Shown here: positions 1 through 64,000 of the stretch, piece by piece
How the letters are laid out: each line of letters begins with the position of its first letter
Position numbering within the stretch: the first letter of the stretch is position 1
From: an uncultured delta proteobacterium
Lineage (GTDB): Bacteria; Desulfobacterota; Desulfobacteria; Desulfobacterales; UBA11574
Assembly (NCBI GenBank): GCA_963752565.1
Contig: CAVVZC010000003.1
Location: 723,080 to 787,079, forward strand
Direction: 5' to 3'
DNA length: 64,000 bases
Program-made: the position numbers and the translations under genes
Notes under the pieces: model-generated
What the model was told of the DNA's origin: nothing
Seen by the model: the letters and a program-made list of their open reading frames with translations, nothing else
The model's database searches: none

Positions 1-286
1 CATCGGAATCGTATGTAATACCGAAATCAGCCCGTATTTTTTTCCTTTCGATATCGCCGGCATAAATGCAAAGCAGAATGTCGGCCTTGTCTTTTAACGC
101 CTGAAGAAGCCTCATTTTGATGTTGGGATCATAGCCCGGCAACACCCGGGATGCATGATAGTCAAATAAAAGCTTGCCGCCGAATTCAAGGTAGAGCTTA
201 TTGTCAAATTTTTTCGCACGTTCGAGGATTTCAGATATTTGCTCTTCGATATATTTCTCATTGTCAAACGCCATATCTGCTGCCAT
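1..286 (-). CDS. DUF1846 / UPF0371 family protein (5' part; runs off window)
   Basis: Manual translation from ATG 286: [57 protein letters not shown]...RADFGITYD, typical DUF1846 N-terminus. Confidence 0.8.
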
Positions 287-753
287 GCTCTCTTCCTTAT
301 TCTATTTTAGAATCATAAACATCAACTTTACCCGAAGGGATTTTTTTATCCCATGAAATATTTGTCAACAAATGTTTTAAGTGTGACTAACAATAAAATC
401 AATATTTATTTAAAACTTAACGTAATTGGGGTCACATCTTGACTCAATAGGCCCCTTGGAAACGTTCTTCACATTTTAAGTTTCCAGCAATTGAAAAAAC
501 AAAACGCCGTAATGGTGCTTTCGGATCAAATCTTGATCGGTGATTAGTAGACTAAGGAAATTAACTTTACATATTGATATTATTAATAGATACATGCCTT
601 GAGATTTAGGAAGGAAATCCTGAGTCGGATATGCGTTTTTACGTTTCTTTATGAGACAAAGAATAGGTTTTACCCGAATATGTCATGAAAAAATTTAGAC
701 CATATTATGCGACTAAAATATTTGTCCGACCATAAACAGTTGGATACTTCGAA

Positions 754-1765
754 TCAATCCAGGTCGTTCTCGAGAACCAACCTAAAACGCGGTTTACCTG
801 TGCGAAGCTTCTCCATGGCATCATTGACCTTGGACATGGGAAATGTTTCGGTTACCGGACCGATGCCGTGTCTGGCGGCGAACTCTATCATGGTTGCCAT
901 GGTTGCCGGACTGCCCAGCGGGGACCCACCGATGGATTTCTGACCGATAATAAGCGGGAATACGGTCGCCGAGACCGAAGGTGCCGCCCCGACGATATGA
1001 AGTTTGCCTTTTGGCCGGAGTGCGTTGATGTAACCGTCCCAGTTCAGGTCGACATTGACCGCAACCAGGATCATATCCAGACGAGTTGGCGAGCTTGTCA
1101 AGTGCATCAGCGTCGTGCGTGCTGACGAAATGATGAGCGCCGAGTTCACGGGCTTCCGCCTCTTTGCCGGGACTGGTAGAAAATGCGGTCACCTCACATC
1201 CCCAGGCGTTGAGAAAGCGAAGGGCCATATGCCCCAAACCGCCGATGCCGACGACACCCACGCGGTCTGTTGGCTGGATGTTGTTCTGGATGATGGGGTT
1301 AAACACCGTAATACCGCCGCAGAAAAGCGGCCCTGCAGTGGCAACGTCGATCCCCTCAGGCAATGGAATTACCCAGGCCTTATCCGCTCGCACTTTGTTG
1401 GCAAAACCGCCATGGCGCCCGACAATGATACCTTCAGCGGTTGGACAGAGGTTGTAATTCCCGGACATACACTCGCTGCAAGTCATACACGACTTGGAAA
1501 ACCAACCCAGGCCAACGCTCTGCCCCGGTTTGAGATGCGTGACCCGTTCACCGATTGCGCCAATCTTTCCTACGATTTCATGTCCTGGCACCAGGGGATA
1601 TTCGGTCATTTGCCAATCATTGTTCAACATGCTCAGGTCGCTATGACAAATACCGCAAGAGCTAATGTCAATTTCAACCTGATCAACTCCAAGCTCTCCG
1701 GGATCGTACTCAAAAGGTTCGAGTTTTCCTCCGGCTGTTAGTGCTGCATATGCTTTTATTATCAT
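754..1765 (-). CDS. ahr: Zn-dependent NAD(P)-dependent alcohol dehydrogenase (Ahr/YjgB-like), one frameshift near 1080
   Basis: CGICHSD, GHE, structural Zn Cys cluster, GIGGLG; C-terminus continues in ORF 754..1149; RBS AAGGAGG before ATG 1765. Confidence 0.85.
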
Positions 1766-1926
1766 TTTCTTATCCTCCTTCAAAGAAGGTTCGTTGTTTA
1801 AACGTTAAAACGGTCGAGTGGCGCATGTTTCATTTTCAAAATAACGCCTAAATCACCAAAGTCAATCCGTTCATAGCGTGCGTTCTTTTCGTTCACGATC
1901 TTATAAATAGAAGTGACTTTGGCGAA

Positions 1927-2260
1927 GTGAAAAAAAGAATCAGGGATTTACATAGACTACTGGTTCCGAAAAAATACTTCGAAGCTTTCACGAAAGGATT
2001 CGAAGGTTTTAAGAAAACCGGTCAGGGCAGCGCAATTGGAAAAAAGATTGAAATGTCGGCGCTCAGAAAGGATGGAACGGAATTTACCATGGACTTTCCT
2101 TGTCTTCTTTTCAAATAGAGAGCCAATGGCATGCTTTGGGAGTTATTCGAGATATTTCCTATCGAAAGCAAGCGGAAAAAAAACGATTGCAAAAGGAAAA
2201 ACTGCAAGGGGTACTTGAAATGGCCGGAGCTGCTTGCCACGAATTGAATCAGCCTTTACA
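1927..2260 (+). pseudogene. Relic of a PAS-domain histidine kinase
   Basis: ALRKDGTEF, VIRDIS (PAC) and H-box AGAACHELNQPL in broken frames; no N-terminus and no ATPase domain. Confidence 0.65.
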
Positions 2261-2405
2261 TTTCCAGCGTAAACTGATAGGCACGCTTTTAGCATTTTCA
2301 ACTATTCCCAAAAATAAAAGCCTTAATAAAATCATTAAAAAACAAACACCCGAACCCTTTCTTCCAAATCATCGGAAGAAAAACCAAATTTTAAAATTGA
2401 GGCCT

Positions 2406-3281
2406 ATGGATCGTTTGGTTGGCGTATTTCTGATTGCTGTATCTGCGTCGTGCTTCGGTGCAATGGCTATTTTCGCTCGCCTGGCCTATGAAGCAGGAAC
2501 AGATCCGATTACGGTTCTATTTCTTCGTTTTACCATTGCCGCTATTTTTATGGCTACGGTCATGGTAGTTAAAGGCATTGCTTTTCCCCGGGGGCTCACT
2601 CTAATAAGCCTTACACTCATGGGGGCGCTCGGTTATGTGGGGTTTTCCCTTGCTTTTTTCACAGCCCTAACCATGGCCCCTGCGGGATTGGTTGCAATTC
2701 TTCTTTATCTTTACCCTGCGTTTGTCACGATATTGGCAACGATTTTTCTTAAAAAACCGGTGACGATACTTAAATGTGTAGCCCTTTCCATGACCTTTGC
2801 GGGAACAATACTGATTATTGGGCTGGAAAGCGGCAACGGACAGGTCCTTGGTATTGTGCTGGGTATAACAGCAGCCGTTCTGTATTCAATCTACATCGTT
2901 GTCGGCAGCAAGGTCATCCTAAATGCCGGTGCATTTCCCGCCTCAACTGTTGTCATAATTTCAGCAGGTGTGATTTTTAGCGGAATCGTTGCCGTAAAAG
3001 GCTTACAGTTCCCGGCAACATTGACCGGATGGATTTCGGTGTTGGCCATTGCCCTGGTTTCAACAGCCCTTGCCATTGTAACATTTTTTGCCGGTTTAAA
3101 AAAAATCGATCCTGCCAATGCTTCCATGATCTCCACCTTGGAACCTGTGGTCACCATTGCGCTGGCTGTGGTTGTTCTTGAAGAGACAGTGACGATACCC
3201 AAAATCCTGGGGGGTATCATGATTCTTATCGCAGTGGTTCTATTGGCAAAGAGGGAGACATACGCGCAAGTTTCGGAATAG
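2406..3281 (+). CDS. DMT/EamA family transporter
   Basis: About 10 hydrophobic segments, two EamA repeats, STLEPVV motif; probable start ATG 2406. Confidence 0.85.
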   Translation: MDRLVGVFLIAVSASCFGAMAIFARLAYEAGTDPITVLFLRFTIAAIFMATVMVVKGIAFPRGLTLISLTLMGALGYVGFSLAFFTALTMAPAGLVAILLYLYPAFVTILATIFLKKPVTILKCVALSMTFAGTILIIGLESGNGQVLGIVLGITAAVLYSIYIVVGSKVILNAGAFPASTVVIISAGVIFSGIVAVKGLQFPATLTGWISVLAIALVSTALAIVTFFAGLKKIDPANASMISTLEPVVTIALAVVVLEETVTIPKILGGIMILIAVVLLAKRETYAQVSE

Positions 3282-4084
3282 TAATGGATGCAGAAAACAG
3301 GAAAAAATTGATTTGACAATGAATATTGTATGATATCTGGAACAAGGTCGATTCTGGTATAGGTGCAAGATCTTTGCAAAATTCACAAAATAAAAATTAA
3401 ACGCTATGTATTATCTCAATATGGGTTTTTGTTTCACATCGCTTTGGACCAGCCTTGGTGCACGAGGTTCATGTCAGCTAATAATGATTTGTAATATAAT
3501 AAGATACGAAGGGTTAGGATTTTAAACTGCAGAAGGCGGTATTATTCAGGAATTCGTTAAATTAACATAACTGGAGCTTGATTGAACCTAAACAAAGATT
3601 TTACCTTGAAATCTTAAATCCGATGCCTTAAATACCCGCTATATCATGCATCTTCAAGCTGGTTTCAGTTTTTGTGATATCGACAGCGGCTAGGGCTTTA
3701 CCTATATTTTATTTCACAACGATTTTTTGATTTACAACTCAATGTGATGATATTAGCCTTAAATCTTTAAATTTGGATAGCAGTAGTCAGTTGACAACAC
3801 CGCTTTCTTCAGGTATTTGAATTACAATTGGTGGTGGCTGGATAAAAATCAGCGTATTTTAGATAGGTTCTAATACAAGAATACAGGAAAAGTTATTCAC
3901 TATAAATGAGAAAAGACATGTTTATGGGCTATCGGTGTAATGCGTCTATGGTAAAGGAAATCATAAAAATTCGAAGTTTTCGAAGTAAAATTGCACAAGT
4001 CAAAAGCCTCTTTGGTTGCGGCACAAATAAAAAATTCAACATGTTAACCATCTGGAATTATTTGTTGTTTTTTTGCTTCGTGAC

Positions 4085-4172
4085 ATCAGGCTATGCCACA
4101 GACGAAGTGTGTCTTGAAGCAGAAACAACTACAGGCAATTAACCGCCAATAGCAGATGCCGGTCCAGATCCG
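4085..4172 (+). pseudogene. Relic of a PKD/REJ-type surface protein
   Basis: Reads SGYATDEVCLEAETTTGN*PPIADAGPD; N-x-PPIADAGPD is the PKD repeat start, interrupted by TAA. Confidence 0.4.
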
Positions 4173-4460
4173 GCCTGTGGGGTTTCGCATATGCACCATA
4201 AACATTCATAAATTTTTATTTTCGCTAGTTTTCCTACGGTCCTAAAACCGTCACTCTGTTTCATCCCTCCCATAATGGGATTTGTTTTCTATCGTGACTT
4301 GGCCCTGATTTCCAATCGGGCATTCAATCGCTGCCCTTTCGGGTATGTATTGGTCTAAGCCATTGTCAAAGAGCAATATTTAAATCTAAAGTGCCTCAGA
4401 CAGACTAAGATAGCATTGATAGACATTAGAAAAAAAAAGAAAATTCGAAATCAAATCAGC

Positions 4461-4553
4461 ATGGAATCAATTGTTTTGCTGTTCTCAACTATAGCTGTAA
4501 CCGGCCTGGCTGTTTTCATTATCTTTTGGTTGTTCGTAGTTCATATGATATAA
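4461..4553 (+). CDS. Possible 30-aa single-TM small protein
   Basis: MESIVLLFSTIAVTGLAVFIIFWLFVVHMI; uniformly hydrophobic, no clear RBS. Confidence 0.25.
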   Translation: MESIVLLFSTIAVTGLAVFIIFWLFVVHMI

Positions 4554-4779
4554 AGCGATTACTCCTAAGGTATTCGCAATTTAATAGGGTTAAAACATGT
4601 TAGGAAGAGGATAACAGCAATATGCTCTGCTAAAGGGTTAGAATTGATGTTTTTTCGCAATTCGCATTAGATCGAAAGGGCATTGAACATTTTAAACGGC
4701 TGAAACAAGAGTAATATTTCGGGTTTTAGAATACGAATTATGCACTCGTGGCCTTCAAAAAGTGAAAGGAGAAAAAAAC

Positions 4780-5049
4780 ATGAACAAAGCAGATTTAGTT
4801 AGCGAGGTTGCCAAGGTCGTAAAAACCAAAAAGGATGCCCAGGCAGCCTTGGAAGTTGTTCTTTCAAGCATTACCGAGGCACTTGGGAAAGGAGAGGCCG
4901 TATCATTGGTTGGGTTCGGCACATTCAAGGTGACAGAGAGGAAGGCTCGTAAAGGCAGAAATCCTCAGACAGGAGAAGAGATATATATTGCGGCAAGTAA
5001 GGTGCCAAAGTTTGTTGCAGGAAAGGCTTTGAAGGAAGCTGTGAAATAA
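4780..5049 (+). CDS. hup: DNA-binding protein HU
   Basis: MNKADLV...GFGTF...[10 protein letters not shown]...PKF signature; RBS AAAGGAG. Confidence 0.95.
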
Positions 5050-5072
5050 TTAATTGTTTGTGGATAATGGAT

Positions 5073-5102
5073 AAAGGCAGAGTCAATATGACCCTGCCTT
5101 TT
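5073..5102 (+). terminator. Intrinsic terminator after hup
   Basis: AAAGGCAGAGTCA-ata-TGACCCTGCCTTTT hairpin followed by T-rich tract. Confidence 0.7.
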
Positions 5103-5469
5103 CTATTTGTGCGCCCGGCAGGGCGCACTCACTCGATTTTGGTTTCCGTAAAAAAATAATCTTAAGTTGTTGTTAACAAATCCTCGTGCAAGAATAGCCA
5201 AATGGAGATTTCGAACTCTGATTTCAGATTTAGATTGAGGTTGATGATTTGTATATGCTAAAAATAATGCAATGAAGTATCATCCGGGGATTTCCTATAA
5301 ATTTTACTCGAATGTTCGGGGTAATCCCTAAGCCTTGTACAAAAGTTAATATTCGAAATCTTTGATACCTGCTTCTATTACCCTAAGTATCATGGGCTTT
5401 AAATTTATTGTGATATTGTTTTATAGTTAGGGCAGATGTGCTTACCCATCAAAAAAAATTGGGTCAAAA

Positions 5470-6117
5470 TTGCAAAAGATCACCTTGATAATCATCTTTT
5501 TAATGATCACTTTTTCTGGAATAGTACTGTGTTGTTCCTCTGAAACCAGAGCATATGATTATATTGTTAGACCAGAAGATACGTTAAGCGAAATCACACT
5601 CATTTTCACCGGCACCCATGACTATGTTAAAATAGCACAGCAAAACCGGATTTCAAATCCTGATTTGATATATCCAGGAGATATCATTAAGCTACCGTCA
5701 TCAAGGCCCATTGAAACCCTCAGAAATTACCTTGCCGCAATATATAAATCGGAAGAAATGAAAGCATATAAATTGCTCTCTACCAACACGCGTTCAAATA
5801 TTACTTACGATGGATTTAAAAAAGCGTTAAATAAGATCACGTTTTATAATTTAAACTCGATGCGTATCTGTGCAGATTTTATCGAAAATGAAAATCATAT
5901 TTTACAAATTAAGATATTTTTAGCGGAAGATCCCGCAAGTTGGGGGTTTAACTTAATTAGAGAAAAATACAAGTGGTACATATTGTTATTCGATCTCAAT
6001 CCTACAACCCCACAAGATGATGGATTTATCGAATGGAGATGCAATGAACCATATGAACCTCACACGGATACGACTGTGACCAATAACGAGCCAATCCATT
6101 ATGCGGAACGAAGATGA
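5470..6117 (+). CDS. Secreted LysM-domain protein
   Basis: Signal peptide then YIVRPEDTLSEI...IAQQNRISNPDLIYPGDIIKLP (LysM). Confidence 0.8.
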   Translation: MQKITLIIIFLMITFSGIVLCCSSETRAYDYIVRPEDTLSEITLIFTGTHDYVKIAQQNRISNPDLIYPGDIIKLPSSRPIETLRNYLAAIYKSEEMKAYKLLSTNTRSNITYDGFKKALNKITFYNLNSMRICADFIENENHILQIKIFLAEDPASWGFNLIREKYKWYILLFDLNPTTPQDDGFIEWRCNEPYEPHTDTTVTNNEPIHYAERR

Positions 6118-6353
6118 TTTGGTCCTTTCAGATCCTTCCAACATATTATCAACCTAAAGATGAGAGTTTTTTTCATATTTGATCATTCTGAATGATCATC
6201 AAAAACCATGAACCACCAGAATTGTGAACAGAAAACTGTGCATCAATGCAATATTTTCTGTGCATTTTTTAATTCTCTTCGCGTTACAACCAACTTTTCA
6301 TAACCCACCAAAAAATAATGATTTTTGACACTCTATACACACAAAACAGAATT

Positions 6354-6368
6354 TGGCACATATGTTGA
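6354..6368 (+). promoter_or_regulatory. Possible sigma54 promoter (non-canonical -12)
   Basis: TGGCACATATGTTGA (GG-N10-GA), TGTG repeats upstream. Confidence 0.35.
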
Positions 6369-6559
6369 ATAGAATTCTATTTAATACATCCTGCCTAAAG
6401 GAGTTCATGTTATGAAATTAAACAAGCGGTGAAGATGGCAATTGCTTATTATGAAACCAATGTCGGCAGCAAAGAGCATGCAGCTTCGAGATAAAACACT
6501 CCAGAAAAGACGTTACTTTACAATGTGTAGGGGTCAATCTGGGAAATGACTTGACCTTG

Positions 6560-6585
6560 CGCAATCCCGCCATGGCGGGATTGCG
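6560..6585. repeat. Perfect 26-bp palindrome
   Basis: CGCAATCCCGCCATGGCGGGATTGCG equals its own reverse complement. Confidence 0.85.
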
Positions 6586-6780
6586 TTGGAATCTTAATTT
6601 ATGCCCAATTTAGATTTATGGGTGGACACTAATTAGCATGGTTCCAAAAAGAGAAATATTTTAGACTATGAAATGAATTTCATAAATAATTGGCAATATT
6701 ATTCATAATATTGGGCAGTGTTAATATGTCGGACTATATAACTATCTATGATTATATCAGATATGTTTATCTTAAGAATT

Positions 6781-6795
6781 TGGCATGATTTCTGC
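6781..6795 (+). promoter_or_regulatory. sigma54 promoter
   Basis: TGGCATGATTTCTGC (GG-N10-GC). Confidence 0.55.
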
Positions 6796-7130
6796 TTAAT
6801 TATAAAGCTAAAAACATACGTTGAAAAAGCATTAACGTAAGTAAGTGCCACTCAACTTCAACATCTAAACAAAAGACCACGTGACGGCCAAGCGCCTTCA
6901 AGGTTATACTTAAAAAGGGAGTTTGGGGTGGCACTTAATAAATGGCTTCTCTGGAGTACGTGCATCTTATTCTTCGGTCGACCGTATATATTTATACATA
7001 ATTTTATCATGCACCGAGGTTAATAACGGCATTTGGGGAAGCCTTTATATTTAAATTGTCGTAATATTAGAATCCGAGAAACTATTAATAAAATTGCCTG
7101 ATAATAAATTGTATATGGTACTAAAATTGG

Positions 7131-7802
7131 TTGTTTAATTCTATGCTGATAAACGAAGCTATTTCATTCCAAAAAAGATCTTGTATTCCCTATGTATTTC
7201 CCTTTGCCCTTTTTGCAGTCTGCATCTATGCGGGTCTTCTCTTCAATATTTCCCAAAGCCTTATGTATCCAATAAAAACCGTTTTAGTTGCTTCAAGCCT
7301 GATTTACTTTTGGAATGTCTACAAACAGGAAATACGATTCTCATTTAGCTGGCTGCCTGTCATCTCCGGAATTTTGGTCTTCTTTATATGGGTGCTTCCT
7401 GAAGGGATGTATCCTCAGATCGGACATTCAGAGTTTGATCCTTATAAACACGCAAGCGGTTATGGTATATATTTTGTTATTACTTTCAGGCTGATTGGCG
7501 CCACTTTGGTTGTTCCCTTAATGGAAGAGTTATTCTGGAGATCGTTTGCCCTGAGATTCGCCATAAAATCTGACTTTAAATCCGTGCCGCTTGGGCAGTT
7601 TTCATGGCTCTCTTTTATCTTCATTTCTATTCTTTTTGGATTAGAACATCAACGCTGGCTTGTAGGAATTTTTGCAGGAATGATATATTCAGGTGTTCTC
7701 TATCGAAGCAAAAACCTATTTGACCCCATCTTGTCCCATGCAATAACAAATTTCTTGCTGGGTGTGTATGTTCTTTCAACCCATCAATGGTCCTTCTGGT
7801 AA
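7131..7802 (+). CDS. CAAX prenyl protease-related protein (CPBP family, PEP-CTERM-system type)
   Basis: PYVFPFALF N-terminus, PLMEELFWRSF, FGLEH, HAITN motifs. Confidence 0.85.
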   Translation: MFNSMLINEAISFQKRSCIPYVFPFALFAVCIYAGLLFNISQSLMYPIKTVLVASSLIYFWNVYKQEIRFSFSWLPVISGILVFFIWVLPEGMYPQIGHSEFDPYKHASGYGIYFVITFRLIGATLVVPLMEELFWRSFALRFAIKSDFKSVPLGQFSWLSFIFISILFGLEHQRWLVGIFAGMIYSGVLYRSKNLFDPILSHAITNFLLGVYVLSTHQWSFW

Positions 7803-7913
7803 CTAAAAAACGAAATGCCAAAATAACATTAAAGGTTTTTCAATCAATTACAGAGTGACTCGCCTACAACGATAGGTCCGGCGCAATATGAATAAGGGAA
7901 ATGATCATAAAAA

Positions 7914-9119
7914 TCATATGTGAAATGTATCCACAGCTTCTTTAATAAGCTTCCCGATAGCCATCTTTTGAGGACATCTTTTCTCCGCCAATGAATAGTC
8001 TAAATTTACCATTTGCAGTCGCATAATTTCAGGAATTGTCTTAAATTGGGCGGCGGCGTAGTCGGACTCACCGTAGCTGCGATAATACATGAGATACCGC
8101 ATCACATCACCGATGGGGACATCCAGTTCAACGGTGGATTCACAAATCTTTGCACAACCGGCGCAATAGTCTGAATGTGTTTCGAAAGCATAGCGGTGAA
8201 AAAATTCAGTGTCCCGCAAAGTGAGGTCGGTCCTGTTCAATGCAGCCTCGACATTGGCCTTAAGAATTGTCATGTTCGGCATCTGCGAGCAAATGCTGGC
8301 GATATGAGGATTTTGCCAAACTGCAATTAATTTGGCCTGAGCGTCGGTAAATCCTTTTTGTAAAAAACGGCCGGCCATTTTGAGTTCGGTATCGGTACTT
8401 GTCTTAACCGATCCTCCACCCTGGGTTTTCATGGCGGTCAATCCGATGCCCGCTTTCACACAAACATCTACCGCTCGTTTCATCCGTTCGGTATGCATCA
8501 ATCGATAGTTGTAGGTCATCATGATACCGTCGATCCAGCCGAGCTTTGCCGCCTCTATCATACACGTTTCCATATTGCGGTGGGTACTGAAACCGAAAAA
8601 ACGGATTTTTCCCGCTGTCTTGGCCTTTTCCGCCCAGGTTTTGGTGCGTTCATCCAATTCATCAATACCGTAGATTCCGTGAACAAAATAAAGATCGATA
8701 TAGTCGGTATTCATTCTTTCAAGGGATCGATCGAGGAGCCGGGTCATGCCTTTGGAGTCCCGGGCATCGGATTTGGTCACCAGAAAAATCGTATTGCGAT
8801 CTTCAGGATATTTTTTAAAATATTTTCCAATGCCGGATTCGCTGGCGCCTTGATAGCAGTCTGCGGTATCCCAGTAGGTTACACCCCAACGAACGGCCTG
8901 TTTCATCATTATCTGGTTGGAGGCGATGTCGAACATTCCGCCCAGTGAAAGTATTGAAACCTTTGCTCCGGTTTTCCCGAAGGGTCTAACAGGTATCGTT
9001 TTTTGTGCTTCGGTTGCATTTGCAATTTGGCTGACCGGTGCCATGACCGCCCCCAATCCGGCAGTACCGGTAGCCTTTAAAAAATCTCTGCGGGACCATT
9101 TGCCGTCATTTGAGTTCAT
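7914..9119 (-). CDS. Tat-exported aldo/keto reductase with C-terminal Fe-S (Cys) domain
   Basis: SRRDFLK Tat signal, RPFGKTG, WDTADCY, GFSTH, AMKTQGGG, CAGCAKIC...CPQ. Confidence 0.9.
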   Translation of the reverse strand: MNSNDGKWSRRDFLKATGTAGLGAVMAPVSQIANATEAQKTIPVRPFGKTGAKVSILSLGGMFDIASNQIMMKQAVRWGVTYWDTADCYQGASESGIGKYFKKYPEDRNTIFLVTKSDARDSKGMTRLLDRSLERMNTDYIDLYFVHGIYGIDELDERTKTWAEKAKTAGKIRFFGFSTHRNMETCMIEAAKLGWIDGIMMTYNYRLMHTERMKRAVDVCVKAGIGLTAMKTQGGGSVKTSTDTELKMAGRFLQKGFTDAQAKLIAVWQNPHIASICSQMPNMTILKANVEAALNRTDLTLRDTEFFHRYAFETHSDYCAGCAKICESTVELDVPIGDVMRYLMYYRSYGESDYAAAQFKTIPEIMRLQMVNLDYSLAEKRCPQKMAIGKLIKEAVDTFHI

Positions 9120-9240
9120 TTTATAACCTCCGTTAATTCTTTATTTTTTTTCAACCTGCTACATTGTATTGGCGTTGCTGAAAATTAAGGGTGCGAAACT
9201 TGAAAAATAAATGGCTGATTGCTGAATTAAATTTGTGTCT

Positions 9241-10448
9241 TCATGACAATTCTTTAACCGCTTCTCTCATCAGTTTGCCGATAGCCATATTTTGAGGACA
9301 TCTTTGCTCGGCCAAAGAATAATCCGTAAGCTGTCATTTGCCTGCGGGTAATCACGGGTATTTTCTGAAATCGTGCTTTCGCCTCTCTGCCGGTTTCCAT
9401 AGCTGCGGGCATACATGAGACAGCGCATCACGTCACTGACGGGGACATTCCCCTGGACGGAAGATTCACAGATGTCGGCGCAACCGGCACAATAATGTGA
9501 ACGCGTTTCTTGTGCGTATTGTCGAAGAAGCCCCATATCCCGGACGGAAAGTTTCGTTTTATCCAATGCAGCGGCAACGTTTGACATCAAAATCGTCATG
9601 TTGGGCATTTCCGAGCATATACAGCTGATATCCGGATTGTCCCAGACGGCTTTCAGTTTGGCCTGGGCGTCGGTGAATCCTTTTTGTAAAAAGCGACCGG
9701 CCAGTTTAAGCTCGGTATCGCTGTCGGTATTCACCTGGCCGCCGCCCTGGGTTTTCATGGCCGTTAAACCGATGCCGGCCCTGGCGCAGGCCTCCACCGC
9801 TCTTTTCATTTCATCGGTGTGCATCAGTCGATAATTGTAACGCATCATAATACCGTCAATCCAGCCCAGTTTGGAAGCCCCCAACATGCACGCTTCCATA
9901 TTGCTGTGGGTACTGAAACCAAAAAATCGGATTTTGCCCAGGGCTTTCTTTTTGTCAGCCCATACTTTGGTTTCATCATCCAGATCGCTCATGCTTCTCA
10001 CCGAGTGTACAAAAAAGAGGTCAATATAATCGGTTTTCATACGTTCAAGAGATAAGTCAAGGTCCCGGCTCAATCCACTAAGGGTCCATGCATGGGATTT
10101 TGTCACCAAAAAAATTCGTTTGCGATCTTCCGGGTATTTTTCCAGGTATTTGCCAATACCCTTTTCGCTCTTGCCGCCCATGTAAGTATTTGCCGTATCC
10201 CAATAGGTCACCCCCCATTTGACGGCCTGTCTTAGTACCAGGAGACTCATGGAAGTGTCGAGACTTCCCCCAAAAGCCAATATAGGGACATCGATTCCGG
10301 TTTTTCCGAACGGGCGAGTCGGTATTTTTTTTGGTCCTTCGGAAGCTTCGGTTAGAGGGTTGAAAGCGGCAAAGATTGACCCCACACTCGCTGCACCGGC
10401 GGCTTTCAAAAAGTCTCTTCGAGACCGGTTATGTTTTTTTATTGACAT
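9241..10448 (-). CDS. Paralogous Tat-exported aldo/keto reductase (frameshifts near C-terminus)
   Basis: SRRDFLK, WDTANTY, CAGCADIC; C-terminus DYSLAEQRCPQNMAIGKLMREAVKELS* lies in another frame ending at 9241. Confidence 0.85.
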
Positions 10449-10519
10449 ACAGAATTCTCCATTTTTGAAATATGTTCTAATATTTGAGCTGTTGAAGCAA
10501 AAATTTTTCCCAAACATCG

Positions 10520-12470
10520 TTATCGTTGAAGAAGCAATGCGTGTTCAGGAGTTCTTGACTCATTGTCCGCCGTTACGCGGATAGCACGCTTTCCCGGAAC
10601 CGGGCACTCGTGTTCGCAAACGCCGCAGCCGATGCAGTGTTTGGGATCGACATAGGGCTGCTGAAGCCGTATCTGAATTTCAATGCGACTTCCCGGCAGC
10701 GGCGGTGATTCAAAGGGAAGCCCATCGGCAATCCGTAAACCCCTTTCCCAGTTACTGACGATTCGCCGCGGTCGATGATCTTCTGACGGCAGAACCACGG
10801 CGTAATAATCACCTGTGGCAAATTGATTCATGTCGGGACCGGTGCCCTGAAACTCAATATATAAGGCATCGGCCTTTGCTACTATCAGCTTGGACACCCG
10901 TATCAATCGTGTTGAAAACTTCACGGGTTCGGATGGCCTTGGGACTCACCGGGCAATTTTCCTGGCAAACGATACAGGGTCTGTCCATTGCCCAGGGCAG
11001 GCATCGGCCCCGATCGACAAAGGCGGTTCCAATTTTAATCGGTCCCTGTTCGGCATAGCGGTTTCTTCCCAGTCGTTCATCTATGCTGATGGGCCGTATG
11101 GCCGCCGTTGGGCAAAGATTTCCGCAGGCAATGCAATTAAGCTGACAACCGCTGGTTCCTATACGAAAATTGAGAACCGGGGTCCACAATCCTTCAAGAC
11201 CGCTCTGAATGCCCGCCGGATGAATCACATTGGTCGGGCAAATTCGCATGCACTGGCCGCATTTTATGCAGCGGGAGAGGAACGCTTTTTCCGGCAGGGC
11301 GCCGGGCGGACGCACCAAAGCCGGGTTCCAGTTTCCACCGAGATGGCCGCTTACCCGCAGCATGGGAATGGCTGCAGCGCCGGATACTGCCGAGGCTAAA
11401 AACTGCCTGCGAGACAGATCCGGTGCGAGAATTTCACCCGAAGCGGACGGAGCGATCTGATACGTCATTAAATTATGACGGCAATCGCTCAGGCAGTTCA
11501 TGCACAGGACGCATTCGCTTATTCGAATTTGCGACGTCGGCGAGCACGCACCTTCACAATTCTTTTCACAGAGATGGCAATCGGTACATTCATTTTTTGT
11601 TTTGCCTATTCGCCAGAGGGCAAGACGACTCAATATACCGAACATGGCGCCCGTCGGACAGATGAAACGGCAATAAAAACGCGGCACCGCCAAATTTAAC
11701 AATACCGCCGACAGAAATATGGTTGCAATCAGCCAGGTGCCGTCGTAGAGGCGTGGGTTGGTTGAAATGGAGACAGCAGTGCGGTCGACAAGCGGCAGGA
11801 TAACAAGGTTTATCGAACGGTACACCAACGGAATCGGATCCAGCAGTCCGATTTGAAGAGACGCCGCCGAAGTTTGATATCCATTAAAGAGGGTGCTTAA
11901 CAACAGCCAGACCGCAATGAAGATCAAAAACACAAAACCAATTTTTTTTGGATTCGCCCGTGTTTGGCGCACAGCATTGAGGATCATCCAGGTCAATATG
12001 GCCAAAACCAGGAGCCCAAAAAACAATCGATTGGTTTCGGGTAAACGAATAAGGTCAATTGCCAGTTCGAGCGTTGAAACCGTCAAAAGAAAAATCAGAA
12101 TCCAATATTTGATCGATTGTCCGGGATGGTATCGATGGAGTTTTATTTTTTCGGGTATTGATCTTTTGCGCTTGGCCAGAAAACCGACAAACTGGTGAAT
12201 GGAACCGAAGGGGCATATCCAGCCGCAGAAAAATCTTCCCAGGATTATTGTAAATACGATCGTCACCAATCCCCATAACAGACCGGCATATACCGTTCGG
12301 GTGCTGAGCAGTGTCGCCAATCCCACCAGCGGATCCAGCTGAATCATCCAGTTTACCGGCCAGCCGCGCAACTGCCACCATTGATCCCCAAGGGTGGTGA
12401 CCGCACAAAACCATAAAAAAAGGACAAAAAAGAACCCTTGACAGATTCGTCGGGTGGTTACGATATTCAT
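10520..12470 (-). CDS. Membrane polyferredoxin (NapH-like + MauM/NapG-like 4Fe-4S domains), frameshift near 10890
   Basis: GRFFCGWICPFG, PRFYCRFICPTG, RPPGA, CIKCGQCMRICP, CIVCQENCP, final CIGCGVCEHECP in ORF 10520..10924. Confidence 0.85.
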
Positions 12471-12560
12471 GAGTTTTAGTAAAAATCCGATTCCAGAGGG
12501 GCCGGCTTTGATTTAACCCCTGGAAAGGGGCTGGTTTACTTAAAGCCGAACAAGTTAAAA

Positions 12561-12660
12561 ATGCCTAAAGTGATCTAAAGTGTCTAAAGTTATGGAGTCG
12601 CTTCGCTCCAGTGATTTTATATAATTGGCAGAATTCCTTAACTTTAGCTCACTTCAAACT
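12561..12660. repeat. Short intergenic repeat element with CTAAAGT units
   Basis: (ctaaagt)x3 ... GGAGTCGCTTCGCTCC hairpin ... inverted actttag. Confidence 0.5.
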
Positions 12661-12731
12661 CTTCCAGCGATTCTTCAGGCAGAGCTTTTGATCTCTGACA
12701 CGGTCAACAAGGCCAGGGTTTCTCTTCTGAA

Positions 12732-13725
12732 CTAAATTGATGCCATTACAGGATTCAATTTGTGATAGTCCGCGGTTCCAATTCCGGCGGCTTCCGCTTT
12801 TCCGATGAACGGAAGTTCGTCTAAAGATCTTCCGAGTAAAGATGCGCCAAATGCATCGGCAGCGACCTGATCCGTACTGACGATCATGGTATTGGTATTT
12901 TTAAGGTCCGAAAGAGAGCCTCCGGTGGGACCGTTGGTCATCATGCTCGTGGTTGCGTCCAGTATCACCAGAGACGGCTTTACCATCATCGCCAGTTCCA
13001 TGATAATGCTGTGTATATCCTGATGAAAGATGTTGCGGCGACCCCCCAGAAGTCCGTACCAGTTTTTCATGATCATGGATGCGCCGCTTCGATGGTGATC
13101 TTTAAGCGGCGCCATTCCGATCACTTTGGTGATATCCGTAAAGGGTTTGTAAAGAACCGGCCAATTTCGGATCAATTTTGCATCTTTGACCGTCATGGGG
13201 CTGAAAAAATCATCGCGCGGCAATAACACCCGGGCACCGCCACTACGGGCGGCATCGGCAATACCTGTCAGGGTAAAGCAGCTGGCAGGATCATTGATGG
13301 GGTTATCCGTTACCACGACGGATGCGGCGCCGGCCCGAAAACAAAGCTGTGTCATTTCGGTTATGATCGCAGGATGCGTCGTTGCCGACAGCATGGCCGG
13401 GGATGCAAAGGCGGCATTGACTTTTAGCAGCACCCGATCTCCTTTTTTTATAAATGTTTCAATACCACCTAAGGATTTTAGAGCCATCCGTAAGGTGGCA
13501 ACCCTGTCTTCTCCTCGGACAATGCTCATTTTTTGCCCCAGACGCGTCAATGGAAAAATCCGGCAGGATAAGATTTGACGGATCATTTTTTGATAAAGTG
13601 GGACCCTTGGAGTCATGGAACCAGAAACCTGCGGCACAGGCAGCGGTTATGGAAATCCCTGCTTTGGTCAATCGATCCAGAAATTGACGCCGGTTCAATC
13701 CGTTACTGTTCGGATCGGGATTCAT
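12732..13725 (-). CDS. Tat-exported DUF362 domain protein (frameshift near 13540)
   Basis: NRRQFL Tat motif in ORF 13459..13725; KGDRVLLKVN, TTHP, MKNWYGLLG, D..A.D motifs of DUF362. Confidence 0.85.
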
Positions 13726-14782
13726 TGCCCCCCTCTTTTACTCGATGATATAATCTTATGGCCAGCGTTTTCGCCTGATTAATGGTTGCAGCTTCCCGAA
13801 TGCCTGCCAAATAGGAACCATGGATAAAAACTATTTCATAGGTGTCTAAAATCTCTATCAATCGAGCACCCTTTATCGGCAGCTGCGCTTCAATATTCTG
13901 TCCGCCGTATGCCAATAAAAACATCGTGTAAGCCGAGGCCAATTCTTTTGCTTCCACAGGTGTCCTGCGATGGGAGAGATAGGCCATGAGGCTGTGATCG
14001 TCAAACTCGTATTCGGCAGTGTATATCTTATCGAAACCATCATAACCAAAAGCATCCGAAGAGATTAAGACCATACTGTTTTTTACCAGTTCCTGTTTGG
14101 GGAACAGCTCCGTTTCATTGACGGTGGCTGCTTCTGCAGGGGTGTTGCGAATGAACGTCTCGGCCATCATTTTTACAGTCTGCAGCATCTGTCCGGATAC
14201 TTTGGATGCGATGATTTCAACATAATAACGGCCATGAATCAGAAAAAGTGCGTTGGGTGTCCTGTAGGCATATTGTGCCAAACCGAGCGACTCTGCATCT
14301 TGCCGGCGCTGGGCGCTAAACACTGAAAAAGCGTTTTGATTGTTGCCCATGTCATAAACAAAGGCTTCCATCCACATATCGGCTGCACGTTCATCCTTAA
14401 AGCGCTGACTGACCAAACGGGTAAAACCGGCGGATAAGTACAATTCGGCCTTGCCGTTTATTTTATCGGAAAGATTGCGGGCATCAAATATCTCCGTTGA
14501 TGTGAGGGGCTGTATGCCTTCAGGCAAGGGGACAAAGGATGCGTTCGGAGATAATTGGGAAGATGGTTTGTCTTTGTTTGGCTCCGGTAAAAGCGCATCT
14601 TTTTGCAATACCCCCGGGTTAAAGTGGGATTGGGTGATAAATATACCCACCCCGATAACTATGAGAATGGATAGAATGACTATACTCAGAAACGTTTGCC
14701 GCCGACTTTTGATTTTATTCTCCCGAATCACTGAATCCTCAAACTTAGACAGAAATTTTGGTAGAGACACCTTATCAAGCAA
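13703..14782 (-). CDS. Membrane-anchored periplasmic protein (DUF6599-like)
   Basis: N-terminal TM, NLSDKINGKAELY, VYDMG...NAFSVFS motifs typical of proteins in DUF362 operons. Confidence 0.6.
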   Translation of the reverse strand: MLDKVSLPKFLSKFEDSVIRENKIKSRRQTFLSIVILSILIVIGVGIFITQSHFNPGVLQKDALLPEPNKDKPSSQLSPNASFVPLPEGIQPLTSTEIFDARNLSDKINGKAELYLSAGFTRLVSQRFKDERAADMWMEAFVYDMGNNQNAFSVFSAQRRQDAESLGLAQYAYRTPNALFLIHGRYYVEIIASKVSGQMLQTVKMMAETFIRNTPAEAATVNETELFPKQELVKNSMVLISSDAFGYDGFDKIYTAEYEFDDHSLMAYLSHRRTPVEAKELASAYTMFLLAYGGQNIEAQLPIKGARLIEILDTYEIVFIHGSYLAGIREAATINQAKTLAIRLYHRVKEGGNESRSEQ

Positions 14783-15009
14783 CGCGCTTTTAGAAAGGTA
14801 TAAGATCCGGCTACCATCGAAAGAAGTCTTTTTGGGGTATCAATAAAGGATGAATATGAAACATTAAGACCTCAATTGATCGTAAACAAAATGAAAAAAC
14901 TCTTTATCATACTAAAATCAAAACATATTTTCTGCCTTTCTTGAAATCTTATATCTCTTCTTTTAATGAGATATAATTTCTCTTTTAAATTTTCATTTTG
15001 TTTGCCCTC

Positions 15010-15123
15010 CGAGAAAGCCGAAGATACCCTATCTACTGCGTTGCCAAAGGTTCGCAGTCCCTCTAAAAGCGGGACGGCTTCACCCCTGGGCGCCTTGTAT
15101 GTAGGGCATCTCGACTTTCGCTC
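15010..15123 (+). repeat. Palindromic REP/MITE-like element, copy 1
   Basis: GAAAGCCGAAGATACCCTATCTACTGCGTT...CTTCACCC...GCCTTGTATGTAGGGCATCTCGACTTTC; homologous to 55621..55722 (reverse). Confidence 0.7.
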
Positions 15124-15190
15124 AATTGAAGTAAGATTTATAACTTAGCATAATGCAAAGACCCACAATGTGTCAATTTGCAAATGGGTT

Positions 15191-15994
15191 TTAAGCCTTA
15201 TTACGGAAAAATTTCATAACGGTCTCGTTGAAATCCTGAGCACATTCCAGATAAATGAGATGGCCGGCACCGGCAAAAGATTTCTCCACGGCACCGGGAA
15301 TATGGATGGAAAGTAAACGGCCGTTTTCAGGCGGCACCAGTATGTCACGCTCGGCTGTGAGAATTAAAGTGGGAACTTGTATGTTAGCGATGCGCTCACA
15401 GGCGTCGAAACCACCGATGGCGTCAAGTTGACGTTTGAGCGCATAATCCGGCTGGAGGGGCGCCCTCAACTGCCGTTCTTTGTATCGTTTCAAGGCACCC
15501 GAGCCACCACTTAGGAATTGAGGCGTGGCCAAAAGAGCAAGGTTTTTATCGATGATCTCCTCCGGTGAAAGACCTTTGTTATTGGCAAACCGTCGGATCA
15601 CATTCGGATTTGGGGGAATACGCTTGCGACCCCCACAATGGGTACATCCAAGTACAAGACGATGGACCCGGTCCGGATGCCTAAGGGCCAATTCCTGGGC
15701 AATCATGCCGCCCATTGAGAGACCCACAACCCCCGCTCGCCTCACCCCGGCTGCATCCAGAACAGCCGCAGCGTGATCAGCCATTTTTTCAATTGTGTAA
15801 GGGCGATTTGGCTTGCTGGAACGGCCGGCACCTATGTTGTCAAAGACAATTACACGGAAGTGGGGAGACCATGCTTCGATGCTTTCTTCCCAGGACCACG
15901 TCCCGCCGCTGACTCCGCTAATCAATAGCAGGGGCTCTTTTTTTCCGTAACTTTCCCAATGAATCCTTAGGTCTTCGAAAGTTGTCCTGGACAA
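15191..15994 (-). CDS. Alpha/beta fold hydrolase
   Basis: DNIGAGRS, GLSMGG nucleophile elbow, D..VP, AGH; RBS GGAGGTG before TTG. Confidence 0.9.
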   Translation of the reverse strand: MSRTTFEDLRIHWESYGKKEPLLLISGVSGGTWSWEESIEAWSPHFRVIVFDNIGAGRSSKPNRPYTIEKMADHAAAVLDAAGVRRAGVVGLSMGGMIAQELALRHPDRVHRLVLGCTHCGGRKRIPPNPNVIRRFANNKGLSPEEIIDKNLALLATPQFLSGGSGALKRYKERQLRAPLQPDYALKRQLDAIGGFDACERIANIQVPTLILTAERDILVPPENGRLLSIHIPGAVEKSFAGAGHLIYLECAQDFNETVMKFFRNKA

Positions 15995-16206
15995 ATTTCA
16001 CCTCCAAAGAAGCGGTCCGTCTTTATTTCGCCAAAGGCAGATGGTTCGTGGTAACAAATCATTATTGGCAGGCAAATCACAATAGAGGAAGGCGGTTTGT
16101 GAGTCAAATAAAAATAGGACCTAAAGGAATATAAATTGGTGAGTGGGGCAGCTCTGAATCAGTGATGAGTGAAATTCGTAGGAGTCGTTTGACATATTGA
16201 TATCAA

Positions 16207-17142
16207 CTAACCGGTTCTCAAACTGTAACCGACAATTCCCCCCACGATAATTATAATTCCAATACCTCCTGTTAAATTAGGTAACGCACCATTTAATAGC
16301 AGTATTTCGCCTGCCAAGGAAAAAATGACCTCTCCGGATTGAGTTGCATCAACCGCTGATATTATGTAAGGAGATTTGGATGCATTTCTTGCTTTATAAA
16401 ATATGGACGTGGCAATAATGCCCGAAGATACGGCGACAATACCGGTGTTGATTAATTGGCCTTTGAAAGGTAGTGGGGGGGTTACAATTAGCAGCAATAT
16501 TACCCAAAAAGGGATAGAGCCCATTGTCATGAGCAAAACACATGCCAGTGCATCCTTTAAAATTGGAGAGTCAATGTGTGGTATCAATGCATGATTGCCA
16601 TGTTTAGCAAAATTTAACAGCTGATTTCCTGTGGGATATGCAAAAGCAGCAATGACAACGGGTATCACACCATAAAGAATGTGTTTTACAGCAAGTCCAC
16701 TTTCTTTATTATAAAATTGGATTAGCAAAATCCCAAAAAAAATGAGAAACGAAAAAAAGACGCCGTACCGAGGGACTTTTTCTTTAAAAAAAAGAAGAAC
16801 AATAGGGGTGGCAATAACAGTAATCTGCCATGTACCGGCGACTACCCATCCGGGTGCATGATCTGCTGAATAACAAAGCAAACTGTAAAATGTACCGAAT
16901 CCAATACTTCCGGCTATAAGCCAAAATCCAAAGTTTTTTATGAATATTTTTATTACATCTCGTAAATAATCCGCCCCTCTATTTATGGTTATTAAAATAA
17001 CCAGCAGAAAGAACATATAAAAAAAACGTAGCGAAGATGACCAGACCCAATGGCCGCCCGATAAACTCATGGAACGATTTAAAATAAATGTTGCACTAAA
17101 AAAAGCTGCGGATAAAAGACCCAATAAGATTAGTTTAATCAT
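16207..17142 (-). CDS. Multidrug resistance efflux transporter family (EmrE-like DMT) protein
   Basis: FFSATFILNRSMSLSGGHW..S.SLR, AYPTGNQ, VDATQSGEV motifs. Confidence 0.85.
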   Translation of the reverse strand: MIKLILLGLLSAAFFSATFILNRSMSLSGGHWVWSSSLRFFYMFFLLVILITINRGADYLRDVIKIFIKNFGFWLIAGSIGFGTFYSLLCYSADHAPGWVVAGTWQITVIATPIVLLFFKEKVPRYGVFFSFLIFFGILLIQFYNKESGLAVKHILYGVIPVVIAAFAYPTGNQLLNFAKHGNHALIPHIDSPILKDALACVLLMTMGSIPFWVILLLIVTPPLPFKGQLINTGIVAVSSGIIATSIFYKARNASKSPYIISAVDATQSGEVIFSLAGEILLLNGALPNLTGGIGIIIIVGGIVGYSLRTG

Positions 17143-17361
17143 TAAATTTTAATCCAATTGAAAAAGTAATTTGTTCTCTACCTATTATTGGGAATGTTTA
17201 TAACTCAAGTTTCGAATCCTAATATTGCCAAAAAGCCTTAACAAATATTGTATTATTTAGTTGGTATTTGTATATACTATCATGTGTTTTTTTAAAAGAA
17301 GGATCTGCTTGATCTATTCTGTTAGATAAGATCATGGACCTTAATGGCTTAGGGAGGAGCT

Positions 17362-17931
17362 ATGAGAATACTTCGACATATCGGTTCTCTGGCCTTTGTT
17401 TTAGGACTCTTTGTTGTCATCTTTGCTGGAATACCATGGCACGTGCTCGTTGTTGATGATCCGGTCGTGCCTTGGTGGCTCAGAATAGCAGTCTTCTGCG
17501 TATTGGGCGGCATCTTTGTGGTTCTGCTGACGGTGGCCCTTGAACAACAAACAAAAAAGACATCCCAAAAAACACCGCTTCCTGCCACTTCTGAAGCTGG
17601 GGTCTTGCTTTTGAATTCCGATGAAATTCCCGACCGCCGGATCACCGAGATTCTCGGTCTCGTCCAGGGCCATACTGTGTTTGCCATTTGGCTTGGTAAA
17701 GACCTTTCCGCTCTCGTTAGGCTTGTAGTTGGCGGCGAACTGACTGAATACACAGAGATGATGGGAAGCGCTCGCACAGTCGCAACGGATAGGATGATTG
17801 CCAGGGCTTTAGAGGTTGGAGCAGATGCAATCATCAATGTTCGCTATATGACCACGAGTGTTGTGGGGAGTGCGGCTGAACTGCTGGTTTACGGCACGGC
17901 TGTTAAGCTCAGCGACGGTTCTGAAACTTAA
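17362..17931 (+). CDS. YbjQ/UPF0145 family protein with two N-terminal TM helices
   Basis: LGLVQG, VGGELTEYTEMM..AR, GADAII, AAELLVYGTAV; RBS GGAGGAG. Confidence 0.85.
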   Translation: MRILRHIGSLAFVLGLFVVIFAGIPWHVLVVDDPVVPWWLRIAVFCVLGGIFVVLLTVALEQQTKKTSQKTPLPATSEAGVLLLNSDEIPDRRITEILGLVQGHTVFAIWLGKDLSALVRLVVGGELTEYTEMMGSARTVATDRMIARALEVGADAIINVRYMTTSVVGSAAELLVYGTAVKLSDGSET

Positions 17932-18799
17932 TTTTACCGGCGGTTGTTAAAAATATTCCTGTAAATATTAAGATGGTTCCTTTTACATGATATTCTTTTA
18001 ACTCCTCATTTAGAAAAATAATCGCCAAAATGATACTAAAGATCGGCATTAGATGGATAAAAATACCGGTCTTGTTCGCTCCGATAATTTGTATTGCCTT
18101 GTTCCAAAATATGTATGCTAAAATCGATGCAAAGAGAGCGACATAAACAATGCTTCCAATAGAGGCTTGTGAAATATTCATGGTCTTTCCAGTACTCATT
18201 TCCCAGATATAAAAGGGTAAGATAAAAAATATACCGATTATGATTAACGTTGCAAGAAAGCTCAATGGATTGAGTTCCATCGGACATTTTCTAAGAAATA
18301 CAGAGTACAAAGCCCAACTAATTCCGGCACAAATAGTCCACAAATCTCCCTTGCTGAACCGAACAGAAATGAGGGTTGACAGATTTCCGTTAGCAATAAT
18401 AAACATCAAGCCGGCCAAAGAAATAGCGATGCCAATACTCTGTCTTAAAGTAATCCGCTCTTTAAAACCCAGCCAGGAAACCATTACGATAAATATGGGT
18501 ATCATTGAGTTTATTAAAACAGTGTTTGTTGCTGTAGATAATTTCAGTGCCATGTAGATAAAGATACTGAAATTGGTTACGGAAAGAATTGCCAACACAG
18601 TAAGAATTTTCAAGTTCCGCCGAATTATATCAAATTGATGTACGATATGCCTCAGTGAAAAAGGCAATATAATCAGCAACGCAACCGCCCAGCGCCAAAA
18701 TGCTAATGTCATCGGAGGTATTTCGTTGTGAATTCCTCTTCCAACAATAAAATTTCCAGACCAAAATAAAACAGCTAAAATGAGCAACAAATAATGCAT
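17909..18799 (-). CDS. DMT/EamA family transporter
   Basis: LFWSGNFIVGR, LAFWRW, GDLW, LMPIF; about 10 TMs. Confidence 0.9.
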   Translation of the reverse strand: MHYLLLILAVLFWSGNFIVGRGIHNEIPPMTLAFWRWAVALLIILPFSLRHIVHQFDIIRRNLKILTVLAILSVTNFSIFIYMALKLSTATNTVLINSMIPIFIVMVSWLGFKERITLRQSIGIAISLAGLMFIIANGNLSTLISVRFSKGDLWTICAGISWALYSVFLRKCPMELNPLSFLATLIIIGIFFILPFYIWEMSTGKTMNISQASIGSIVYVALFASILAYIFWNKAIQIIGANKTGIFIHLMPIFSIILAIIFLNEELKEYHVKGTILIFTGIFLTTAGKIKFQNRR

Positions 18800-19610
18800 A
18801 GAACAAACGATACCAATAATTGATTTAACATCTTCAATTTAAACGAGTTGTTGGGGTAGGCAAAAGAATTTAAACATTTTAATCTAATCCAAAGTAAAAT
18901 TTGTCTGATTTAATTCGTAAGTTGCTGAAATTGAATAAAAATCTTTTAACTTTTTTGAAAATAAATCTTATAATTTTGCTTAGAATGGGTTGTACTATAG
19001 AAAATGGAAAATGAAAATAGACAATGCTTATCCGAAGAACATGAATATTTTTACTTCACGGGTGATAGAATAATCACCATATCAATATTCTTATTTCGAG
19101 AACCTAACTCCTTTTAAAATCAAAGGCAAAATAGCGGCATAAAAAGACAAGGGTCTTATTTTTTTCAGGCCCTTTTTTTATGTTCAGAAAAAAATTGACA
19201 AAATACGCCCATACGTAAATTTTATTAAATTGATTAAGACTTATCGTAAAATCCTTCTTTTATTCGTGCTAATCGTGCCCATACGATGAGTTCTTAAGGA
19301 AGCATATCCCTTTTATATTATTTAAAAAAGCCTGTAATATCAAAGATTAGTGCGTTATATTAAAAAATAGGGTCAGTTGTAAGTGTCCTTCATGATTATA
19401 AACTGTTGTTCGACTAGAGGATCGGTCTGAGCGAGCAATGAAAAGACAACGTTTTCCATAACTATAGGTGTCCCGACCCAAACTTGATTTTATAGAATCG
19501 TAAGGAGGGTCAATACATCTCTTGACAGTTCAATTTTGGGATATGATATCATACACAATTGAACCGTTGTCAAAAATGGAAGATAAATAGTAGCTGTATG
19601 CAATCAAGGC

Positions 19611-19670
19611 CAAGCTCGGATCTGTCAGACTTATCACAGGTTTTTAAAGTGGATGATATTTGCACCTTCT
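19611..19670 (+). repeat. Direct repeat copy 1 (of 23891..23950)
   Basis: 53/60 identical bases by manual alignment. Confidence 0.85.
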
Positions 19671-19820
19671 GACAAGCGATCTCAGAAATCTAAACCCCGA
19701 TATTTGTGTGGTCACCTTGATCACAAGTTTGGTTTTATTCGGATATATCTTTGGAACAAAAGATATTTTCGCATGGTCGGGTTTGTTCTCTATCGCAGAT
19801 ATCGGCAAGAAGAATAGGTA

Positions 19821-21281
19821 TTAACTCTTGTTCCCTATGCTTTTCTTCCTTCTTTCTTTTTCTAGTCTATACCATCGGCTTACTTTTTTTAATCCATCTT
19901 GTCCGAGTACATCGTCACGATCAAAATAAAAAATGATTACATTACCAAGATAATCTATCAAACTCTCCCAACGTTCAAAATAAATATAAGAGAGCCTGCG
20001 AAAATAAGCTCTAAAAAAACTTTCTAATAATTCTAACCTGTCCTCTTTCCATTCTCTTTTGCTTTTATATAAAAAATTTATGACACCTACAGCTGAAACC
20101 ACATCCCTTATCCCGATATGAGTCTCTTTAATTATCTCAAAAAACGGATCAACATATTTAATTTTATTCCTTTTGAAATAGCTTTCAAAGGTGTGCATCT
20201 CTTCACGATCACAAATCTGGCCTCCCAAATTCACATCCTGTTCATGGAAAGTAACATGAAACAATTCGTGGTTTTGCTTCCGGGCTGTACCTATTCCTAT
20301 CTCTTCGGCTATAAATTGCAAATAGTCTTCCAGGGTTATAACTTCTTCCCCGGAATTAAAAAACCTTTCCAAAACTGGCATTAGTTTTCTCCCTGAACGT
20401 TGCCTTTTTATTGCCAGATCTCTTAATAACGGAGAAATTCTTTTTCGCAACCTAAATAGCCCTGGATCAACTAGCTGCGAAATCTTTGATATCCTATGCG
20501 GACTGATTGCACAATTAACAATTACATATGGTAGCGCTTTTTTGCCATCATTTTCGTATTCAGCTTCTTCAAAATTACCCTTCCCATCAGGTAGACTGTA
20601 CAATGGTTGATATGCCAAGAAATCAATGAATCCTTCACTGTAAGGGCCTAATCTTTCGAATGATGTTAAAGCGTTATTTTTATCTATTTTATCTCCAACT
20701 CCGGTAAACTTTACTGAATTCTTATTATGGGGTTTAGAAACCGGATCATGAAATAAACCGGATGATTTGAATGTTAATAATCTTTTGTCAGGCAAAGGGA
20801 TATAACATTGACGTAGGTTAGCAACCGAAAAATGCGCCTTGTCATAATGTCTATCCGTCATCGCAACAATAATTTTACCCCCTCCCGTCAATATTTCATT
20901 TGCTACCTTAGGCTTACCACAGAGAAAAATTCCCTTGTTTTCGATGATATAATCAGATAGCGTCTTATCCCCTTTTATCTTTTCTTTAGCTAACTTTGTA
21001 TTGCAGATTTCCATCTTTCCTGTTTTCTCCTCAGGCAATACCTGCATAAAAACCGGTCTTAATACTCGATCATTTAACAACGCCTGTTTAACCAACTTAA
21101 TCGCTTCTGAATCAGAATCGAATAATTTCACAATCTCCGGATATTTATCCAATCCCTCCTCTTGCAAGTAATTATTCCATACCATTTCTTTAATCATGCT
21201 TTTTGTTTCTCCGCATTCATTTTTTCTGCATTTCCGATCACATTGGATATTTGTACCAACTGTCATTTGTCTGTTATCCAA
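19821..21281 (-). CDS. Hypothetical protein, possible SelO/YdiU-like pseudokinase fold (alternative start ATG 21197)
   Basis: Long ORF; FKSSG, SPHR and FHVTFHEQDVNLGGQICD resemble SelO motifs. Confidence 0.6.
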   Translation of the reverse strand: MDNRQMTVGTNIQCDRKCRKNECGETKSMIKEMVWNNYLQEEGLDKYPEIVKLFDSDSEAIKLVKQALLNDRVLRPVFMQVLPEEKTGKMEICNTKLAKEKIKGDKTLSDYIIENKGIFLCGKPKVANEILTGGGKIIVAMTDRHYDKAHFSVANLRQCYIPLPDKRLLTFKSSGLFHDPVSKPHNKNSVKFTGVGDKIDKNNALTSFERLGPYSEGFIDFLAYQPLYSLPDGKGNFEEAEYENDGKKALPYVIVNCAISPHRISKISQLVDPGLFRLRKRISPLLRDLAIKRQRSGRKLMPVLERFFNSGEEVITLEDYLQFIAEEIGIGTARKQNHELFHVTFHEQDVNLGGQICDREEMHTFESYFKRNKIKYVDPFFEIIKETHIGIRDVVSAVGVINFLYKSKREWKEDRLELLESFFRAYFRRLSYIYFERWESLIDYLGNVIIFYFDRDDVLGQDGLKKVSRWYRLEKERRKKSIGNKS

Positions 21282-21363
21282 AATTTATACGGCAAGCTGA
21301 AATAACACAACCCTACGTCAATTAGTTCCAACTATATATATCGCATAATGTCTGAAATAAATC

Positions 21364-21400
21364 AAAAGGGCAAACCCGCAAAAAAGGATTTGCCCTTTTT
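21364..21400. terminator. Bidirectional terminator-like hairpin
   Basis: AAAAGGGCAAACCC...GGATTTGCCCTTTTT. Confidence 0.55.
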
Positions 21401-21457
21401 GAAAATTGCAGACAGGCAGTCATAGCCAAGATCGAAGTCAGACGTATCAAGGTTTCA

Positions 21458-21963
21458 GTGGACGGGGAGGTAATGCTGGATAGAAACTTGGCAGAACTCT
21501 ATGGTGTGGAAACCAAAGTATTGAAACAAGCGGTTAGAAGGGATATCGATAGATTTCCCGCTGATTTTAAGTTTGAGCTGACAAAAGAGGAATTTGAAAA
21601 CTTGAGGTCACAAATTGTGATCTCAAGTTGGGGTGGAGCCAGATATTTACCCATGGTCTTTACTGAGCAAGGGTGGCGATGTTGTCCAGTGTTCTGAAAA
21701 GTGGCCGAGCAATTCAAGTCAATATCCAGATAATGAGAACTTTTACCCAGCTTCGCAAGATGCTGTTGACCCATGAAGATTTAAAGAGAAAAATCGAGTC
21801 CATGGAGAAAAAATACGACGAACAATTTCAAATAGTATTTGAAGCAATTAAGCAGCTTTTGTCTGAGGAGGATAAACCCAAGAAAAAAATAGGGTATACA
21901 GTAAAGGAAAAACAAAAGGCCTACGCCATAAAGAAAAAACAAAAGCGCACATTAACGAACTGA
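21458..21963 (+). pseudogene. ORF6N (KilA-N-like) DNA-binding protein, frameshifted and lacking normal N-terminus
   Basis: [35 protein letters not shown] / [33 protein letters not shown]. Confidence 0.85.
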
Positions 21964-22067
21964 TTTTTTGCGCAGTGATGACATCTTAGGTTTTCTGACA
22001 CGATGAACAAGTTCTTCATGATTCTTTTTAACTGACAAATCTAAAGGTGACGGCAGAAACTTATCAC

Positions 22068-23441
22068 TTAAGGGGCGTCCCGCAAATCCTCATAGGGTTT
22101 TGCATACAATCGATCTTTACTTACACCCTTTTCATTTGCTTTCTGTATCCAAAAATTTTTGCCAAATTTTTTAAACATCCAGCGCCAAATCCCAAAAGAC
22201 ACCAGCGGTATAGGTGACTTTGAGATGAGTCTTTGCGTTTCAAAAGGCACGGTAACCCCTTTGGCCAAAGCCGTACCGGCCATATCCAGTGCCTTGATTA
22301 CATGTTTGACAGGTGGTCCCTGACGTTTTGACTGTGTGAGCTCCTGCTCTCCGCCCAGGGCTTCGCCAGCTCCCATGGCCAAAGATCCTGCCCAAGAGAA
22401 ACCGGATTGTTCAGCGAAACAATGACAAATTGCCAATGCCAGAGCATTTTGATCATATTCCGGAAAACCATTGTTGATAATGGTAAAGATCTGTTGATTT
22501 TTCTTATCCGTCAATGTTTTGTTGTGCGTGGCGATAACTTCAAAGGCCCTGGTCACGAGATGGGGCAGGGCATCTATATAAAGCGGAAAAGCCAGAATAA
22601 CGAGGTCGGCGCGATCCACGGCCAAACATAACTCGGTCTGCCCCTTTTCACGGTTTAGACTCGCTTTCAAATGCAATATGTCGGTGGTACACCCGGCTGT
22701 TTTTAATATTTCTAACACATGCTCCCCTAATATGGCTGATGTCGAACGATGCTTTATTTTTGGGCTGCCGATCAAAAGCAATGAATTTCGGGTTCCTTCA
22801 TTTATATTGTCCAAAGATCTCATATCAACTTTTGGGAAAAAAGACGCCATGTTATCAACAGGCTTGGGATCTTTTCGCGAAATGAGCCCATACAGTTTTT
22901 GGGTAATTGCTTCGTCATCATCATGGATGTTGATAACATCAGCAGCAAAGGTCGGGGCATGGAAATTAATCGCATTACGGCCCACTAATGTTTTAAAAAG
23001 TTCGGCTTCCGCTGTGTTGGGATGACGCTGAACTCCGATTCCCACCCACCGCGGGTAACGCGAATAGCGCGGATCGTGATGCGTTTCTCCATGGTAATTT
23101 CCAAAAAATGGCGATATCAGTGGAATAAGTCGATCAACGATAATTTTGAGCTGAGACGAATACCCGCCAAAGGTCACCGGCGTAAAAAGAATAACGACAT
23201 CGCTGCCTATAACCGCCTGGATAATCTCACGACCTTTATCATTGGCCACACAAATGCCCGGTGTTTTAACCCAACAACCGAAACATCCTGTACAATGGGC
23301 CAGTTTGATCTCTTTTAAGTGGTAACACTGTATCTTTGAAGCTTTATTGACCAATAAATTATTAAGCAGAGAAAAAGGAGGCGTTAAATCATCGTCCTCG
23401 TTTCTGGCTCCATTTAAGATAACCACCTTTTTTTGTGACAT
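22068..23441 (-). CDS. Tandem-domain flavodoxin / NAD(P)H-dependent FMN reductase family protein
   Basis: CTGCFGCWVKTPGIC (Fe-S flavoprotein motif), TPVTFGGYS; second domain GSPK, FPLYIDALP, NNGFPE. Confidence 0.85.
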   Translation of the reverse strand: MSQKKVVILNGARNEDDDLTPPFSLLNNLLVNKASKIQCYHLKEIKLAHCTGCFGCWVKTPGICVANDKGREIIQAVIGSDVVILFTPVTFGGYSSQLKIIVDRLIPLISPFFGNYHGETHHDPRYSRYPRWVGIGVQRHPNTAEAELFKTLVGRNAINFHAPTFAADVINIHDDDEAITQKLYGLISRKDPKPVDNMASFFPKVDMRSLDNINEGTRNSLLLIGSPKIKHRSTSAILGEHVLEILKTAGCTTDILHLKASLNREKGQTELCLAVDRADLVILAFPLYIDALPHLVTRAFEVIATHNKTLTDKKNQQIFTIINNGFPEYDQNALALAICHCFAEQSGFSWAGSLAMGAGEALGGEQELTQSKRQGPPVKHVIKALDMAGTALAKGVTVPFETQRLISKSPIPLVSFGIWRWMFKKFGKNFWIQKANEKGVSKDRLYAKPYEDLRDAP

Positions 23442-23890
23442 GTTGCTTTCCCCCTTGATTGAGAGAGGATGCTATTAAAAAGGTCGTCTGACCATTTTGA
23501 TAGCAGGATATGGATTTGTTGAAATACCGAATGTACAGCCCCTCTTTGAGGCAGTTATGATTCTTATTTGTCTAATGCAATCATGCTTGATGTTCAAGAT
23601 AAATAATCGTTCAAATGATGTTAGGCTCCTTCCCAAAAAAACAAACACTCGACACCTTGACCATGTCTGTCGCAACGCAGTGGAGATCCCGATTTATCGG
23701 GGAATCCTCGAACCCTGTATTTTATATACTGAACTCTAGCACTCGATCCCTGACCCCTGAATCAACGAGATGCCAAAAAGCAAAATTTTATGAACATCCA
23801 AAGTATCATGAGGGCGTAAGGCACGTTCTACACGAACGTCCTCAAAGATATACTTCCCCTAAGATAGATGGATAGATGTACGAATCAGGT

Positions 23891-23950
23891 CAAGCTCTGA
23901 TATGTCAGACTTATCACAGATTTTTGAAGTGGATGATATTTTCATCTTTT
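23891..23950 (+). repeat. Direct repeat copy 2 (of 19611..19670)
   Basis: 53/60 identical bases. Confidence 0.85.
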
Positions 23951-24660
23951 AGATGACTATCTGAATATTCACCAGGGTAAAAAGGAGATCAAATTATCAT
24001 CCCGATTGTATTAAATGAGGAACTGATACATCGTGAATTTAAAATCGGCTTGGATCGAAACAAAATTATACAATATATTGTGTCTACGAAATGAACAGGT
24101 TTTCATTAAAATATTGAAACTGAGCGTTAGATAGGTTATTCGTATCACATCAGTATGGAATCATAAGATATCTGAACTGTTTGCAAGGTATCACATAGTC
24201 TGGATTCTATAATAAATAAGAATTTTAGGGAGGTTCCTGATAACAGAAGTAGCTTTCGCTTCTCTTTAGAAATACTCAAAAGGTCAGCCTAATTACTCAA
24301 AAAGAATCAAGTTTGCCTCCTTTTGCAACCATTTAAATTTTTCGTTCTTCTCTGTTATTTTAATTAGCCTGCCAATTTTTCAAAATACAAACAATTTTTA
24401 GATGTTATCCAAAACCAAACACACCGGTTTGGTTGGACTGGGAAAGATTCCGTTTACAAACTTTTTTATCTATGGTAAAACATATTGAAACATTTTTTTT
24501 AGAAAAAAAATATGTGAGTAAAACAAACTGAAACAATAGATCAAAACGATTCAACGCTTCGCAGGGCTTTGAATCTTTTGATGCTAAAAATTTAATACAA
24601 CCTGATGCGGTCATTTTTCAATAAGCGACAGTATTACATATATCGTTTGGACTTCAGACT

Positions 24661-26079
24661 TTGAACACATTGCAACACACACAAATTAAGGGATTATTTG
24701 ACACTTCCATCGAATTGCCTTCTTTGATCGATGAAATTCCTTTGGGTATTGTGGTGCTTGATACCCAGCGGCGAATTGTGCTGATCAATCGTGCTTTTGA
24801 GGCCCTTAGCGGCTTTTCCATGGAAGATGCAAGAGGAATCCCCTGTTTTCACATCATGCGGAGCAGGCTGTGTATACAGAAATGCCCACTTCAAAAGATG
24901 GATTCAAATTCCGAATCCATTCTTGTTGAAAGCGACATGATCAACAAAGAACGGGAGTTGATTCCGGTGCTGATCAACCTCTCTCCAATCAAGGACACTG
25001 AAGGTAATCTGACCGGTTTTCTGGAAACCGTTGAAGACCTTCGTCCCCTTAAAGAAGTGGATGCCAAGACACCCCAGGCGTATGCTTATCGTCATCTTAT
25101 CGGAAAGAGTCCTAAAATGACGCGGATTTTCCAAACCCTTCCGTTGCTTGCTCAGAGTGATTCGGCGATTTTGATTACCGGTGAGACCGGAACCGGTAAA
25201 GACATGCTGGCAGAAGCCATCCACCAGGCTTCCAATCGAGCAAAAGGTCCATTTGTCAAGGTCAATTGCGGTGCATTGCCCGAAACCTTGCTGGAATCCG
25301 AGCTTTTCGGCCACCGAAAAGGGGCGTTTACGGGTGCGGTGGAAAACAAACCCGGACGATTTCGCCTGGCCCACAACGGGACCCTCTATCTTACAGAGAT
25401 CGGGGATCTTCCCCTGCCACTACAAGTCAAGCTTTTAACGTTTCTGGATGATAAGGTGGTCTATCCTTTAGGAAGCACCAAAGGGTTTCAGGCCGATGTT
25501 CGAGTCATTGCCGCCACCCATCGCAATCTTGATCTCATGGTTAAAGAGAGAAAGTTTCGAGAAGACCTGATGTTTCGGTTGAACGTGGTGAGATTGCATC
25601 TACCGCCGTTGAGGGAGCGGGGAGACGATATTCGACTTATTTTGGATCACTTTATTAATATTTTTGCCACACGATTCCGAAAAGATATCAATGGATTGTC
25701 CAAGAAGGCTCTCAAGATTTTACTGGATTATCCTTTTCCCGGAAATGTAAGGGAGCTCAGAAACATTATTGAATACGCCGTGAATATTTGTCCCAGAGGA
25801 CAGATACAATTCACACACCTTCCGGCCTATCTTTCCGAGACGAAACATCATTATGACCGTTCAACGTCGGAAGCCGGTGAAGCGTACGAATGGACGGCAT
25901 CATTTGTAAAAACCAACAGCGAACAAAGCGGCCAAAAGACGTGGGCGTCTCTGGAAAGAGATATGATTATAGAAGCACTGGTCAAAAGCAAGGGACGACG
26001 CAACAAAGCGGCCGATATGCTGGGGTGGGGACGGAGCACATTGTGGAGAAAAATGAAACAATACAAAATAGACGCCTGA
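24661..26079 (+). CDS. PAS-domain sigma54-dependent activator, OrpR-like
   Basis: PAS with CFHIMRSRLCIQKC (C-X8-C-X3-C), GETGTGK, ESELFGH, GAFTGA, Fis HTH. Confidence 0.9.
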   Translation: MNTLQHTQIKGLFDTSIELPSLIDEIPLGIVVLDTQRRIVLINRAFEALSGFSMEDARGIPCFHIMRSRLCIQKCPLQKMDSNSESILVESDMINKERELIPVLINLSPIKDTEGNLTGFLETVEDLRPLKEVDAKTPQAYAYRHLIGKSPKMTRIFQTLPLLAQSDSAILITGETGTGKDMLAEAIHQASNRAKGPFVKVNCGALPETLLESELFGHRKGAFTGAVENKPGRFRLAHNGTLYLTEIGDLPLPLQVKLLTFLDDKVVYPLGSTKGFQADVRVIAATHRNLDLMVKERKFREDLMFRLNVVRLHLPPLRERGDDIRLILDHFINIFATRFRKDINGLSKKALKILLDYPFPGNVRELRNIIEYAVNICPRGQIQFTHLPAYLSETKHHYDRSTSEAGEAYEWTASFVKTNSEQSGQKTWASLERDMIIEALVKSKGRRNKAADMLGWGRSTLWRKMKQYKIDA

Positions 26080-26153
26080 TAATTATGGACTTAAATGAAA
26101 CAATTTGATACTTAATTTTGACATGCCAAATTTGAGGGATTCAACGCTTAACA

Positions 26154-26487
26154 ATGGAACAAAAGATTCTCATCCCTTTATACGTCGATCAGGTGGCGCC
26201 GCGCTTTGATTTGGCCACAGAGGTCTCTATTGTCTCAATGGCAGATGACGGCCGGCCCATAGAAAAAAAGACCGTGGTTCTTACCGCGGGCGTCGGCAGA
26301 ACAGCTCTGTCATCTTGTTCTTTTGGAAAAAATAGGGACAGTGGTGTGTGGTGGAATTGAAGATGAGTATTATCAATATCTTAAATGGAAAAACGTGAAA
26401 GTCCTGGATTCCGTGATCGGTTCTTACAAAGATGTTATAAAACGACTGGAATCAGGAACGCTTCAATCCGGAGATATCATTCGATAA
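26154..26487 (+). CDS. NifB/NifX (Di-Nase FeMo-co) family protein, frameshifted
   Basis: VAPRFDLA then, in shifted frame, LCHLVLLEKIGTVVCGGIEDEYYQYLKWK. Confidence 0.8.
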
Positions 26488-26505
26488 TGGGTTGGTGGAG
26501 GGAAA

Positions 26506-28229
26506 ATGGCGCTGAATCTTAAAAAATGGTTCAATATTAGAGAAATTCTGCAAATGCTCACCAACGCAGATTCACCTTCAGATCGATATCGACTCTTCCA
26601 GAGGAACATTAGAGTCTTGATGATTGTACTGACCATTGTTCCCTTGTCGATGATGGCTTTAATCAACTACCACCAGTACCAGAGCAGCCTCAAACAAGAG
26701 ATGATCGACCCAACTAAGTTGCTGGTAAGCAAGACCAGACACTCTTTTGAATTCTTCCTTAATGAACGACAATCTTTGATAAAATCCATTTCTTATTTTT
26801 ATTCTCTTAATGATTTATGTGACGAAAAGAAATTGAATCACATTCTTTTTACACTCAAAAAGGAATTTATTGGATTTGTTGATCTTGGCCTTATAAACGG
26901 TTCTGACGGTACACAGATGTGCTATGTAGGCCCGTATAACCTTCTTGGAAAAAATTATGCAAATCAGGATTGGTTTCAAGAAGCTACGCTTAAAGGAACA
27001 TATATCAGCGATGTATTTATGGGATACCGAAAATTCCCTCACATTACCATAGCTGTTCAACGTCTTGAAGAGAACGGGGAATCCTGGATTCTTACGAACC
27101 ACCATCGACACAACCATGTTCGACAATCTCATCGCTTCCATGGGGCTCGATGCGGAAAGCGATGCATTTATTCTTAACAAGGAGGGCATATTCCAGACCA
27201 ATTCCCGTTTGTACGGAAAGGTCCTTGAACAGTGTCCTTTGAAGATTCCTACGGGCGGGTATGCAACGTATGTCGATGAACGAAAGGATCCCGGCGGGAA
27301 CGATGTTTTCTTGGCCTATACCCATTTAACTTATCCTGAATACACCCTGGTGATCGTAAAACCTAAGTCCACTGTTTTGAAAACCTGGTATGCACTGAAA
27401 AGTGACCTGTTTCTTGTTTTTCTGGTCAGCTCCATACTGATTGTCATTGTGGTCTTCAGGTTAACAGGTATCATGATGAATCGCATCAGAGAAGCGGATC
27501 ATAATCGGGAGATCGCCTTTAGAGAATTACAGCACCATCACAAGCTTTCTTCCATCGGCAGGCTTGCCGCTGGTGTGGCTCATGAGATCAACAATCCCCT
27601 GGCCATTATCAACGAAAAAGCCGGACTTATCAAAGATCTCATTGAATACACCCCGGATTTTGCGCAAAAAGAAAAGTTTTCGACACTGGTGGGGTCTATT
27701 TTGCAGTCCGTGAGTCGTTGTAGAACCATAACCCACCGTCTGCTGGGATTTGCAAAACGGATGGAGGTTGAGGTTGAAACTCTGGACCTTAACGAACTTA
27801 TAGAGGAAGTGTTGGGTTTTTTGGAAAAAGAAGCCCTTTACCGGAATATCGATATCGGGCTGGAATTGGCAAAGGATCTGCCCAGGATCGATTCGGATCG
27901 GGGACAGCTCCAGCAGGTTTTTTTGAACATTTTGAATAATGCCATGGCTGCTGTGGAAGACGAGGGGCGGATTCTCATTACCACCTGGGAAAAAGATGCG
28001 AATACTGTCGCTGCTTCCATCCATGACAATGGCTGCGGTATGTCGGAGGAAACATGCCGGCATATCTTTGAGCCTTTTTTTACCACCAAAAAAGAACACG
28101 GAACCGGCCTTGGGCTTTCCATTACCTACGGTATTGTCAAAAAGCTTGGCGGAGATATCGAGGTGAAGAGCAAAGAGCAACGAAGGAACCACTTTTAAGA
28201 TTTTTCTGCCGAAAAAATCAATTGCATAA
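26506..28229 (+). CDS. Cache-domain sensor histidine kinase (two frameshifts)
   Basis: TM-Cache(ISDVFMGYR)-TM, AAGVAHEINNPL, LQQVFLN, DNGCG, FFTTK, GTGLGL; spans ORFs 26506..27177 and 27065..28198. Confidence 0.88.
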
Positions 28230-28243
28230 AACGGAGGCATAGC

Positions 28244-28615
28244 ATGGACCGGATGAAAATCCTGCTTGTTGACGATGAGCATGAATTTGTCACGACTCTG
28301 GCCGAAAGACTGGAGTTGAGAAATATGAATGTTTCGATTGCCATGGACGGTGAGACGGCATTGGGCTTTGTTGAAAACGATCCGCCTCAGGTCGTGGTAT
28401 TGGATGTGATGATGCCGGGGCTGAGCGGATTGGAGGTCCTGGAGAAAATCAAAGCCATGGATTCCAAAATACAGGTGATTCTTCTCACCGGTCACGGGGC
28501 CACCAAAGACGGAATCCGGGGAATGCAGCTGGGCGCTTTTGACTACCTGATAAAACCCATCGATATAGACGAGTTGATTGAAAAGTTGAATGAGGCGGTT
28601 AAAAGTATGGCTTAG
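28244..28615 (+). CDS. Single-domain response regulator
   Basis: LLVDDE, LDVMMPG, LTGHG, KP. Confidence 0.92.
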   Translation: MDRMKILLVDDEHEFVTTLAERLELRNMNVSIAMDGETALGFVENDPPQVVVLDVMMPGLSGLEVLEKIKAMDSKIQVILLTGHGATKDGIRGMQLGAFDYLIKPIDIDELIEKLNEAVKSMA

Positions 28616-28649
28616 AAAGCCGCTAAAAACCTGTGCAAAAGGGGACGAC

Positions 28650-29321
28650 ATGAATCACTTAAAACGCAAAGAGGTGGCTTTTTTCGGCAAAATAACGGCC
28701 GGCATAACCCACGAAATTAAAAACGTTTTGGCCATCATCCAGGAATCGTCGGGTTTAATGGAAGATATTCTTGACATCACCGAAAACGGCACTTTTCCCC
28801 ACAAAGACAAGTTCATAAAATCCTTGAATAGAATTCGCGGACAAATTCAACGCGGCATTGATATCACCTCCCGCTTGAACCGGTTCGCCCACAGCCCCGA
28901 TCACTGCCCCGCAAGCCTGGATCTTAACGAAATAACGGAACAGATGGTTTTGCTGGCGTCCCGTTTCGCAAGGCTTAAAAATGTCGTTCTGGAATCGAGT
29001 CCCTCAGATCCGCCGCTGATCATTAAGTCAGATCCTGTATCCTTGGAAATGGCATTGTTTGAATCCATTGAAATCCTTCTTAATGTAATAGGTTCCGGCG
29101 GCAAAATAACGCTTTCTCCACGGAAAATACAGAATAAGTGCGTATTGGGTGTCGGATATGAAAATACCGTTCTTCCCGAAGAAGACTTTCTGGCCAAAAT
29201 ATCTTCCACCGAACGCTGGGCATCATTGCAGGAGATCATGGCTTATCTGGGTGGTACCGCCAAAGTGTTTGGTCCGGCCCCGGAAATTTTGCTGTACCTT
29301 CCCGAATCCATAGATGATTAA
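28650..29321 (+). CDS. Soluble histidine-kinase-like protein with degenerate ATPase domain
   Basis: H-box THEIKNVL present; N/G1/F/G2 boxes not recognisable. Confidence 0.75.
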   Translation: MNHLKRKEVAFFGKITAGITHEIKNVLAIIQESSGLMEDILDITENGTFPHKDKFIKSLNRIRGQIQRGIDITSRLNRFAHSPDHCPASLDLNEITEQMVLLASRFARLKNVVLESSPSDPPLIIKSDPVSLEMALFESIEILLNVIGSGGKITLSPRKIQNKCVLGVGYENTVLPEEDFLAKISSTERWASLQEIMAYLGGTAKVFGPAPEILLYLPESIDD

Positions 29322-29322
29322 A

Positions 29323-29375
29323 AACGTTTCAAATTAGTTCATTTCGAACGTTTCAAAATGGTTCAAATATGAACC
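29323..29375 (+). promoter_or_regulatory. Putative enhancer (UAS) for the downstream sigma54 promoter
   Basis: AACGTTTCAAAWTRGTTCA repeated at 24-bp period (29323, 29347) plus GTTCA...TGAAC dyad. Confidence 0.6.
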
Positions 29376-29439
29376 ACCCCTCTCTTTTATATTCCTCCAG
29401 CATCGTTAAAACCAATTGATATCATTATATATAAAGATA

Positions 29440-29456
29440 TTGGCACATTCCTTGCT
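29440..29456 (+). promoter_or_regulatory. sigma54 promoter of the CBS/DASS operon
   Basis: TTGGCACATTCCTTGCT, consensus -24/-12. Confidence 0.85.
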
Positions 29457-29506
29457 GTATTAGAGGGCAACATCGCCCGAATCGTCAAGACCATAAGGAG
29501 GGTGCC

Positions 29507-29672
29507 ATGAAAAGATGGATCAAAAAATTTGAAAACGTCTTTGTCTCGGTCGCTTTTGCAGAAATGGATGAACACGACGATGCCAGAGAATATGCTCGGG
29601 ATAAAGCCCGTGGATCCTAAAAAATTATGGGATGATGTTTTTATTTCAGTCACTTTTGCCGAGGCCGGATAA
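29507..29672 (+). CDS. Small FAEAGE-motif protein (frameshifted; absent from ORF track)
   Basis: RBS AAGGAGG; MKRWIKKFENVFVSVAFAEMDEHDDARE / MLGIKPVDPKKLWDDVFISVTFAEAG*. Confidence 0.65.
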
Positions 29673-29750
29673 TACGAACCTTAACAGACGATCAGGAAAA
29701 GAGGTAGCTGTATTGAATCTCATTTCCTGGAAACGCCTTACGATTAGATC

Positions 29751-30296
29751 ATGGGAATTACGATTTTGATCATAGAAGAAGACAGCATGTTGCAGGAACA
29801 CCTTGTGCGATATTTGAAAACCAATGATTGGCGGATATTCAATTCCAGGCAGCAAAAAGACATCAAACGGAATTTAAAAAAACATCCTATCGATGTGGTG
29901 TTGCTGAGCCTGAACGATCTCAAAAAAGATGGGATGGCTTTGATCAAAATGATCAAAAAAAAGCATCCCGCTGTTCAAGTCATAACCATCAACAGCGGGG
30001 ATCAGATTTCTCTGTCAATAGAAGGGATGAAACTGGGCGTATTTGACGACTTTCTCATGCCTCTTGATCTGGATTCTCTCATTTCCAGAATCCACGAGGC
30101 TTATGAAGAAAAGAAAAACGTCGAAATCGTCAAACTTTCGCTGTTTTAGCGCTGTCAGGATTTAATGGTGGCAGCCAGTTTTGCGGAGGCCGGCGAAGCA
30201 GATATGGCCAAAGAACTATTGACAACAGGATGTAAAACAAAAGAAAATATAAAAAATTCTCTACATAATAAAAAGAATGAAAGGAGAAAAAAATGA
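29751..30296 (+). CDS. Atypical response regulator with FAEAGE tail; in-frame TAG at 30147
   Basis: REC fold with non-canonical acidic pocket (IIEED, LLSL); after TAG the frame continues RCQDLMVAASFAEAGEADMAKELL to TGA overlapping next ATG. Confidence 0.75.
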
Positions 30297-30748
30297 AAGA
30301 GATGAAAGTATTGTTGGTAGACGATGAAGAGGAATTCGTAAAAGCTTTAGCTGAACGAATGAAGATGCGGGATGTGGATTCGGATGTGGCACTTAGCGGG
30401 GAAGAGGCGATTAAAACCATGGACGAGGATCTTCCGGATGTCATGGTTTTGACCTGAAAATGCCCGGCATGGACGGGATGGAGGTTTTGAAGGCGTGCCA
30501 AAAAGGCGTATCCCGGCGTTCAGATCATTATGCTCACCGGACATGGGTCTGAAAAAGACGAAAAAGAGGCTCGACGTCTGGGTGTTTTCGAGTATCTTCA
30601 GAAAGCCGGTTCCATCGAAAAACTCATGAAGACCATCACCGAGGCTTACAAAAGCAAATTTGAGGACGCTATGAGCGCCGCTGCTTTTGCTGAAGCCGGT
30701 GAATTCGAAACTGCGAAAGAAATTCTCGATCGCGACAAGAAAAAATAA
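30293..30748 (+). CDS. Response regulator with FAEAGE tail (frameshifted)
   Basis: MKEMKVLLVDDEEEF...MPGMDG...MLTGHG...AAAFAEAGEFETAKEIL. Confidence 0.85.
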
Positions 30749-30789
30749 CCTTCAATGCTAACAAAATTGAAGAAAGGGAGAGATATATC

Positions 30790-31344
30790 ATGCAAAAACA
30801 GGTGGTCAAAGACATCATGATCCCTTTGGAACGATACGCCACCATCCATAAGGATCGTCTTTTGATAGACGCGATTGATGCGCTGGAAAAGGCTCAGAAA
30901 GAGTTTGAAGAATCGCCTTATGTGCATCGGGCAGTTTTGGCCTATGATGACAACAAAAAGGTTGTCGGTAAATTAAGCCAATGGGATGTCATCAAATGTC
31001 TTGAGCCCAAGTATGAAACCTTTGGGGATATACGGTCGACATCGCTTTCCGGCCTCAGCCCGGAGTTAATCAAATCCATGATGAAAAAATATAGCCTGTG
31101 GCAGGCGGATCTGGATGATATTTGCAACCGGGTTGCCAGAAAAAAAGTAAAGGACGTAATGTACAGACCCACGGAAGACGAAAAAATCGATGCGGATGCG
31201 ACGATGGGTGAGGCACTGCATAGTTTTATTATCGGTCATCATCAGTCTCTTCTTGTCACAAAAGAATCGGAGATCGTCGGCATTTTGAGACTCACGGATG
31301 TGTTCAAATTGCTTTGTGAAAGAGTGAAAAAATGCAGAATTTAA
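30790..31344 (+). CDS. CBS-domain pair protein
   Basis: VKDIMIPL..YATI, VVGKLSQ.D, VKDVM, IVGILRLTDVF. Confidence 0.9.
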   Translation: MQKQVVKDIMIPLERYATIHKDRLLIDAIDALEKAQKEFEESPYVHRAVLAYDDNKKVVGKLSQWDVIKCLEPKYETFGDIRSTSLSGLSPELIKSMMKKYSLWQADLDDICNRVARKKVKDVMYRPTEDEKIDADATMGEALHSFIIGHHQSLLVTKESEIVGILRLTDVFKLLCERVKKCRI

Positions 31345-31357
31345 CGGAGGATCGTCA

Positions 31358-32971
31358 ATGGAACATGACAACATGGAAACGGATAAATCAAAAAAACCAG
31401 GACTGCTTTCAAACAAAATGCTCTGGCTAATTGTTGGAGCAGCCTGTTTTGGGATCATCGGGTTTATTATTCCAACACCTCAGAGTTTGGTTGAACTGGT
31501 GGAAAAACAGAAAATTGCGGAAAGGCTCATCGAATGGCATATCGCCCGTGATATTGCCCACGCGGCATGGAAGGCGAAGCTCGTTCTGGCCATGATCCCC
31601 ATGGCTGTCATATATTTTGCAACCGAGGCGCTTCCCATCGGCCTGGTGGGCATCTTGATGCCGTTGTTTGCGTATTTTTTCAAACTATTGCCCATGAAGA
31701 TGATCGGACAAACCTTTGCCGGTGATGCACCGCTGTTTCTTTTGGGCGTTTTGGCCATGGGGGTGACAGTGATCGGCGTGGGATTGCATAAACGACTCGC
31801 CACGTGGATACTCGGATGGACCAAAGGTTTTGTGGTGCCCATTGTCGTCTTGTGTGTTTCCATGTCCGTCTTGGGATCATTTATATCCGCCCATGCCATG
31901 GCGGCCTTTATGGCGCCGGTGATGGCGGCTGTTTACATGGGAGCGGTTTCGGCCAAAAACAATCAGGGCGTCATCGAGCATGATCCGCAACTGGCCAAGC
32001 TTTTGATGTTTGCCCTTTGTTTTGCCTTGAATGTCGGCGGTGTGGGATCACCCGCAGCCGGCGGTCGAAACGTCATCATGATGGGATTCTGGTCCGATTA
32101 CAATGTGCCCATGAGTTTCGGCCGGTGGATGATGTACGGTCTTCCGCTGACCCCGGTGCTGGGCCTGGCAGTGGCTGGATATATGTTATTTGTATTTAGA
32201 AAGGTCAAAACAAAAGACCTCACTCCCGGTCTTTTGGCCATAAAGGAAGAAACGAAAAAGATGGGGAAAATGAGTTATGCCGAAAAAGTGGCGTTCGGTA
32301 TGATGCTCCTGATACTCTTCCTCTGGATCGTCGGCGGGCACGATCTCGGCCTTGGGGGGCCGGCCTTGCTCGCCCTGGTCATTCCGGTTGTGTTTAAAAT
32401 TGCGGATTGGAGAAAAATTTTAGGCGGCATATCCTGGGATGCCTGGTTTATGTATTGCGGAGCCCTTACCCTTGGCGCACTATTAAAGGAGACGGGTGCG
32501 GCCCTGTGGCTGGCTCAGCTTTTTCTAGGCGGCTTGGACGCGATAGGTTGCGGGAAAGGCTTGGGCCTCTGGATTGGAATGAGTTCTTTTTCAGGCCTGA
32601 TGACCAACTTTATGTCCGACGCAGGGACCACCGCGCTTTTAGGACCCATCGCTGTCCCAATGGGTATTATGAGCGGTGTTCAAGGTGAGCCCTGGGCCAT
32701 CGGACTTGCCACGGCCTTTGCCACGTCTTTTGCCCATTTTCTGATCGTGGGAACTCCGAACAATGCCATTGTTTACGGTCTCGGCGTTTATCCGGATACC
32801 GGTCAACGAATGATCAGTCCCATCGACTTTGTCAAATACGGGTTTATTCTCTGGATCATTTGCCTTGTTATCACATGGGTATTGGGTTTTATGGTGCTTT
32901 ATAATGTGGTAGGATTTCCGGAAGGGATTACCGAGACGGCAAAGGCGGTCCTTATGAGCAATGCGCATTAA
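31358..32971 (+). CDS. SLC13/DASS family Na+:sulfate/carboxylate symporter
   Basis: TEALP, GLHKRLA, NVGGVGSPAAGGRN, TNFMSD, VGTPNNAIVY. Confidence 0.9.
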   Translation: MEHDNMETDKSKKPGLLSNKMLWLIVGAACFGIIGFIIPTPQSLVELVEKQKIAERLIEWHIARDIAHAAWKAKLVLAMIPMAVIYFATEALPIGLVGILMPLFAYFFKLLPMKMIGQTFAGDAPLFLLGVLAMGVTVIGVGLHKRLATWILGWTKGFVVPIVVLCVSMSVLGSFISAHAMAAFMAPVMAAVYMGAVSAKNNQGVIEHDPQLAKLLMFALCFALNVGGVGSPAAGGRNVIMMGFWSDYNVPMSFGRWMMYGLPLTPVLGLAVAGYMLFVFRKVKTKDLTPGLLAIKEETKKMGKMSYAEKVAFGMMLLILFLWIVGGHDLGLGGPALLALVIPVVFKIADWRKILGGISWDAWFMYCGALTLGALLKETGAALWLAQLFLGGLDAIGCGKGLGLWIGMSSFSGLMTNFMSDAGTTALLGPIAVPMGIMSGVQGEPWAIGLATAFATSFAHFLIVGTPNNAIVYGLGVYPDTGQRMISPIDFVKYGFILWIICLVITWVLGFMVLYNVVGFPEGITETAKAVLMSNAH

Positions 32972-32993
32972 TTATCAAGATCAGGGGGTATTT

Positions 32994-33434
32994 ATGAAAA
33001 TAAGAATACTTTTAGTGGATGATGAAAAAGAATTTGTAGAGACACTGGCTGAGCGACTTAGGACCAGAGGCTTTCATGTTACGGAAGCCTTCAGCGGGGA
33101 CGAGGCTCTCGAGAAGTTGAAAGAATACAATTTTGATGTGACCATTTTGGACGTTCAGATGCCGGGGATGGATGGCATTGAGGCATTAGGGGTGATAAAG
33201 AAACTGAAACCGTTGACGGAAGTTTTGATGCTCACGGGCCACGGAACCATTGAAACTGCCATTGAAGGCATGAAGATCGGAGCATATGATTTCCTGATAA
33301 AGCCATGCAAAATGGACGTTTTGTTGGAGAAAATCAACGGAGCGTACGAACGAAAAACGGAGCATGAAGAACGGATTCAAAAAGCGATGGTGGACAAACT
33401 GTCAACATCGCCTATGAGCGTTTTTGAAAAATGA
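32994..33434 (+). CDS. Response regulator
   Basis: LLVDDE, LDVQMPG, LTGHG, KP. Confidence 0.92.
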   Translation: MKIRILLVDDEKEFVETLAERLRTRGFHVTEAFSGDEALEKLKEYNFDVTILDVQMPGMDGIEALGVIKKLKPLTEVLMLTGHGTIETAIEGMKIGAYDFLIKPCKMDVLLEKINGAYERKTEHEERIQKAMVDKLSTSPMSVFEK

Positions 33435-33478
33435 TCTGGCAATACTTGAAATGATATAACAGCGTCAAGTTAGAGGAA

Positions 33479-33502
33479 GGGGCAATTCGGTTGAATTGCC
33501 CC
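33479..33502 (+). terminator. Hairpin after DASS operon
   Basis: GGGGCAATTC-ggtt-GAATTGCCCC; no clear U-tract. Confidence 0.45.
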
Positions 33503-33834
33503 CCTCACCTCATCGAAAGGGAAATTGAAGCCTACCATGTTCTCTTGGACGTCGGCGTCCGTTCTTGCCAAACCTGTGGCTACACTCCCACTCTTTCTCT
33601 TTTTCTATGTATTCCAATTAATAATTACTTCCAGCATATACTTCCGGACGGTTTGATGAAAAACAGCTAAGGATAAACACCCTCTTTTATCAAAAAATAT
33701 TAATCAAAACTTATTGATATTGCAGGGTATTATATAATATTGTCTATTGACAATTCATTTGATTTTTGGTATCAGAGATTGGAAGGTTTTGAAACAACGT
33801 CCCCAAAAGTGATCAACCCGTGATGTTTTAAAAA

Positions 33835-34326
33835 ATGAAAATCAAAGTAATAGATAATTTAAAAGGAAAGACAGAACTGCTGAGTTATTTCGAAGCAGAT
33901 CAAGTTGTAGCGTTAATCCGGCAAAATACTCAGGATGTCAATCAGGGAGAGTATAGTCCGGCAGATCTTGAAAGACTGATTGCCTTTGCAACGCCTGAAA
34001 AAATTCAGGAAGAGATGAAAAAAGGCTATCTGGCAATGCTATTCAATGACGAAGAAGATCTCATCGGTTGTGTCCTCGTCGTTCGAAGAGGAATTAAACT
34101 TGTCATAAAAACATTACAGGTTCAAACCATCTACTGCAGAAAAGGCTACGGCTCACTTTTATATAAGCAGTGTGAAAATATGTTCAGGCACATGGGTATG
34201 AATGAGATAGAAGTTCAAGTTCCCAAATTCCCACGCTCGGAAGCTTTCTACAGGAGCCGCGGATTTGTGAAAACCGGAAATCCAACCCCGAAAGATCTGC
34301 ACTTTGCCATGTTTAAGTATATCTGA
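33835..34326 (+). CDS. GNAT family N-acetyltransferase
   Basis: V...CRKGYGSLL motif A, AFYRSRGF motif B. Confidence 0.8.
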   Translation: MKIKVIDNLKGKTELLSYFEADQVVALIRQNTQDVNQGEYSPADLERLIAFATPEKIQEEMKKGYLAMLFNDEEDLIGCVLVVRRGIKLVIKTLQVQTIYCRKGYGSLLYKQCENMFRHMGMNEIEVQVPKFPRSEAFYRSRGFVKTGNPTPKDLHFAMFKYI

Positions 34327-34613
34327 GAAATCCTCACCTAATTCAACGCCAGCCCATGGTCTCTTCCAGTTCATTGATTTTGATGATCTTAAGATCTTTA
34401 TGAACACCTTCGGTGATATTTCTAATCTTCGCCTCGTTTTAGGCCGGAAAAACCTCCATACCTTTCGTTACCGCAAAAACATTACAAGTTGAATAAATCC
34501 CTCCCACTCAGAAGGATCTGATCAGACCATTTGGCAATCTTTTATATTACCTCTAAAATTATTATTCCACGCAGCTACCCGCATTACATAAAACAATTTG
34601 GTTTTGTGCATTT

Positions 34614-34753
34614 TTTCGAAATTTTTCTAAATCCAGTTTCGAAATTCTTCTAAATTAGGGCCCAACAGCGAGATTCATTGCCAACATCGACACAGTTAAC
34701 CGACTGAATTAAAAAGGTTTATATACAATATGATTCGGTGGCATACTTCATGC
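34614..34753 (+). promoter_or_regulatory. Regulon site A: tandem 18-bp UAS + sigma54 promoter
   Basis: TTTCGAAATTTTTCTAAA at 34614, TTTCGAAATTCTTCTAAA at 34637, TGGCATACTTCATGC at 34739. Confidence 0.88.
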
Positions 34754-34897
34754 AAAAAGTAAATTTGTAAGAAGGTACGGTATTTTTCCTATAATAGGGT
34801 TTTAATATTCCGCCCCCTTTTTAAATTTATTAATGGGATAGCTTAGGAGCTTAGTCTTAATGTTGTCACAAAACAGTGTGAAATAAGGAGGTGACAT

Positions 34898-35851
34898 ATG
34901 TTTAAAAAAATACTGCTCGCCACAACAGCTTCACCTAACTGTAACCATGCGGCCAAAGTGGCGTTTGATCTGCAGCTCAAATGGAAGGCGAAACTAATCG
35001 TTCTTCATGTCTTTGGCGTGCATAGGAGTAATTATACTCCTTTTGCCAAGAAAAGCAAAACCATCAAAAAGAAAGTGATGGATGAGGAATATGCGGCCCT
35101 GATAATTGAAGAGATGAAAAACTCCTATGCTAAGGAGTTGGAACATAACGAAAACGTTGTTCTTGAAGCCAATGTCGGGCGGGCTGATAAGGAAATCTTA
35201 AGGAAGGCGCGCGAAGAGGATGTTGACCTAATTATCATGGGTGCCCACACGCGCGAGGAAGGCGCTGGTCCTATGCGGTTCAGGAGTGTGGTTGGAAACA
35301 CAATGCAAAGGGTTGCGAAATCCGCTCGCTGCCCAGTTATTATTATTGGCAGGCCAGGTACTACCGAATGGAAATTATTTTCAAATATTGAATCCGGATT
35401 GAAAATATTTCCAAATATTGTATTTGGAACCGATTTTTCCAAAGCATCTGATTCGGCCTTTCTCTTTGCGTACAAATTGGCAAAAGAAGTTGGAGCCAAG
35501 CTTTACCTTTTCCATGCTTTGAATATCCATTACGGCGATGCCGGCCAGGTTCGTCAGCAGACAGAGATTGAAGAAATGATAAAGGATGCTAAAGAGAAGA
35601 TTGAAAAAAGATATATATCTCAATTGGATGGTTTTGATAATTATGGAATCGAAGTTTGGGAAGGCATCCCGTACGTTGAAATTTTAAAGTTCGCTCGACA
35701 AAAGAATTGTGAACTCATTGTCTTGGCGCATCACACTAAAATAATCGAATCTTCCTTAGCGTCATTCGGTAGCACGATTGAACAAGTAGTTCTCCGCGCA
35801 ACACAGCCGGTTGCAAGTGTAAATCGTCCAGACAGAATTGCTGAAATGTAA
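34898..35851 (+). CDS. Tandem-domain universal stress protein
   Basis: KKILLAT, DLIIMGAH, GTDFS, GST.EQVV; RBS AAGGAGG. Confidence 0.92.
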   Translation: MFKKILLATTASPNCNHAAKVAFDLQLKWKAKLIVLHVFGVHRSNYTPFAKKSKTIKKKVMDEEYAALIIEEMKNSYAKELEHNENVVLEANVGRADKEILRKAREEDVDLIIMGAHTREEGAGPMRFRSVVGNTMQRVAKSARCPVIIIGRPGTTEWKLFSNIESGLKIFPNIVFGTDFSKASDSAFLFAYKLAKEVGAKLYLFHALNIHYGDAGQVRQQTEIEEMIKDAKEKIEKRYISQLDGFDNYGIEVWEGIPYVEILKFARQKNCELIVLAHHTKIIESSLASFGSTIEQVVLRATQPVASVNRPDRIAEM

Positions 35852-36033
35852 TCATTGCAGAAGAACCTCGTGTCCTGAAATGAGAAAAAATTTCCGCAAT
35901 AGCAAGATAATGACTAATGTTAATAGCCGGCAATAGACTCTGTAAAATCTTTGCAAAGGCGGAAAGGGGGATGTTGAAGCTGTTTCTTTTCAGTTGAAAT
36001 TTGAGGTTATATTTGAAACCGAGCATTTGAAAA

Positions 36034-36129
36034 ATGTTGAAAAAGATAAGTCTGAGATCAAGGATATTAATAAATATAACTGCTCTGGTCGTCATCACGA
36101 TCATGGGCGCGTTGGCGATGGTTGGGTAA
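36034..36129 (+). pseudogene. Truncated N-terminus of a membrane sensor (likely histidine kinase)
   Basis: MLKKISLRSRILINITALVVITIMGALAMVG*, typical sensor TM1 start with nothing following. Confidence 0.4.
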
Positions 36130-36539
36130 CCTCACCGGCGGGAATCGATCACAAGCAGCAAAGCTCCTTGGCCTTTCCAGGCCCACCTTACATTCCAAGA
36201 TCGAAAAGTATAGTCTCAAGTTCAAAACTTCCGTTAAAGAAGACCCATCATAGTTATTGAAAAATCCTTCTAAAATGTGGGCACCTTTTCTTTAGATTAT
36301 TATTTTTTTATTGCGATTCATAGATGAATTGCACTAATATTTATTATTATGATCACAGTGCATATCATTTTGCATTGGCCATACATAAAGGTCCATTTTA
36401 AAAAAATACGGTGTGATAATATAATATAATTTTTATTGCCTTTGAGCTGATTGAGCATGTAATTTTCCCGTTATTCTGGTTCATTATAAAAGTCAGAAAA
36501 AATCGAGTATTTTCATTAATAATGCTCAGGAGATAGATT

Positions 36540-38720
36540 ATGAGAGAGCGTAAAATAATGTATGTTTTGATTCTGATAATGATAACAGTTTGTGTTGTTG
36601 TCGCCGGAATTAACATCTTCATTTTGTACGGAACAGCATTTGAGCAGCAACGAGAGCGACTGATGGAGAGTGTTAAGGGTCAAGCGCGTCTGATAGAAGC
36701 AGTTGCCAGATTTAACGTTCTTCATAAAGCAAAATGGCACCCTCAATACGGAGATCCGGCAGACGCAACGCTGGTTGAAATCATAGACGCGCATGAGCAT
36801 TATGTGGGATTTGGAAAGACAGGAGAGTTTATGCTCGCCCGTCGCGATGGAGATAATATTTCTTTTTTATTGAATAACAGGCATGCCAGTTTCGAAAAAC
36901 CACAGCAGATGCGGTTCGACTCGAATCTTGCCGAACCGACGCGTTTGGCGCTATCAGGAAAATCCGGAACAGTGGTTGGTCTTGATTATCGTGGGATGAC
37001 TGTGGTTGCAGCATATGAACCCGTGGCACACTTGAACTTGGGTATAGTGGCAAAAATTGACTTGTCTGAGATTCGGGCGCCGTTTGCGAGAGCTGGGATA
37101 ATAACTGGAGTATTATCAGTTTTGACTGTTGTAGTGTCGGTGTTATTGTTCCTCCGCATTAGCAACCCGATTATTAGAATTTTGGAGGACCGAACTTTCG
37201 AATTTGAGAAAATGAATGAGAAATTGATACAGGAGATAGGAGATCACAAACGATCGCAGATGGACTTACATGAAGCAAAAGACCTGCTTTCCAATACGTT
37301 TGACGCCCTCCAAGACTCGGTGATGGTCATCGATAAAGATTTTCGGGTTAGAATGTCGAATTGGAAAAGCCATGATTACATTTCAGAAAAAGATCGTCAG
37401 GGCCGTCCTTATTGTTATGAGGTGTTTTTGAACCGCAATAAACCCTGTAACCCCTGCCACAACATGGAGGTGTTTGCTACCGGTGAAATAAAGCAGTTTG
37501 AGAATATAAATCCCATTGATGGAAAGATCAGGGATATACGCGTGCTTCCGATGTTTGATGATGAAGGCAAGGTTATCTCGGTGATCGAACACCTCCGTGA
37601 TATCACCGATCTCAAGCGATCAGAGAGGGCGTTGGTGGAAAGCGAACAGCGCTTCCGTGATCTGGTTGAAAATTCACTTATTGGAATATCCATTATTCAA
37701 AATAATCAAATTATCTATCAAAATCCCGAACAGGAGAAACTTATTGGTCCTCTACCACGGGAGCCTAAATTTGCAGATCTTGAAAACATTCATCCAGATG
37801 ACGCTGAAAAGTTAAGACAATTTCACCAGGCCGTCAATTCAGGCCAAGTTCAGACACAGGATACAGATTTTAGGTTCTATCTCCCGGATAATACCAACAA
37901 CACACTTGTCAAAAAATGGGTCCAATGTCGTGCAAGTATCATAGAATATCAAGGAGAAGAAGCGATGTTGGTCAATATGATGGATATTTCCCGGTCTAAG
38001 GAGATGGAGAGGCTTTTAAGAATTCAAGACAAGATGTCTTCTCTGGGGCGTGTGGCTGCCGGTATTGCCCATGAAATAAGAAACCCGCTTTCCGGCATTA
38101 ATATCTACTTAAACACCCTTGAGAAGATCTATGATAAAAGGGAAAACTTGGAAAAAGTAAAGGGGATTTTAGAAAAGATCCAATCAGCCTCAATTAAGAT
38201 TGAGTCTGTGATCAGGAGGGTCATGGATTTTTCAAAACCCGGTGAGCCAAAGTTTGTTTTAACAGACATAAATAAATCCATTAAGGAAGCCGTTAATCTT
38301 TCCGAGGTTACTTTGCGTAAGAAAGGGATTAAGATAGAAAAAGCTCTGGCTTCGGATTTGCCACTGTGTCAAGCCGATCCAAACATGATCGAACAGGTAA
38401 TTTTAAATCTGATCAACAATGCCACTGAAGCCATGCAGGATATGAGGAAAGGAAAAAAAATAGAGATAACCTCATCTATAGGAAATGATTGTATTCTCAT
38501 GATGGTTTCCGATTCTGGTCCCGGGGTGCCTTTAGCCATGAAAGATCAACTATTTGATCCCTTTTATTCCACCAAGAGCAGCGGTACAGGAATCGGCCTA
38601 AGTATCACCCACAGAATTGTCACAGATCATGGTGGTTCTATGGATATCTCAGAAAGTAGATGGGGCGGAGCTGAATTCAGGATTGAATTGCCCATAAAGA
38701 AAGGAATAGGCGACTCATGA
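36540..38720 (+). CDS. Membrane PAS-PAS sensor histidine kinase
   Basis: TM-Cache-TM, PAS with CYEVFLNRNKPCNPC, second PAS, AAGIAHEIRNPL, DSGPG, GTGIGL. Confidence 0.92.
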   Translation: MRERKIMYVLILIMITVCVVVAGINIFILYGTAFEQQRERLMESVKGQARLIEAVARFNVLHKAKWHPQYGDPADATLVEIIDAHEHYVGFGKTGEFMLARRDGDNISFLLNNRHASFEKPQQMRFDSNLAEPTRLALSGKSGTVVGLDYRGMTVVAAYEPVAHLNLGIVAKIDLSEIRAPFARAGIITGVLSVLTVVVSVLLFLRISNPIIRILEDRTFEFEKMNEKLIQEIGDHKRSQMDLHEAKDLLSNTFDALQDSVMVIDKDFRVRMSNWKSHDYISEKDRQGRPYCYEVFLNRNKPCNPCHNMEVFATGEIKQFENINPIDGKIRDIRVLPMFDDEGKVISVIEHLRDITDLKRSERALVESEQRFRDLVENSLIGISIIQNNQIIYQNPEQEKLIGPLPREPKFADLENIHPDDAEKLRQFHQAVNSGQVQTQDTDFRFYLPDNTNNTLVKKWVQCRASIIEYQGEEAMLVNMMDISRSKEMERLLRIQDKMSSLGRVAAGIAHEIRNPLSGINIYLNTLEKIYDKRENLEKVKGILEKIQSASIKIESVIRRVMDFSKPGEPKFVLTDINKSIKEAVNLSEVTLRKKGIKIEKALASDLPLCQADPNMIEQVILNLINNATEAMQDMRKGKKIEITSSIGNDCILMMVSDSGPGVPLAMKDQLFDPFYSTKSSGTGIGLSITHRIVTDHGGSMDISESRWGGAEFRIELPIKKGIGDS

Positions 38721-40105
38721 TTCAATATTCTATTTATATCGTCGATGATGAAGAGAGCATAAGGGAAGGGGTAACGATGGCCCTTGAGGAACACTATAAA
38801 ATAGAAGCATTCTCTACAGCCGAGACCGCAATTGACGCCATAGAGGCAAATCTCCCTGACCTGGTTCTGCTTGACATCGGATTACCGGGTATGGATGGGA
38901 TGAATGCGCTTCGCGAAATTAAGGGTCTGCATCCTGATGTACTAGTTATTATGATAACTGCCTATGAAGATATCGCCAGCGTAATCTCTGCCATGAAGCT
39001 GGGTGCCTATGATTATGTGGTAAAACCGATTCACATGGATAGTTTGGAGATGACAATTCGAAATGCGCTTGAAACGATCCGACTAAGAAAAGAAGTTCAG
39101 TTGCTCCAAGAGAGATATCTTAGGGAGAACCTTCCTTGTTTTATAAGTGAAAGCAATGCTATCCAGAATGTTATGGCTTTTATAGAGATGGTGGCAAAAA
39201 GCCCAGATACTCCGATTCTTATTCTCGGAGAAACCGGTACAGGTAAAGAATTGATTGCCAGTGCGATTCATTACAGAAGCCCCAATTTCAAGGGGCCTTT
39301 CATGACTGTGAATTGTGCTGCCATCCCAAAAGACCTTATTGAAAGCGAACTTTTTGGGTATGAAAAAGGCGCCTTCAGCGGAGCGGGGGCATCAGGCAAA
39401 AAAGGCTTAATAGAAGAGGCGGCAAATGGGACCCTGTTTCTTGATGAGGTGGGGGATTTGAGTCTTGAAGCCCAGGCCAAGCTTCTTAGATTTCTCGAAA
39501 TGGGTGAATTTTACAGGGTTGGCGGGACAAAGAAATTGCAAATTGAAACAAGAATCGTTTCCGCCACCAACAAAGATTTAGACAGTATGATAGAAAAAGG
39601 CCTGTTTCGAAAGGACCTTTATTTCCGAGTCGGAGTAATAAAAGTACAGGCACCCTCGTTGAATGAACGTCGCGGTGATATCATGCCACTTGCCAAGCAC
39701 TTCATTATGGAGTTCAGCAATAAATTCGGCAAGGCATTCACCGACATCTCTGCAAATGCAGAGAATGCTCTTATGACACACAACTGGACAGGCCATGTTC
39801 GTGAACTAAAAAACCTTATAGAGAAAGGAGTGCTTGTAGGAGAGGGACCAATGTTGGAGGTCGAGGATCTCGGCTTAGGAAAAATATCCGGAAGTGACAC
39901 ACCCAAGAAAGCAACAGATGGAATTATTTTTCCACCGCTTCCAGCTCAAGGCATCGACCTTGCTTTCACTCAAGAATCTTTAGAAAAATATTATATTGAA
40001 GAAGCCTTTAGAATGGCCGAAGGCAACGAAAGTAGGGCTGCCAGACTCCTTAACATGAACCACCACACCTTCCGTTACCGGAGAAAGAAGCTACAAAACA
40101 AATAG
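38717..40105 (+). CDS. NtrC-family sigma54-dependent response regulator
   Basis: REC, GETGTGKE, ESELFGY, GAFSGA, Fis HTH; ATGA overlap with the kinase. Confidence 0.93.
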   Translation: MIQYSIYIVDDEESIREGVTMALEEHYKIEAFSTAETAIDAIEANLPDLVLLDIGLPGMDGMNALREIKGLHPDVLVIMITAYEDIASVISAMKLGAYDYVVKPIHMDSLEMTIRNALETIRLRKEVQLLQERYLRENLPCFISESNAIQNVMAFIEMVAKSPDTPILILGETGTGKELIASAIHYRSPNFKGPFMTVNCAAIPKDLIESELFGYEKGAFSGAGASGKKGLIEEAANGTLFLDEVGDLSLEAQAKLLRFLEMGEFYRVGGTKKLQIETRIVSATNKDLDSMIEKGLFRKDLYFRVGVIKVQAPSLNERRGDIMPLAKHFIMEFSNKFGKAFTDISANAENALMTHNWTGHVRELKNLIEKGVLVGEGPMLEVEDLGLGKISGSDTPKKATDGIIFPPLPAQGIDLAFTQESLEKYYIEEAFRMAEGNESRAARLLNMNHHTFRYRRKKLQNK

Positions 40106-40234
40106 ATCCCGTCCCCCAGAAAGATCTGATCAAACCATTTGACAATTCTTATATAATTTCTCCCGAATATTCTATTCTACGCAATTACCAGCATCAGGTG
40201 ATATCATTTGGCCTGGTGCGTTTTTTTTCGTATT

Positions 40235-40374
40235 TTTCGAAATTTTTCTAAAACAAGTTTCGAAATTCTTCTAAATTAGGGCTCTGTGATAAGATGCTGG
40301 GCGAACGGTAAAACTATAACTACTATGACTTTATAAGGTTTATCTTAATTATGATTCGATGGCATACTTCATGC
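40235..40374 (+). promoter_or_regulatory. Regulon site B: tandem UAS + sigma54 promoter
   Basis: Boxes at 40235 and 40258; TGGCATACTTCATGC at 40360. Confidence 0.88.
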
Positions 40375-40445
40375 AAACCGTAAAATGGTAAGAAGCCACA
40401 GTATTTTCTCAATTAGACGAATTTTAATGTTCCAGGAGACTTCAG

Positions 40446-40856
40446 ATGGACCTGTATAGCAAACTCAAAGACAAGAAAATATTACTCGTAGACGACGATG
40501 AGTGGATCAGGGACTCCTTAACCGTGTACTTCGGTGCTGAAGGCTGCCACATTCTGGCGGTAGAGACGGCTGAAGAGGGTCTGGAATTACTCAAACAGGA
40601 AGATTGGGATATCATTCTTACAGACTATAAATTACCGGGCATAGATGGGTTGACATTTTCTAAAAAGATTCAGGGGATTCGTCCGGATGCCATAAAAATA
40701 CTCATCACGGCCTACAAAAATAAAGAGGTAGTTTCTGAAGCAGTGAGTGCCGGAATTCAAGATCTTATTGATAAGCCATTCACAATCAAGACTATTGAAG
40801 ATTCTATTTCTCGATTGATCCTCAAGAATGAAAAAGAAATTAAGAAAAGTTCATAA
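40446..40856 (+). CDS. Single-domain response regulator
   Basis: LLVDDD, TDYKLPG, ITAY, KPF. Confidence 0.9.
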   Translation: MDLYSKLKDKKILLVDDDEWIRDSLTVYFGAEGCHILAVETAEEGLELLKQEDWDIILTDYKLPGIDGLTFSKKIQGIRPDAIKILITAYKNKEVVSEAVSAGIQDLIDKPFTIKTIEDSISRLILKNEKEIKKSS

Positions 40857-40987
40857 TGTTTTTAAAGGTTCACTTATTTCAAAAAGCAAGGGGTTTGGCC
40901 ACAATATACCTCTGACATTTGTAAGTCGTTTAACCAAAGTATAATGAGCGAATGGATGGATTGGTAGAATTCACGGAAGGAAAAATC

Positions 40988-41104
40988 ATGAAAACCTTGG
41001 ACATTTTCTTGGTAACTTCTTTAGGTCTTACAGCAGCATGGTGCATTTACACATTAATTGTATTCTTAGGTTTTATTTTTATTACCCAGCCTTGGTATAT
41101 GTAG
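40988..41104 (+). CDS. Small 38-aa membrane protein
   Basis: RBS GGAAGGA; MKTLDIFLVTSLGLTAAWCIYTLIVFLGFIFITQPWYM. Confidence 0.5.
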   Translation: MKTLDIFLVTSLGLTAAWCIYTLIVFLGFIFITQPWYM

Positions 41105-41194
41105 CTGTTTTACGTAACGCCGGAGATTTAGATTAAAGTTCCCAAAAACTTAAAAAAGAACACTTAAAAAAGATTTAATTTAAGGAGGCGTAAC

Positions 41195-41491
41195 ATGTCA
41201 CATGTTAAATCAAAACAAAAGATTAAACGGCGAAGAGTGAAATTTTCATTAAAATCAGACGGAGCCAAAGAGGTTATCTTGATGGGAGATTTTAACAATT
41301 GGAATCCCAAAAAACACTCGATGCAAAGTAATGGTGAGGGAGTATGGAACAAAACAGTGGTGCTTTCTCCTGGAAAATACGAGTACAAGTTTTTGATTGA
41401 CGGTGAATGGAGGGAAGACCCCCAGAATGATCAAACCTGTCCGAATTCTTTCGGGACTCACAACAGTGTTCTTCACATAACCGTACCGTAA
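41195..41491 (+). CDS. Stand-alone glycogen-binding (CBM48 / AMPK-beta-like) protein
   Basis: GDFNNW, LSPGKYEYKFLIDGEW..DP, NSFGTHN. Confidence 0.9.
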   Translation: MSHVKSKQKIKRRRVKFSLKSDGAKEVILMGDFNNWNPKKHSMQSNGEGVWNKTVVLSPGKYEYKFLIDGEWREDPQNDQTCPNSFGTHNSVLHITVP

Positions 41492-41519
41492 AAAGTTCCA
41501 GCCATTATGGAGGATAACA

Positions 41520-41795
41520 ATGGCATCAAACTTCCATATGTTTTCTTTTAAAACCAGAGACAGTCTTCATCTAAAATTGGAGGGCGATTTTGATGGAAAT
41601 TCTGCCTATGAATTGCTCGAAACTCTAAAAAAATATGATAGCGGTTCTTATCAGATCTTTATTGACACTAATGACCTTAAAACCATCTATCCATTCGGTA
41701 AGGAAGTGTTTCAAAAGAAACTCGGTGCTTTCAAACAGCAATTAAGCAACCTTATCTTTATTGGGGAAAATGGACATATATTTTTGCCAAATTAG
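41520..41795 (+). CDS. STAS-like (anti-sigma antagonist-like) small protein
   Basis: LHLKLEGDFDGNSA.EL, IFIDT..L; RBS GGAGG. Confidence 0.65.
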   Translation: MASNFHMFSFKTRDSLHLKLEGDFDGNSAYELLETLKKYDSGSYQIFIDTNDLKTIYPFGKEVFQKKLGAFKQQLSNLIFIGENGHIFLPN

Positions 41796-42058
41796 AAGCC
41801 GTTGCATCGGTGCACCACCATACCGGTTGATGGCGCAGCTCCGACCCGACACAATAGAAACTATATCTATTAGAATGACGGGCGGGATATCTTGAATGTG
41901 TCCTTGGAGATATCAGGGGAGGATTGAGGAGCTATAATCAAATAAAAGCAAGGCAATAAACAGCCTACAGATCTGAAAATCGAGCAATGCCGAAGGATAA
42001 GCCTCTTTAACAAACAGGGACTTATCTAAGGCGTTGCGGAAGATTAAAGTGTATTAAA

Positions 42059-42421
42059 ATGGAAAAAATTCTGATCATCGATAATCAAAAATGGATACTA
42101 GATCTTTTTCATAACGAATTGCTCCGTGAGAGGTATACAGTTTCAGTTGCACCGGATGCTGAAATAATTCAGGAACACATTATGTCAGGCAAGTTCGATA
42201 TGGTGCTTTTAAGTCTTTATCTGCAGCATGGTTACTTCGTATGGGAAGTTTTACAGCACATCAAAAAGTTAGACCCAGACCTCCCGGTGATTATTCTTGC
42301 CGAATATGACAAATATCTATATGAACCGCAACTCGAATTAGCCGAGGACTATGTGGTCAAGAGCTGTTTGGCGGTAAAAGAACTCAAACAAAAGATGGAC
42401 GCAATTTTATGTGATGAATAG
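42059..42421 (+). CDS. Atypical response regulator (phospho-Asp replaced)
   Basis: KILIID, DMVLLSL, PDLPVII, YVVKS. Confidence 0.75.
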   Translation: MEKILIIDNQKWILDLFHNELLRERYTVSVAPDAEIIQEHIMSGKFDMVLLSLYLQHGYFVWEVLQHIKKLDPDLPVIILAEYDKYLYEPQLELAEDYVVKSCLAVKELKQKMDAILCDE

Positions 42422-42533
42422 CTGACTACAGCAGCAAACCTTGCGTCTTGCATCTCCCCGAAAGGCGGGATCTAACGACCGGCAAACTCAACAATCGCTC
42501 AGCTGAGTTTTAACGATAAAGGAGGAAAAAGCA

Positions 42534-42821
42534 ATGCAGCATAGCGACACTTATTGGAAGATGAGAAGAAAAATGGCCAAGGATTTAGGCTACCAAATTG
42601 ATGAAATTCAAGCTGAGAAAAAGAGCTCGAAAACGGAAGTCAACGCTGAGATTGTCAAACATTTCCAGGCGCTGAGGCAGAAAACAGATAACGTGCTGAA
42701 AAAATTGGACGACTTAAAATATGCCGGCGAGAACACGAAGGAAAATATCAAAGAAGAAGTGGAGAAAGCAATGGATGATCTGAAGGCGGCTGTGGACGAC
42801 GCTATATCCAGATACAGGTAA
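42534..42821 (+). CDS. Small coiled-coil protein (Sll1863-like stress protein)
   Basis: RBS AAGGAGG; helical, ending EKAMDDLKAAVDDAISRYR. Confidence 0.65.
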   Translation: MQHSDTYWKMRRKMAKDLGYQIDEIQAEKKSSKTEVNAEIVKHFQALRQKTDNVLKKLDDLKYAGENTKENIKEEVEKAMDDLKAAVDDAISRYR

Positions 42822-43020
42822 ATTAGCGAAAAATATAGTCTGAAATGATGTGACGGGGAATGGAGCAAATATGGCTCTCTGTTTTCATTGCATCCGGAGT
42901 AAAATGAGGCTTCTTGCCGCCCCGTTGAGACGGGATCTTCACTGCGTTCCGACAAGCGGTGGGGGTATTTAAAAACCATGATAGATTTTTTTATCAAATT
43001 TGTAGATACAGGAGGGAGAC

Positions 43021-43470
43021 ATGTATAAAACTATATTGGTTCCATTGGACGGCTCGAAACGAGCTGAGGCAATATTGCCTCATGTTAAGAATCTGTCACG
43101 ATGTTTCAACGCCAAAGTGATTTTTTTTATAGTTGCGGAACCGTCGCTTATGTTGGAATATGATGAAGTCATTGATATGCCAAAGTACCTTGAAATACGA
43201 GATCATCAGAAGAAGGAAACAGAAACTTATCTTGCTTCTCTTCAAAAAGGGTTTCGCGCAAAGGGTATCAAAGTTCAAACTATCATCGGCCATGGGCTGG
43301 TTGTAAAAGCGATTATTGATGTTGCTGAACGCGAAAATGCGGACCTGGTGGCGATGGCCAGTCACGGTCGCAGCGGTTTGTCCAGAGCATTTTATGGAAG
43401 CGTCGCAGCCGGGGTGTTGCAACGTATAGATCGACCCTTGCTCCTCATTCGTTCACGGCGTAATGATTAG
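43021..43470 (+). CDS. Universal stress protein
   Basis: ILVPLDGS, DLVAMASHGRSG, GSVA. Confidence 0.93.
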   Translation: MYKTILVPLDGSKRAEAILPHVKNLSRCFNAKVIFFIVAEPSLMLEYDEVIDMPKYLEIRDHQKKETETYLASLQKGFRAKGIKVQTIIGHGLVVKAIIDVAERENADLVAMASHGRSGLSRAFYGSVAAGVLQRIDRPLLLIRSRRND

Positions 43471-43535
43471 CCCGGATATTCCCCAAGTTTGATTTGTTTA
43501 TTTGCTTGATATGAAAAATGAGACAGTATCGAACT

Positions 43536-44804
43536 TCACCAGTTGCGGATACAGTGGTCCAATAACGTGACCAGTCTCTTCTCCAACGTCTGATAAGAAT
43601 AGTAACGGCGTCCGAGCTGATAGTTCTTTTCTGCCCATTCAATGGTCAGCTCATGATTAAAGAGTATCTTTTGGACGTCTTCAACAATTTTCAAACTTAT
43701 AAAATCTTCAAACCATATTACCTTAAACCCCTTGGGTTGGATGTCACATTTGAAGATTTCATAGGCTTCCATTATAATGGGACGGCGGTAGTATATCGTT
43801 TCCAAAAATGCATTTCCGAATCCTTCGATCACCGAGGGATAAGTCACAAGATCTGCCTGTGAGTATGCATCTGCTATTGAATAAACTTTTCGTCCGTCAG
43901 AAGTTGTCTGGCGACGGTAGGCAAACCGATCGGCTGCACACAAAAAGTTCACCCCGATAAGATTGGCAAATTCTTTAAGATATATCTGATAATCAATGCC
44001 CTCGTCACCTGCTTTATGGGTCACGACTAATACACATTCTGTGTTGATACGCCGTGCCAATGCGATAGCTCTTTCTATCTTTTTTCGAGGTACTATACGC
44101 GTTGGTTGAAGCAGGATAGCAGTTCCTTTTTTAATTCCCAGCTCCTGCCGCATATCATTTGCATAACCATCCGGCAAAGAAGGAGGTGAATCAAAATCCA
44201 TCACGTTTGGTACAAGGACGGAACCAATGCCTGTCCGGAAAGCAAGTTCACGAGCAGCGATACTGTTAATAACCACATGATAAACAGAACTCATGGTGCA
44301 GGGAAATGCCGAACGTAAATAGTCATCTGCCGGGCTTTTTATATATCGGGTGCGTTCCCACCAGAAATCATGATGATGGGCTATCGTATGCATCGATGTC
44401 TCACCTATAAATTCAGCAAGTGCAATTCCCAAAGGCACATTCATGGGCAAAGACAATGCATTTTCTACTATGAGAAGATTCAAATCAAACCTCTGCACAA
44501 ACCGATACAAGCCGGCCTTTAAATGTTCCTTAAGTTTGTGAATTACTCGGCTAGTATCTCCGGAGCGTTTTTTATCTTTGAAAAGCGTTTCATCAATTTT
44601 TAAGATCTCCGGATGTTTCATATGCGCCTCCGGAACCATATGCACGCGCTCTTCCGGCCAGTCAGATTCTCCGCAGAAACAAAAACATTCATGTCTCAAC
44701 CCTTGCAAGATATTCACCCACTTATTGGTCTCAAGGGAAACACCGTCCGTTCCCGACAATCGTGTCGCAATAAAACCAATTCGCATTCGCTGGGTATCCA
44801 TCAA
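43536..44804 (-). CDS. Glycosyltransferase family 4 (mannosylglucosylglycerate synthase-like)
   Basis: GTDGVSLE, HHHDFWWER, QPTRIVPRK, PSVIEGFGNAFLE. Confidence 0.85.
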   Translation of the reverse strand: MMDTQRMRIGFIATRLSGTDGVSLETNKWVNILQGLRHECFCFCGESDWPEERVHMVPEAHMKHPEILKIDETLFKDKKRSGDTSRVIHKLKEHLKAGLYRFVQRFDLNLLIVENALSLPMNVPLGIALAEFIGETSMHTIAHHHDFWWERTRYIKSPADDYLRSAFPCTMSSVYHVVINSIAARELAFRTGIGSVLVPNVMDFDSPPSLPDGYANDMRQELGIKKGTAILLQPTRIVPRKKIERAIALARRINTECVLVVTHKAGDEGIDYQIYLKEFANLIGVNFLCAADRFAYRRQTTSDGRKVYSIADAYSQADLVTYPSVIEGFGNAFLETIYYRRPIIMEAYEIFKCDIQPKGFKVIWFEDFISLKIVEDVQKILFNHELTIEWAEKNYQLGRRYYSYQTLEKRLVTLLDHCIRNW

Positions 44805-44903
44805 TCTACCTCAACTTTCTTTAATTGGGTCCTATACCGCCGCCGCCTTGCATTTACTTACCACCTTCAGATTCTGGATTCTATCTTTTGGATAAAATGT
44901 CGT

Positions 44904-46322
44904 TTATGACTTTTTGTTTTTCTTTATCCGGTCAAACATCTTTAAAGCATCAAAATAATACCGCACTCTGAATTCCACCCGACAATCGTTTTTCTTTTCA
45001 CCATATTCAGTGTCCGGACCCCCCTCAATAAATCCCGCCTTCAACCGCAACTCCAGATTTGTAAACCCTGTATATGAGAACTCCGGGGAAAGGGAATAAC
45101 TTTTATCATTAAGGTTGTAGATCCAGGTAATTGACGGCGTGAAATAAAGAATATCAAAGGGTTCTTTCTGGCTAATACGCAAGTAAAGGTAATCTTGCAT
45201 GGGATTTCGCCTGTTGTAGCCTTCTTCAGCAAATGATGCGGCATTTCTCAAAAGGCTATCATCGCCTGAAGCGAGAAACACATCATGACCCTTATTTGCA
45301 AAGGCAAAGAAATCCTCCATCTCACCGGCGGTGAATCCCGTTCCGTTCCGATAATACTCGCAAATGAAGGTAGTATCGTAGAGTGTGAGGTATCTGAGGC
45401 CCACAAGATAGCTTGTGGCATCAAATGTTTTGTCATACATTCTTCCATCGCTATCAATAAATTTCTTTTTGAAGTTATTTATAAACGCAAATTCACCATG
45501 TATTTCGAAATTTGGGGTGATATTTCGCGAAAAATCTAAACCAAATCTGGACGTTTTACTACCACCGGTGAGGAACATAAAATCTATATCAGTGTTATAG
45601 AAAAGAAGATACAGCTTGCCAGCGAAGTTAAGATTGTTTATATTTCCAAAATCCTCATTAATATCTTCATAAACAGGGACGAAGACTGGGGTAAGAGTTG
45701 CGGTTTGTAAAGGCCCATTAAAACTCTTTGTGTAATTCGTTAATGCCATAATGAACCCTTCGCGAGGAAGGTTGGGATCCTCGGGATTTTTAGGTCTTTG
45801 CGCAAAGCCCACAAAGGTTTGGGCATAGCCTTTGCCCCAGTTTAATGTTATTTTGCCAAAATCAGCATTAAAATACGGCGAAGGTTGCAGAGACACATAT
45901 CCTTCGAAAATATTTACCTCTGCATCTGATTCGATTTCAGACTCAACAGCGTCAATATTTGTCCTCAGGAAAAAGCCTCCAATCCCTTTTTCATAACTTA
46001 CATCCAATAAGAGTTCGAAATTATATTCATCTAACTTGCTTCTATTTGAACGATCATAAAATTCGAGGTTATAGAAAGCCGCATCATCATCCAACCAATA
46101 AAATGTGGGCCGGAATTCTATATACCCACCAATGCTGTATGGCTTTTTTTCTATCTCTTTCTCTATTTCCGACAAGTCAAAGGAATACTCTTCCTGGGCG
46201 AGGAGAAACTGAGGGAAAAGAATAAAGATTGATAGCAATATCTTAAGTAATTTCAATTTCTTGATAACCCATTTATCGCAGGGATTCCAGCTTGGACATG
46301 AATGTGAGTGTAAATACCTCAT
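44904..46322 (-). CDS. Putative outer-membrane beta-barrel protein
   Basis: Signal peptide, Tyr/Phe/Gly-rich strands, WGKGY, RVRYYF near C-terminus; real start probably downstream of ORF start. Confidence 0.7.
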   Translation of the reverse strand: MRYLHSHSCPSWNPCDKWVIKKLKLLKILLSIFILFPQFLLAQEEYSFDLSEIEKEIEKKPYSIGGYIEFRPTFYWLDDDAAFYNLEFYDRSNRSKLDEYNFELLLDVSYEKGIGGFFLRTNIDAVESEIESDAEVNIFEGYVSLQPSPYFNADFGKITLNWGKGYAQTFVGFAQRPKNPEDPNLPREGFIMALTNYTKSFNGPLQTATLTPVFVPVYEDINEDFGNINNLNFAGKLYLLFYNTDIDFMFLTGGSKTSRFGLDFSRNITPNFEIHGEFAFINNFKKKFIDSDGRMYDKTFDATSYLVGLRYLTLYDTTFICEYYRNGTGFTAGEMEDFFAFANKGHDVFLASGDDSLLRNAASFAEEGYNRRNPMQDYLYLRISQKEPFDILYFTPSITWIYNLNDKSYSLSPEFSYTGFTNLELRLKAGFIEGGPDTEYGEKKNDCRVEFRVRYYFDALKMFDRIKKNKKS

Positions 46323-47007
46323 CTTTAAGCTTCACGGGCTTAACTTTTACAAAAATCATGATCGATTTGTATCCCTTGTGAAGAGGGCTGTTGGTTTCGA
46401 TGACAGAAGGACGGATAATGTTATCAACAAAGGCTTTGACCTCCTTGAAATGAAGGGTTTTAAGCAGTATCCCGGATGCGGCATAACATTCGATTTTGGT
46501 AGGAAGCAGTTTCTTATCATCGGCCCACATTTTAACCCTGTCGTAAGCAACAGATCTGGTCTTTGCTTTTAGGTGAAGAAGGTAGAGGCCTTTTTCTTTT
46601 TCCATTTTTTCACAGTTATATTCTTGGTTGTAGTCAAGTCTCATGATGTCCGCATTGTTGAAAATGCCCCCCGTTACGGACTGTAGGCTGGTTATGCGGA
46701 TGGGTTTTCCCACATTTGGAATGTAAAGCCACATATTTTCTCCCACCCGAAGGGTAGATCGGCCTTTCTCACTGGCAGGAGACAAAAAGACGGATGCAAT
46801 CTTATCTTTTCCCTTTTTTACTGAATACATGATAAACGCTTTTGTTGAACCGTCAGGTTCAACATTGATCAGTTTGCGGTACATCTCAAAGCTTTCGGGG
46901 TTGAGGTTGCGGTCTACTTTTTCCAATAGCTCATTTCCGTCAATAGCAAAAGTCGAAGAACTCACTACCAAAAAAACCAGTATACTTCCTGTAATATATT
47001 TTATCAT
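46273..47007 (-). CDS. Outer-membrane lipoprotein-sorting (LolA-like) protein
   Basis: Signal peptide, FLSPASEKGRSTL, MWLYIP, LKDEVFT. Confidence 0.85.
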   Translation of the reverse strand: MIKYITGSILVFLVVSSSTFAIDGNELLEKVDRNLNPESFEMYRKLINVEPDGSTKAFIMYSVKKGKDKIASVFLSPASEKGRSTLRVGENMWLYIPNVGKPIRITSLQSVTGGIFNNADIMRLDYNQEYNCEKMEKEKGLYLLHLKAKTRSVAYDRVKMWADDKKLLPTKIECYAASGILLKTLHFKEVKAFVDNIIRPSVIETNSPLHKGYKSIMIFVKVKPVKLKDEVFTLTFMSKLESLR

Positions 47008-47030
47008 AATTTACCTCATATTAGTTTCCT

Positions 47031-47423
47031 TTAATTAAGGTCTTCAACAACGTTTTTTACAATACCTGATGCCTCGTGATGATCTATTCCCTTTTCATCC
47101 AAAGCTGATTTCATTTTATGGCCAAAATCACCTGCAACCACTACGTTAACATTTTTTGAGGCAAGAAGATCTGCAGCGTTTGGCCCGGCGCCCCTCACAG
47201 CATCACGAAACGGATTAGAAATAACCTCCAGGAGATTTCCACCCTTGTCAAAGATCAAATAATACGGAGCATGTGCTGCCTTATCGCTTATTTGACTGTT
47301 TTCTGTTTTTTCAAGCGTTGCCACGGCAATTATTTGTGCCTGTTTGGGTTGGGCAAAAACAACGGTGCAAAGAAACAGGGCCAAACCAATTAGTATAATA
47401 ATTTTTTTCATTTTTCTCTCCAA
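47031..47423 (-). CDS. NifB/NifX family protein with signal peptide
   Basis: MKKIIILIGLALFLCTVVFA leader; IAVA, APYYLIFD, NPF, VVAGDFG. Confidence 0.8.
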   Translation of the reverse strand: MERKMKKIIILIGLALFLCTVVFAQPKQAQIIAVATLEKTENSQISDKAAHAPYYLIFDKGGNLLEVISNPFRDAVRGAGPNAADLLASKNVNVVVAGDFGHKMKSALDEKGIDHHEASGIVKNVVEDLN

Positions 47424-47512
47424 CTGTGGATTATTAAGCCATAAAGTAAAGCTCTTCAGCGAAGCTTCATCTTTGTTTGTATTTTCGTGTTATCGTTATT
47501 ATGCCTTCAATT

Positions 47513-48766
47513 CTACACATGTCTTAACGCATCAACCGGCTCCATCTTTGAAGCCTTGTAAGCCGGCTGCAGGGCAGCGAAACCCGAAACCAAAAGTACA
47601 ATGGCGGACACCCAACACAGTTCAGAGAAATTAATGGCTGGAGACAGGATGAGATCGTCCATTCGACCAAAAGAGAACCGAATCTTATAGATATTCAATA
47701 TGTAAATCCCTCCAAGGCCGATAACATTTCCAAGAAGGGTGCTGATTACCCCGAGGGAAAATCCTTCAGCTAAAAACAGGATCATAATTTTTCCGGGCGA
47801 GGTTCCAATGGCAGACATAGTTCCGATTTCTCTGATCCTTTCATAGACCGACATGATCATGACGTTTAGAATACTGATAAGAACAATAGCGATCATAATG
47901 ATTTTCATGGAAACGGTCATAAGATCGATCATTTTGGCAATATTATTAAAGGGCGACAGATTTTCCCATGTATGAATTTCAAAAGCGGGTTTCCCTTTGG
48001 GGTTTTTGTATCGGGCAAGGCCGGACTTCAGATCGGCAAAAACGGTATCAAGCTTATCGAAGTTTTTTAACCGTATGGCAACTTCCGTGACCTCAGGTTC
48101 TTTCATGCGAAGCAGGGCTTGTGCATCATCAATATGCATATAACCCTCTTTGCCCTGGGGACCCAGTACATCCTCTATAATCCCGGCTACGATAAAGTTT
48201 AGGCCATTCACAGAGCCCTCCCTATTATTGGCAACAACAACTACTGAGTCCTCTTCCTTTATTTTCATTCCTTTTGCTAACTTCTCAGGAATAATGACCT
48301 CCCCTGTCTTTATAAAAATCTCACCCTTATTCTTGTCCTTTAACAGGATGCGGTCCCCAATGGCAGGGCAAACTTTAACCTCTTTTTCAGGATCTATGGC
48401 GTTAATGCGGATATTGGTTGTCTCGGTAAAATTGCTCAGCATGGCTCCCAACTTTATCCTTGGGGCATAGGCAGACACTTCAGGTTGTTGCATGAGAATT
48501 TCCTCGATTTTCTTATATCCTTTCTGATTTAGATTTAAATTCAAAGGCATTGTATCGATGGAGGAAACGTATCCTCTCTTATGGATCTGCATTTGGGCCA
48601 GATTGGAGTCCGTTATCTGGCCAATCATCATGCCCTTAAATGACCCGGAAAGGCCTGAAAAGAGTATAACCATCACAACACCCACCATGATCAACAGAGA
48701 AGTAAGAAGTGTTCTCCTCCTGTAACGCTTTAGATTTCGTAAGGCTATTTTGAAAGTATTAATCAT
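47513..48766 (-). CDS. ABC transporter permease (FtsX/MacB/LolE type)
   Basis: ALRNL.R..RRT, SVYERIREIGTM.AIG, PA.KASKMEPVDALR. Confidence 0.92.
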   Translation of the reverse strand: MINTFKIALRNLKRYRRRTLLTSLLIMVGVVMVILFSGLSGSFKGMMIGQITDSNLAQMQIHKRGYVSSIDTMPLNLNLNQKGYKKIEEILMQQPEVSAYAPRIKLGAMLSNFTETTNIRINAIDPEKEVKVCPAIGDRILLKDKNKGEIFIKTGEVIIPEKLAKGMKIKEEDSVVVVANNREGSVNGLNFIVAGIIEDVLGPQGKEGYMHIDDAQALLRMKEPEVTEVAIRLKNFDKLDTVFADLKSGLARYKNPKGKPAFEIHTWENLSPFNNIAKMIDLMTVSMKIIMIAIVLISILNVMIMSVYERIREIGTMSAIGTSPGKIMILFLAEGFSLGVISTLLGNVIGLGGIYILNIYKIRFSFGRMDDLILSPAINFSELCWVSAIVLLVSGFAALQPAYKASKMEPVDALRHV

Positions 48767-49470
48767 TGGGTTTCCTTCCTGTCTGAAATTTGCTCCGTAT
48801 GAATCAGCCTGCCATCTTCCAGGGTGTGAATAACTTCCGCCTCATGCATGATCCTTGGGTCATGGGTCGAAAAGATAAATGTGGTTCCAAAATCGTCTCG
48901 CATCCGCCTCATGAGTCGAATCACGTTCAGGGCTGTGTTGTGATCAAGGTTCGCCGTGGGTTCATCTGCCAATACGATTTTTGGCCGCGTCACCAGAGCA
49001 CGGGCCACAGCCACCCTCTGCTTCTGGCCGCCTGAAAGCTGGTCGGGAAACTTGTCTTTTTGCTCTAACATCTCGACTGCTTCAAGGACATTCAAGATCA
49101 TGTCCTCTTGTTTTGACTTCGATTCGTTCTTTATCATCACGAGAGGATATTCAATATTCTCGTAGGCGGTCAGCACAGGAAAAAGGTTGAATGCCTGGAA
49201 AATAAACCCCAGCACTGAACCCCTGAAAGCCGCAGCCTCTTTTCGCTTAAGAGCACTCACCGCCTCCCCGGACACCACTAGCTTCCCTGTTGTCGGTTTG
49301 TCCAGACATCCAACAAGGTTTAGAAGCGTGGTCTTACCACATCCCGAAGGCCCAACGAAGGAGACAAAGGAAGCTGGCTCAATTTCGAAATTCAAGCCTT
49401 TTAACGCCTCCACCTTAACTTCTCCGCTTAGATATGTCTTTGATACATCCTCAGCTATTACTAAACTCAT
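48763..49470 (-). CDS. ABC transporter ATP-binding protein (LolD-like)
   Basis: [27 protein letters not shown]. Confidence 0.95.
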
Positions 49471-49547
49471 AATTTACCTCTTTCTGTGCCTACATATGAA
49501 TCCTTTACGCATACAGCCCATAACAACCAAGTTCATTGATGTGAGAT

Positions 49548-50048
49548 TCATTTATCGATCTTTTGAATGATGTGTCCCTGTATAATAGAAGCAATAATGA
49601 TATACCCTGTAAGTATGATGACGAATGGTATTTTAAAATAGTAAACCATCAAGGGCAATAGCGGAATTTTTATAGCCCTGTTATACAAAAATGCTGCAAT
49701 CAAACCACTCTTCATGCCTTGATTTCGAAGATCTCGCAAAAGAGGATACCACGCATAAACAGGGCCATGACTCAGTATTCCTGTAAATATAGCTAAAAAC
49801 CATCCTTTAATTCCAGATCCTTTCCCGACATACTTTGATACTGTCCTGGGAGTAACAAAATAATTCATAATGCCCATAAAGAGTATAATAAGTAATAAGG
49901 ATGGCACGATTTGAATAAGCGCATCTGCGCTTACCTTTAAAGATTTCTCTATGTTTTCGGGCTGGGGAAAAAACAGCAGAAAATAGATAAAGACGACAGT
50001 CCCTAAAAAATATATTCCATTATATTTGGCGCCATTTCTTTTTTTCAC
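49548..50048 (-). CDS. Predicted permease (DUF318/ArsP-like), half 2
   Basis: GILSHGPVYAWYPLL, FLYNRAIKIP; hydrophobic. Confidence 0.8.
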   Translation of the reverse strand: MKKRNGAKYNGIYFLGTVVFIYFLLFFPQPENIEKSLKVSADALIQIVPSLLLIILFMGIMNYFVTPRTVSKYVGKGSGIKGWFLAIFTGILSHGPVYAWYPLLRDLRNQGMKSGLIAAFLYNRAIKIPLLPLMVYYFKIPFVIILTGYIIIASIIQGHIIQKIDK

Positions 50049-50073
50049 CCTATCTTTTCTATCTCCATTTCTA

Positions 50074-50523
50074 TCATTGAATTATTACCAATGTCTTAAC
50101 AGTTGCTATTGAAACCAGGATAGCTAAAATATAGCCTAAAATATTTCTGACACACGCGAACCGTCTCCCCAAAACGGTTGCTTCAGCAGGAAATTGAATG
50201 ATACCGACCGTAACCCATGCCACGAGAAATGATGTTATTGCAATGAGGCTGACATTTTCTTTCACCAGTTCTCCTCCTATAATGTAACTGTTAACAGGAT
50301 TTCCGGTAGAAATACTGCCAATTAATGCGCCAATTACAGTATCTCGCAGAAATTCTCCCGTAAATACGGCAGAAAGCATCTGCTTTGATACAAATGTTCT
50401 GAAAAGTCCAAAAACTAAGATGACACCCAGTATAATAGGTAATGAGGTTCCGAAACTTTTAAAGGCTTTAAATAAAGCTGAGACGATATCTTTCTTTTCA
50501 TCGTTTTGTTTTCTGTTAGTCAT
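50074..50523 (-). CDS. Predicted permease (DUF318/ArsP-like), half 1
   Basis: GSISTGNPVNSYIIGGEL, VAWVTVG, PAE..LG.RFA..RN. Confidence 0.8.
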   Translation of the reverse strand: MTNRKQNDEKKDIVSALFKAFKSFGTSLPIILGVILVFGLFRTFVSKQMLSAVFTGEFLRDTVIGALIGSISTGNPVNSYIIGGELVKENVSLIAITSFLVAWVTVGIIQFPAEATVLGRRFACVRNILGYILAILVSIATVKTLVIIQ

Positions 50524-50656
50524 GGATCCTTCCTTGCTGGCGACTCGCTGGAGAATTATCAGAATTTGCCCTTTTCCTTTTGAAATTGATCTTTGGGCAT
50601 AGACATCTTTCCTTCACCTTTATTTCTGATATAAATCTAATTTTTGTTAACTCAGG

Positions 50657-51136
50657 CTAATCCACAACTAAAACCGAAATATCCTTTGCTGTATTGAATA
50701 CTTTTTGTGAAACACTCCCTAGAATAAAATCCTTAATTCCGGAAAGTCCCCTTTTCCCCATAACGACGACATGATAACCGGCCTTGGCTTCTCTTATGAT
50801 ATCTCTTGCAATTCCCTTTTTTTTTATTTCTGATTTTTTTGTGATATTCTTTTCTTCGAATTTTGCATCCAAAAGTATTCTTTTGGCTTTTTGCATGGCC
50901 TCATTAACCAGCTTCTTTTTTTTCTCTTCCAGCAAGCAAAAAGAGCTCTGTTGGGATGTAAAATAAGGGGTTAACTCCGGACTGTTCATTGCGCACAAGG
51001 TTGCAGTGTCTGGAATTACATTAAATAGCGTAATTGTATTATCAGGTGTAAAAAAATTAGCCACAAATTCAACTGCTCGCCTAGCGTTTTCAGAATCATC
51101 AATTGCCAATAATATTTTTTTCTCCATGGGTAGCAC
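50657..51136 (-). CDS. Universal stress protein
   Basis: KILLAIDDSE, VVMGKRGLS, LGSVSQKV. Confidence 0.92.
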   Translation of the reverse strand: MLPMEKKILLAIDDSENARRAVEFVANFFTPDNTITLFNVIPDTATLCAMNSPELTPYFTSQQSSFCLLEEKKKKLVNEAMQKAKRILLDAKFEEKNITKKSEIKKKGIARDIIREAKAGYHVVVMGKRGLSGIKDFILGSVSQKVFNTAKDISVLVVD

Positions 51137-51371
51137 CCTCCTTTAAGGTGTTATATGCCTCTGTATTCATTATACCAAGTTAGATTATATCCTATTCACA
51201 GTATTTTAATCCTTACACATCATCTCACTATTTTGTTTAGGTTTTTGATCAACCAAGTAGAGATTCTTCAAACTACATAACAACTAAGGTTTTGCGAGAC
51301 CGGCTAAAAAGTTATTCGTGAGGAGGAACAAAATCTTCTATCCTGCCCTTTGTTGTGGCTCAAAAACTGCC

Positions 51372-51974
51372 TTAAAAATCATAATCATAGGCATCGTCGT
51401 GGGCTGGTCTGACGTCTTTCATCATAACAACAACACCCACAGGCATATTTTCCCTGTCCTTGACCATGTTCGGAATTTCTGCAACACGATAGAACCCTGC
51501 TCTGTTAAAAGCATGGATTGCAGCAGTGCTAAGTTCGGGAATTTCGACAATGAGTTTTTCGATCCCAAGTTTGTACGCGATGTCCACGAGCTCATTAATC
51601 ATCAGATGCCCCAGACCAACATCCCGGTACTCTTTGTGCACAAAAACCCGCACGGTACCCAGATGGTGTTTCCAGCCAGACCGGCGGCGGTTGATCGTTG
51701 CATCGCCAATAATAGCATTATCTTTTATTGCCAAAATGGGCAGCGTCTTTTCGTAGTCAAGATTTTTCGCCCATTTTTCTACAAGGAGTCTGCTGGATAC
51801 ATCGTCACGCAAATACCTTGAATCTTCTTTGGGAATCGCTTTGAAAAACTCATACAACGCATCCTGGTCTTCCGCCACCATAGGACGCAGAAGAACCTTA
51901 GTCCCGTTTTTAAGTTCTGTCTCTTTCTGATACGTGTTAATATCTATTTTCGGATACATGTCTCGGTCTGCCAT
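51372..51974 (-). CDS. GNAT family N-acetyltransferase (Pat-like stand-alone domain)
   Basis: LKNGTKVLLRP, VHKEYRDVGLG, FNRAGF; RBS AAGGAGG. Confidence 0.85.
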   Translation of the reverse strand: MADRDMYPKIDINTYQKETELKNGTKVLLRPMVAEDQDALYEFFKAIPKEDSRYLRDDVSSRLLVEKWAKNLDYEKTLPILAIKDNAIIGDATINRRRSGWKHHLGTVRVFVHKEYRDVGLGHLMINELVDIAYKLGIEKLIVEIPELSTAAIHAFNRAGFYRVAEIPNMVKDRENMPVGVVVMMKDVRPAHDDAYDYDF

Positions 51975-52132
51975 GAAGATTACCTCCTTTTAACCCTTAA
52001 GGGCATGTTGATATTTTTTGCTCCCCTCACGAAAAAATTATTTTATATGTGGCTCGTAATATAATTTAAAAGAGACTCTTCAAAAGATATTAATTGATCT
52101 TACTGTTTTTCCCTGACCTAACTTCCTGATGT

Positions 52133-52147
52133 GCATGGATCATGCCA
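52133..52147 (-). promoter_or_regulatory. sigma54 promoter (leftward, regulon site C)
   Basis: Reverse strand TGGCATGATCCATGC. Confidence 0.82.
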
Positions 52148-52230
52148 CCAAGTCATGATCTGAAAAAATAATAAAATTCCAAACAGTTAATATCATTATC
52201 ACCTGTGATTAATTCTTCTGGGCAGTCAAA

Positions 52231-52271
52231 TTTAGAAATTTTGCGAAATTTCTTTTCGCAATTTTTCTAAA
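52231..52271. promoter_or_regulatory. Regulon site C: tandem UAS shared by divergent promoters
   Basis: TTTAGAAATTTTGCGAAA at 52231 and TTTCGCAATTTTTCTAAA at 52254. Confidence 0.85.
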
Positions 52272-52411
52272 TCAAATGGATTATCACGGATAATATCAGT
52301 GGAAATATAATTTTTAAGGTGATGTTTTTGGTATCAGTGAGAAGGGCGCAGGGCTTAAAAGCAGAAGACACAAGGGTTATTTCATAGTTATATCCATATA
52401 CTGTTTTCGGG

Positions 52412-52426
52412 TGGTACATTTCATGC
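52412..52426 (+). promoter_or_regulatory. sigma54 promoter (rightward, regulon site C)
   Basis: TGGTACATTTCATGC (GG-N10-GC). Confidence 0.7.
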
Positions 52427-52489
52427 ATAAAGCTAGGTAGAAAGAAAAGTCACAATGGTTATTTAATAATTATATGAAGGGGGTGTGTT

Positions 52490-53662
52490 ATGAGTAATTT
52501 ACCCAAGGATTTCGATCCTCCATATCGAAAGAATATGGATTCCGGGGCGGCTGAACAAGACAGGGTCATTGACGATTTCCCGTCCTTTAATCCAGCATAA
52601 GTACATCGTTACGAGTAACAAACGGGGCGTCGGGAAAACAAGCCTTGCTGTCAATTTAGCAGTTGTCCTTTCCAAAAGAAAGGTGAAAGTCGGCCTGATC
52701 GATCTTGATCTTCATGGCACAAATATTTCCAATATGCTCGGGCTCCAAGGAATTTATGAAACCGATGTAGATAAGCAAGTTTGTCCCCGAATCCTATTCA
52801 GATTATCTGAAAGTGATATCTATTGAATCCATTATGAAGGATGTGAACCAGACCGTGATCTGGCGAGGGGACTTGAAAAGCCATGTCATTCGCCAGTTCA
52901 TTGCTGACGTAAGTTGGGGAGACTTGGATTATCTTATCATCGATTCCATATCGGGTACGGGTGATGAACCGCTCGCCGTGGCTCAAGCGATCCAGGATGC
53001 CAAAGTCATTTTCGTTTCAGCCCCCGAGAAGGAATATCTGCCTCGTGTCAGAAAACAAGTCAGAGAATTGATTAATTTATACGAAAACGCCCAAAATTCT
53101 ATTTTGGGTTTCGTAGAAAATATGAGCGGTTTATTTTGTAAAAATTGCGACAAAACCGCGGAAGGAATGATCAGAGAATCAAATATCATGCAATGTCCGC
53201 TACTTAGGTCGGATTCCCCTTGATCCTCACATGCCGTATTGCACTGCAGCAGGGCAATCTTATCTGGAGAAATATCCGAATTCCGAAGCAGCACATGGAT
53301 ATGAATTAATTGTCGATAAAATTATTGAAGACAGCCGTTCACAAAAATCTGTGATCACAAAGATTGCCATTCCAATATCCGAAGATCGGCTTTTTCCATC
53401 TTTTGGTAAGGCAACCGAATTTGCCGTTTTCCATATACAAAATCAGCAAATAATAAAAAAGGAAATCTTGCACCCACCTTCTCATGCACCGAATGTGTTC
53501 CCCGATTGGCTTCACGATTTGGGGGTTAGCACTATCATCGCAGGGAACATGGGCCCTAAGGCCATGGAGAATTTTAGAGCAAAGGGAACCACCGTCATCA
53601 CCGGCTCCTCTAGTACAAGCCCTGATGAACTGGTTCAACAGCACCTTTCTCGAAACCGGTAA
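52490..53662 (+). CDS. Divergent Mrp/NBP35 P-loop ATPase with C-terminal NifB/NifX domain (several frameshifts)
   Basis: SNKRGVGKT, DLDLHG, VIWRG, WGDLDYLIID, VENMS, CKNC; C-terminal KIAIP..FG.A..F..PP.H.P. Confidence 0.8.
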
Positions 53663-53750
53663 GGATATCTCTTTTAATTTGAGCAGAATAAGAAGGTATA
53701 TGGACTGGTCTCGGAAATTAAAGGCCGAGCAGAACGTCTAAGAGGAAAAA

Positions 53751-54710
53751 ATGAGCAGCATGATTGCTTTTGGCCCTGTCCCATCCAGGCGTTTGGGGCA
53801 CAGCCTCGGGATAAATAATATCCCGCCCAAGATATGCACCTATTCCTGTGTATACTGCCAGTTGGGCCGTACTAAAAAAATGCAGGCTGAGCGTCGTATG
53901 TTCTATAATCCGCAAAAAATCTTACAGGATGTCCAGGACAAGGTGAAAAAGGTGAAAGAGACCGGAGACCCCATTGACTACTTGACATTCGTGCCCGATG
54001 GGGAACCCACGCTGGACATCAATCTCGCCTATGAAATCGATTTATTGAAATCTTTGGGAGTTAAGATTGCCGTGATTACCAACGGTTCCCTTATTTGGCG
54101 CGAAGATGTGAGAGAGGCGCTGATGAAAGCAGATTGGGTTTCATTGAAGATAGACTCTGTACAAGAAGAGTTTTGGCGCAGAATTAATCGGCCTTATGGA
54201 ACCTTGCAACTCTCTTTGATTAAGCAAGGAATGTTCGAATTTGCGCGAACTTACAGGGGAGAACTTGTAACGGAAACAATGCTTGTTAGAACGGTCAATG
54301 ACAGCGAAGATGGCCTCAGTAAGATTGCCGACTTGTTGGCTCGGTTGAAGCCTGACAGGGCTTATTTATCCATTCCTACACGGCCGCCTGCAGAGGAATG
54401 GGCACAACCTCCTCCCGAGGAAATTATCAATCAAGCTTATCACATCCTCCATGAACGGATTGATCAGGTGGAATATCTGATTGGATACGAAGGCAATGAT
54501 TTCGCCTTTACGGGTAACGTCGAGGAAGACCTTTTGAGTATCACCGCCGTGCATCCAATGCGGGAAGAGGCAGTAAGCGACTTCCTGGCGCGTGCCGGAG
54601 CTGATTGGTCTGTCATACAGAGATTGATCGATCGGGGTCAGCTCATCGAGACGAAGTACAAAGGACGGAAGTTCTATATGAGAAGACTACCTGAAAGATA
54701 CAATGGATAG
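53751..54710 (+). CDS. Radical SAM protein (TYW1-like/uncharacterised)
   Basis: FGPVPSRRLG.SLGIN, CTYSCVYC, DGEPTL, TNGSL. Confidence 0.9.
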   Translation: MSSMIAFGPVPSRRLGHSLGINNIPPKICTYSCVYCQLGRTKKMQAERRMFYNPQKILQDVQDKVKKVKETGDPIDYLTFVPDGEPTLDINLAYEIDLLKSLGVKIAVITNGSLIWREDVREALMKADWVSLKIDSVQEEFWRRINRPYGTLQLSLIKQGMFEFARTYRGELVTETMLVRTVNDSEDGLSKIADLLARLKPDRAYLSIPTRPPAEEWAQPPPEEIINQAYHILHERIDQVEYLIGYEGNDFAFTGNVEEDLLSITAVHPMREEAVSDFLARAGADWSVIQRLIDRGQLIETKYKGRKFYMRRLPERYNG

Positions 54711-55016
54711 GTCTTCACTGACTCGGGGCACGGACAATGATTTCTATATCAAGATGTCCAATGATTGATGAACAAGATTTTGTACCAGAACACTATCCGA
54801 GACGTTTGAAAATGGGGTGCGTTGCAATCTTTGCAACCATCGGTGCAAGATCAAAGAAAGGGAAAGGGGTGTTTTCGGTGTCAGGGAAAACCGAGGCGAA
54901 AAGCTTTACAGTCTCGTATACGGTAAGTTGCCAAAAGGCTTATAATTATCAAATCGTAGCTCGGTGACCTAATATCTTGTTGGAATTAGTACTGCTTAAA
55001 ACCTAAGGAGCAGAAA

Positions 55017-55223
55017 ATGGCAAATGATAAATGTGTTTCATTAACAGTCAGGAAAGGAATATGGGACGCTTTCAGTGAAATAGCATCTAAAAGGGAAGTT
55101 GATATCTTAAATCTCATTGAGGAGGTTCTGATCGATTTTATAGTCAATAATTTAGATGATTGTCACAGATTCCCCGACTTGCTCGACGATCAGGAATACA
55201 TCAAACATAGACCTCCTTGTTAG
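55017..55223 (+). CDS. Small hypothetical protein (possibly ribbon-helix-helix)
   Basis: RBS AAGGAG; VSLTV followed by two predicted helices. Confidence 0.5.
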   Translation: MANDKCVSLTVRKGIWDAFSEIASKREVDILNLIEEVLIDFIVNNLDDCHRFPDLLDDQEYIKHRPPC

Positions 55224-55620
55224 TGGAAAGGTTCAATCAAAGGCTTGGTGCTATCTGCATTGTCACATTCTCTTGCTGTCATCTTTTCCACAGTAAATCT
55301 TCCATGTCTTTAAATGTAAATTCTACTCATAGCTGCTAAGAACGATAGTGGCAATCAGTAATTATCAATCCACCTGCTTACAAATAGCGAGTTCTTATCA
55401 TCTCATCTTAAATTATTGTGCTGACCGTCAAACACCATTTTCTAAAGTCAGGATGTGCGGTATTGACCTGATCTCAAACTGGGTCAGATACATTAGAAAA
55501 CACATCGTCAATCCTGACTGATGTCAGATATCTTTGGTAGGCTTTAGCAAGTGATTAAGCATTGACCGGTTCCCCTGTCTCTTCGTAACCTTCCAGAAAG
55601 TTTCTTAGTACCTGAATTTT

Positions 55621-55722
55621 GCACGAGTCGAAGGTTTCTATCTACAAGGCATTAAGGGTGAAGACGTAGTATACTACTTCAAAGCCTTAATAACGCAGTA
55701 GATGGGAACCCTCGGCTTGCTC
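55621..55722 (-). repeat. Palindromic REP/MITE-like element, copy 2
   Basis: Reverse complement GAGCAAGCCGAGGGTTCCCATCTACTGCGTT...CTTCACCC...GCCTTGTAGATAG matches 15010..15123. Confidence 0.7.
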
Positions 55723-55940
55723 TTGAGTGAAAATTGACAAGTAAAATTATTTATCATCCTTTTATCCAATTGAGTAATAATCGTTAATGGAAAATAATCG
55801 ATTAAACCATTGTGCATAGACCTTTTACAATAACCTGATCAATTCTCATGCAAGATTTAGGTAGTAACTTTCCTTGGTCCCATTCGCGGCTGTTTCGATT
55901 TTAGTGGTCTTGAAGTTGTTGCGAAAAAGAGTTCTAAATA

Positions 55941-56079
55941 TTTCGAAATTTTGCGAAAAGAGATTTCGAAATTTTTCTAAATCTGGTTGCGTCTCAGAGA
56001 AGCTTAGAAGCTTTGTCAATTCGAACTATTTGAAATTATAACAATTATCAAGAATGTATGTTGATGGCACGTTTTATGC
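55941..56079 (+). promoter_or_regulatory. Regulon site D: tandem UAS + sigma54 promoter
   Basis: Boxes at 55941 and 55964; TGGCACGTTTTATGC at 56065. Confidence 0.88.
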
Positions 56080-56170
56080 TTTTAAGAATTCATAAGAAAT
56101 TGGATTGTTATAATCTACCTTGGGCAAAAGTAATGGCTTACAGGATAAATTGGTTGAGGAGGGTAATAAG

Positions 56171-56443
56171 ATGGAAATAAGATTAAATGATTTGTTTCAA
56201 AGGTTTAAAACAAAAGGATTTATGCCCGTTGAAATCTCGGGACTTGTTAAAGATGTTTTTAATATAATTGGCAACAGTGGGTATTCCGCAATTACCACCA
56301 TTGACCAGGAGCTCGAGGAATTAGGATGGGGCATAGGTATCATGGACAATGTTACCCATGAATTGGTCACATCGCTGCTTGAAGATAATAGTTCTACTGA
56401 TGTTGAGAGACATATTCATAATATGTATTTATTGGAGCATTGA
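56171..56443 (+). CDS. Hypothetical protein
   Basis: RBS GAGGAGG before ATG 56171; first gene after promoter D. Confidence 0.65.
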   Translation: MEIRLNDLFQRFKTKGFMPVEISGLVKDVFNIIGNSGYSAITTIDQELEELGWGIGIMDNVTHELVTSLLEDNSSTDVERHIHNMYLLEH

Positions 56444-56600
56444 GTGAAGAAGTAAAGCAGGTGAAGAACAATAGGTTCTTTTGATAGTTGATCACAGACT
56501 TGGCTTTAGTCGGTCGTTTGTAAAGGCCTAAATTATTAATTTCATAGTTGTTAGCTATTTTATAAACCTTTATGAGCATAACGAAAAAAAGGAGGATGTT

Positions 56601-57083
56601 ATGGTGAACGTGAACGATTTGATAACATTTTATCTGTTCAGTAAATTTTCCGAGGAGCAATTAGAGGAACTCGCTGAAATCACCGAAAAAAAAACCTACA
56701 AAAAACACGCTCATGTTTATGAGCGTGGCGACAGCGCCAAGCATTTATTTGTGGTGAGTAAGGGTCTCGTAAGCCTAAGGAGATTTGACCTCGGAGATCA
56801 GGTGGGCATTGCCTTTGAGACGCGCGAGAGCGGGGAGTTATTCGGTGCCGCTTCCTTCATGCATCCTCAGCATTATACGCTGACAGCTGTTTGCATTGAA
56901 GATTCAGAGGTAATAGCAATAGACGCCGACAAGCTGTCTGATTTGTGCAAAAAGGACCCGGCTGTGGGATACAAGCTGATGCTCGAAATCGCTCGGGTCT
57001 ATTTTGAGCGCTACAAAAGTGCCAAAAGAAACCTTCATGAGATGGTTCGAACACCTACGATTATAACTGCTCTTCCAGGTTAG
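56601..57083 (+). CDS. Stand-alone cyclic-nucleotide-binding (Crp-type) domain protein
   Basis: LFS.FSEEQL, YERGD.A..LFVV.KG.V, GELFG, TA.C; no HTH. Confidence 0.88.
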   Translation: MVNVNDLITFYLFSKFSEEQLEELAEITEKKTYKKHAHVYERGDSAKHLFVVSKGLVSLRRFDLGDQVGIAFETRESGELFGAASFMHPQHYTLTAVCIEDSEVIAIDADKLSDLCKKDPAVGYKLMLEIARVYFERYKSAKRNLHEMVRTPTIITALPG

Positions 57084-57214
57084 CCGATCTCTCTCATCAC
57101 GGCCATCTCCCCTTTGGAGAGAGAAAAAGACTGACCCGTATTTTATTCGGAGGTGGGGGGATTACACGTACAGTTATTGAGAAGTTACTTTAATAAATAA
57201 CAAGGAGGAAAATC

Positions 57215-57430
57215 ATGAATGAGTCCACTTACAAAATTATTGAGTTAGTAGGAACAAGCAGTGTTTCTTGGGAGGATGCTGCCAAGAATGCTGTAGAAAC
57301 GGCATCCAAGCCCCTTGAGGATCTGAGAATCGCGGAAGTTACTAAACTCGATATGAAGGTCGAGAATGGAAAGGTCTCCACTTATCGCTCCAGAGTAAGC
57401 CTTTCCTTTAAATATAAAAGCGGTGCTTGA
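57215..57430 (+). CDS. Dodecin (flavin-binding) family protein
   Basis: YKIIELVGTS..SWEDAA.NAV..A..L, YR..V.LSFKY. Confidence 0.92.
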   Translation: MNESTYKIIELVGTSSVSWEDAAKNAVETASKPLEDLRIAEVTKLDMKVENGKVSTYRSRVSLSFKYKSGA

Positions 57431-57811
57431 TGACGCCATAAGGGGTGGGAGTGACCACAATGATGCAGCTTCTGCCCCTTTTAGGTCAATAGTGCCCATT
57501 TTATTTATCTACAACGCGTTATTCTTCGGCCTTAATAAATCATCTTGCGAATTACACAGAATGAAAGAATTTTAGTGGGGCGAGGAAACTGGATATATAC
57601 ATGAAATTCGCAATACCTTTAACTGATAGGGAAATTAGAAAACAAAATTTCTGAAATATTCTTGCTCATAAAGATGCTCTTGTCACATGAAAAAACAGTC
57701 ATTATATCAGGGAGTTAAGAGCGTTCCGATGGGTTGATTTCATTCCCAAATTTACCTGGGGTTATAAATGAGTAATTTAACAATTTTAATTCTTGAAAGG
57801 AGGGAATTAAA

Positions 57812-58270
57812 ATGGAACAGGCACAGCCGGTATGCCCTTTAACTAAAGGTAAGAGAATACTTGTCGCGATGGATAGATCAAAATATAGCGAGAAGGCTTT
57901 TGATCAGGCGATAAGCATCGCAAAGATATGCAAAAGTATCCTTTTTGTAGTTAGCGTCGTTGACCTGTATCCTGAAGTGAAGGCAATTGTACTTGCCCTT
58001 GAGGAAAAGGGAAAGGTGTTAAAGGGGACAAAGGAATTCCTTGAAGGAGTCAAGGCTAAAGCCACAAAAGAAAATATACCATGTGAAACGATTGTGCATA
58101 TAGGCGGACAGCCCCATGAGTTTATCATTCAAGAAGCAAAGGAAAAAAATGTTGACCTCATCGTGATGGGAACCCATGGAAGGACCGGGCTAGATAAACT
58201 TTTAATAGGCAGTGTTGCTGAGAGAGTCGTTGGCCACGCGCCATGTGCTGTGATGGTAACCCCCGCTTAG
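57812..58270 (+). CDS. Universal stress protein
   Basis: ILVAMD.S, DLIVMGTHGRTG, GSVAERVV. Confidence 0.93.
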   Translation: MEQAQPVCPLTKGKRILVAMDRSKYSEKAFDQAISIAKICKSILFVVSVVDLYPEVKAIVLALEEKGKVLKGTKEFLEGVKAKATKENIPCETIVHIGGQPHEFIIQEAKEKNVDLIVMGTHGRTGLDKLLIGSVAERVVGHAPCAVMVTPA

Positions 58271-58327
58271 ATATAGCATATAGCGGAACACCTCGGTTAC
58301 GTCACATAGCATTCATATGAGGATACT

Positions 58328-59059
58328 ATGGAAAACACATTCTGGACGGCCTTGGGAGCCAGTTCTTTGGCCGCATTAGTGACCTCGGTGGGCATTTATG
58401 TCATACGCCGCTTCGAGCAATGGGGCCGTAAGAATACCATCTACTTCATCTGTTTCGCTGCCGGCGTCCTGATATCAGTGTCATTCTTGCACATCATCCC
58501 GAAGGCATTTTCCATGAATTCAAATGCCCCATTCTATCTGTTGGCCGGGTACCTTAGCCTGCACTTATTTAATCGGTTCATCAACGCTTTTGTGTGCGAT
58601 AAAGAATCGGATGCGCAATACGGGATTGGCCTTGTACCCATGCTTGGAATCGGGTTCCACTCATTTATCGACGGGTTCATCTATTCCATTACCTTCACCG
58701 TCAGTATCTTTACCGGGCTACTGGCAGCCACCGGTATGGTTCTTCACGAATTTCCCGAGGGGATCATAACGTACCTGCTGCTGAAACGGGGCGGGTTCAA
58801 GGAGAGGACGTCGCTGCTCTTTGCCTTATTGGCTGCGGCCCTGACCACGCCCCTGGGCATGCTCGTGTCGTACCCCTTGATCAGCAAAATTGACAAACCT
58901 CTCCTGGGTGCCCTACTGGCATTTTCTGCAGGAGCCCTTGTTTACGTGGGGGCCACTCACCTTCTGCCTCAGGCTGAAACGGAGCAAAAGAGATACAGCC
59001 TTTTCGCCCTGGGTGCCGGCATTTTGGTGGCCGCGGTTATTATCTTTTCCAAGGCATAG
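58328..59059 (+). CDS. ZIP family metal transporter
   Basis: FAAGVL, HSFIDG, HEFPEG, HLLP. Confidence 0.9.
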   Translation: MENTFWTALGASSLAALVTSVGIYVIRRFEQWGRKNTIYFICFAAGVLISVSFLHIIPKAFSMNSNAPFYLLAGYLSLHLFNRFINAFVCDKESDAQYGIGLVPMLGIGFHSFIDGFIYSITFTVSIFTGLLAATGMVLHEFPEGIITYLLLKRGGFKERTSLLFALLAAALTTPLGMLVSYPLISKIDKPLLGALLAFSAGALVYVGATHLLPQAETEQKRYSLFALGAGILVAAVIIFSKA

Positions 59060-59069
59060 GTCCGTTCCC

Positions 59070-59174
59070 ATGACTTCTTCTTTCAACTCTCACCACCGGC
59101 GCTATGAGGCGTGGTTCAGTCGTCATGAAGCCGCCTACTTTTCGGAACTCTTGGCAGTCCGCGCATTGCTCCCT
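59070..59174 (+). pseudogene. Truncated class I SAM-dependent methyltransferase (N-terminal 35 aa)
   Basis: MTSSFNSHHRRYEAWFSRHEAAYFSELLAVRALLP; similarity ends before the glycine-rich SAM motif, next to the IS end. Confidence 0.6.
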
Positions 59175-59181
59175 AATTTTC

Positions 59182-60304
59182 TATATGATCGCATTAATTA
59201 ATGCAGCATAATGACTTTAATCGTTCGTTTGGTTTAGCGTGGTCTTTTAAGTATTCAATTACTGCATTTTCAAGCGCTATAAGATTTTCAAAAAAGGTAT
59301 TATGAGTCACACGATATCTCAGATTCTTCCAAACCCTTTCAACCGGATTTAGCTCAGGCGAGTAAGGTGGAAGAAAAAGCAGTTCTAATCGTTTTTTATG
59401 TATTTCCACAAATTCAGCAACCTTATTGCTTTTATGCGAAGCTTGCATTGTCAAGGACTAATACTATCTTTTTCCGTGTTTTAAAATTTCGAATCAGCCA
59501 TTTGAGATAATAGATGAAGGTATCGGAATCAAAACCATCAAAGATCAGTGAAAATAAGCGACCATTACGGTGGTTAACTGCACCGCAGACGCCCACTTTT
59601 TCTTTAGTAATCGGGCATTTTACTTGACTCTTGTGGCCACGCGGAAACCACCCTCTTGTGATCGTGCTTTCTCTTCGTAAAAAGGCTTCATCATAGAATA
59701 GAAGCTCTATTTTGTTATTGGGAATGATTTCATCGTGAATTTTTTTTAAAGGTATCTTGCTTTTCGGGATCAGCGCCAACGGGCATTTTACGAGGCCGCT
59801 GCAGAGAAAAACCAAGCTGTTTAAATAGGTTCTGGCATTGCCGCACCTTTAGCTGAACACCGTATTTTACTTTTAAGTGATGGGATAAGAGTTTGCCGTC
59901 CCATCTGGCCTGATCGTATCCAAGGTCTTTTGGAGATTTTTCTAAGTTGCTTTTTAATCGTAAACGATCATCATCGTTAAGTTGGGATCGGCGGCCTCGA
60001 CCTGGCGTATCTCTTAAGCCCTGAAAGCCCGATTCATTTAGCCTGTGGATCCAGCGCTGAACTGTAGTAGAATTTATTCCAAACAATCGGGCAACGTAGC
60101 TTAATGCATGACCATCACAGATCAGCGCGATAACATCTAAACGACGCACAAAACGTGCATCTTCATTAACAGCAAAGTAGTTTTGAATTTCGGTTTTAAC
60201 CTTTTCTACCTCTTTGATTTGTAGCATTTTTGGCATAATTCACCTCCTTGAGGTGAATGTACCATAAAATATTTTATACTGCAATATATATTACGTTTAT
60301 TATA
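59182..60304 (-). mobile_element. IS630-family insertion sequence
   Basis: Imperfect terminal IRs starting TATA (TATATGATCGCATTAATTAATGCAGCATAA vs TATAATAAACGTAATATATATTGCAGTATAA); transposase inside. Confidence 0.85.
59194..60236 (-). CDS. IS630 transposase (HTH + DDE), programmed frameshift at poly-A plus one extra indel
   Basis: HTH ORF ends FKK at A-run; FYDE, VLDNAS, LPPYSPELNPVERVW. Confidence 0.9.
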
Positions 60305-60338
60305 TTCCCATTTATGTTATTTGTGATTGTCTTTTCGA

Positions 60339-60478
60339 TTTCGAAATTTTGCGAAAAGAGATTTCGATATTTTTCTAATTTTTCATTTCACAGGAAAGTC
60401 ATTAAATCGCCCCATCAAAATTAACTATTTGAATTTATTGCATCTATAATGCCCATAGCAGGATGGCACACTTTATGC
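60339..60478 (+). promoter_or_regulatory. Regulon site E: tandem UAS + sigma54 promoter
   Basis: Boxes at 60339 and 60362; TGGCACACTTTATGC at 60464. Confidence 0.88.
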
Positions 60479-60673
60479 TGTATGAAATATTAAACAAAAG
60501 CGAACAACATGCTTAATTGAGAAAGCATTAATCAATTAACACCGCAACCTTGCCTGGAAGGTCGGACAAAATTAAAGGAGATGATGTGAATTATTTGCTG
60601 ATAGCATTTATTATCGCAATTTAGCATCACCTTGATTAAATAGCCAAGAACACAAATACAAGGAGATTTTAAA

Positions 60674-61119
60674 ATGAAGGTAGCAGTGAGTGCAAACGGA
60701 AGAGACCTGGATGCGCCGATTGACCCACGTTTCGGTCGGTGTGCCTATTTTATTATCGTGGATACGGACGACATAAGTTTTGAGGCCTTTGATAATGAGA
60801 GTATCGCCTTAGGTGGAGGAGCGGGGATTCAATCTGCCCAGTTTGTGGTTTCTAAAGGGGCCAAGGTTATTATTACGGGAAATGTAGGTCCAAATGCTGT
60901 GAGTACACTCTCGGCAGCAGGCGATGAAGCTGTTCACGGGCCAAACGGGCACAGTAAGAAAGGCCATAGAGGATTACAAAAAAGGGAAGTTAACCGGTTC
61001 GAACGAGGCCAATGCCTCTAGTAAGTGCCGGCATGATGGCCCGTGGAGCCGGTATGGGTCGTGGTATGGGCAGAGGAATGGGCGGTGGAAGAGGTATGGG
61101 CCGTGGAAGAAGCAGATGA
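60674..61119 (+). CDS. NifB/NifX family (Orange-protein-like) protein with Gly/Arg/Met tail, frameshifted
   Basis: MKVAVSA, DPRFGRC.YF, GGAGIQ, ITGNVGPNA; tail GRGAGMGRGMGRGMGGGRGMGRGRSR*. Confidence 0.88.
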
Positions 61120-61207
61120 GTTACGCAAACAGATCAAACCCATTGAATCCGGAGTCAGGGATTTAAACAAGAATAAACAAGGAAATTGAAAATAGAAGGT
61201 AAATCTC

Positions 61208-62458
61208 ATGGTGATTAAAAAGCAAAACATCAGTGATGAAGCCCGTAAAAAAAAGAGGAAGTTACAAGAGCGTGAAATCAAGGAAAGACTTAATCACATA
61301 ACAAACAAAATCCTTGTCATGAGCGGTAAAGGGGGTGTTGGTAAAAGTAGTGTGGCGGCCTATCTATCCGTGGTTCTGGCAAAGAGAGGTTACCGGGTCG
61401 GTCTTATGGACGTGGATCTTCATGGACCCAGCATCCCTCGAATGCTGGGCCTGAAAGGAAGTATTCATCCGGGGGTTCACAAAGGGAAAGCAATTCCTGT
61501 CAATTATCTTCCGAATATGGAAGTGATTTCAATTGAAATCCTTACGGGAGAAAACAAAGATACAGCAACGATCTGGCGGGGACCCCTTAAGATTGGGGTG
61601 ATCAAGCAGTTTATAGCTGATATTGAGTGGGGGGATCTCGATTATTTGATTATTGATTCACCTCCCGGTACCGGGGATGAGCCCCTGACCGTGGCCCAGA
61701 CTATTCCGGATGCCAAGGCCCTGATTGTAACCACGCCCCAGGAGATCTCATTAGCCGATGTCAGGAAATCCATTAACTTCTGCCGTCAGGTGCACATGGA
61801 GATTCTGGGCCTAGTGGAGAATATGAGTGGCCTAAAGTGCCCTTATTGCGGAAAAATCATAGACCTGTTTAAAACTCAAGGCGGGATGGTGACTGCAAAA
61901 AAAGAGAACTTGAGACTCCTGGCAACCCTGCCGTTTGAGCCCGAACTGGTAAAGGAAGGGGATGCGGGGGATATAAGCCTTCTTGATAATGATGAACTCT
62001 TAATCACCCGGGAATTCAACAAAATGGTGGATGAGATTGTGAAAATAAGTGAGGCGGATCATGACCTTCCTGCCAAATCAACGGAAATAGAGCTGCCAAG
62101 CCTGAATAAAGGCACAGCAGACGGCAGAGTTATCGTAATGCCCGTGTCGGAAGGAAAGCTTGCATCTCATTTTGGGCATTGTGACCAGTTCGCTTTCATT
62201 GAAACCGAAGATGGAAAAATCAAGGGCAATGAAATGCGCATCCCCCCGCCGCATGAACCCGGGGTGCTGCCTCGTTGGCTCAACGAGCAGGGGGCTGATG
62301 TGATCATAGCAAGAGGGATAGGAGAGAGAGCGCAGCAGCTTCTTCGTGAAAACGGAATTGAGGTTGTCATTGGCGGCCCCGTGGATTCCCCGGAGTCCCT
62401 GGCAAATCAGTACCTCGCGAACACCTTGATAAGCGGGGATAACGTTTGTGACCACTAA
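61208..62458 (+). CDS. mrp: Mrp/NBP35 Fe-S carrier ATPase fused to NifB/NifX domain (MrpORP-like)
   Basis: SGKGGVGKS, DVDLHGPS, DSPPGTGD, ENMS, CPYC; C-terminal HFGHC..F, PPPHEPGVLP, NVCDH. Confidence 0.92.
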   Translation: MVIKKQNISDEARKKKRKLQEREIKERLNHITNKILVMSGKGGVGKSSVAAYLSVVLAKRGYRVGLMDVDLHGPSIPRMLGLKGSIHPGVHKGKAIPVNYLPNMEVISIEILTGENKDTATIWRGPLKIGVIKQFIADIEWGDLDYLIIDSPPGTGDEPLTVAQTIPDAKALIVTTPQEISLADVRKSINFCRQVHMEILGLVENMSGLKCPYCGKIIDLFKTQGGMVTAKKENLRLLATLPFEPELVKEGDAGDISLLDNDELLITREFNKMVDEIVKISEADHDLPAKSTEIELPSLNKGTADGRVIVMPVSEGKLASHFGHCDQFAFIETEDGKIKGNEMRIPPPHEPGVLPRWLNEQGADVIIARGIGERAQQLLRENGIEVVIGGPVDSPESLANQYLANTLISGDNVCDH

Positions 62459-62503
62459 CAAAGTTTGATCCGGAAGATTGATTGCAATTTCAAGGAGCTA
62501 TAT

Positions 62504-62640
62504 ATGATTATCAGTATTGCAAGCGGAAAAGGGGGTACAGGAAAAACAACCATAGCCACGAACCTGGCAGTTTCTATTGAAACAGACGTTCAAATTATAG
62601 ACTGTGATGTGGAAGAACCGAATGCTCACCTCTTTTTGGA
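62504..62640 (+). pseudogene. Truncated MinD-like P-loop Fe-S ATPase (Orp3/Orp4-type N-terminus)
   Basis: RBS AAGGAG; MIISIASGKGGTGKTT...DCDVEEPNAHLFL then abrupt switch to Hsp20 sequence. Confidence 0.85.
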
Positions 62641-62643
62641 GAA

Positions 62644-63054
62644 TTGAGTCCATTTCGAAAAGAAATGGACAGACTTTGGGATCGATTTTTGGGCGAGACA
62701 TCATTTGCCAGGACATTTAACGAAATGTGGTCGCCGTCGGTCGATATTTCGGAAACCAAGGATGACTTTGTCGTAAAGGCCGAGTTGCCTGGTCTGGAAG
62801 CAAAAGACGTAAACGTTAGTATCTCAGGAGACGTACTGACCATCAAAGGTGAAAAGAAAGCGGAAGAGGAAGAGAAAGACGAGCATTATCATTGTGTTGA
62901 GAGGTACTCGGGGTCTTTCCAGCGGGTATTCCAGCTGCCGAGCGGGGTAAAAGCCGATAAGATTGAGGCAAACTTTGATAAGGGCGTTTTGAAAGTAACC
63001 CTGCCCAAGGTAGAGGAAGCCAAGAAGAAAGAAATTGAAGTCAAGGTTAAATGA
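62644..63054 (+). CDS. Hsp20 small heat-shock protein (native 5' end probably missing)
   Basis: RKEMDRLWDRF, PSVDISET, AELPG, ERYSGSF.R.F.LP, GVLKVTLPK. Confidence 0.9.
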   Translation: MSPFRKEMDRLWDRFLGETSFARTFNEMWSPSVDISETKDDFVVKAELPGLEAKDVNVSISGDVLTIKGEKKAEEEEKDEHYHCVERYSGSFQRVFQLPSGVKADKIEANFDKGVLKVTLPKVEEAKKKEIEVKVK

Positions 63055-63121
63055 ATTAATATTGGCCCTCCCCGGGTTACGTTATTGCTAATTTTTTAAG
63101 AGTTAGGGAAAGGAGAATAAT

Positions 63122-63472
63122 ATGAATTTTTTCGAAATCATCAAAGCAGAAAAAGATGAAGGAAACGAGAAACATGTCCCTCATATTGAAATTGACAGGG
63201 GGCATAAGATGGGAAGGGACATCATTCGAGTGGTTGTAGGGCATGAGGTTCCTCACCCCAACACAATGGAACACCATATTGCATGGATCGAACTTTACGG
63301 GGTGAAAAAGGATAATGATCAGGTAGTCAATTTGGGCCGTGCCGCCTGTGCACCTGTCTTTTCCAATCCGAATGTTCGTTTTCAGGTTAATCAGATGGAG
63401 GATTTTAAATCCTTCCATGCCCTGGCTTACTGCAATATCCATGGGCTCTGGACGAATTCACTGGAGCGGTAA
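63122..63472 (+). CDS. Superoxide reductase-like (neelaredoxin / class II SORL) protein
   Basis: EKHVP, HPNTMEHHIAWI, YCNIHGLW iron ligands. Confidence 0.9.
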   Translation: MNFFEIIKAEKDEGNEKHVPHIEIDRGHKMGRDIIRVVVGHEVPHPNTMEHHIAWIELYGVKKDNDQVVNLGRAACAPVFSNPNVRFQVNQMEDFKSFHALAYCNIHGLWTNSLER

Positions 63473-63540
63473 TGCATCGAGCAATTAAGATGTTTTACTA
63501 TAGGCTTTTTAGGAAATAACCTCCTTCCAAAGGGTATATT

Positions 63541-63999
63541 ATGAAAAAATTTAAGAAAATCCTGTTCCCGATAGATTTTTCGGAGGTGTCTCCAGAAATC
63601 GTTCCTTACGTAATCTCCATGGCAGATAAGCTCAATGCCGAAGTTCATGTTATCTTCGTTGTGCGCCAGCTTGAAAACTGTCGAAGCATTTTCGTATCAC
63701 ATGGTGCTGTAGAAAACTTTGAAATGGAAATCGTTTTAGGAGCTGAAACAAAGATGGATGAATTTGTAGAAGAATTTTTTAAAAGTATTGTTAGGCCTAA
63801 GACAAAGATATTGATTGGCGATATTGTCGAAGAAATCATTAAGTACATAAAAGCTAAAGGGATTGATCTGGTCATCATAGGGACGCATGGCAGAAAAGGT
63901 ATGGACCGGATTATCCTCGGGAGCATAGCAGATAGGGTGATCAAGTCAGCACCTGTTCCGGTTCTGAGCGTGAATCCCTACAAAGCTTTAGAACATTAA
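63541..63999 (+). CDS. Universal stress protein (may run off window)
   Basis: KKILFPIDFS, DLVIIGTHGRKG, GSIADRV. Confidence 0.92.
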   Translation: MKKFKKILFPIDFSEVSPEIVPYVISMADKLNAEVHVIFVVRQLENCRSIFVSHGAVENFEMEIVLGAETKMDEFVEEFFKSIVRPKTKILIGDIVEEIIKYIKAKGIDLVIIGTHGRKGMDRIILGSIADRVIKSAPVPVLSVNPYKALEH

Positions 64000-64000
64000 G

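Follow-up and report, generated by a model that had tools for sequence, protein, structure and literature searches.

Gene content and layout of the island

The window, that is the whole stretch of 64,000 nucleotides that was analysed, harbours an island of stress and iron-sulfur protein genes in an uncultured relative of sulfate-reducing bacteria. The island encodes, on the plus strand, a sensor histidine kinase (36540..38720) with two predicted membrane segments, a PAS domain with CX11CX2C, a second PAS, HisKA and HATPase, and, overlapping it by 4 nt, an NtrC-type enhancer-binding protein (38717..40105), the proposed binder of the boxes described below. The latter combines a receiver (Response_reg, E 6.8e-28), an AAA+ sigma54-interaction domain (PF00158, E 2.5e-64) and a Fis-type HTH (HTH_8, E 4.2e-08; helix NHHTFRYRRKKL), with the receiver residues DD10-11, D53, T81 and K103 read off the sequence, so that phospho-acceptor Asp, Fis-type HTH and cognate kinase of an NtrC-type two-component system are all in place. 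Its GAFTGA-type loop reads GAFSGA, a variant that PMC4641369 counts as activation-compatible. The protein does not qualify as NtrC itself (TIGR01818, 377 bits versus a cut-off of 558.6), and among the best 25 of its 116 family matches no equivalog model reached its cut-off. The kinase gene is preceded by a 688-bp gap, and a sigma70-like TTTAAA-17-TATAAT is found before it at 36397-36425. The genome as a whole has one rpoN gene (a single Sigma54_DBD match, 212.7 bits, in a 485-aa open frame), together with 11 matches to the HU/IHF family and 42 to the sigma54-activator domain; sigma54 activators of this lineage have been put at about 35-40.

Tandem box pairs, here called enhancers and given without strand, alternate in the window with sigma54-type promoters and their putative operons. 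Enhancer A (34614..34654; boxes 34614-34631 and 34637-34654) lies ahead of promoter A (34739..34754, plus strand, TGGCATACTTCATGCA, predicted start ~34765), behind which the first gene encodes a tandem universal stress protein (Usp; 34898..35851, plus strand; PF00582, E 3.8e-42, two stretches). Enhancer B (40235..40275; boxes 40235-40252 and 40258-40275) begins 130 bp past the regulator stop, the place that is kept in orthologous loci, and promoter B (40360..40375, plus strand, also TGGCATACTTCATGCA, predicted start ~40386) precedes putative operon B (40446..43470, plus strand), which encodes a single-domain receiver (40446-40856), a CBM48 protein, an unknown ORF, a second receiver and, distally, an sll1863-family stress protein (42534-42821) and a Usp (43021-43470), some of these genes being up to 340 bp apart. 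Receiver orthologs were found behind the counterpart of promoter B in other genomes.

Two divergent promoters are served by enhancer C (52231..52271; boxes 52231-52248 and 52254-52271). Promoter C-minus (52132..52147, minus strand, TGGCATGATCCATGCA) heads putative operon C-minus (43536..51974, minus strand), whose ten ORFs comprise GNAT, Usp, two ArsP-type permease halves, an ABC ATPase, an FtsX/MacB permease, NifX-like, LolA-like, a 472-aa unknown and GT1, with only the first gene (51372-51974) directly behind the promoter. Promoter C-plus (52412..52427, plus strand, TGGTACATTTCATGCA) heads putative operon C-plus (52569..54710, plus strand), with an Mrp/ParA-type ATPase in two overlapping frames (52569-52826 and 52813-53223), a NifX-like gene (53231-53662) and a radical SAM gene (53751-54710). 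Enhancer D (55941..55981; boxes 55941-55958 and 55964-55981) and promoter D (56065..56080, plus strand, TGGCACGTTTTATGCT) precede putative operon D (56120..59059, plus strand), encoding an unknown ORF, a cNMP-binding protein (56601-57083), a Usp (57812-58270) behind a 728-bp gap and a ZIP transporter (58328-59059); a weak third box, overlapping the enhancer, occurs at 55931-55948. Finally, enhancer E (60339..60379; boxes 60339-60356 and 60362-60379) and promoter E (60464..60479, plus strand, TGGCACACTTTATGCT) lie upstream of putative operon E (60674..62458, plus strand), which may extend past the window end and holds a NifX-like/orange-protein-like gene (60674-61021) and a gene for MrpORP (61208-62458) that passes the NF041136 MrpORP equivalog with 502.3 bits (cut-off 450). 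Among the scanned ORFs, Usp is the most numerous domain family and the Nitro_FeMo-Co domain is present in four proteins. Genes recurring behind such promoters in other families are those for receiver, NifX-like/Mrp, radical SAM, Usp, AAA_33 kinase, CBS and ZIP proteins.

An earlier sequence-only reading had placed most of the roughly 30 genes of the island under one activator. This is secure for the first gene behind each promoter, while the remaining genes are still presumed members, since gaps of 260-730 bp interrupt several of the putative operons. Between 34000 and 53999, neither terminator-like sites (22 versus 17.8 in shuffles), which consequently do not help to delimit the operons, nor sigma70 promoter-like sites (59 versus 47.7) rose above the shuffled level, and an Rfam scan of 30000-64000 returned no family at gathering score. 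Of the RNA runs consulted as contigs, two are recorded as RNA (shares 0.11 and 0.08) and a third, X24, was guessed to be RNA and is probably DNA; on 34500-44400 these metatranscriptome contigs matched the kinase gene and operon B in places with 0-1 mismatches, in operon B over 41225-41751 and 42318-42860, a weak indication that gives no starts, strand or level and for which DNA carry-over is possible.

Enhancer-promoter architecture and its conservation

Each 18-bp box reads as an imperfect palindrome, TTTCGAAAT.ATTTCGAAA when symmetrised, and the pairs form tandem sites of dyad symmetry that lie roughly 100-150 bp upstream of the promoters (TTTCGAAATATTTCGAAA as symmetrised consensus, the two boxes beginning 101 and 124 bp ahead of TGG). 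All ten boxes first described in the window are present with 0-2 mismatches each, their starts are 23 bp apart in all five pairs, and the six -24/-12 promoters were borne out as sequence matches, with the proximal box starting 102, 102, 101, 101 and 102 bp from TGG; for promoter C-plus at 52412 the nearest box is 158 bp away.

An IHF-like element had been described at sites A, B, D and E; there, and likewise at C-minus, AAC occupies -41..-39 and TG -34/-33. The respective elements are located at 34694..34706 (A, plus strand, AGTTAACCGACTG, 6/9 consensus positions), 40315..40327 (B, plus strand, TATAACTACTATG), 52180..52192 (C-minus, minus strand, TATTAACTGTTTG, 8/9), 56020..56032 (D, plus strand, TTCGAACTATTTG) and 60419..60431 (E, plus strand, AATTAACTATTTG, 8/9), whereas at promoter C-plus the usual offset shows no such element.

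This architecture of upstream activating sequence, IHF-like site and -24/-12 promoter is conserved across families. In 49 non-redundant promoter regions, taken from this genome and from related genomes of many families, the proximal box lies 97-103 bp from TGG, exactly 101 bp in 25 of them, and the boxes are spaced by 21-23 bp (23 bp in 39/49), while the sequences of the spacers between box and promoter have diverged. Of the 49, 45 carry ATGC in place of TTGC as the -12 element, and a conserved IHF-like element, AA-N4-TTG, sits between enhancer and promoter: the mean match to WATCARNNNNTTR peaks at 5.37/9 at offset -45, the top of the scanned offsets (mean over offsets, 3.64), and 23/49 promoters have at least 6/9 positions there, the WAT and the C of this consensus not being conserved.

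Confinement of the boxes to one island

Allowing up to 3 mismatches, the 18-nt box pattern has 20 matches on both strands of the window, compared with 1.35 expected and a maximum of 6 in 100 shuffles. In the genome-wide scan all boxes of at least 24.3 bits fall inside C3:757693-792361 (contig coordinates), and when the 253 promoter-like matches of the 4.05-Mb genome were searched over 260 bp upstream for a box scoring 15 bits or more, exactly 10 had one. All ten lie in C3:757-797 kb, a span of ~40 kb, and by sequence match they read TGG(C/T)A(C/T)-N5-ATGC(A/T), with the GG and GC of the -24 and -12 elements. The regulon had been called complete in the window, which it is not, as three more box pairs (C3:788936/788959, C3:792361/792384 and C3:796789/796812) and four promoters (C3:789059, 792485 and 796913, and 792220 on the minus strand; proximal box to TGG 100-101 bp and 158 bp) follow just past its end. 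The full set consists of 8 enhancers and 10 promoters in one ~40-kb island, and the original observation is real and stronger than first described. With their uniform enhancer-promoter distance and regulon-wide ATGC variant of the -12 element, the ten promoters represent a natural set for studies of how geometry constrains enhancer-dependent transcription.

Probable assignment of the boxes to the regulator at 38717-40105

Phyletic co-occurrence, adjacency of gene and motif, and the rejection of the neighbouring activator support the assignment of the boxes to the regulator at 38717-40105. Its ortholog (89-99% identity) is present in 5 of 15 same-genus genomes, which have 11-21 single-box matches each, versus 1-7 in the other 10. 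Across the order, 301 genomes were compared: 16 have a regulator of 70% identity or more, and 13 of these carry the tandem motif, against 3 of the 71 that have a 55-69% homolog and 3 of the 214 without a homolog at E 1e-140; a reversed-pattern control matched 8/301 genomes, once per strand, and genomes with a single match are close to this control level. The exceptions are G065, G186 and G278 (regulator at least 70% identical, no tandem motif; assemblies of 260-1020 contigs) and G104, G117 and G311 (tandem motif, no regulator at E 1e-140; 87-91% complete).

Motif and regulator gene share one contig in 12 genomes from several families (G011, G063, G088, G108, G140, G216, G220, G246, G276, G279, G287 and G304), and boxes lie downstream of the regulator gene in 14/15 loci of at least 69% identity versus 0/5 loci of at most 62%. 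Motif-linked regulators all belong to one 31-row clade (SH-like support 94), with none in the 9-row outgroup, and the recognition helix NHHTFRYR is retained across the motif-linked group. In the sub-clade of G034, G246, G279, G304, G216, G088 and G220 the enhancer is not immediately behind the regulator gene and is located elsewhere on the contig, so that a count of boxes within 450 bp after the gene understates the link. At locus L054 a regulator of 72% identity goes with a different tandem palindrome.

The sequence-only reading had also pointed to the position of the regulator between sites A and B. The position is true, but enhancer A is a paralog of module B, missing with its Usp gene at the syntenic place in G002, G006, G008 and G011; site A being a lineage-only copy, the conserved feature is instead an enhancer beside the kinase-regulator pair. 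For the same reason, and in view of the 688-bp gap before the kinase gene, autoregulation of this pair from site A was rejected as the conserved design; read-through is possible.

These patterns, which come from sequence and genome comparison, leave a small chance that the boxes are bound by another protein, either a sigma54 activator encoded elsewhere, for which the 42 activator-domain matches offer candidates, or a non-activator factor that represses or modulates the promoters. Gain and loss affect the island as a unit, so that co-occurrence by itself does not distinguish the regulator from the other island genes, and at locus L058 the same recognition helix is found without clear boxes. Such a binder is nevertheless improbable, given that the box pairs adjoin orthologs of this regulator in the 12 genomes above and follow its gene in 14/15 close loci, that boxes of dyad symmetry near -117 and -140 suit activator sites, and that ~50 scanned island ORFs hold no further DNA-binding domain apart from an IS630-like fragment; a distant paralog is an unlikely binder too.

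It is still less likely that the shared module is the footprint of a recent duplication of promoter cassettes together with Usp and Orp genes, its geometry being due to descent and not to function. A and B are indeed near-identical over boxes, promoter and leader (13-20/20 bases in windows starting at 34600-34640 and 34720-34780), A is absent in the close relatives compared, an inter-box AAGAG is common to D, E and F, and the target gene families are multi-copy. Recent duplication is at odds, however, with the diverged spacers and held distances of the 49 non-redundant regions, and with retention of the motif beside regulators only 67-75% identical. Lastly, binding by the activator at 24661-26079, the sole other sigma54 activator gene near the island, is rejected as very improbable, since its phyletic pattern does not track the motif: orthologs (79-94% identity) occur in 14/15 same-genus genomes, including 9/10 of those that lack box enrichment as well as the 38717 regulator, whereas G034 has the tandem motif but no homolog at E 1e-140.

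Proposed mechanism and biological meaning

On balance, the box pairs would serve a single two-component system, formed by the kinase at 36540-38720 and the regulator at 38717-40105, as its upstream activating sequences, a reading to which we give a probability of about 0.8. From this arrangement we infer binding, phosphorylation, use of IHF, operon extents and signal as follows. Each 18-bp imperfect palindrome would bind one regulator dimer through the Fis-type HTH; upon phosphorylation of D53 by the kinase, two boxes 23 bp apart would seed an active AAA+ oligomer, and bending at the IHF-like site, centred ~39 bp upstream of TGG, would carry this oligomer (centres ~92 and 115 bp upstream of TGG) to the sigma54 holoenzyme at the -24/-12 promoter, which ATP hydrolysis would open. 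In this way the system would run 10 promoters from 8 enhancers within one 40-kb island, with an output of many Usp, the orange-protein complex (MrpORP, NifX-like), radical SAM, CBS, ZIP and kinase-like proteins and transporters. Feedback on the phosphorelay probably comes from the single-domain receiver encoded behind the conserved promoter B. As for the signal, our best guess, held with less than even confidence, is redox, oxygen or energy stress.

More tentatively, the island may represent a regulon conserved in Desulfobacterales, dormancy-like or responding to energy and redox stress, in which a fixed output (operator, 101-bp IHF-phased geometry, ATGC -12 element and Usp/Orp/CBS/kinase targets) is combined with a kinase sensor part that has been repeatedly swapped (TM-PAS with CX11CX2C, GAF-PAS, dCache-HAMP-PAS). 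If true, the orange-protein complex would be tied to a general stress programme and not to cell division alone, and the same orp targets and promoter type would be served by non-orthologous activators across orders of sulfate reducers. The analysis provides a precise and testable wiring diagram, with regulator, operator, ten promoters and target list, for one sigma54 activator, in uncultured sulfate-reducer lineages for which almost no such systems have been assigned.

Comparison with known systems

The operator had not been recognised from any characterised regulator, which agrees with searches of article texts, supplements aside: the box strings were not found as a bacterial operator in the literature searched, string matches being by title only eukaryotic or vector work, TTTCGAAA was not found in the sigma54 literature searched, and no account of a Desulfobacterales regulon combining Usp and sigma54 turned up either. 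The regulon seems undescribed, and the mechanism would be the textbook enhancer-binding-protein scheme. By sequence, the operator is different from those of OrpR and NmpR.

In output, the island resembles the dormancy regulon of Mycobacterium tuberculosis, where one two-component system, DosS/DosR, controls clustered, Usp-rich genes. DosR is a NarL-type regulator at sigma70-type promoters, and since the families are unrelated the likeness is one of output only. A classical example of an NtrC-type enhancer is glnAp2. The scheme of tandem dyad sites, IHF and -24/-12 promoter is outlined in PMC11841059, which also mentions DosS/DosR; the island shares with it tandem dyads 100-150 bp upstream, a putatively phospho-activated AAA+ protein with Fis-type HTH and a predicted bend between, and departs from it in operator, regulon content, unusually uniform enhancer-promoter distance and ATGC -12 element. 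The same paper describes NmpRSTU of Myxococcus xanthus, whose NmpR controls an oxygen-utilisation regulon (PMC11841059). NmpR, compared by description only, appears similar as an NtrC-like response regulator with two sites upstream of sigma54 promoters and with Usp and CBS-domain targets, but has the operator GCGCA-N5-TGCGC and a multi-component phosphorelay, unlike the system here. In Desulfovibrio vulgaris, the general-stress two-component activator DVU3305 (PMC3333781 and PMC4641369) is likewise a response-regulator activator with a GAFSGA loop and with UspA-type domain proteins among its targets, but it goes with a Lon-protease response regulator, whereas no Lon domain occurs among the scanned island ORFs.

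The OrpR system of D. vulgaris Hildenborough, in which OrpR, IHF and sigma54 control divergent orp operons (PMC8359166, PMC3897727 and PMC4641369), is alike in its sigma54 promoters, upstream activator palindrome, intervening IHF(-like) site and divergent promoter pairs, and also in its orp targets, here MrpORP (61208-62458) and several NifX-like genes. The OrpR operator GGGCGYRTTTTGCGCCC was tried as a candidate and rejected, with 0 genome matches at up to 1 mismatch and 2 at 2 mismatches, none of them in the island. According to the same sources, OrpR is a single-component PAS-AAA+-HTH protein reported to control the two orp operons only, whereas the island has a receiver-AAA+-HTH regulator that lacks a PAS and has its own kinase, and 10 promoters in a Usp-rich setting. 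The orange-protein/MrpORP genes, themselves poorly understood, are here assigned to a stress regulon rich in Usp, and the comparison points to replacement of the regulator relative to Desulfovibrio OrpR.

A regulon confined to one island

The regulon is real, clean and larger than the sequence-only reading of this DNA had stated. That reading had named ten 18-bp candidate operators (boxes), paired into enhancers upstream of sigma54-type promoters, and a pattern search of the window recovered all ten with 0-2 mismatches, as five pairs whose starts lie 23 bp apart; at ≤3 mismatches the 18-nt pattern gave 20 matches over both strands of the window, with 1.35 expected and a maximum of 6 among 100 shuffles. 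The six promoters described with them are textbook -24/-12 elements by sequence match, namely A and B (34739 and 40360, plus strand, TGGCATACTTCATGCA), C-minus (52147, minus strand, TGGCATGATCCATGCA), C-plus (52412, plus strand, TGGTACATTTCATGCA), D (56065, plus strand, TGGCACGTTTTATGCT) and E (60464, plus strand, TGGCACACTTTATGCT), and their TGG lies, in agreement with the figures first given, 101-102 bp from where the proximal box begins at five promoters and 158 bp from it at 52412. Transcripts from the six are predicted to begin near 34765, 40386, 52121, 52438, 56091 and 60490.

The genome, of which the window covers C3:723080-787079, comprises 4.05 Mb in 28 contigs at 43.6% G+C, and was scanned with a weight matrix derived from the ten window boxes. 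All boxes of at least 24.3 bits fall in C3:757693-792361 (C3 being the source contig), and one lone box of 24.0 bits lies at C3:599558. Among 253 promoter-like matches genome-wide, exactly ten have a box scoring 15 bits or more in the 260 bp upstream of them; those ten are the promoters of the island (C3:757-797 kb). The regulon had been called complete within the window, which it is not, as three more box pairs (C3:788936-796829) lie just beyond the window end, on the contig stretch L001. Enhancers F (C3:788936/788959; L001:1937-1977), G (C3:792361/792384; L001:5362-5402) and H (C3:796789/796812; L001:9790-9830) each stand 100-101 bp, counted from the proximal box, before a plus-strand promoter, at C3:789059 (L001:2060), C3:792485 (L001:5486) and C3:796913 (L001:9914), respectively, and G has in addition a divergent minus-strand promoter at C3:792220 (L001:5221), 158 bp from the nearest box. 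The genome-wide box and promoter scans thus define a regulon of eight enhancers and ten promoters in about 40 kb, with no members elsewhere in the assembly.

Other features of the window were recorded beside these sites. A further sigma54-type site, TGGCACATTCCTTGCT at 29441 (plus strand), has no upstream box, lies about 3.4 kb past the end of another sigma54 activator gene (24661-26079) and may be part of a separate regulon. The 1.4 kb between a radical SAM gene and operon D (54711-56119), which include enhancer D, hold only short ORFs of at most 76 aa, and an Rfam scan matched no family there. An IS630-like transposase N-terminal fragment (HTH_33, HTH_32, HTH_28) occupies 59730-60236 on the minus strand, between operons D and E.

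Structure of the enhancer-promoter module

When the 16 boxes are symmetrised the result is TTTCGAAATATTTCGAAA, and the box at C3:792361 is exactly that perfect palindrome; another way to view the box is as a pair of self-complementary 8-mers, TTTCGAAA, separated by one helical turn. The geometry was followed over 58 promoter regions from the source genome and fetched relatives, 49 of which were left after dropping pairs at least 85% identical. Across these 49 regions the proximal box lies 97-103 bp from the TGG (101 bp in 25) and the boxes are spaced by 21-23 bp (23 bp in 39), while the best-conserved stretch between enhancer and promoter is tAActatTTGaAaTTAtA, at -42 to -25 from the TGG. When compared with the E. 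coli IHF consensus, WATCARxxxxTTR as given in the accessible part of PMC3897727, the 49 promoters match best at offset -45 (mean 5.37 of 9, versus 3.64 over all offsets), with at least 6 of 9 positions in 23 of them; AA-N4-TTG is conserved, the WAT and the C are not, and on this resemblance "IHF-like" appears a fair name for the element. The genome encodes one rpoN gene, and the HU/IHF family has 11 matches in it.

At the -12 element, ATGC stands in place of the canonical TTGC in all ten promoters of the source genome and in 45/49 of the non-redundant regulon promoters; in the window the A stands at 34751, 40372, 52135, 52424, 56077 and 60476. At the same position outside the island, T is commonest (78 of 151 loose matches) and A occurs in 30 of the 151. 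This regulon-wide variant may tune basal silencing. A deviating arrangement was seen at L006:8750-8841 in genome G038, behind a 64%-identical regulator, where two weak boxes (14 bits) lie 91 bp instead of 101 bp from the TGG, one helical turn shorter, so that the same helix face would be kept.

Probable assignment of the boxes to a regulator

The sigma54-activator domain has 42 matches genome-wide, only two of which lie near the island, at 24661-26079 and 38717-40105. The latter is a receiver-AAA+-HTH_8 protein whose receiver carries D53 and whose AAA+ domain has a GAFSGA loop; the helix of its HTH reads NHHTFRYRRKKL, its C-terminal domain spans about residues 400-462, and its gene shares 4 nt with the end of the preceding histidine-kinase gene (36540-38720). 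It had been named from the sequence as the most plausible activator, a choice supported by the link between its clade and the motif across genomes.

Within the genus, an ortholog of this regulator with 89-99% identity is present in five of 15 genomes (G001, G002, G006, G008 and G011), and the other ten have no match above about 40% identity. Single boxes at ≤1 mismatch number 11-21 in the five ortholog-bearing genomes and 18 in the source genome, against 1-7 in the ten without it, where reversed-pattern controls gave 0-3. In the order, the box-pair pattern at ≤3 mismatches matched 19 of 301 genomes, 12 of them at two or more sites, and the reversed control pattern matched 8 of 301, at most once per strand. 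A regulator homolog was detected at E 1e-140 in 87 of the 301. The motif occurs in 13 of 16 genomes with a regulator at least 70% identical (the three without it, G065, G186 and G278, being fragmented assemblies), in 3 of 71 whose homolog is 55-69% identical, and in 3 of 214 without a homolog (G104, G117 and G311, 87-91% complete), tallies that are plain counts and not a statistical test because genomes of related organisms do not make independent observations.

The motif and the regulator gene lie on one contig in twelve genomes (G011, G063, G088, G108, G140, G216, G220, G246, G276, G279, G287 and G304), of which G088 and G108 consist of a single contig. A contig scan for the regulator returned 21 loci, mostly titled as uncultured Desulfobacterales, Desulfobacteraceae or Deltaproteobacteria MAGs; boxes follow the regulator stop in 14 of the 15 flank-containing loci at 69% identity or more, and in none of five loci at or below 62%. 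In a FastTree phylogeny of 40 distinct orthologs, every motif-linked protein belongs to a single clade of 31 rows (SH-like support 94) and none to the 9-row outgroup. A further 387 genomes of the phylum outside the order gave sporadic matches only, three of them at ≤2 mismatches (G352, G471 and G678).

Two loci depart from this pattern. At L054, where the regulator is 72% identical and carries the helix NRHTFRYRRKEL, there are no TTTCGAAA-type boxes; instead, two copies of the palindrome AAATTGCGCAATTT (L054:5498-5534) stand 23 bp apart, 128 and 105 bp upstream of a TGGCAT-N5-ATGC promoter that is followed by a single-domain receiver ortholog. This single case may represent co-variation of helix and operator. 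L058, on the other hand, encodes a 62%-identical protein that retains the NHHTFRYR helix without clear boxes, and counts against the assignment.

The 24661 activator was considered as binder and rejected: its orthologs (79-94% identity) are present in 14 of the 15 same-genus genomes, including nine of the ten motif-poor ones, and it was not found in G034, which bears the motif.

Surroundings of the regulator gene

Modules A and B share about 70% identity over 350 bp, with 13-20 of 20 bases alike over the boxes (34600-34640) and the promoter/leader (34720-34780) and a diverged intervening spacer. Synteny with G002, G006, G008 and G011 does not reach upstream of about 36130-36500; these genomes lack site A and its Usp gene at this place, and relative to them 34451-35851, comprising enhancer and promoter A and the tandem Usp gene, is an insertion. 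The likeness of A to B together with the absence of A in relatives indicates that A is a cassette duplicated in the source lineage. Autoregulation of the kinase-regulator pair from upstream was not part of the ancestral design.

The transmitter half of the kinase is conserved and its sensor half variable, orthologs having in common only the last PAS, HisKA and HATPase. In the source genome the sensor half (36540-37700) consists of two membrane segments and a PAS domain with CX11CX2C. Differences occur even within the genus: TM+PAS with CX11CX2C recurs in G002, another PAS is found in G006 and G011, several genomes including G008 have GAF+PAS with C...CxxC, and G279 and G108 have dCache+HAMP+PAS.

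Genes behind the promoters

Pfam and NCBIfam scans of the ORFs behind the ten promoters identified eleven Usp-domain ORFs (two with tandem stretches), one sll1863-family stress protein and orange-protein-complex genes, namely MrpORP (NF041136, 502 bits, cut-off 450), Mrp/ParA fragments and four NifX-like (Nitro_FeMo-Co) genes. Also encoded are radical SAM, CBS-pair, rubrerythrin-like, AAA_33/APH kinase-like and Pkinase-like proteins, transporters (ZIP, Na/H and ArsP-type), a LolA-like protein together with a MacB-type ABC system, a cNMP-binding protein, two single-domain receivers, and enzymes of GNAT and GT1 type. Behind the F-H promoters the sets are radical SAM; Pkinase-like/Usp; rubrerythrin-like/Usp/AAA_33 kinase/Usp; and Mrp-fragment/CBS. 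The putative operon extents are deduced only, since several contain internal gaps of 260-730 bp. Orthologs of receiver, NifX-like/Mrp, radical SAM, Usp, AAA_33, CBS, ZIP and rubrerythrin-like genes also stand behind box-pair promoters in other families, a recurrence which argues that a core regulon is conserved. Metatranscriptome contigs, all from a single study, agree with portions of operon B and the kinase gene at 0-1 mismatches, a weak hint, from contigs that give no start sites, that both are expressed.

A Mrp/ParA-type ATPase at 52569-53223 is split over two overlapping frames of 85 aa (profile 2-68) and 136 aa (75-187) with a 14-nt overlap, and may reflect a frameshift, a pseudogene or an assembly error. 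The ArsP-type permease (49548-50523, minus strand) and a radical SAM protein (L001:2507-3563) are each laid out as two adjacent ORFs; this layout recurs in distant relatives (L022, L035), which makes true two-gene arrangements more probable than broken genes.

Mechanism and comparison with known systems

What is observed comprises the sites and their exclusivity, the module geometry, the domains of the proteins and the clade-motif link; the best-supported reading for these promoters is the classical enhancer-binding-protein scheme. A signal would reach the system, the regulator would be activated through phosphorylation, each box would be bound by one regulator dimer, the DNA between enhancer and promoter would be bent by IHF, and a single-domain receiver might feed back on the system.

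The operator had not been recognised from any characterised regulator, and in keeping with this a literature search found the box strings in no bacterial paper of the library covered. No NCBIfam equivalog for the regulator scored above cut-off among the best 25 of 116 family matches. As for the universal stress proteins, COG0589 is described in the accessible part of PMC12316311 as enriched in Planctomycetia and is not tied there to Desulfobacteria.

From the portions of the literature available, the closest system is that of the D. vulgaris orp operons, with sigma54, IHF and OrpR, whose targets and promoter type overlap with those of the island. OrpR is, however, a single-component PAS protein, unlike the receiver-bearing island regulator, and its operator, given as GGGCGYRTTTTGCGCCC (PMC8359166; PMC3897727), has no match at ≤1 mismatch in the source genome. 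DVU3305 has in common with the island regulator the GAFSGA variant and, as far as the sources describe it (PMC4641369; PMC3333781), has UspA-type targets, but it comes with a Lon-type response regulator, none of which was seen among the island ORFs scanned. NmpR of Myxococcus, which according to the available text of PMC11841059 acts through paired GCGCA-N5-TGCGC sites to activate USP and CBS genes, is a functional analogue. Set beside these systems, the mechanism is ordinary, and the regulon and its operator appear to be new.

What the first reader, a model, noticed from the sequence alone, without database searches (positions are those of the whole stretch)
34898..63999. Regulon content resembles a DosR-like stress/dormancy programme built on sigma54 in an anaerobe
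Downstream of the shared promoters are five USP genes (34898, 43021, 50657, 57812, 63541), Hsp20, a superoxide-reductase-like protein, dodecin, a stand-alone cNMP domain, a CBM48 glycogen-binding protein, a GT4 compatible-solute-type glycosyltransferase, two Mrp Fe-S carriers, NifB/NifX proteins, a radical SAM enzyme and a ZIP transporter. Multiple USPs plus a small HSP under one two-component system is the hallmark of the mycobacterial DosR regulon. Here it is combined with O2 detoxification and Fe-S handling. The function (oxygen/redox or dormancy response) is inferred.
Basis: inference. Interest (0 to 1): 0.75.

Follow-up and report, generated by a model that had tools for sequence, protein, structure and literature searches.

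The report
Conserved sigma-54 stress regulon in Desulfobacterales
A two-component system in an uncultured sulfate-reducer relative appears to switch on about thirty clustered stress, metal-cluster and redox-defence genes through six look-alike sigma-54 promoters, an arrangement also found in related genomes and resembling the mycobacterial dormancy regulon in content only.

Summary

All of them lie behind six sigma-54-type promoters (TGGYAY-N5-ATGC). These are served by five upstream enhancer modules, each made of two 18-bp sites (TTTCGAAATTTTTCTAAA) exactly 23 bp apart.

An exact-pattern scan of 185,579 species genomes returned 50 loci. Thirty-one were Desulfobacterales-type, from 19 assemblies, and 30 of these 31 have the promoter 86-93 nt downstream. 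None of the 19 loci from other phyla does.

Downstream genes recur: USPs, single-domain response regulators, MrpORP/ORP, hybrid-cluster protein, ZIP and Hsp20. In 6 loci from 6 assemblies the orthologous kinase and NtrC-type activator sit immediately upstream of a module, and the recognition helix is invariant.

Corrections:
- The "NifB/NifX + Mrp" genes are orange-protein (ORP) complex genes, and two of them are frame-broken.
- The regulators are unrelated to DosR/DosS.
- Sigma-54 systems that include USP genes are already described (DVU3305, NmpR).

The signal and the direction of regulation remain untested. Verdict: a real, conserved regulon for which my searches found no description. It is a new member of a known kind. 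The DosR comparison is an analogy.

The parts
34614..34654 (+). Enhancer module 1: two 18-bp sites 23 bp apart
   Evidence: sequence
34739..34753 (+). P1 sigma-54 -24/-12 promoter, TGGCATACTTCATGC
   Evidence: lies 92 nt after the module pattern
34898..35851 (+). Tandem (two-domain) USP, first gene of the P1 unit
   Evidence: Pfam Usp, 2 stretches, E 3.8e-42
36540..38720 (+). Sensor histidine kinase: TM, extracytoplasmic domain, TM, PAS1 (C292/C303/C306), PAS2, HisKA, HATPase
38717..40105 (+). NtrC-type enhancer-binding response regulator (REC, AAA+ with GAFSGA, HTH_8)
40235..40275 (+). Enhancer module 2; the P1 and P2 control regions are duplicates over about 330 nt
40360..40374 (+). P2 sigma-54 promoter
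40446..43470 (+). P2 unit: REC-only regulator (40446), CBM48 protein (41195), 91-aa unknown (41520), REC-like protein lacking the acceptor Asp (42059), sll1863-family stress protein (42534), USP (43021)
   Evidence: The REC-only gene directly follows the module in 8 loci of 7 other assemblies
43536..51974 (-). P3 unit: GNAT, USP, two half-size ArsP-like permease genes, ABC ATPase, FtsX-type permease, secreted Nitro_FeMo-Co protein, LolA-like protein, 472-aa unknown, GT4-type glycosyltransferase
   Evidence: The ArsP halves (L025) and the glycosyltransferase (L039) lie behind the module elsewhere. Co-transcription over 8.4 kb is not shown
52133..52147 (-). P3 sigma-54 promoter
52231..52271 (.). 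Enhancer module 3, palindromic, shared by the divergent promoters P3 and P4
52412..52426 (+). P4 sigma-54 promoter, TGGTACATTTCATGC
   Evidence: A divergent second promoter 145-185 nt from the module recurs in L004, L030, L044, L025 and L039
52490..53662 (+). Second MrpORP gene, broken into four frame segments
   Evidence: tblastn against the intact L025 and L039 orthologues
53751..54710 (+). Radical SAM protein in the P4 unit
   Evidence: closest NCBIfam match is far below its cutoff
55941..55981 (+). Enhancer module 4
56065..56079 (+). P5 sigma-54 promoter
56120..59059 (+). P5 unit: 107-aa unknown, cNMP-binding protein, dodecin, USP, ZIP transporter
   Evidence: The unknown-cNMP pair (L027) and the USP-ZIP pair (L042, L046) lie behind the module elsewhere
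59432..60236 (-). IS630-type transposase in two ORFs; an insertion between units, not part of the regulon
60339..60379 (+). Enhancer module 5
60464..60478 (+). P6 sigma-54 promoter
60674..63999 (+). P6 unit: ORP (orange protein) homologue, frameshifted near 60925; MrpORP (61208); Hsp20 (62644); neelaredoxin-type SOR (63122); USP (63541)
   Evidence: An Hsp20 orthologue is the first gene behind a module in L049

Best explanation
This is a clustered sigma-54 regulon run by the local two-component system.

Shown from sequence:
- Five enhancer modules, each two 18-bp dyad-like sites 23 bp apart. A -24/-12 promoter lies 86-93 nt after the search pattern (78-85 nt after the full 41-nt module); the second promoter of a divergent pair lies about 145-185 nt away.
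- These precede six transcription units of about 32-34 genes.
- One unit begins with a USP gene and contains the kinase and activator genes, so the system is placed to regulate itself.
- The design and much of its cargo are conserved in Desulfobacterales-type genomes.

Inferred mechanism:
- The membrane kinase (36540-38720) phosphorylates the NtrC-type activator (38717-40105).
- The activator oligomerises on the paired sites. Probably helped by an IHF-like bend, it opens the sigma-54 promoters.
- The REC-only regulator that always follows the activator gene acts as a phosphate sink or a second output.

Inferred function: a stress-survival programme that co-expresses
- nucleotide-sensing USP, CBS and cNMP proteins;
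- a small heat-shock protein;
- oxidant defence (SOR here; hybrid-cluster protein and a rubrerythrin-type rubredoxin in relatives);
- the ORP/MrpORP Fe-S delivery complex;
- metal transporters;
- a possible compatible-solute glycosyltransferase.

The most likely trigger is a redox, oxidant or energy-limitation signal. It resembles the DosR regulon in content and in its USP-first autoregulated operon. It is not homologous to it.
For: Statistics in the window:
- Promoter motif: 9 matches against 0.91 expected.
- Enhancer 18-mer: 12 matches against 0.54 expected.
- Spacing between paired sites is exactly 23 bp in 5 of 5 pairs.

Conservation of the design:
- The genome scan returned 50 loci.
- 30 of 31 Desulfobacterales-type loci carry TGGYAY-N5-[A/G/T]TGC 86-93 nt after the module pattern, against 0 of 19 loci from other phyla. 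Fisher p = 6.6e-13.

Cargo recurring behind the module:
- USP in 8 loci of 6 assemblies.
- REC-only regulator in 8 loci of 7 assemblies.
- Hybrid-cluster protein in 3 assemblies.
- MrpORP in 2 and an ORP-like protein in 1.
- Rubrerythrin-type rubredoxin in 3, CBS in 3, ZIP in 2, radical SAM in 2.
- cNMP, Hsp20, the ArsP halves and the glycosyltransferase in 1 each.

Assignment of the regulator:
- The kinase 3' end plus an activator orthologue (72-99% identity) lie immediately upstream of a module in L003, L017, L028, L034, L035 and L047.
- Their recognition helix (NHHTFRYR) is invariant.
- 301 database clusters carry this DNA-binding domain. Those that have names are Desulfobacterales or 'Deltaproteobacteria' MAGs.
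- The activator has the acceptor-Asp context, Walker A and a GAFSGA loop. GAFSGA is among the variants listed as able to maintain activation in PMC4641369.
- Its best structural relatives are the NtrC1/NtrC4 structures.

An IHF-like site sits at a fixed position in the spacer in 17 of 34 modules.
Against: - No expression data, no binding data and no rpoN gene in the window.
- Co-transcription of the long units is assumed. The simple terminator and sigma-70 scans were not above chance and resolve nothing.
- The scan pattern was derived from this window and required exact matches. The survey is therefore biased towards look-alike sites, and with 2-kb flanks it sees only the first genes.
- P1 and P2 are duplicated regions, so they are not independent.
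- In Desulfovibrio vulgaris the orp operons are ON at low redox and OFF on oxidation (PMC8359166). This fits poorly with oxidant induction of a unit that joins orp genes to SOR.
- The three-Cys PAS1 is missing from 19 of 25 full-length kinase orthologues, so it cannot be the family's common sensor.
- Two ORP-type genes are frame-broken.
- A second sigma-54 activator lies 10 kb upstream. It cannot be excluded as the binder, although a different repeat precedes the promoter next to it.
Confidence: 0.6

Rival explanations
1. This is a low-redox 'anaerobic lifestyle' or ORP-complex programme. Like OrpR in Desulfovibrio vulgaris, the system is ON under reduced conditions and shut off by oxidation. 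The USP, Hsp20 and SOR genes are carried along as standing protection rather than as an induced stress or dormancy response.
For: - MrpORP equivalog and an orange-protein homologue head the P4 and P6 units.
- MrpORP or ORP genes lie behind the module in 3 other assemblies.
- The D. vulgaris orp operons are divergent, sigma-54 dependent and expressed only at low redox (PMC8359166: introduction, section 2.3 and discussion read).
Against: - ORP-type genes account for only 2 of the 6 units.
- The most conserved cargo is USPs and REC-only regulators.
- Hsp20, hybrid-cluster protein and the sll1863-family protein are typical stress-induced families, judged from family names and general knowledge.
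- The regulator type and the DNA motif differ from OrpR. The OrpR palindrome gives 0 hits at up to 3 mismatches.
Confidence: 0.2
2. This is a metal or envelope homeostasis regulon in the manner of ZraSR. The kinase's extracytoplasmic domain senses a metal or envelope cue. The regulon adjusts metal import and export and metallocluster handling.
For: - ZIP transporter, ArsP-like permease halves, an ABC/FtsX/LolA-like exporter, a secreted Nitro_FeMo-Co protein and MrpORP/ORP.
- The extracytoplasmic domain is the part of the kinase most conserved among orthologues.
- ZraS ranks high among kinase-core matches.
Against: - The ZraS and AtoS matches cover only the generic kinase core and are far below the family cutoffs.
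- USPs, REC-only regulators, Hsp20, SOR and hybrid-cluster protein are not metal-specific.
- No metal-binding motif was identified in the sensor domain. It has no Pfam or PDB match.
Confidence: 0.12
3. There is no common regulation. The shared sequences are remnants of duplicated intergenic DNA, and the gene content is a chance neighbourhood.
For: - P1 and P2 control regions are duplicates over about 330 nt.
- P5 and P6 share about 140 nt.
Against: - Outside the duplicates only the enhancer sites, a spacer element and the -24/-12 element are conserved.
- The same module, distance and promoter occur in 30 of 31 Desulfobacterales-type loci from 19 assemblies, with recurring cargo.
Confidence: 0.03

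Closest known systems
DosR/DevR-DosS/DosT dormancy regulon of mycobacteria, and OsdR/OsdK of Streptomyces coelicolor
   Same: - Several USP genes plus an alpha-crystallin-type small HSP sit under one two-component system.
- A USP gene heads the autoregulated kinase-regulator operon (Rv3134c-devRS).
- USP genes cluster around the regulator genes, as in S. coelicolor.
- Redox proteins are among the targets.

Sources: passages of PMC5069765; listing abstract of PMC2914252, which states that six of ten M. tuberculosis USPs are in the DosR regulon.
   Different: - The regulator here is an NtrC-type AAA+ activator working on sigma-54 promoters, not a NarL-type regulator (NarL assignment recalled).
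- The kinase has an extracytoplasmic domain and PAS domains, not GAF-haem (recalled).
- The DNA motif is unrelated.
- The cargo adds the ORP/MrpORP complex, SOR, dodecin and transporters, and lacks nitroreductases and nitrate genes.
- The inducing signal is unknown.
DVU3305-DVU3304-DVU3303 'general stress' sigma-54 system of Desulfovibrio vulgaris Hildenborough
   Same: - A sigma-54 response regulator with a GAFSGA loop.
- It regulates its own operon and a neighbouring operon that includes a USP (DVU3298).
- A second response regulator is part of the system.
- The host is a sulfate reducer.

Sources: PMC3333781 passages; PMC4641369 passages and supplementary files 3-5.
   Different: - Its motif is TGTTGCA-N3-TGCAACA, which gives 0 hits in the window at up to 2 mismatches.
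- The HTH sequence differs.
- Its partner regulator carries a Lon protease domain, and none is present here.
- Its regulon is small, two local operons and a few others, against six units with five USP genes here.
[quoted passage not shown]
   Same: - MrpORP and ORP homologues are transcribed from sigma-54 promoters.
- One pair of divergent promoters shares an enhancer.
- An IHF-type site is likely.

Sources: PMC8359166; PMC6345978, abstract only.
   Different: - OrpR is a one-component PAS-AAA+-HTH activator with a [4Fe-4S] PAS domain, and its regulon is only the two orp operons.
- Here the orp-type genes carry the enhancer of a REC-type activator and are joined to USP, Hsp20 and SOR genes.
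- The OrpR palindrome is absent.
- An OrpR-like activator with the same C-x8-C-x3-C spacing does exist at 24661-26079. Its targets are unknown.
NmpRSTU of Myxococcus xanthus
   Same: An NtrC-like regulator drives a sigma-54 regulon that includes USP and CBS-domain genes. It is linked to oxygen limitation, and its authors compare it to mycobacterial dormancy USPs (PMC11841059: abstract and passages).
   Different: - The host is aerobic.
- It uses a multi-kinase phosphorelay with a haem kinase.
- Its motif is GCGCA-N5-TGCGC, which gives 0 hits in the window at up to 1 mismatch.
- Its cargo centres on a high-affinity oxidase.

Membership tests
NtrC-family sigma-54 two-component regulon | Activator with REC, a sigma-54-interaction AAA+ domain carrying a GAFTGA-type loop, and a Fis-type HTH | tested here: met
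   Pfam Response_reg, Sigma54_activat (E 2.5e-64) and HTH_8. GAFSGA, Walker A and the acceptor-Asp context are present. Best PDB relatives are NtrC1/NtrC4.
NtrC-family sigma-54 two-component regulon | -24 GG / -12 GC promoters in front of the target genes | tested here: met
   Six TGGYAY-N5-ATGC sites, each 41-196 nt before an ORF. Nine matches overall against 0.91 expected.
NtrC-family sigma-54 two-component regulon | Paired upstream activator sites about 80-150 bp from the promoter, with the cognate kinase gene adjacent | tested here: met
   The kinase gene overlaps the activator gene (38717-38720).
NtrC-family sigma-54 two-component regulon | rpoN present in the genome and transcription dependent on it | not testable with these tools
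   No rpoN in the 64-kb window. The rest of the genome is not available.
DosR/DevR dormancy regulon | NarL/LuxR-type response regulator binding a DosR box at sigma-70-type promoters | tested here: not met
   The regulator is NtrC-type and the promoters are -24/-12. That DosR is NarL-type is recalled, not taken from a call.
DosR/DevR dormancy regulon | Haem-GAF sensor kinases (DosS/DosT) | tested here: not met
   No GAF domain. The kinase has TM, an extracytoplasmic domain, TM and two PAS domains. That DosS and DosT use GAF-haem is recalled.
DosR/DevR dormancy regulon | Several USPs plus a small HSP among the targets, and a USP gene heading the autoregulated kinase-regulator operon | tested here: met
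   Five USP genes and Hsp20 lie behind the promoters. The tandem USP is the first gene of the P1 unit. The comparison rests on PMC5069765.
DosR/DevR dormancy regulon | Induction by hypoxia, NO or CO, with entry into non-replicating persistence | not testable with these tools
   No expression or physiology data.
ORP (orange protein) complex / OrpR regulon | Two-domain MrpORP and an ORP-type Nitro_FeMo-Co protein | tested here: met
   NF041136 MrpORP, 502.3 bits against a cutoff of 450. ORP structure 2WFB is the best PDB match for the 60674 protein, E 2.3e-17.
ORP (orange protein) complex / OrpR regulon | Control by OrpR (Cys3 Fe-S PAS activator) through the GGGCGYRTTTTGCGCCC palindrome | tested here: not met
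   0 matches at up to 3 mismatches. The orp-type genes carry the REC-activator's module instead. The OrpR-like gene at 24661 is 27-35 kb from the orp-type genes (52490, 60674).
DVU3305-type general stress system | TGTTGCA-N3-TGCAACA sites and a Lon-domain partner regulator | tested here: not met
   0 matches at up to 2 mismatches. No Lon domain among the 43 ORFs scanned.

The most novel reading that the evidence does not exclude
Desulfobacterales and their neighbours possess a lineage-wide survival regulon that arose independently of the actinobacterial DosR regulon but has similar content. A membrane kinase with an exchangeable cytoplasmic PAS module senses redox or oxidant stress. In this clade that module is a three-cysteine PAS that could hold a metal or Fe-S centre. 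Through sigma-54 the kinase co-induces USPs, a small HSP, SOR or hybrid-cluster protein, and the ORP/MrpORP complex. This would give the enigmatic orange-protein complex a stress-repair role, and would give marine sulfate reducers their first defined persistence programme.
Probability: 0.25. Interest if true: 0.75.

Novelty: new member of a known kind. Interest (0 to 1): 0.5.

Why it matters
- Sulfate reducers of the Desulfobacterales dominate marine sediments and repeatedly face oxygen, oxidants and starvation, yet no defined stress or persistence regulon is known for them.
- The work yields a compact 41-bp enhancer module with a fixed-distance promoter, so the full regulon can be read out of any MAG and followed in metatranscriptomes.
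- It ties the poorly understood ORP/MrpORP complex and multiple USPs to one switch.
- It offers a natural comparison with DosR, OsdR, DVU3305 and NmpR: similar cargo recruited by unrelated regulators.

Tried and rejected
- The canonical sigma-54 consensus TGGCAC-N5-TTGC was not above chance. The signal appeared only once ATGC was allowed at -12.
- Simple sigma-70 and terminator scans were at chance level and did not resolve operon ends.
- Rfam gave 0 families and ARAGORN 0 tRNAs across the window, so the long leaders hold no known RNA element.
- The first PWM build used too narrow a search window and caught only 8 modules. It was redone with 34.
- A CXXCH haem-c motif in PAS1 was rejected: the His is Pro in 5 of the 6 closest orthologues.
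- The three-Cys PAS1 was rejected as the universal sensor: it is absent in 19 of 25 full-length orthologues. Kinase C-terminal fragments in the loci could not tell which PAS1 class accompanies the module elsewhere.
- The N-terminal sensor domain has no significant Pfam match (dCache_1 at E 0.22 only) and no PDB sequence match.
- Orthology of the activator with DVU3305 was suspected from the shared GAFSGA loop. It was rejected because the HTH and the motif differ.
- Structure prediction of the kinase sensor could not be run, and the protein atlas was unavailable for the 472-aa unknown. Fold-level statements on both are therefore missing.
- Supplementary tables of PMC3333781 were not held in usable form.
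- Literature searches found no paper describing this Desulfobacterales regulon. Subscription journals are not covered by the library.
Full report
OBSERVATION

I listed ORFs for 30-64 kb and scanned 43 of them against Pfam and 36 against NCBIfam.

- Five USP genes: 34898 (a two-domain tandem USP), 43021, 50657 on the minus strand, 57812 and 63541.
- Hsp20 at 62644.
- A neelaredoxin-type superoxide reductase at 63122. It carries EKHVP and C-x2-H motifs that I recognise from memory as the active site.
- Dodecin, a stand-alone cNMP-binding protein, a CBM48/AMPK-type module, a GT4-type glycosyltransferase, a radical SAM protein and a ZIP transporter.

Three USPs (50657, 57812, 63541) carry the G-x2-G-x9-G-S/T ATP motif. 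The other two do not.

Two names need correcting.

- The protein at 61208 is an MrpORP equivalog (502 bits against a cutoff of 450).
- The protein at 60674 is most similar to the solved orange protein ORP (2WFB, E 2.3e-17).

So the 'Mrp + NifB/NifX' set is the orange-protein complex, not nitrogenase-cofactor machinery.

- two REC-only proteins, one lacking the acceptor Asp;
- an sll1863-family stress protein;
- a GNAT;
- two half-size ArsP-like permease genes;
- an ABC/FtsX/LolA-like export set with a secreted Nitro_FeMo-Co protein and a 472-aa unknown;
- an IS630-type transposase.

REGULATORY ARCHITECTURE

The textbook -24/-12 pattern was not enriched. TGGYAY-N5-WTGC gave 9 matches against 0.91 expected. 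Six of them carry ATGC at -12 and lie between 34.7 and 60.5 kb, each in front of a gene string.

Reading the five intergenic regions showed a shared 18-mer, TTTCGAAATTTTTCTAAA.

- At up to 3 mismatches it occurs 12 times against 0.54 expected.
- The hits form ten sites in five pairs with exactly 23 bp start-to-start spacing.
- None lies in the first 34 kb.
- The promoter starts 91-92 nt after the search pattern, which is 83-84 nt after the full 41-nt module, for P1, P2, P5 and P6.
- The palindromic pair at 52231-52271 serves two divergent promoters, P3 at about 85 nt and P4 at about 140 nt.

Outside the sites, a spacer element and the promoter, the regions are unrelated. The exceptions are P1/P2, which are duplicates over about 330 nt, and P5/P6, which share about 140 nt.

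Counting same-strand genes gives 32-34 genes in six units. Co-transcription is assumed. The simple terminator and sigma-70 scans were uninformative.

CONSERVATION

It returned 50 loci.

- Thirty-one come from records titled Desulfobacterales, Desulfobacteraceae, Desulfosarcina, Desulfatiglandales, Syntrophaceae, 'delta proteobacterium' or an Olavius-associated Delta 1 bacterium. This count includes one 2-kb contig binned as an archaeon. Together they represent 19 assemblies.
- Nineteen come from other phyla and look like chance matches in AT-rich DNA.

A TGGYAY-N5-[A/T]TGC promoter follows at 89-93 nt in 28 of the 31. Two more have GTGC at -12. One (L011) has none. None of the 19 other loci has a promoter at that distance (Fisher p = 6.6e-13).

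I scanned 129 downstream ORFs against Pfam and compared the window proteins with the loci by tblastn.

| Cargo behind the module | Where found |
|---|---|
| USP | 8 loci, 6 assemblies |
| REC-only regulator | 8 loci, 7 assemblies |
| Hybrid-cluster protein (first gene) | 3 assemblies |
| Rubrerythrin-type rubredoxin followed by a USP | 3 |
| CBS proteins | 3 |
| MrpORP | 2 |
| ORP-like | 1 |
| USP-ZIP orthologues of 57812/58328 | 2 |
| Radical SAM | 2 |
| Unknown-cNMP pair | 1 |
| ArsP halves | 1 |
| Glycosyltransferase | 1 |
| Orthologue of the Hsp20 N-terminus (86% over 66 aa; fragment too short for Pfam at 1e-5) | 1 |

A matrix scan found one further non-exact module with a promoter (L002). 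It found no extra module in the window.

This survey has limits. The pattern came from this window and had to match exactly, and the flanks are only 2 kb.

WHICH REGULATOR

In six loci from six assemblies the 3' end of the kinase gene and a full orthologue of the activator (72-99% identity) lie immediately upstream of a module. A REC-only regulator follows it, as at P2. Across these orthologues the recognition helix NHHTFRYR is invariant. The window's other activator differs there.

A search with the C-terminal 63 residues found 301 clusters at 90% identity. Almost all are about 462 aa, and those that are named come from Desulfobacterales or 'Deltaproteobacteria' MAGs. No isolate appears among the 120 listed.

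The module upstream of the USP-kinase-activator unit implies positive autoregulation. A sigma-70-like match (10 of 12) before the kinase gene could give basal expression, but that scan was at chance level.

THE SENSOR

The kinase has two transmembrane segments around a roughly 150-aa extracytoplasmic domain, then two PAS domains and the kinase core.

- The extracytoplasmic domain is the best conserved part among 30 relatives and is reused in many other kinases. It has no significant Pfam or PDB match.
- PAS1 carries C292-x10-C303-x2-C306. The motif is kept in 6 of 6 orthologues at 86% identity or more. It is also kept in 12 PAS modules of otherwise different kinases.
- PAS1 is replaced by a Cys-free PAS in 19 more distant full-length orthologues, some of which share about 94% identity in the kinase core. 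PAS1 is therefore an exchangeable input.
- A metal or Fe-S centre in PAS1 is only a hypothesis. It is suggested by OrpR, whose PAS binds a [4Fe-4S] cluster through three cysteines (PMC8359166).

COMPARISON WITH KNOWN SYSTEMS

(a) DosR. The content parallels are real: several USPs, a small HSP, and a USP gene heading the autoregulated operon (PMC5069765 passages; PMC2914252 listing abstract). The regulator class, kinase class, promoter class and motif all differ. This is an analogy, not membership.

(b) DVU3305 of D. vulgaris is a published sigma-54 'general stress' regulator with a USP target and the same GAFSGA loop. Its motif and HTH differ and its motif is absent here.

(c) NmpR of M. xanthus is a published sigma-54 regulator of a hypoxia regulon that includes USP and CBS genes. 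Its motif is absent here.

(d) OrpR. The orp genes are known sigma-54 targets that are ON at low redox. Here they have been recruited to a different activator's enhancer and joined to Hsp20, SOR and a USP in one unit. An OrpR-like activator with the identical C-x8-C-x3-C spacing sits at 24661-26079, but the OrpR palindrome is not found.

Five literature searches found no description of this regulon. Subscription journals are not covered.

MECHANISM AND RIVALS

I commit to this mechanism: the kinase phosphorylates the NtrC-type activator, which assembles on the paired sites and opens six sigma-54 promoters. An IHF-like site sits at a fixed spacer position in 17 of 34 modules. This part I hold at about 0.85.

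The functional reading is a stress-survival programme triggered by redox, oxidant or energy stress. It rests only on gene families and I hold it at about 0.45-0.5. The combined statement is given 0.6.

The main rival is that the regulon is a low-redox programme like OrpR's. The D. vulgaris data point that way for the orp genes. A metal or envelope reading is possible but weaker. Chance or duplication alone is excluded by the cross-genome result.

LIMITS

- No expression, binding or physiology data.
- rpoN was not seen.
- The rest of the source genome was not available.
- Two ORP-type genes are frame-broken. I cannot tell assembly error from decay.

Noticed in passing
window 24661-26079 (+): A second sigma-54 activator (PAS-AAA+-HTH_8). 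Its PAS has Cys62-x8-Cys71-x3-Cys75, the same spacing as the three Fe-S-binding cysteines of OrpR (C52, C61, C65). The D. vulgaris OrpR palindrome is not in the window.
   Followed up: partly
window 29320-29455 (+), with genes at 26506-33434: A separate canonical sigma-54 promoter (TGGCACATTCCTTGC at 29441) is preceded by different repeats, including the palindrome GGTTCAAATATGAACC. It leads to a REC protein, a CBS protein, a CitMHS-type transporter and another REC protein. A kinase (possibly split at 26506/27065), a REC protein and a HisKA-like ORF lie just upstream. This is a second signalling-rich sigma-54 system next to the regulon.
   Followed up: partly
window 52490-53662 (+): The MrpORP paralogue is split over four reading-frame segments relative to the intact single-ORF orthologues in L025 and L039. 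It is either a decaying gene or a set of assembly indels.
   Followed up: yes
window 60674-61166 (+): The ORP-homologue gene changes frame near 60925 and continues in ORF 60924-61166. Its L041 orthologue is one 211-aa protein with a Gly/Arg-rich DUF5320 tail.
   Followed up: partly
window 59432-60236 (-): An IS630-type transposase in two overlapping ORFs sits between the P5 and P6 units. One weak enhancer-like 18-mer (59929) lies inside it.
   Followed up: no
window 44904-47423 (-): A Nitro_FeMo-Co protein with a signal peptide (47031) and a beta-rich 472-aa protein of no known family with an N-terminal signal-like segment (44904) flank a LolA-like protein, next to an ABC/FtsX pair. This may be an envelope export or insertion system for a metallocluster protein.
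   Followed up: no
window 41195-41491 and 30790-31344; loci L002, L017, L025: A stand-alone AMPK-beta-type CBM48 module in the window and CBS-pair proteins in relatives lie behind the same enhancer. They are reminiscent of the carbohydrate-binding and nucleotide-sensing parts of AMPK. This is only an association.
   Followed up: no
kinase orthologues P0003-P0027: Kinases that are about 90% or more identical in the core and N-terminal sensor carry two unrelated PAS1 modules, one with three Cys and one Cys-free. This indicates recent swapping of the cytoplasmic input domain.
   Followed up: partly
loci L005, L024, L026, L032, L038: Five of the chance hits come from unrelated phyla (Zixibacteria, Ignavibacteriales, Pseudomonadota, Acidobacteria). 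They share a longer conserved string around the match (CCGGGAAATTTTTCAAAAGC..ATTTCGGGATTTTGGTGAC), suggesting some conserved element of their own.
   Followed up: no
window 4762-5049 (+): An HU/IHF-family DNA-binding protein gene (Bac_DNA_binding, E 3.5e-32). A canonical -24/-12 match lies on the opposite strand at 4993-5007.
   Followed up: no
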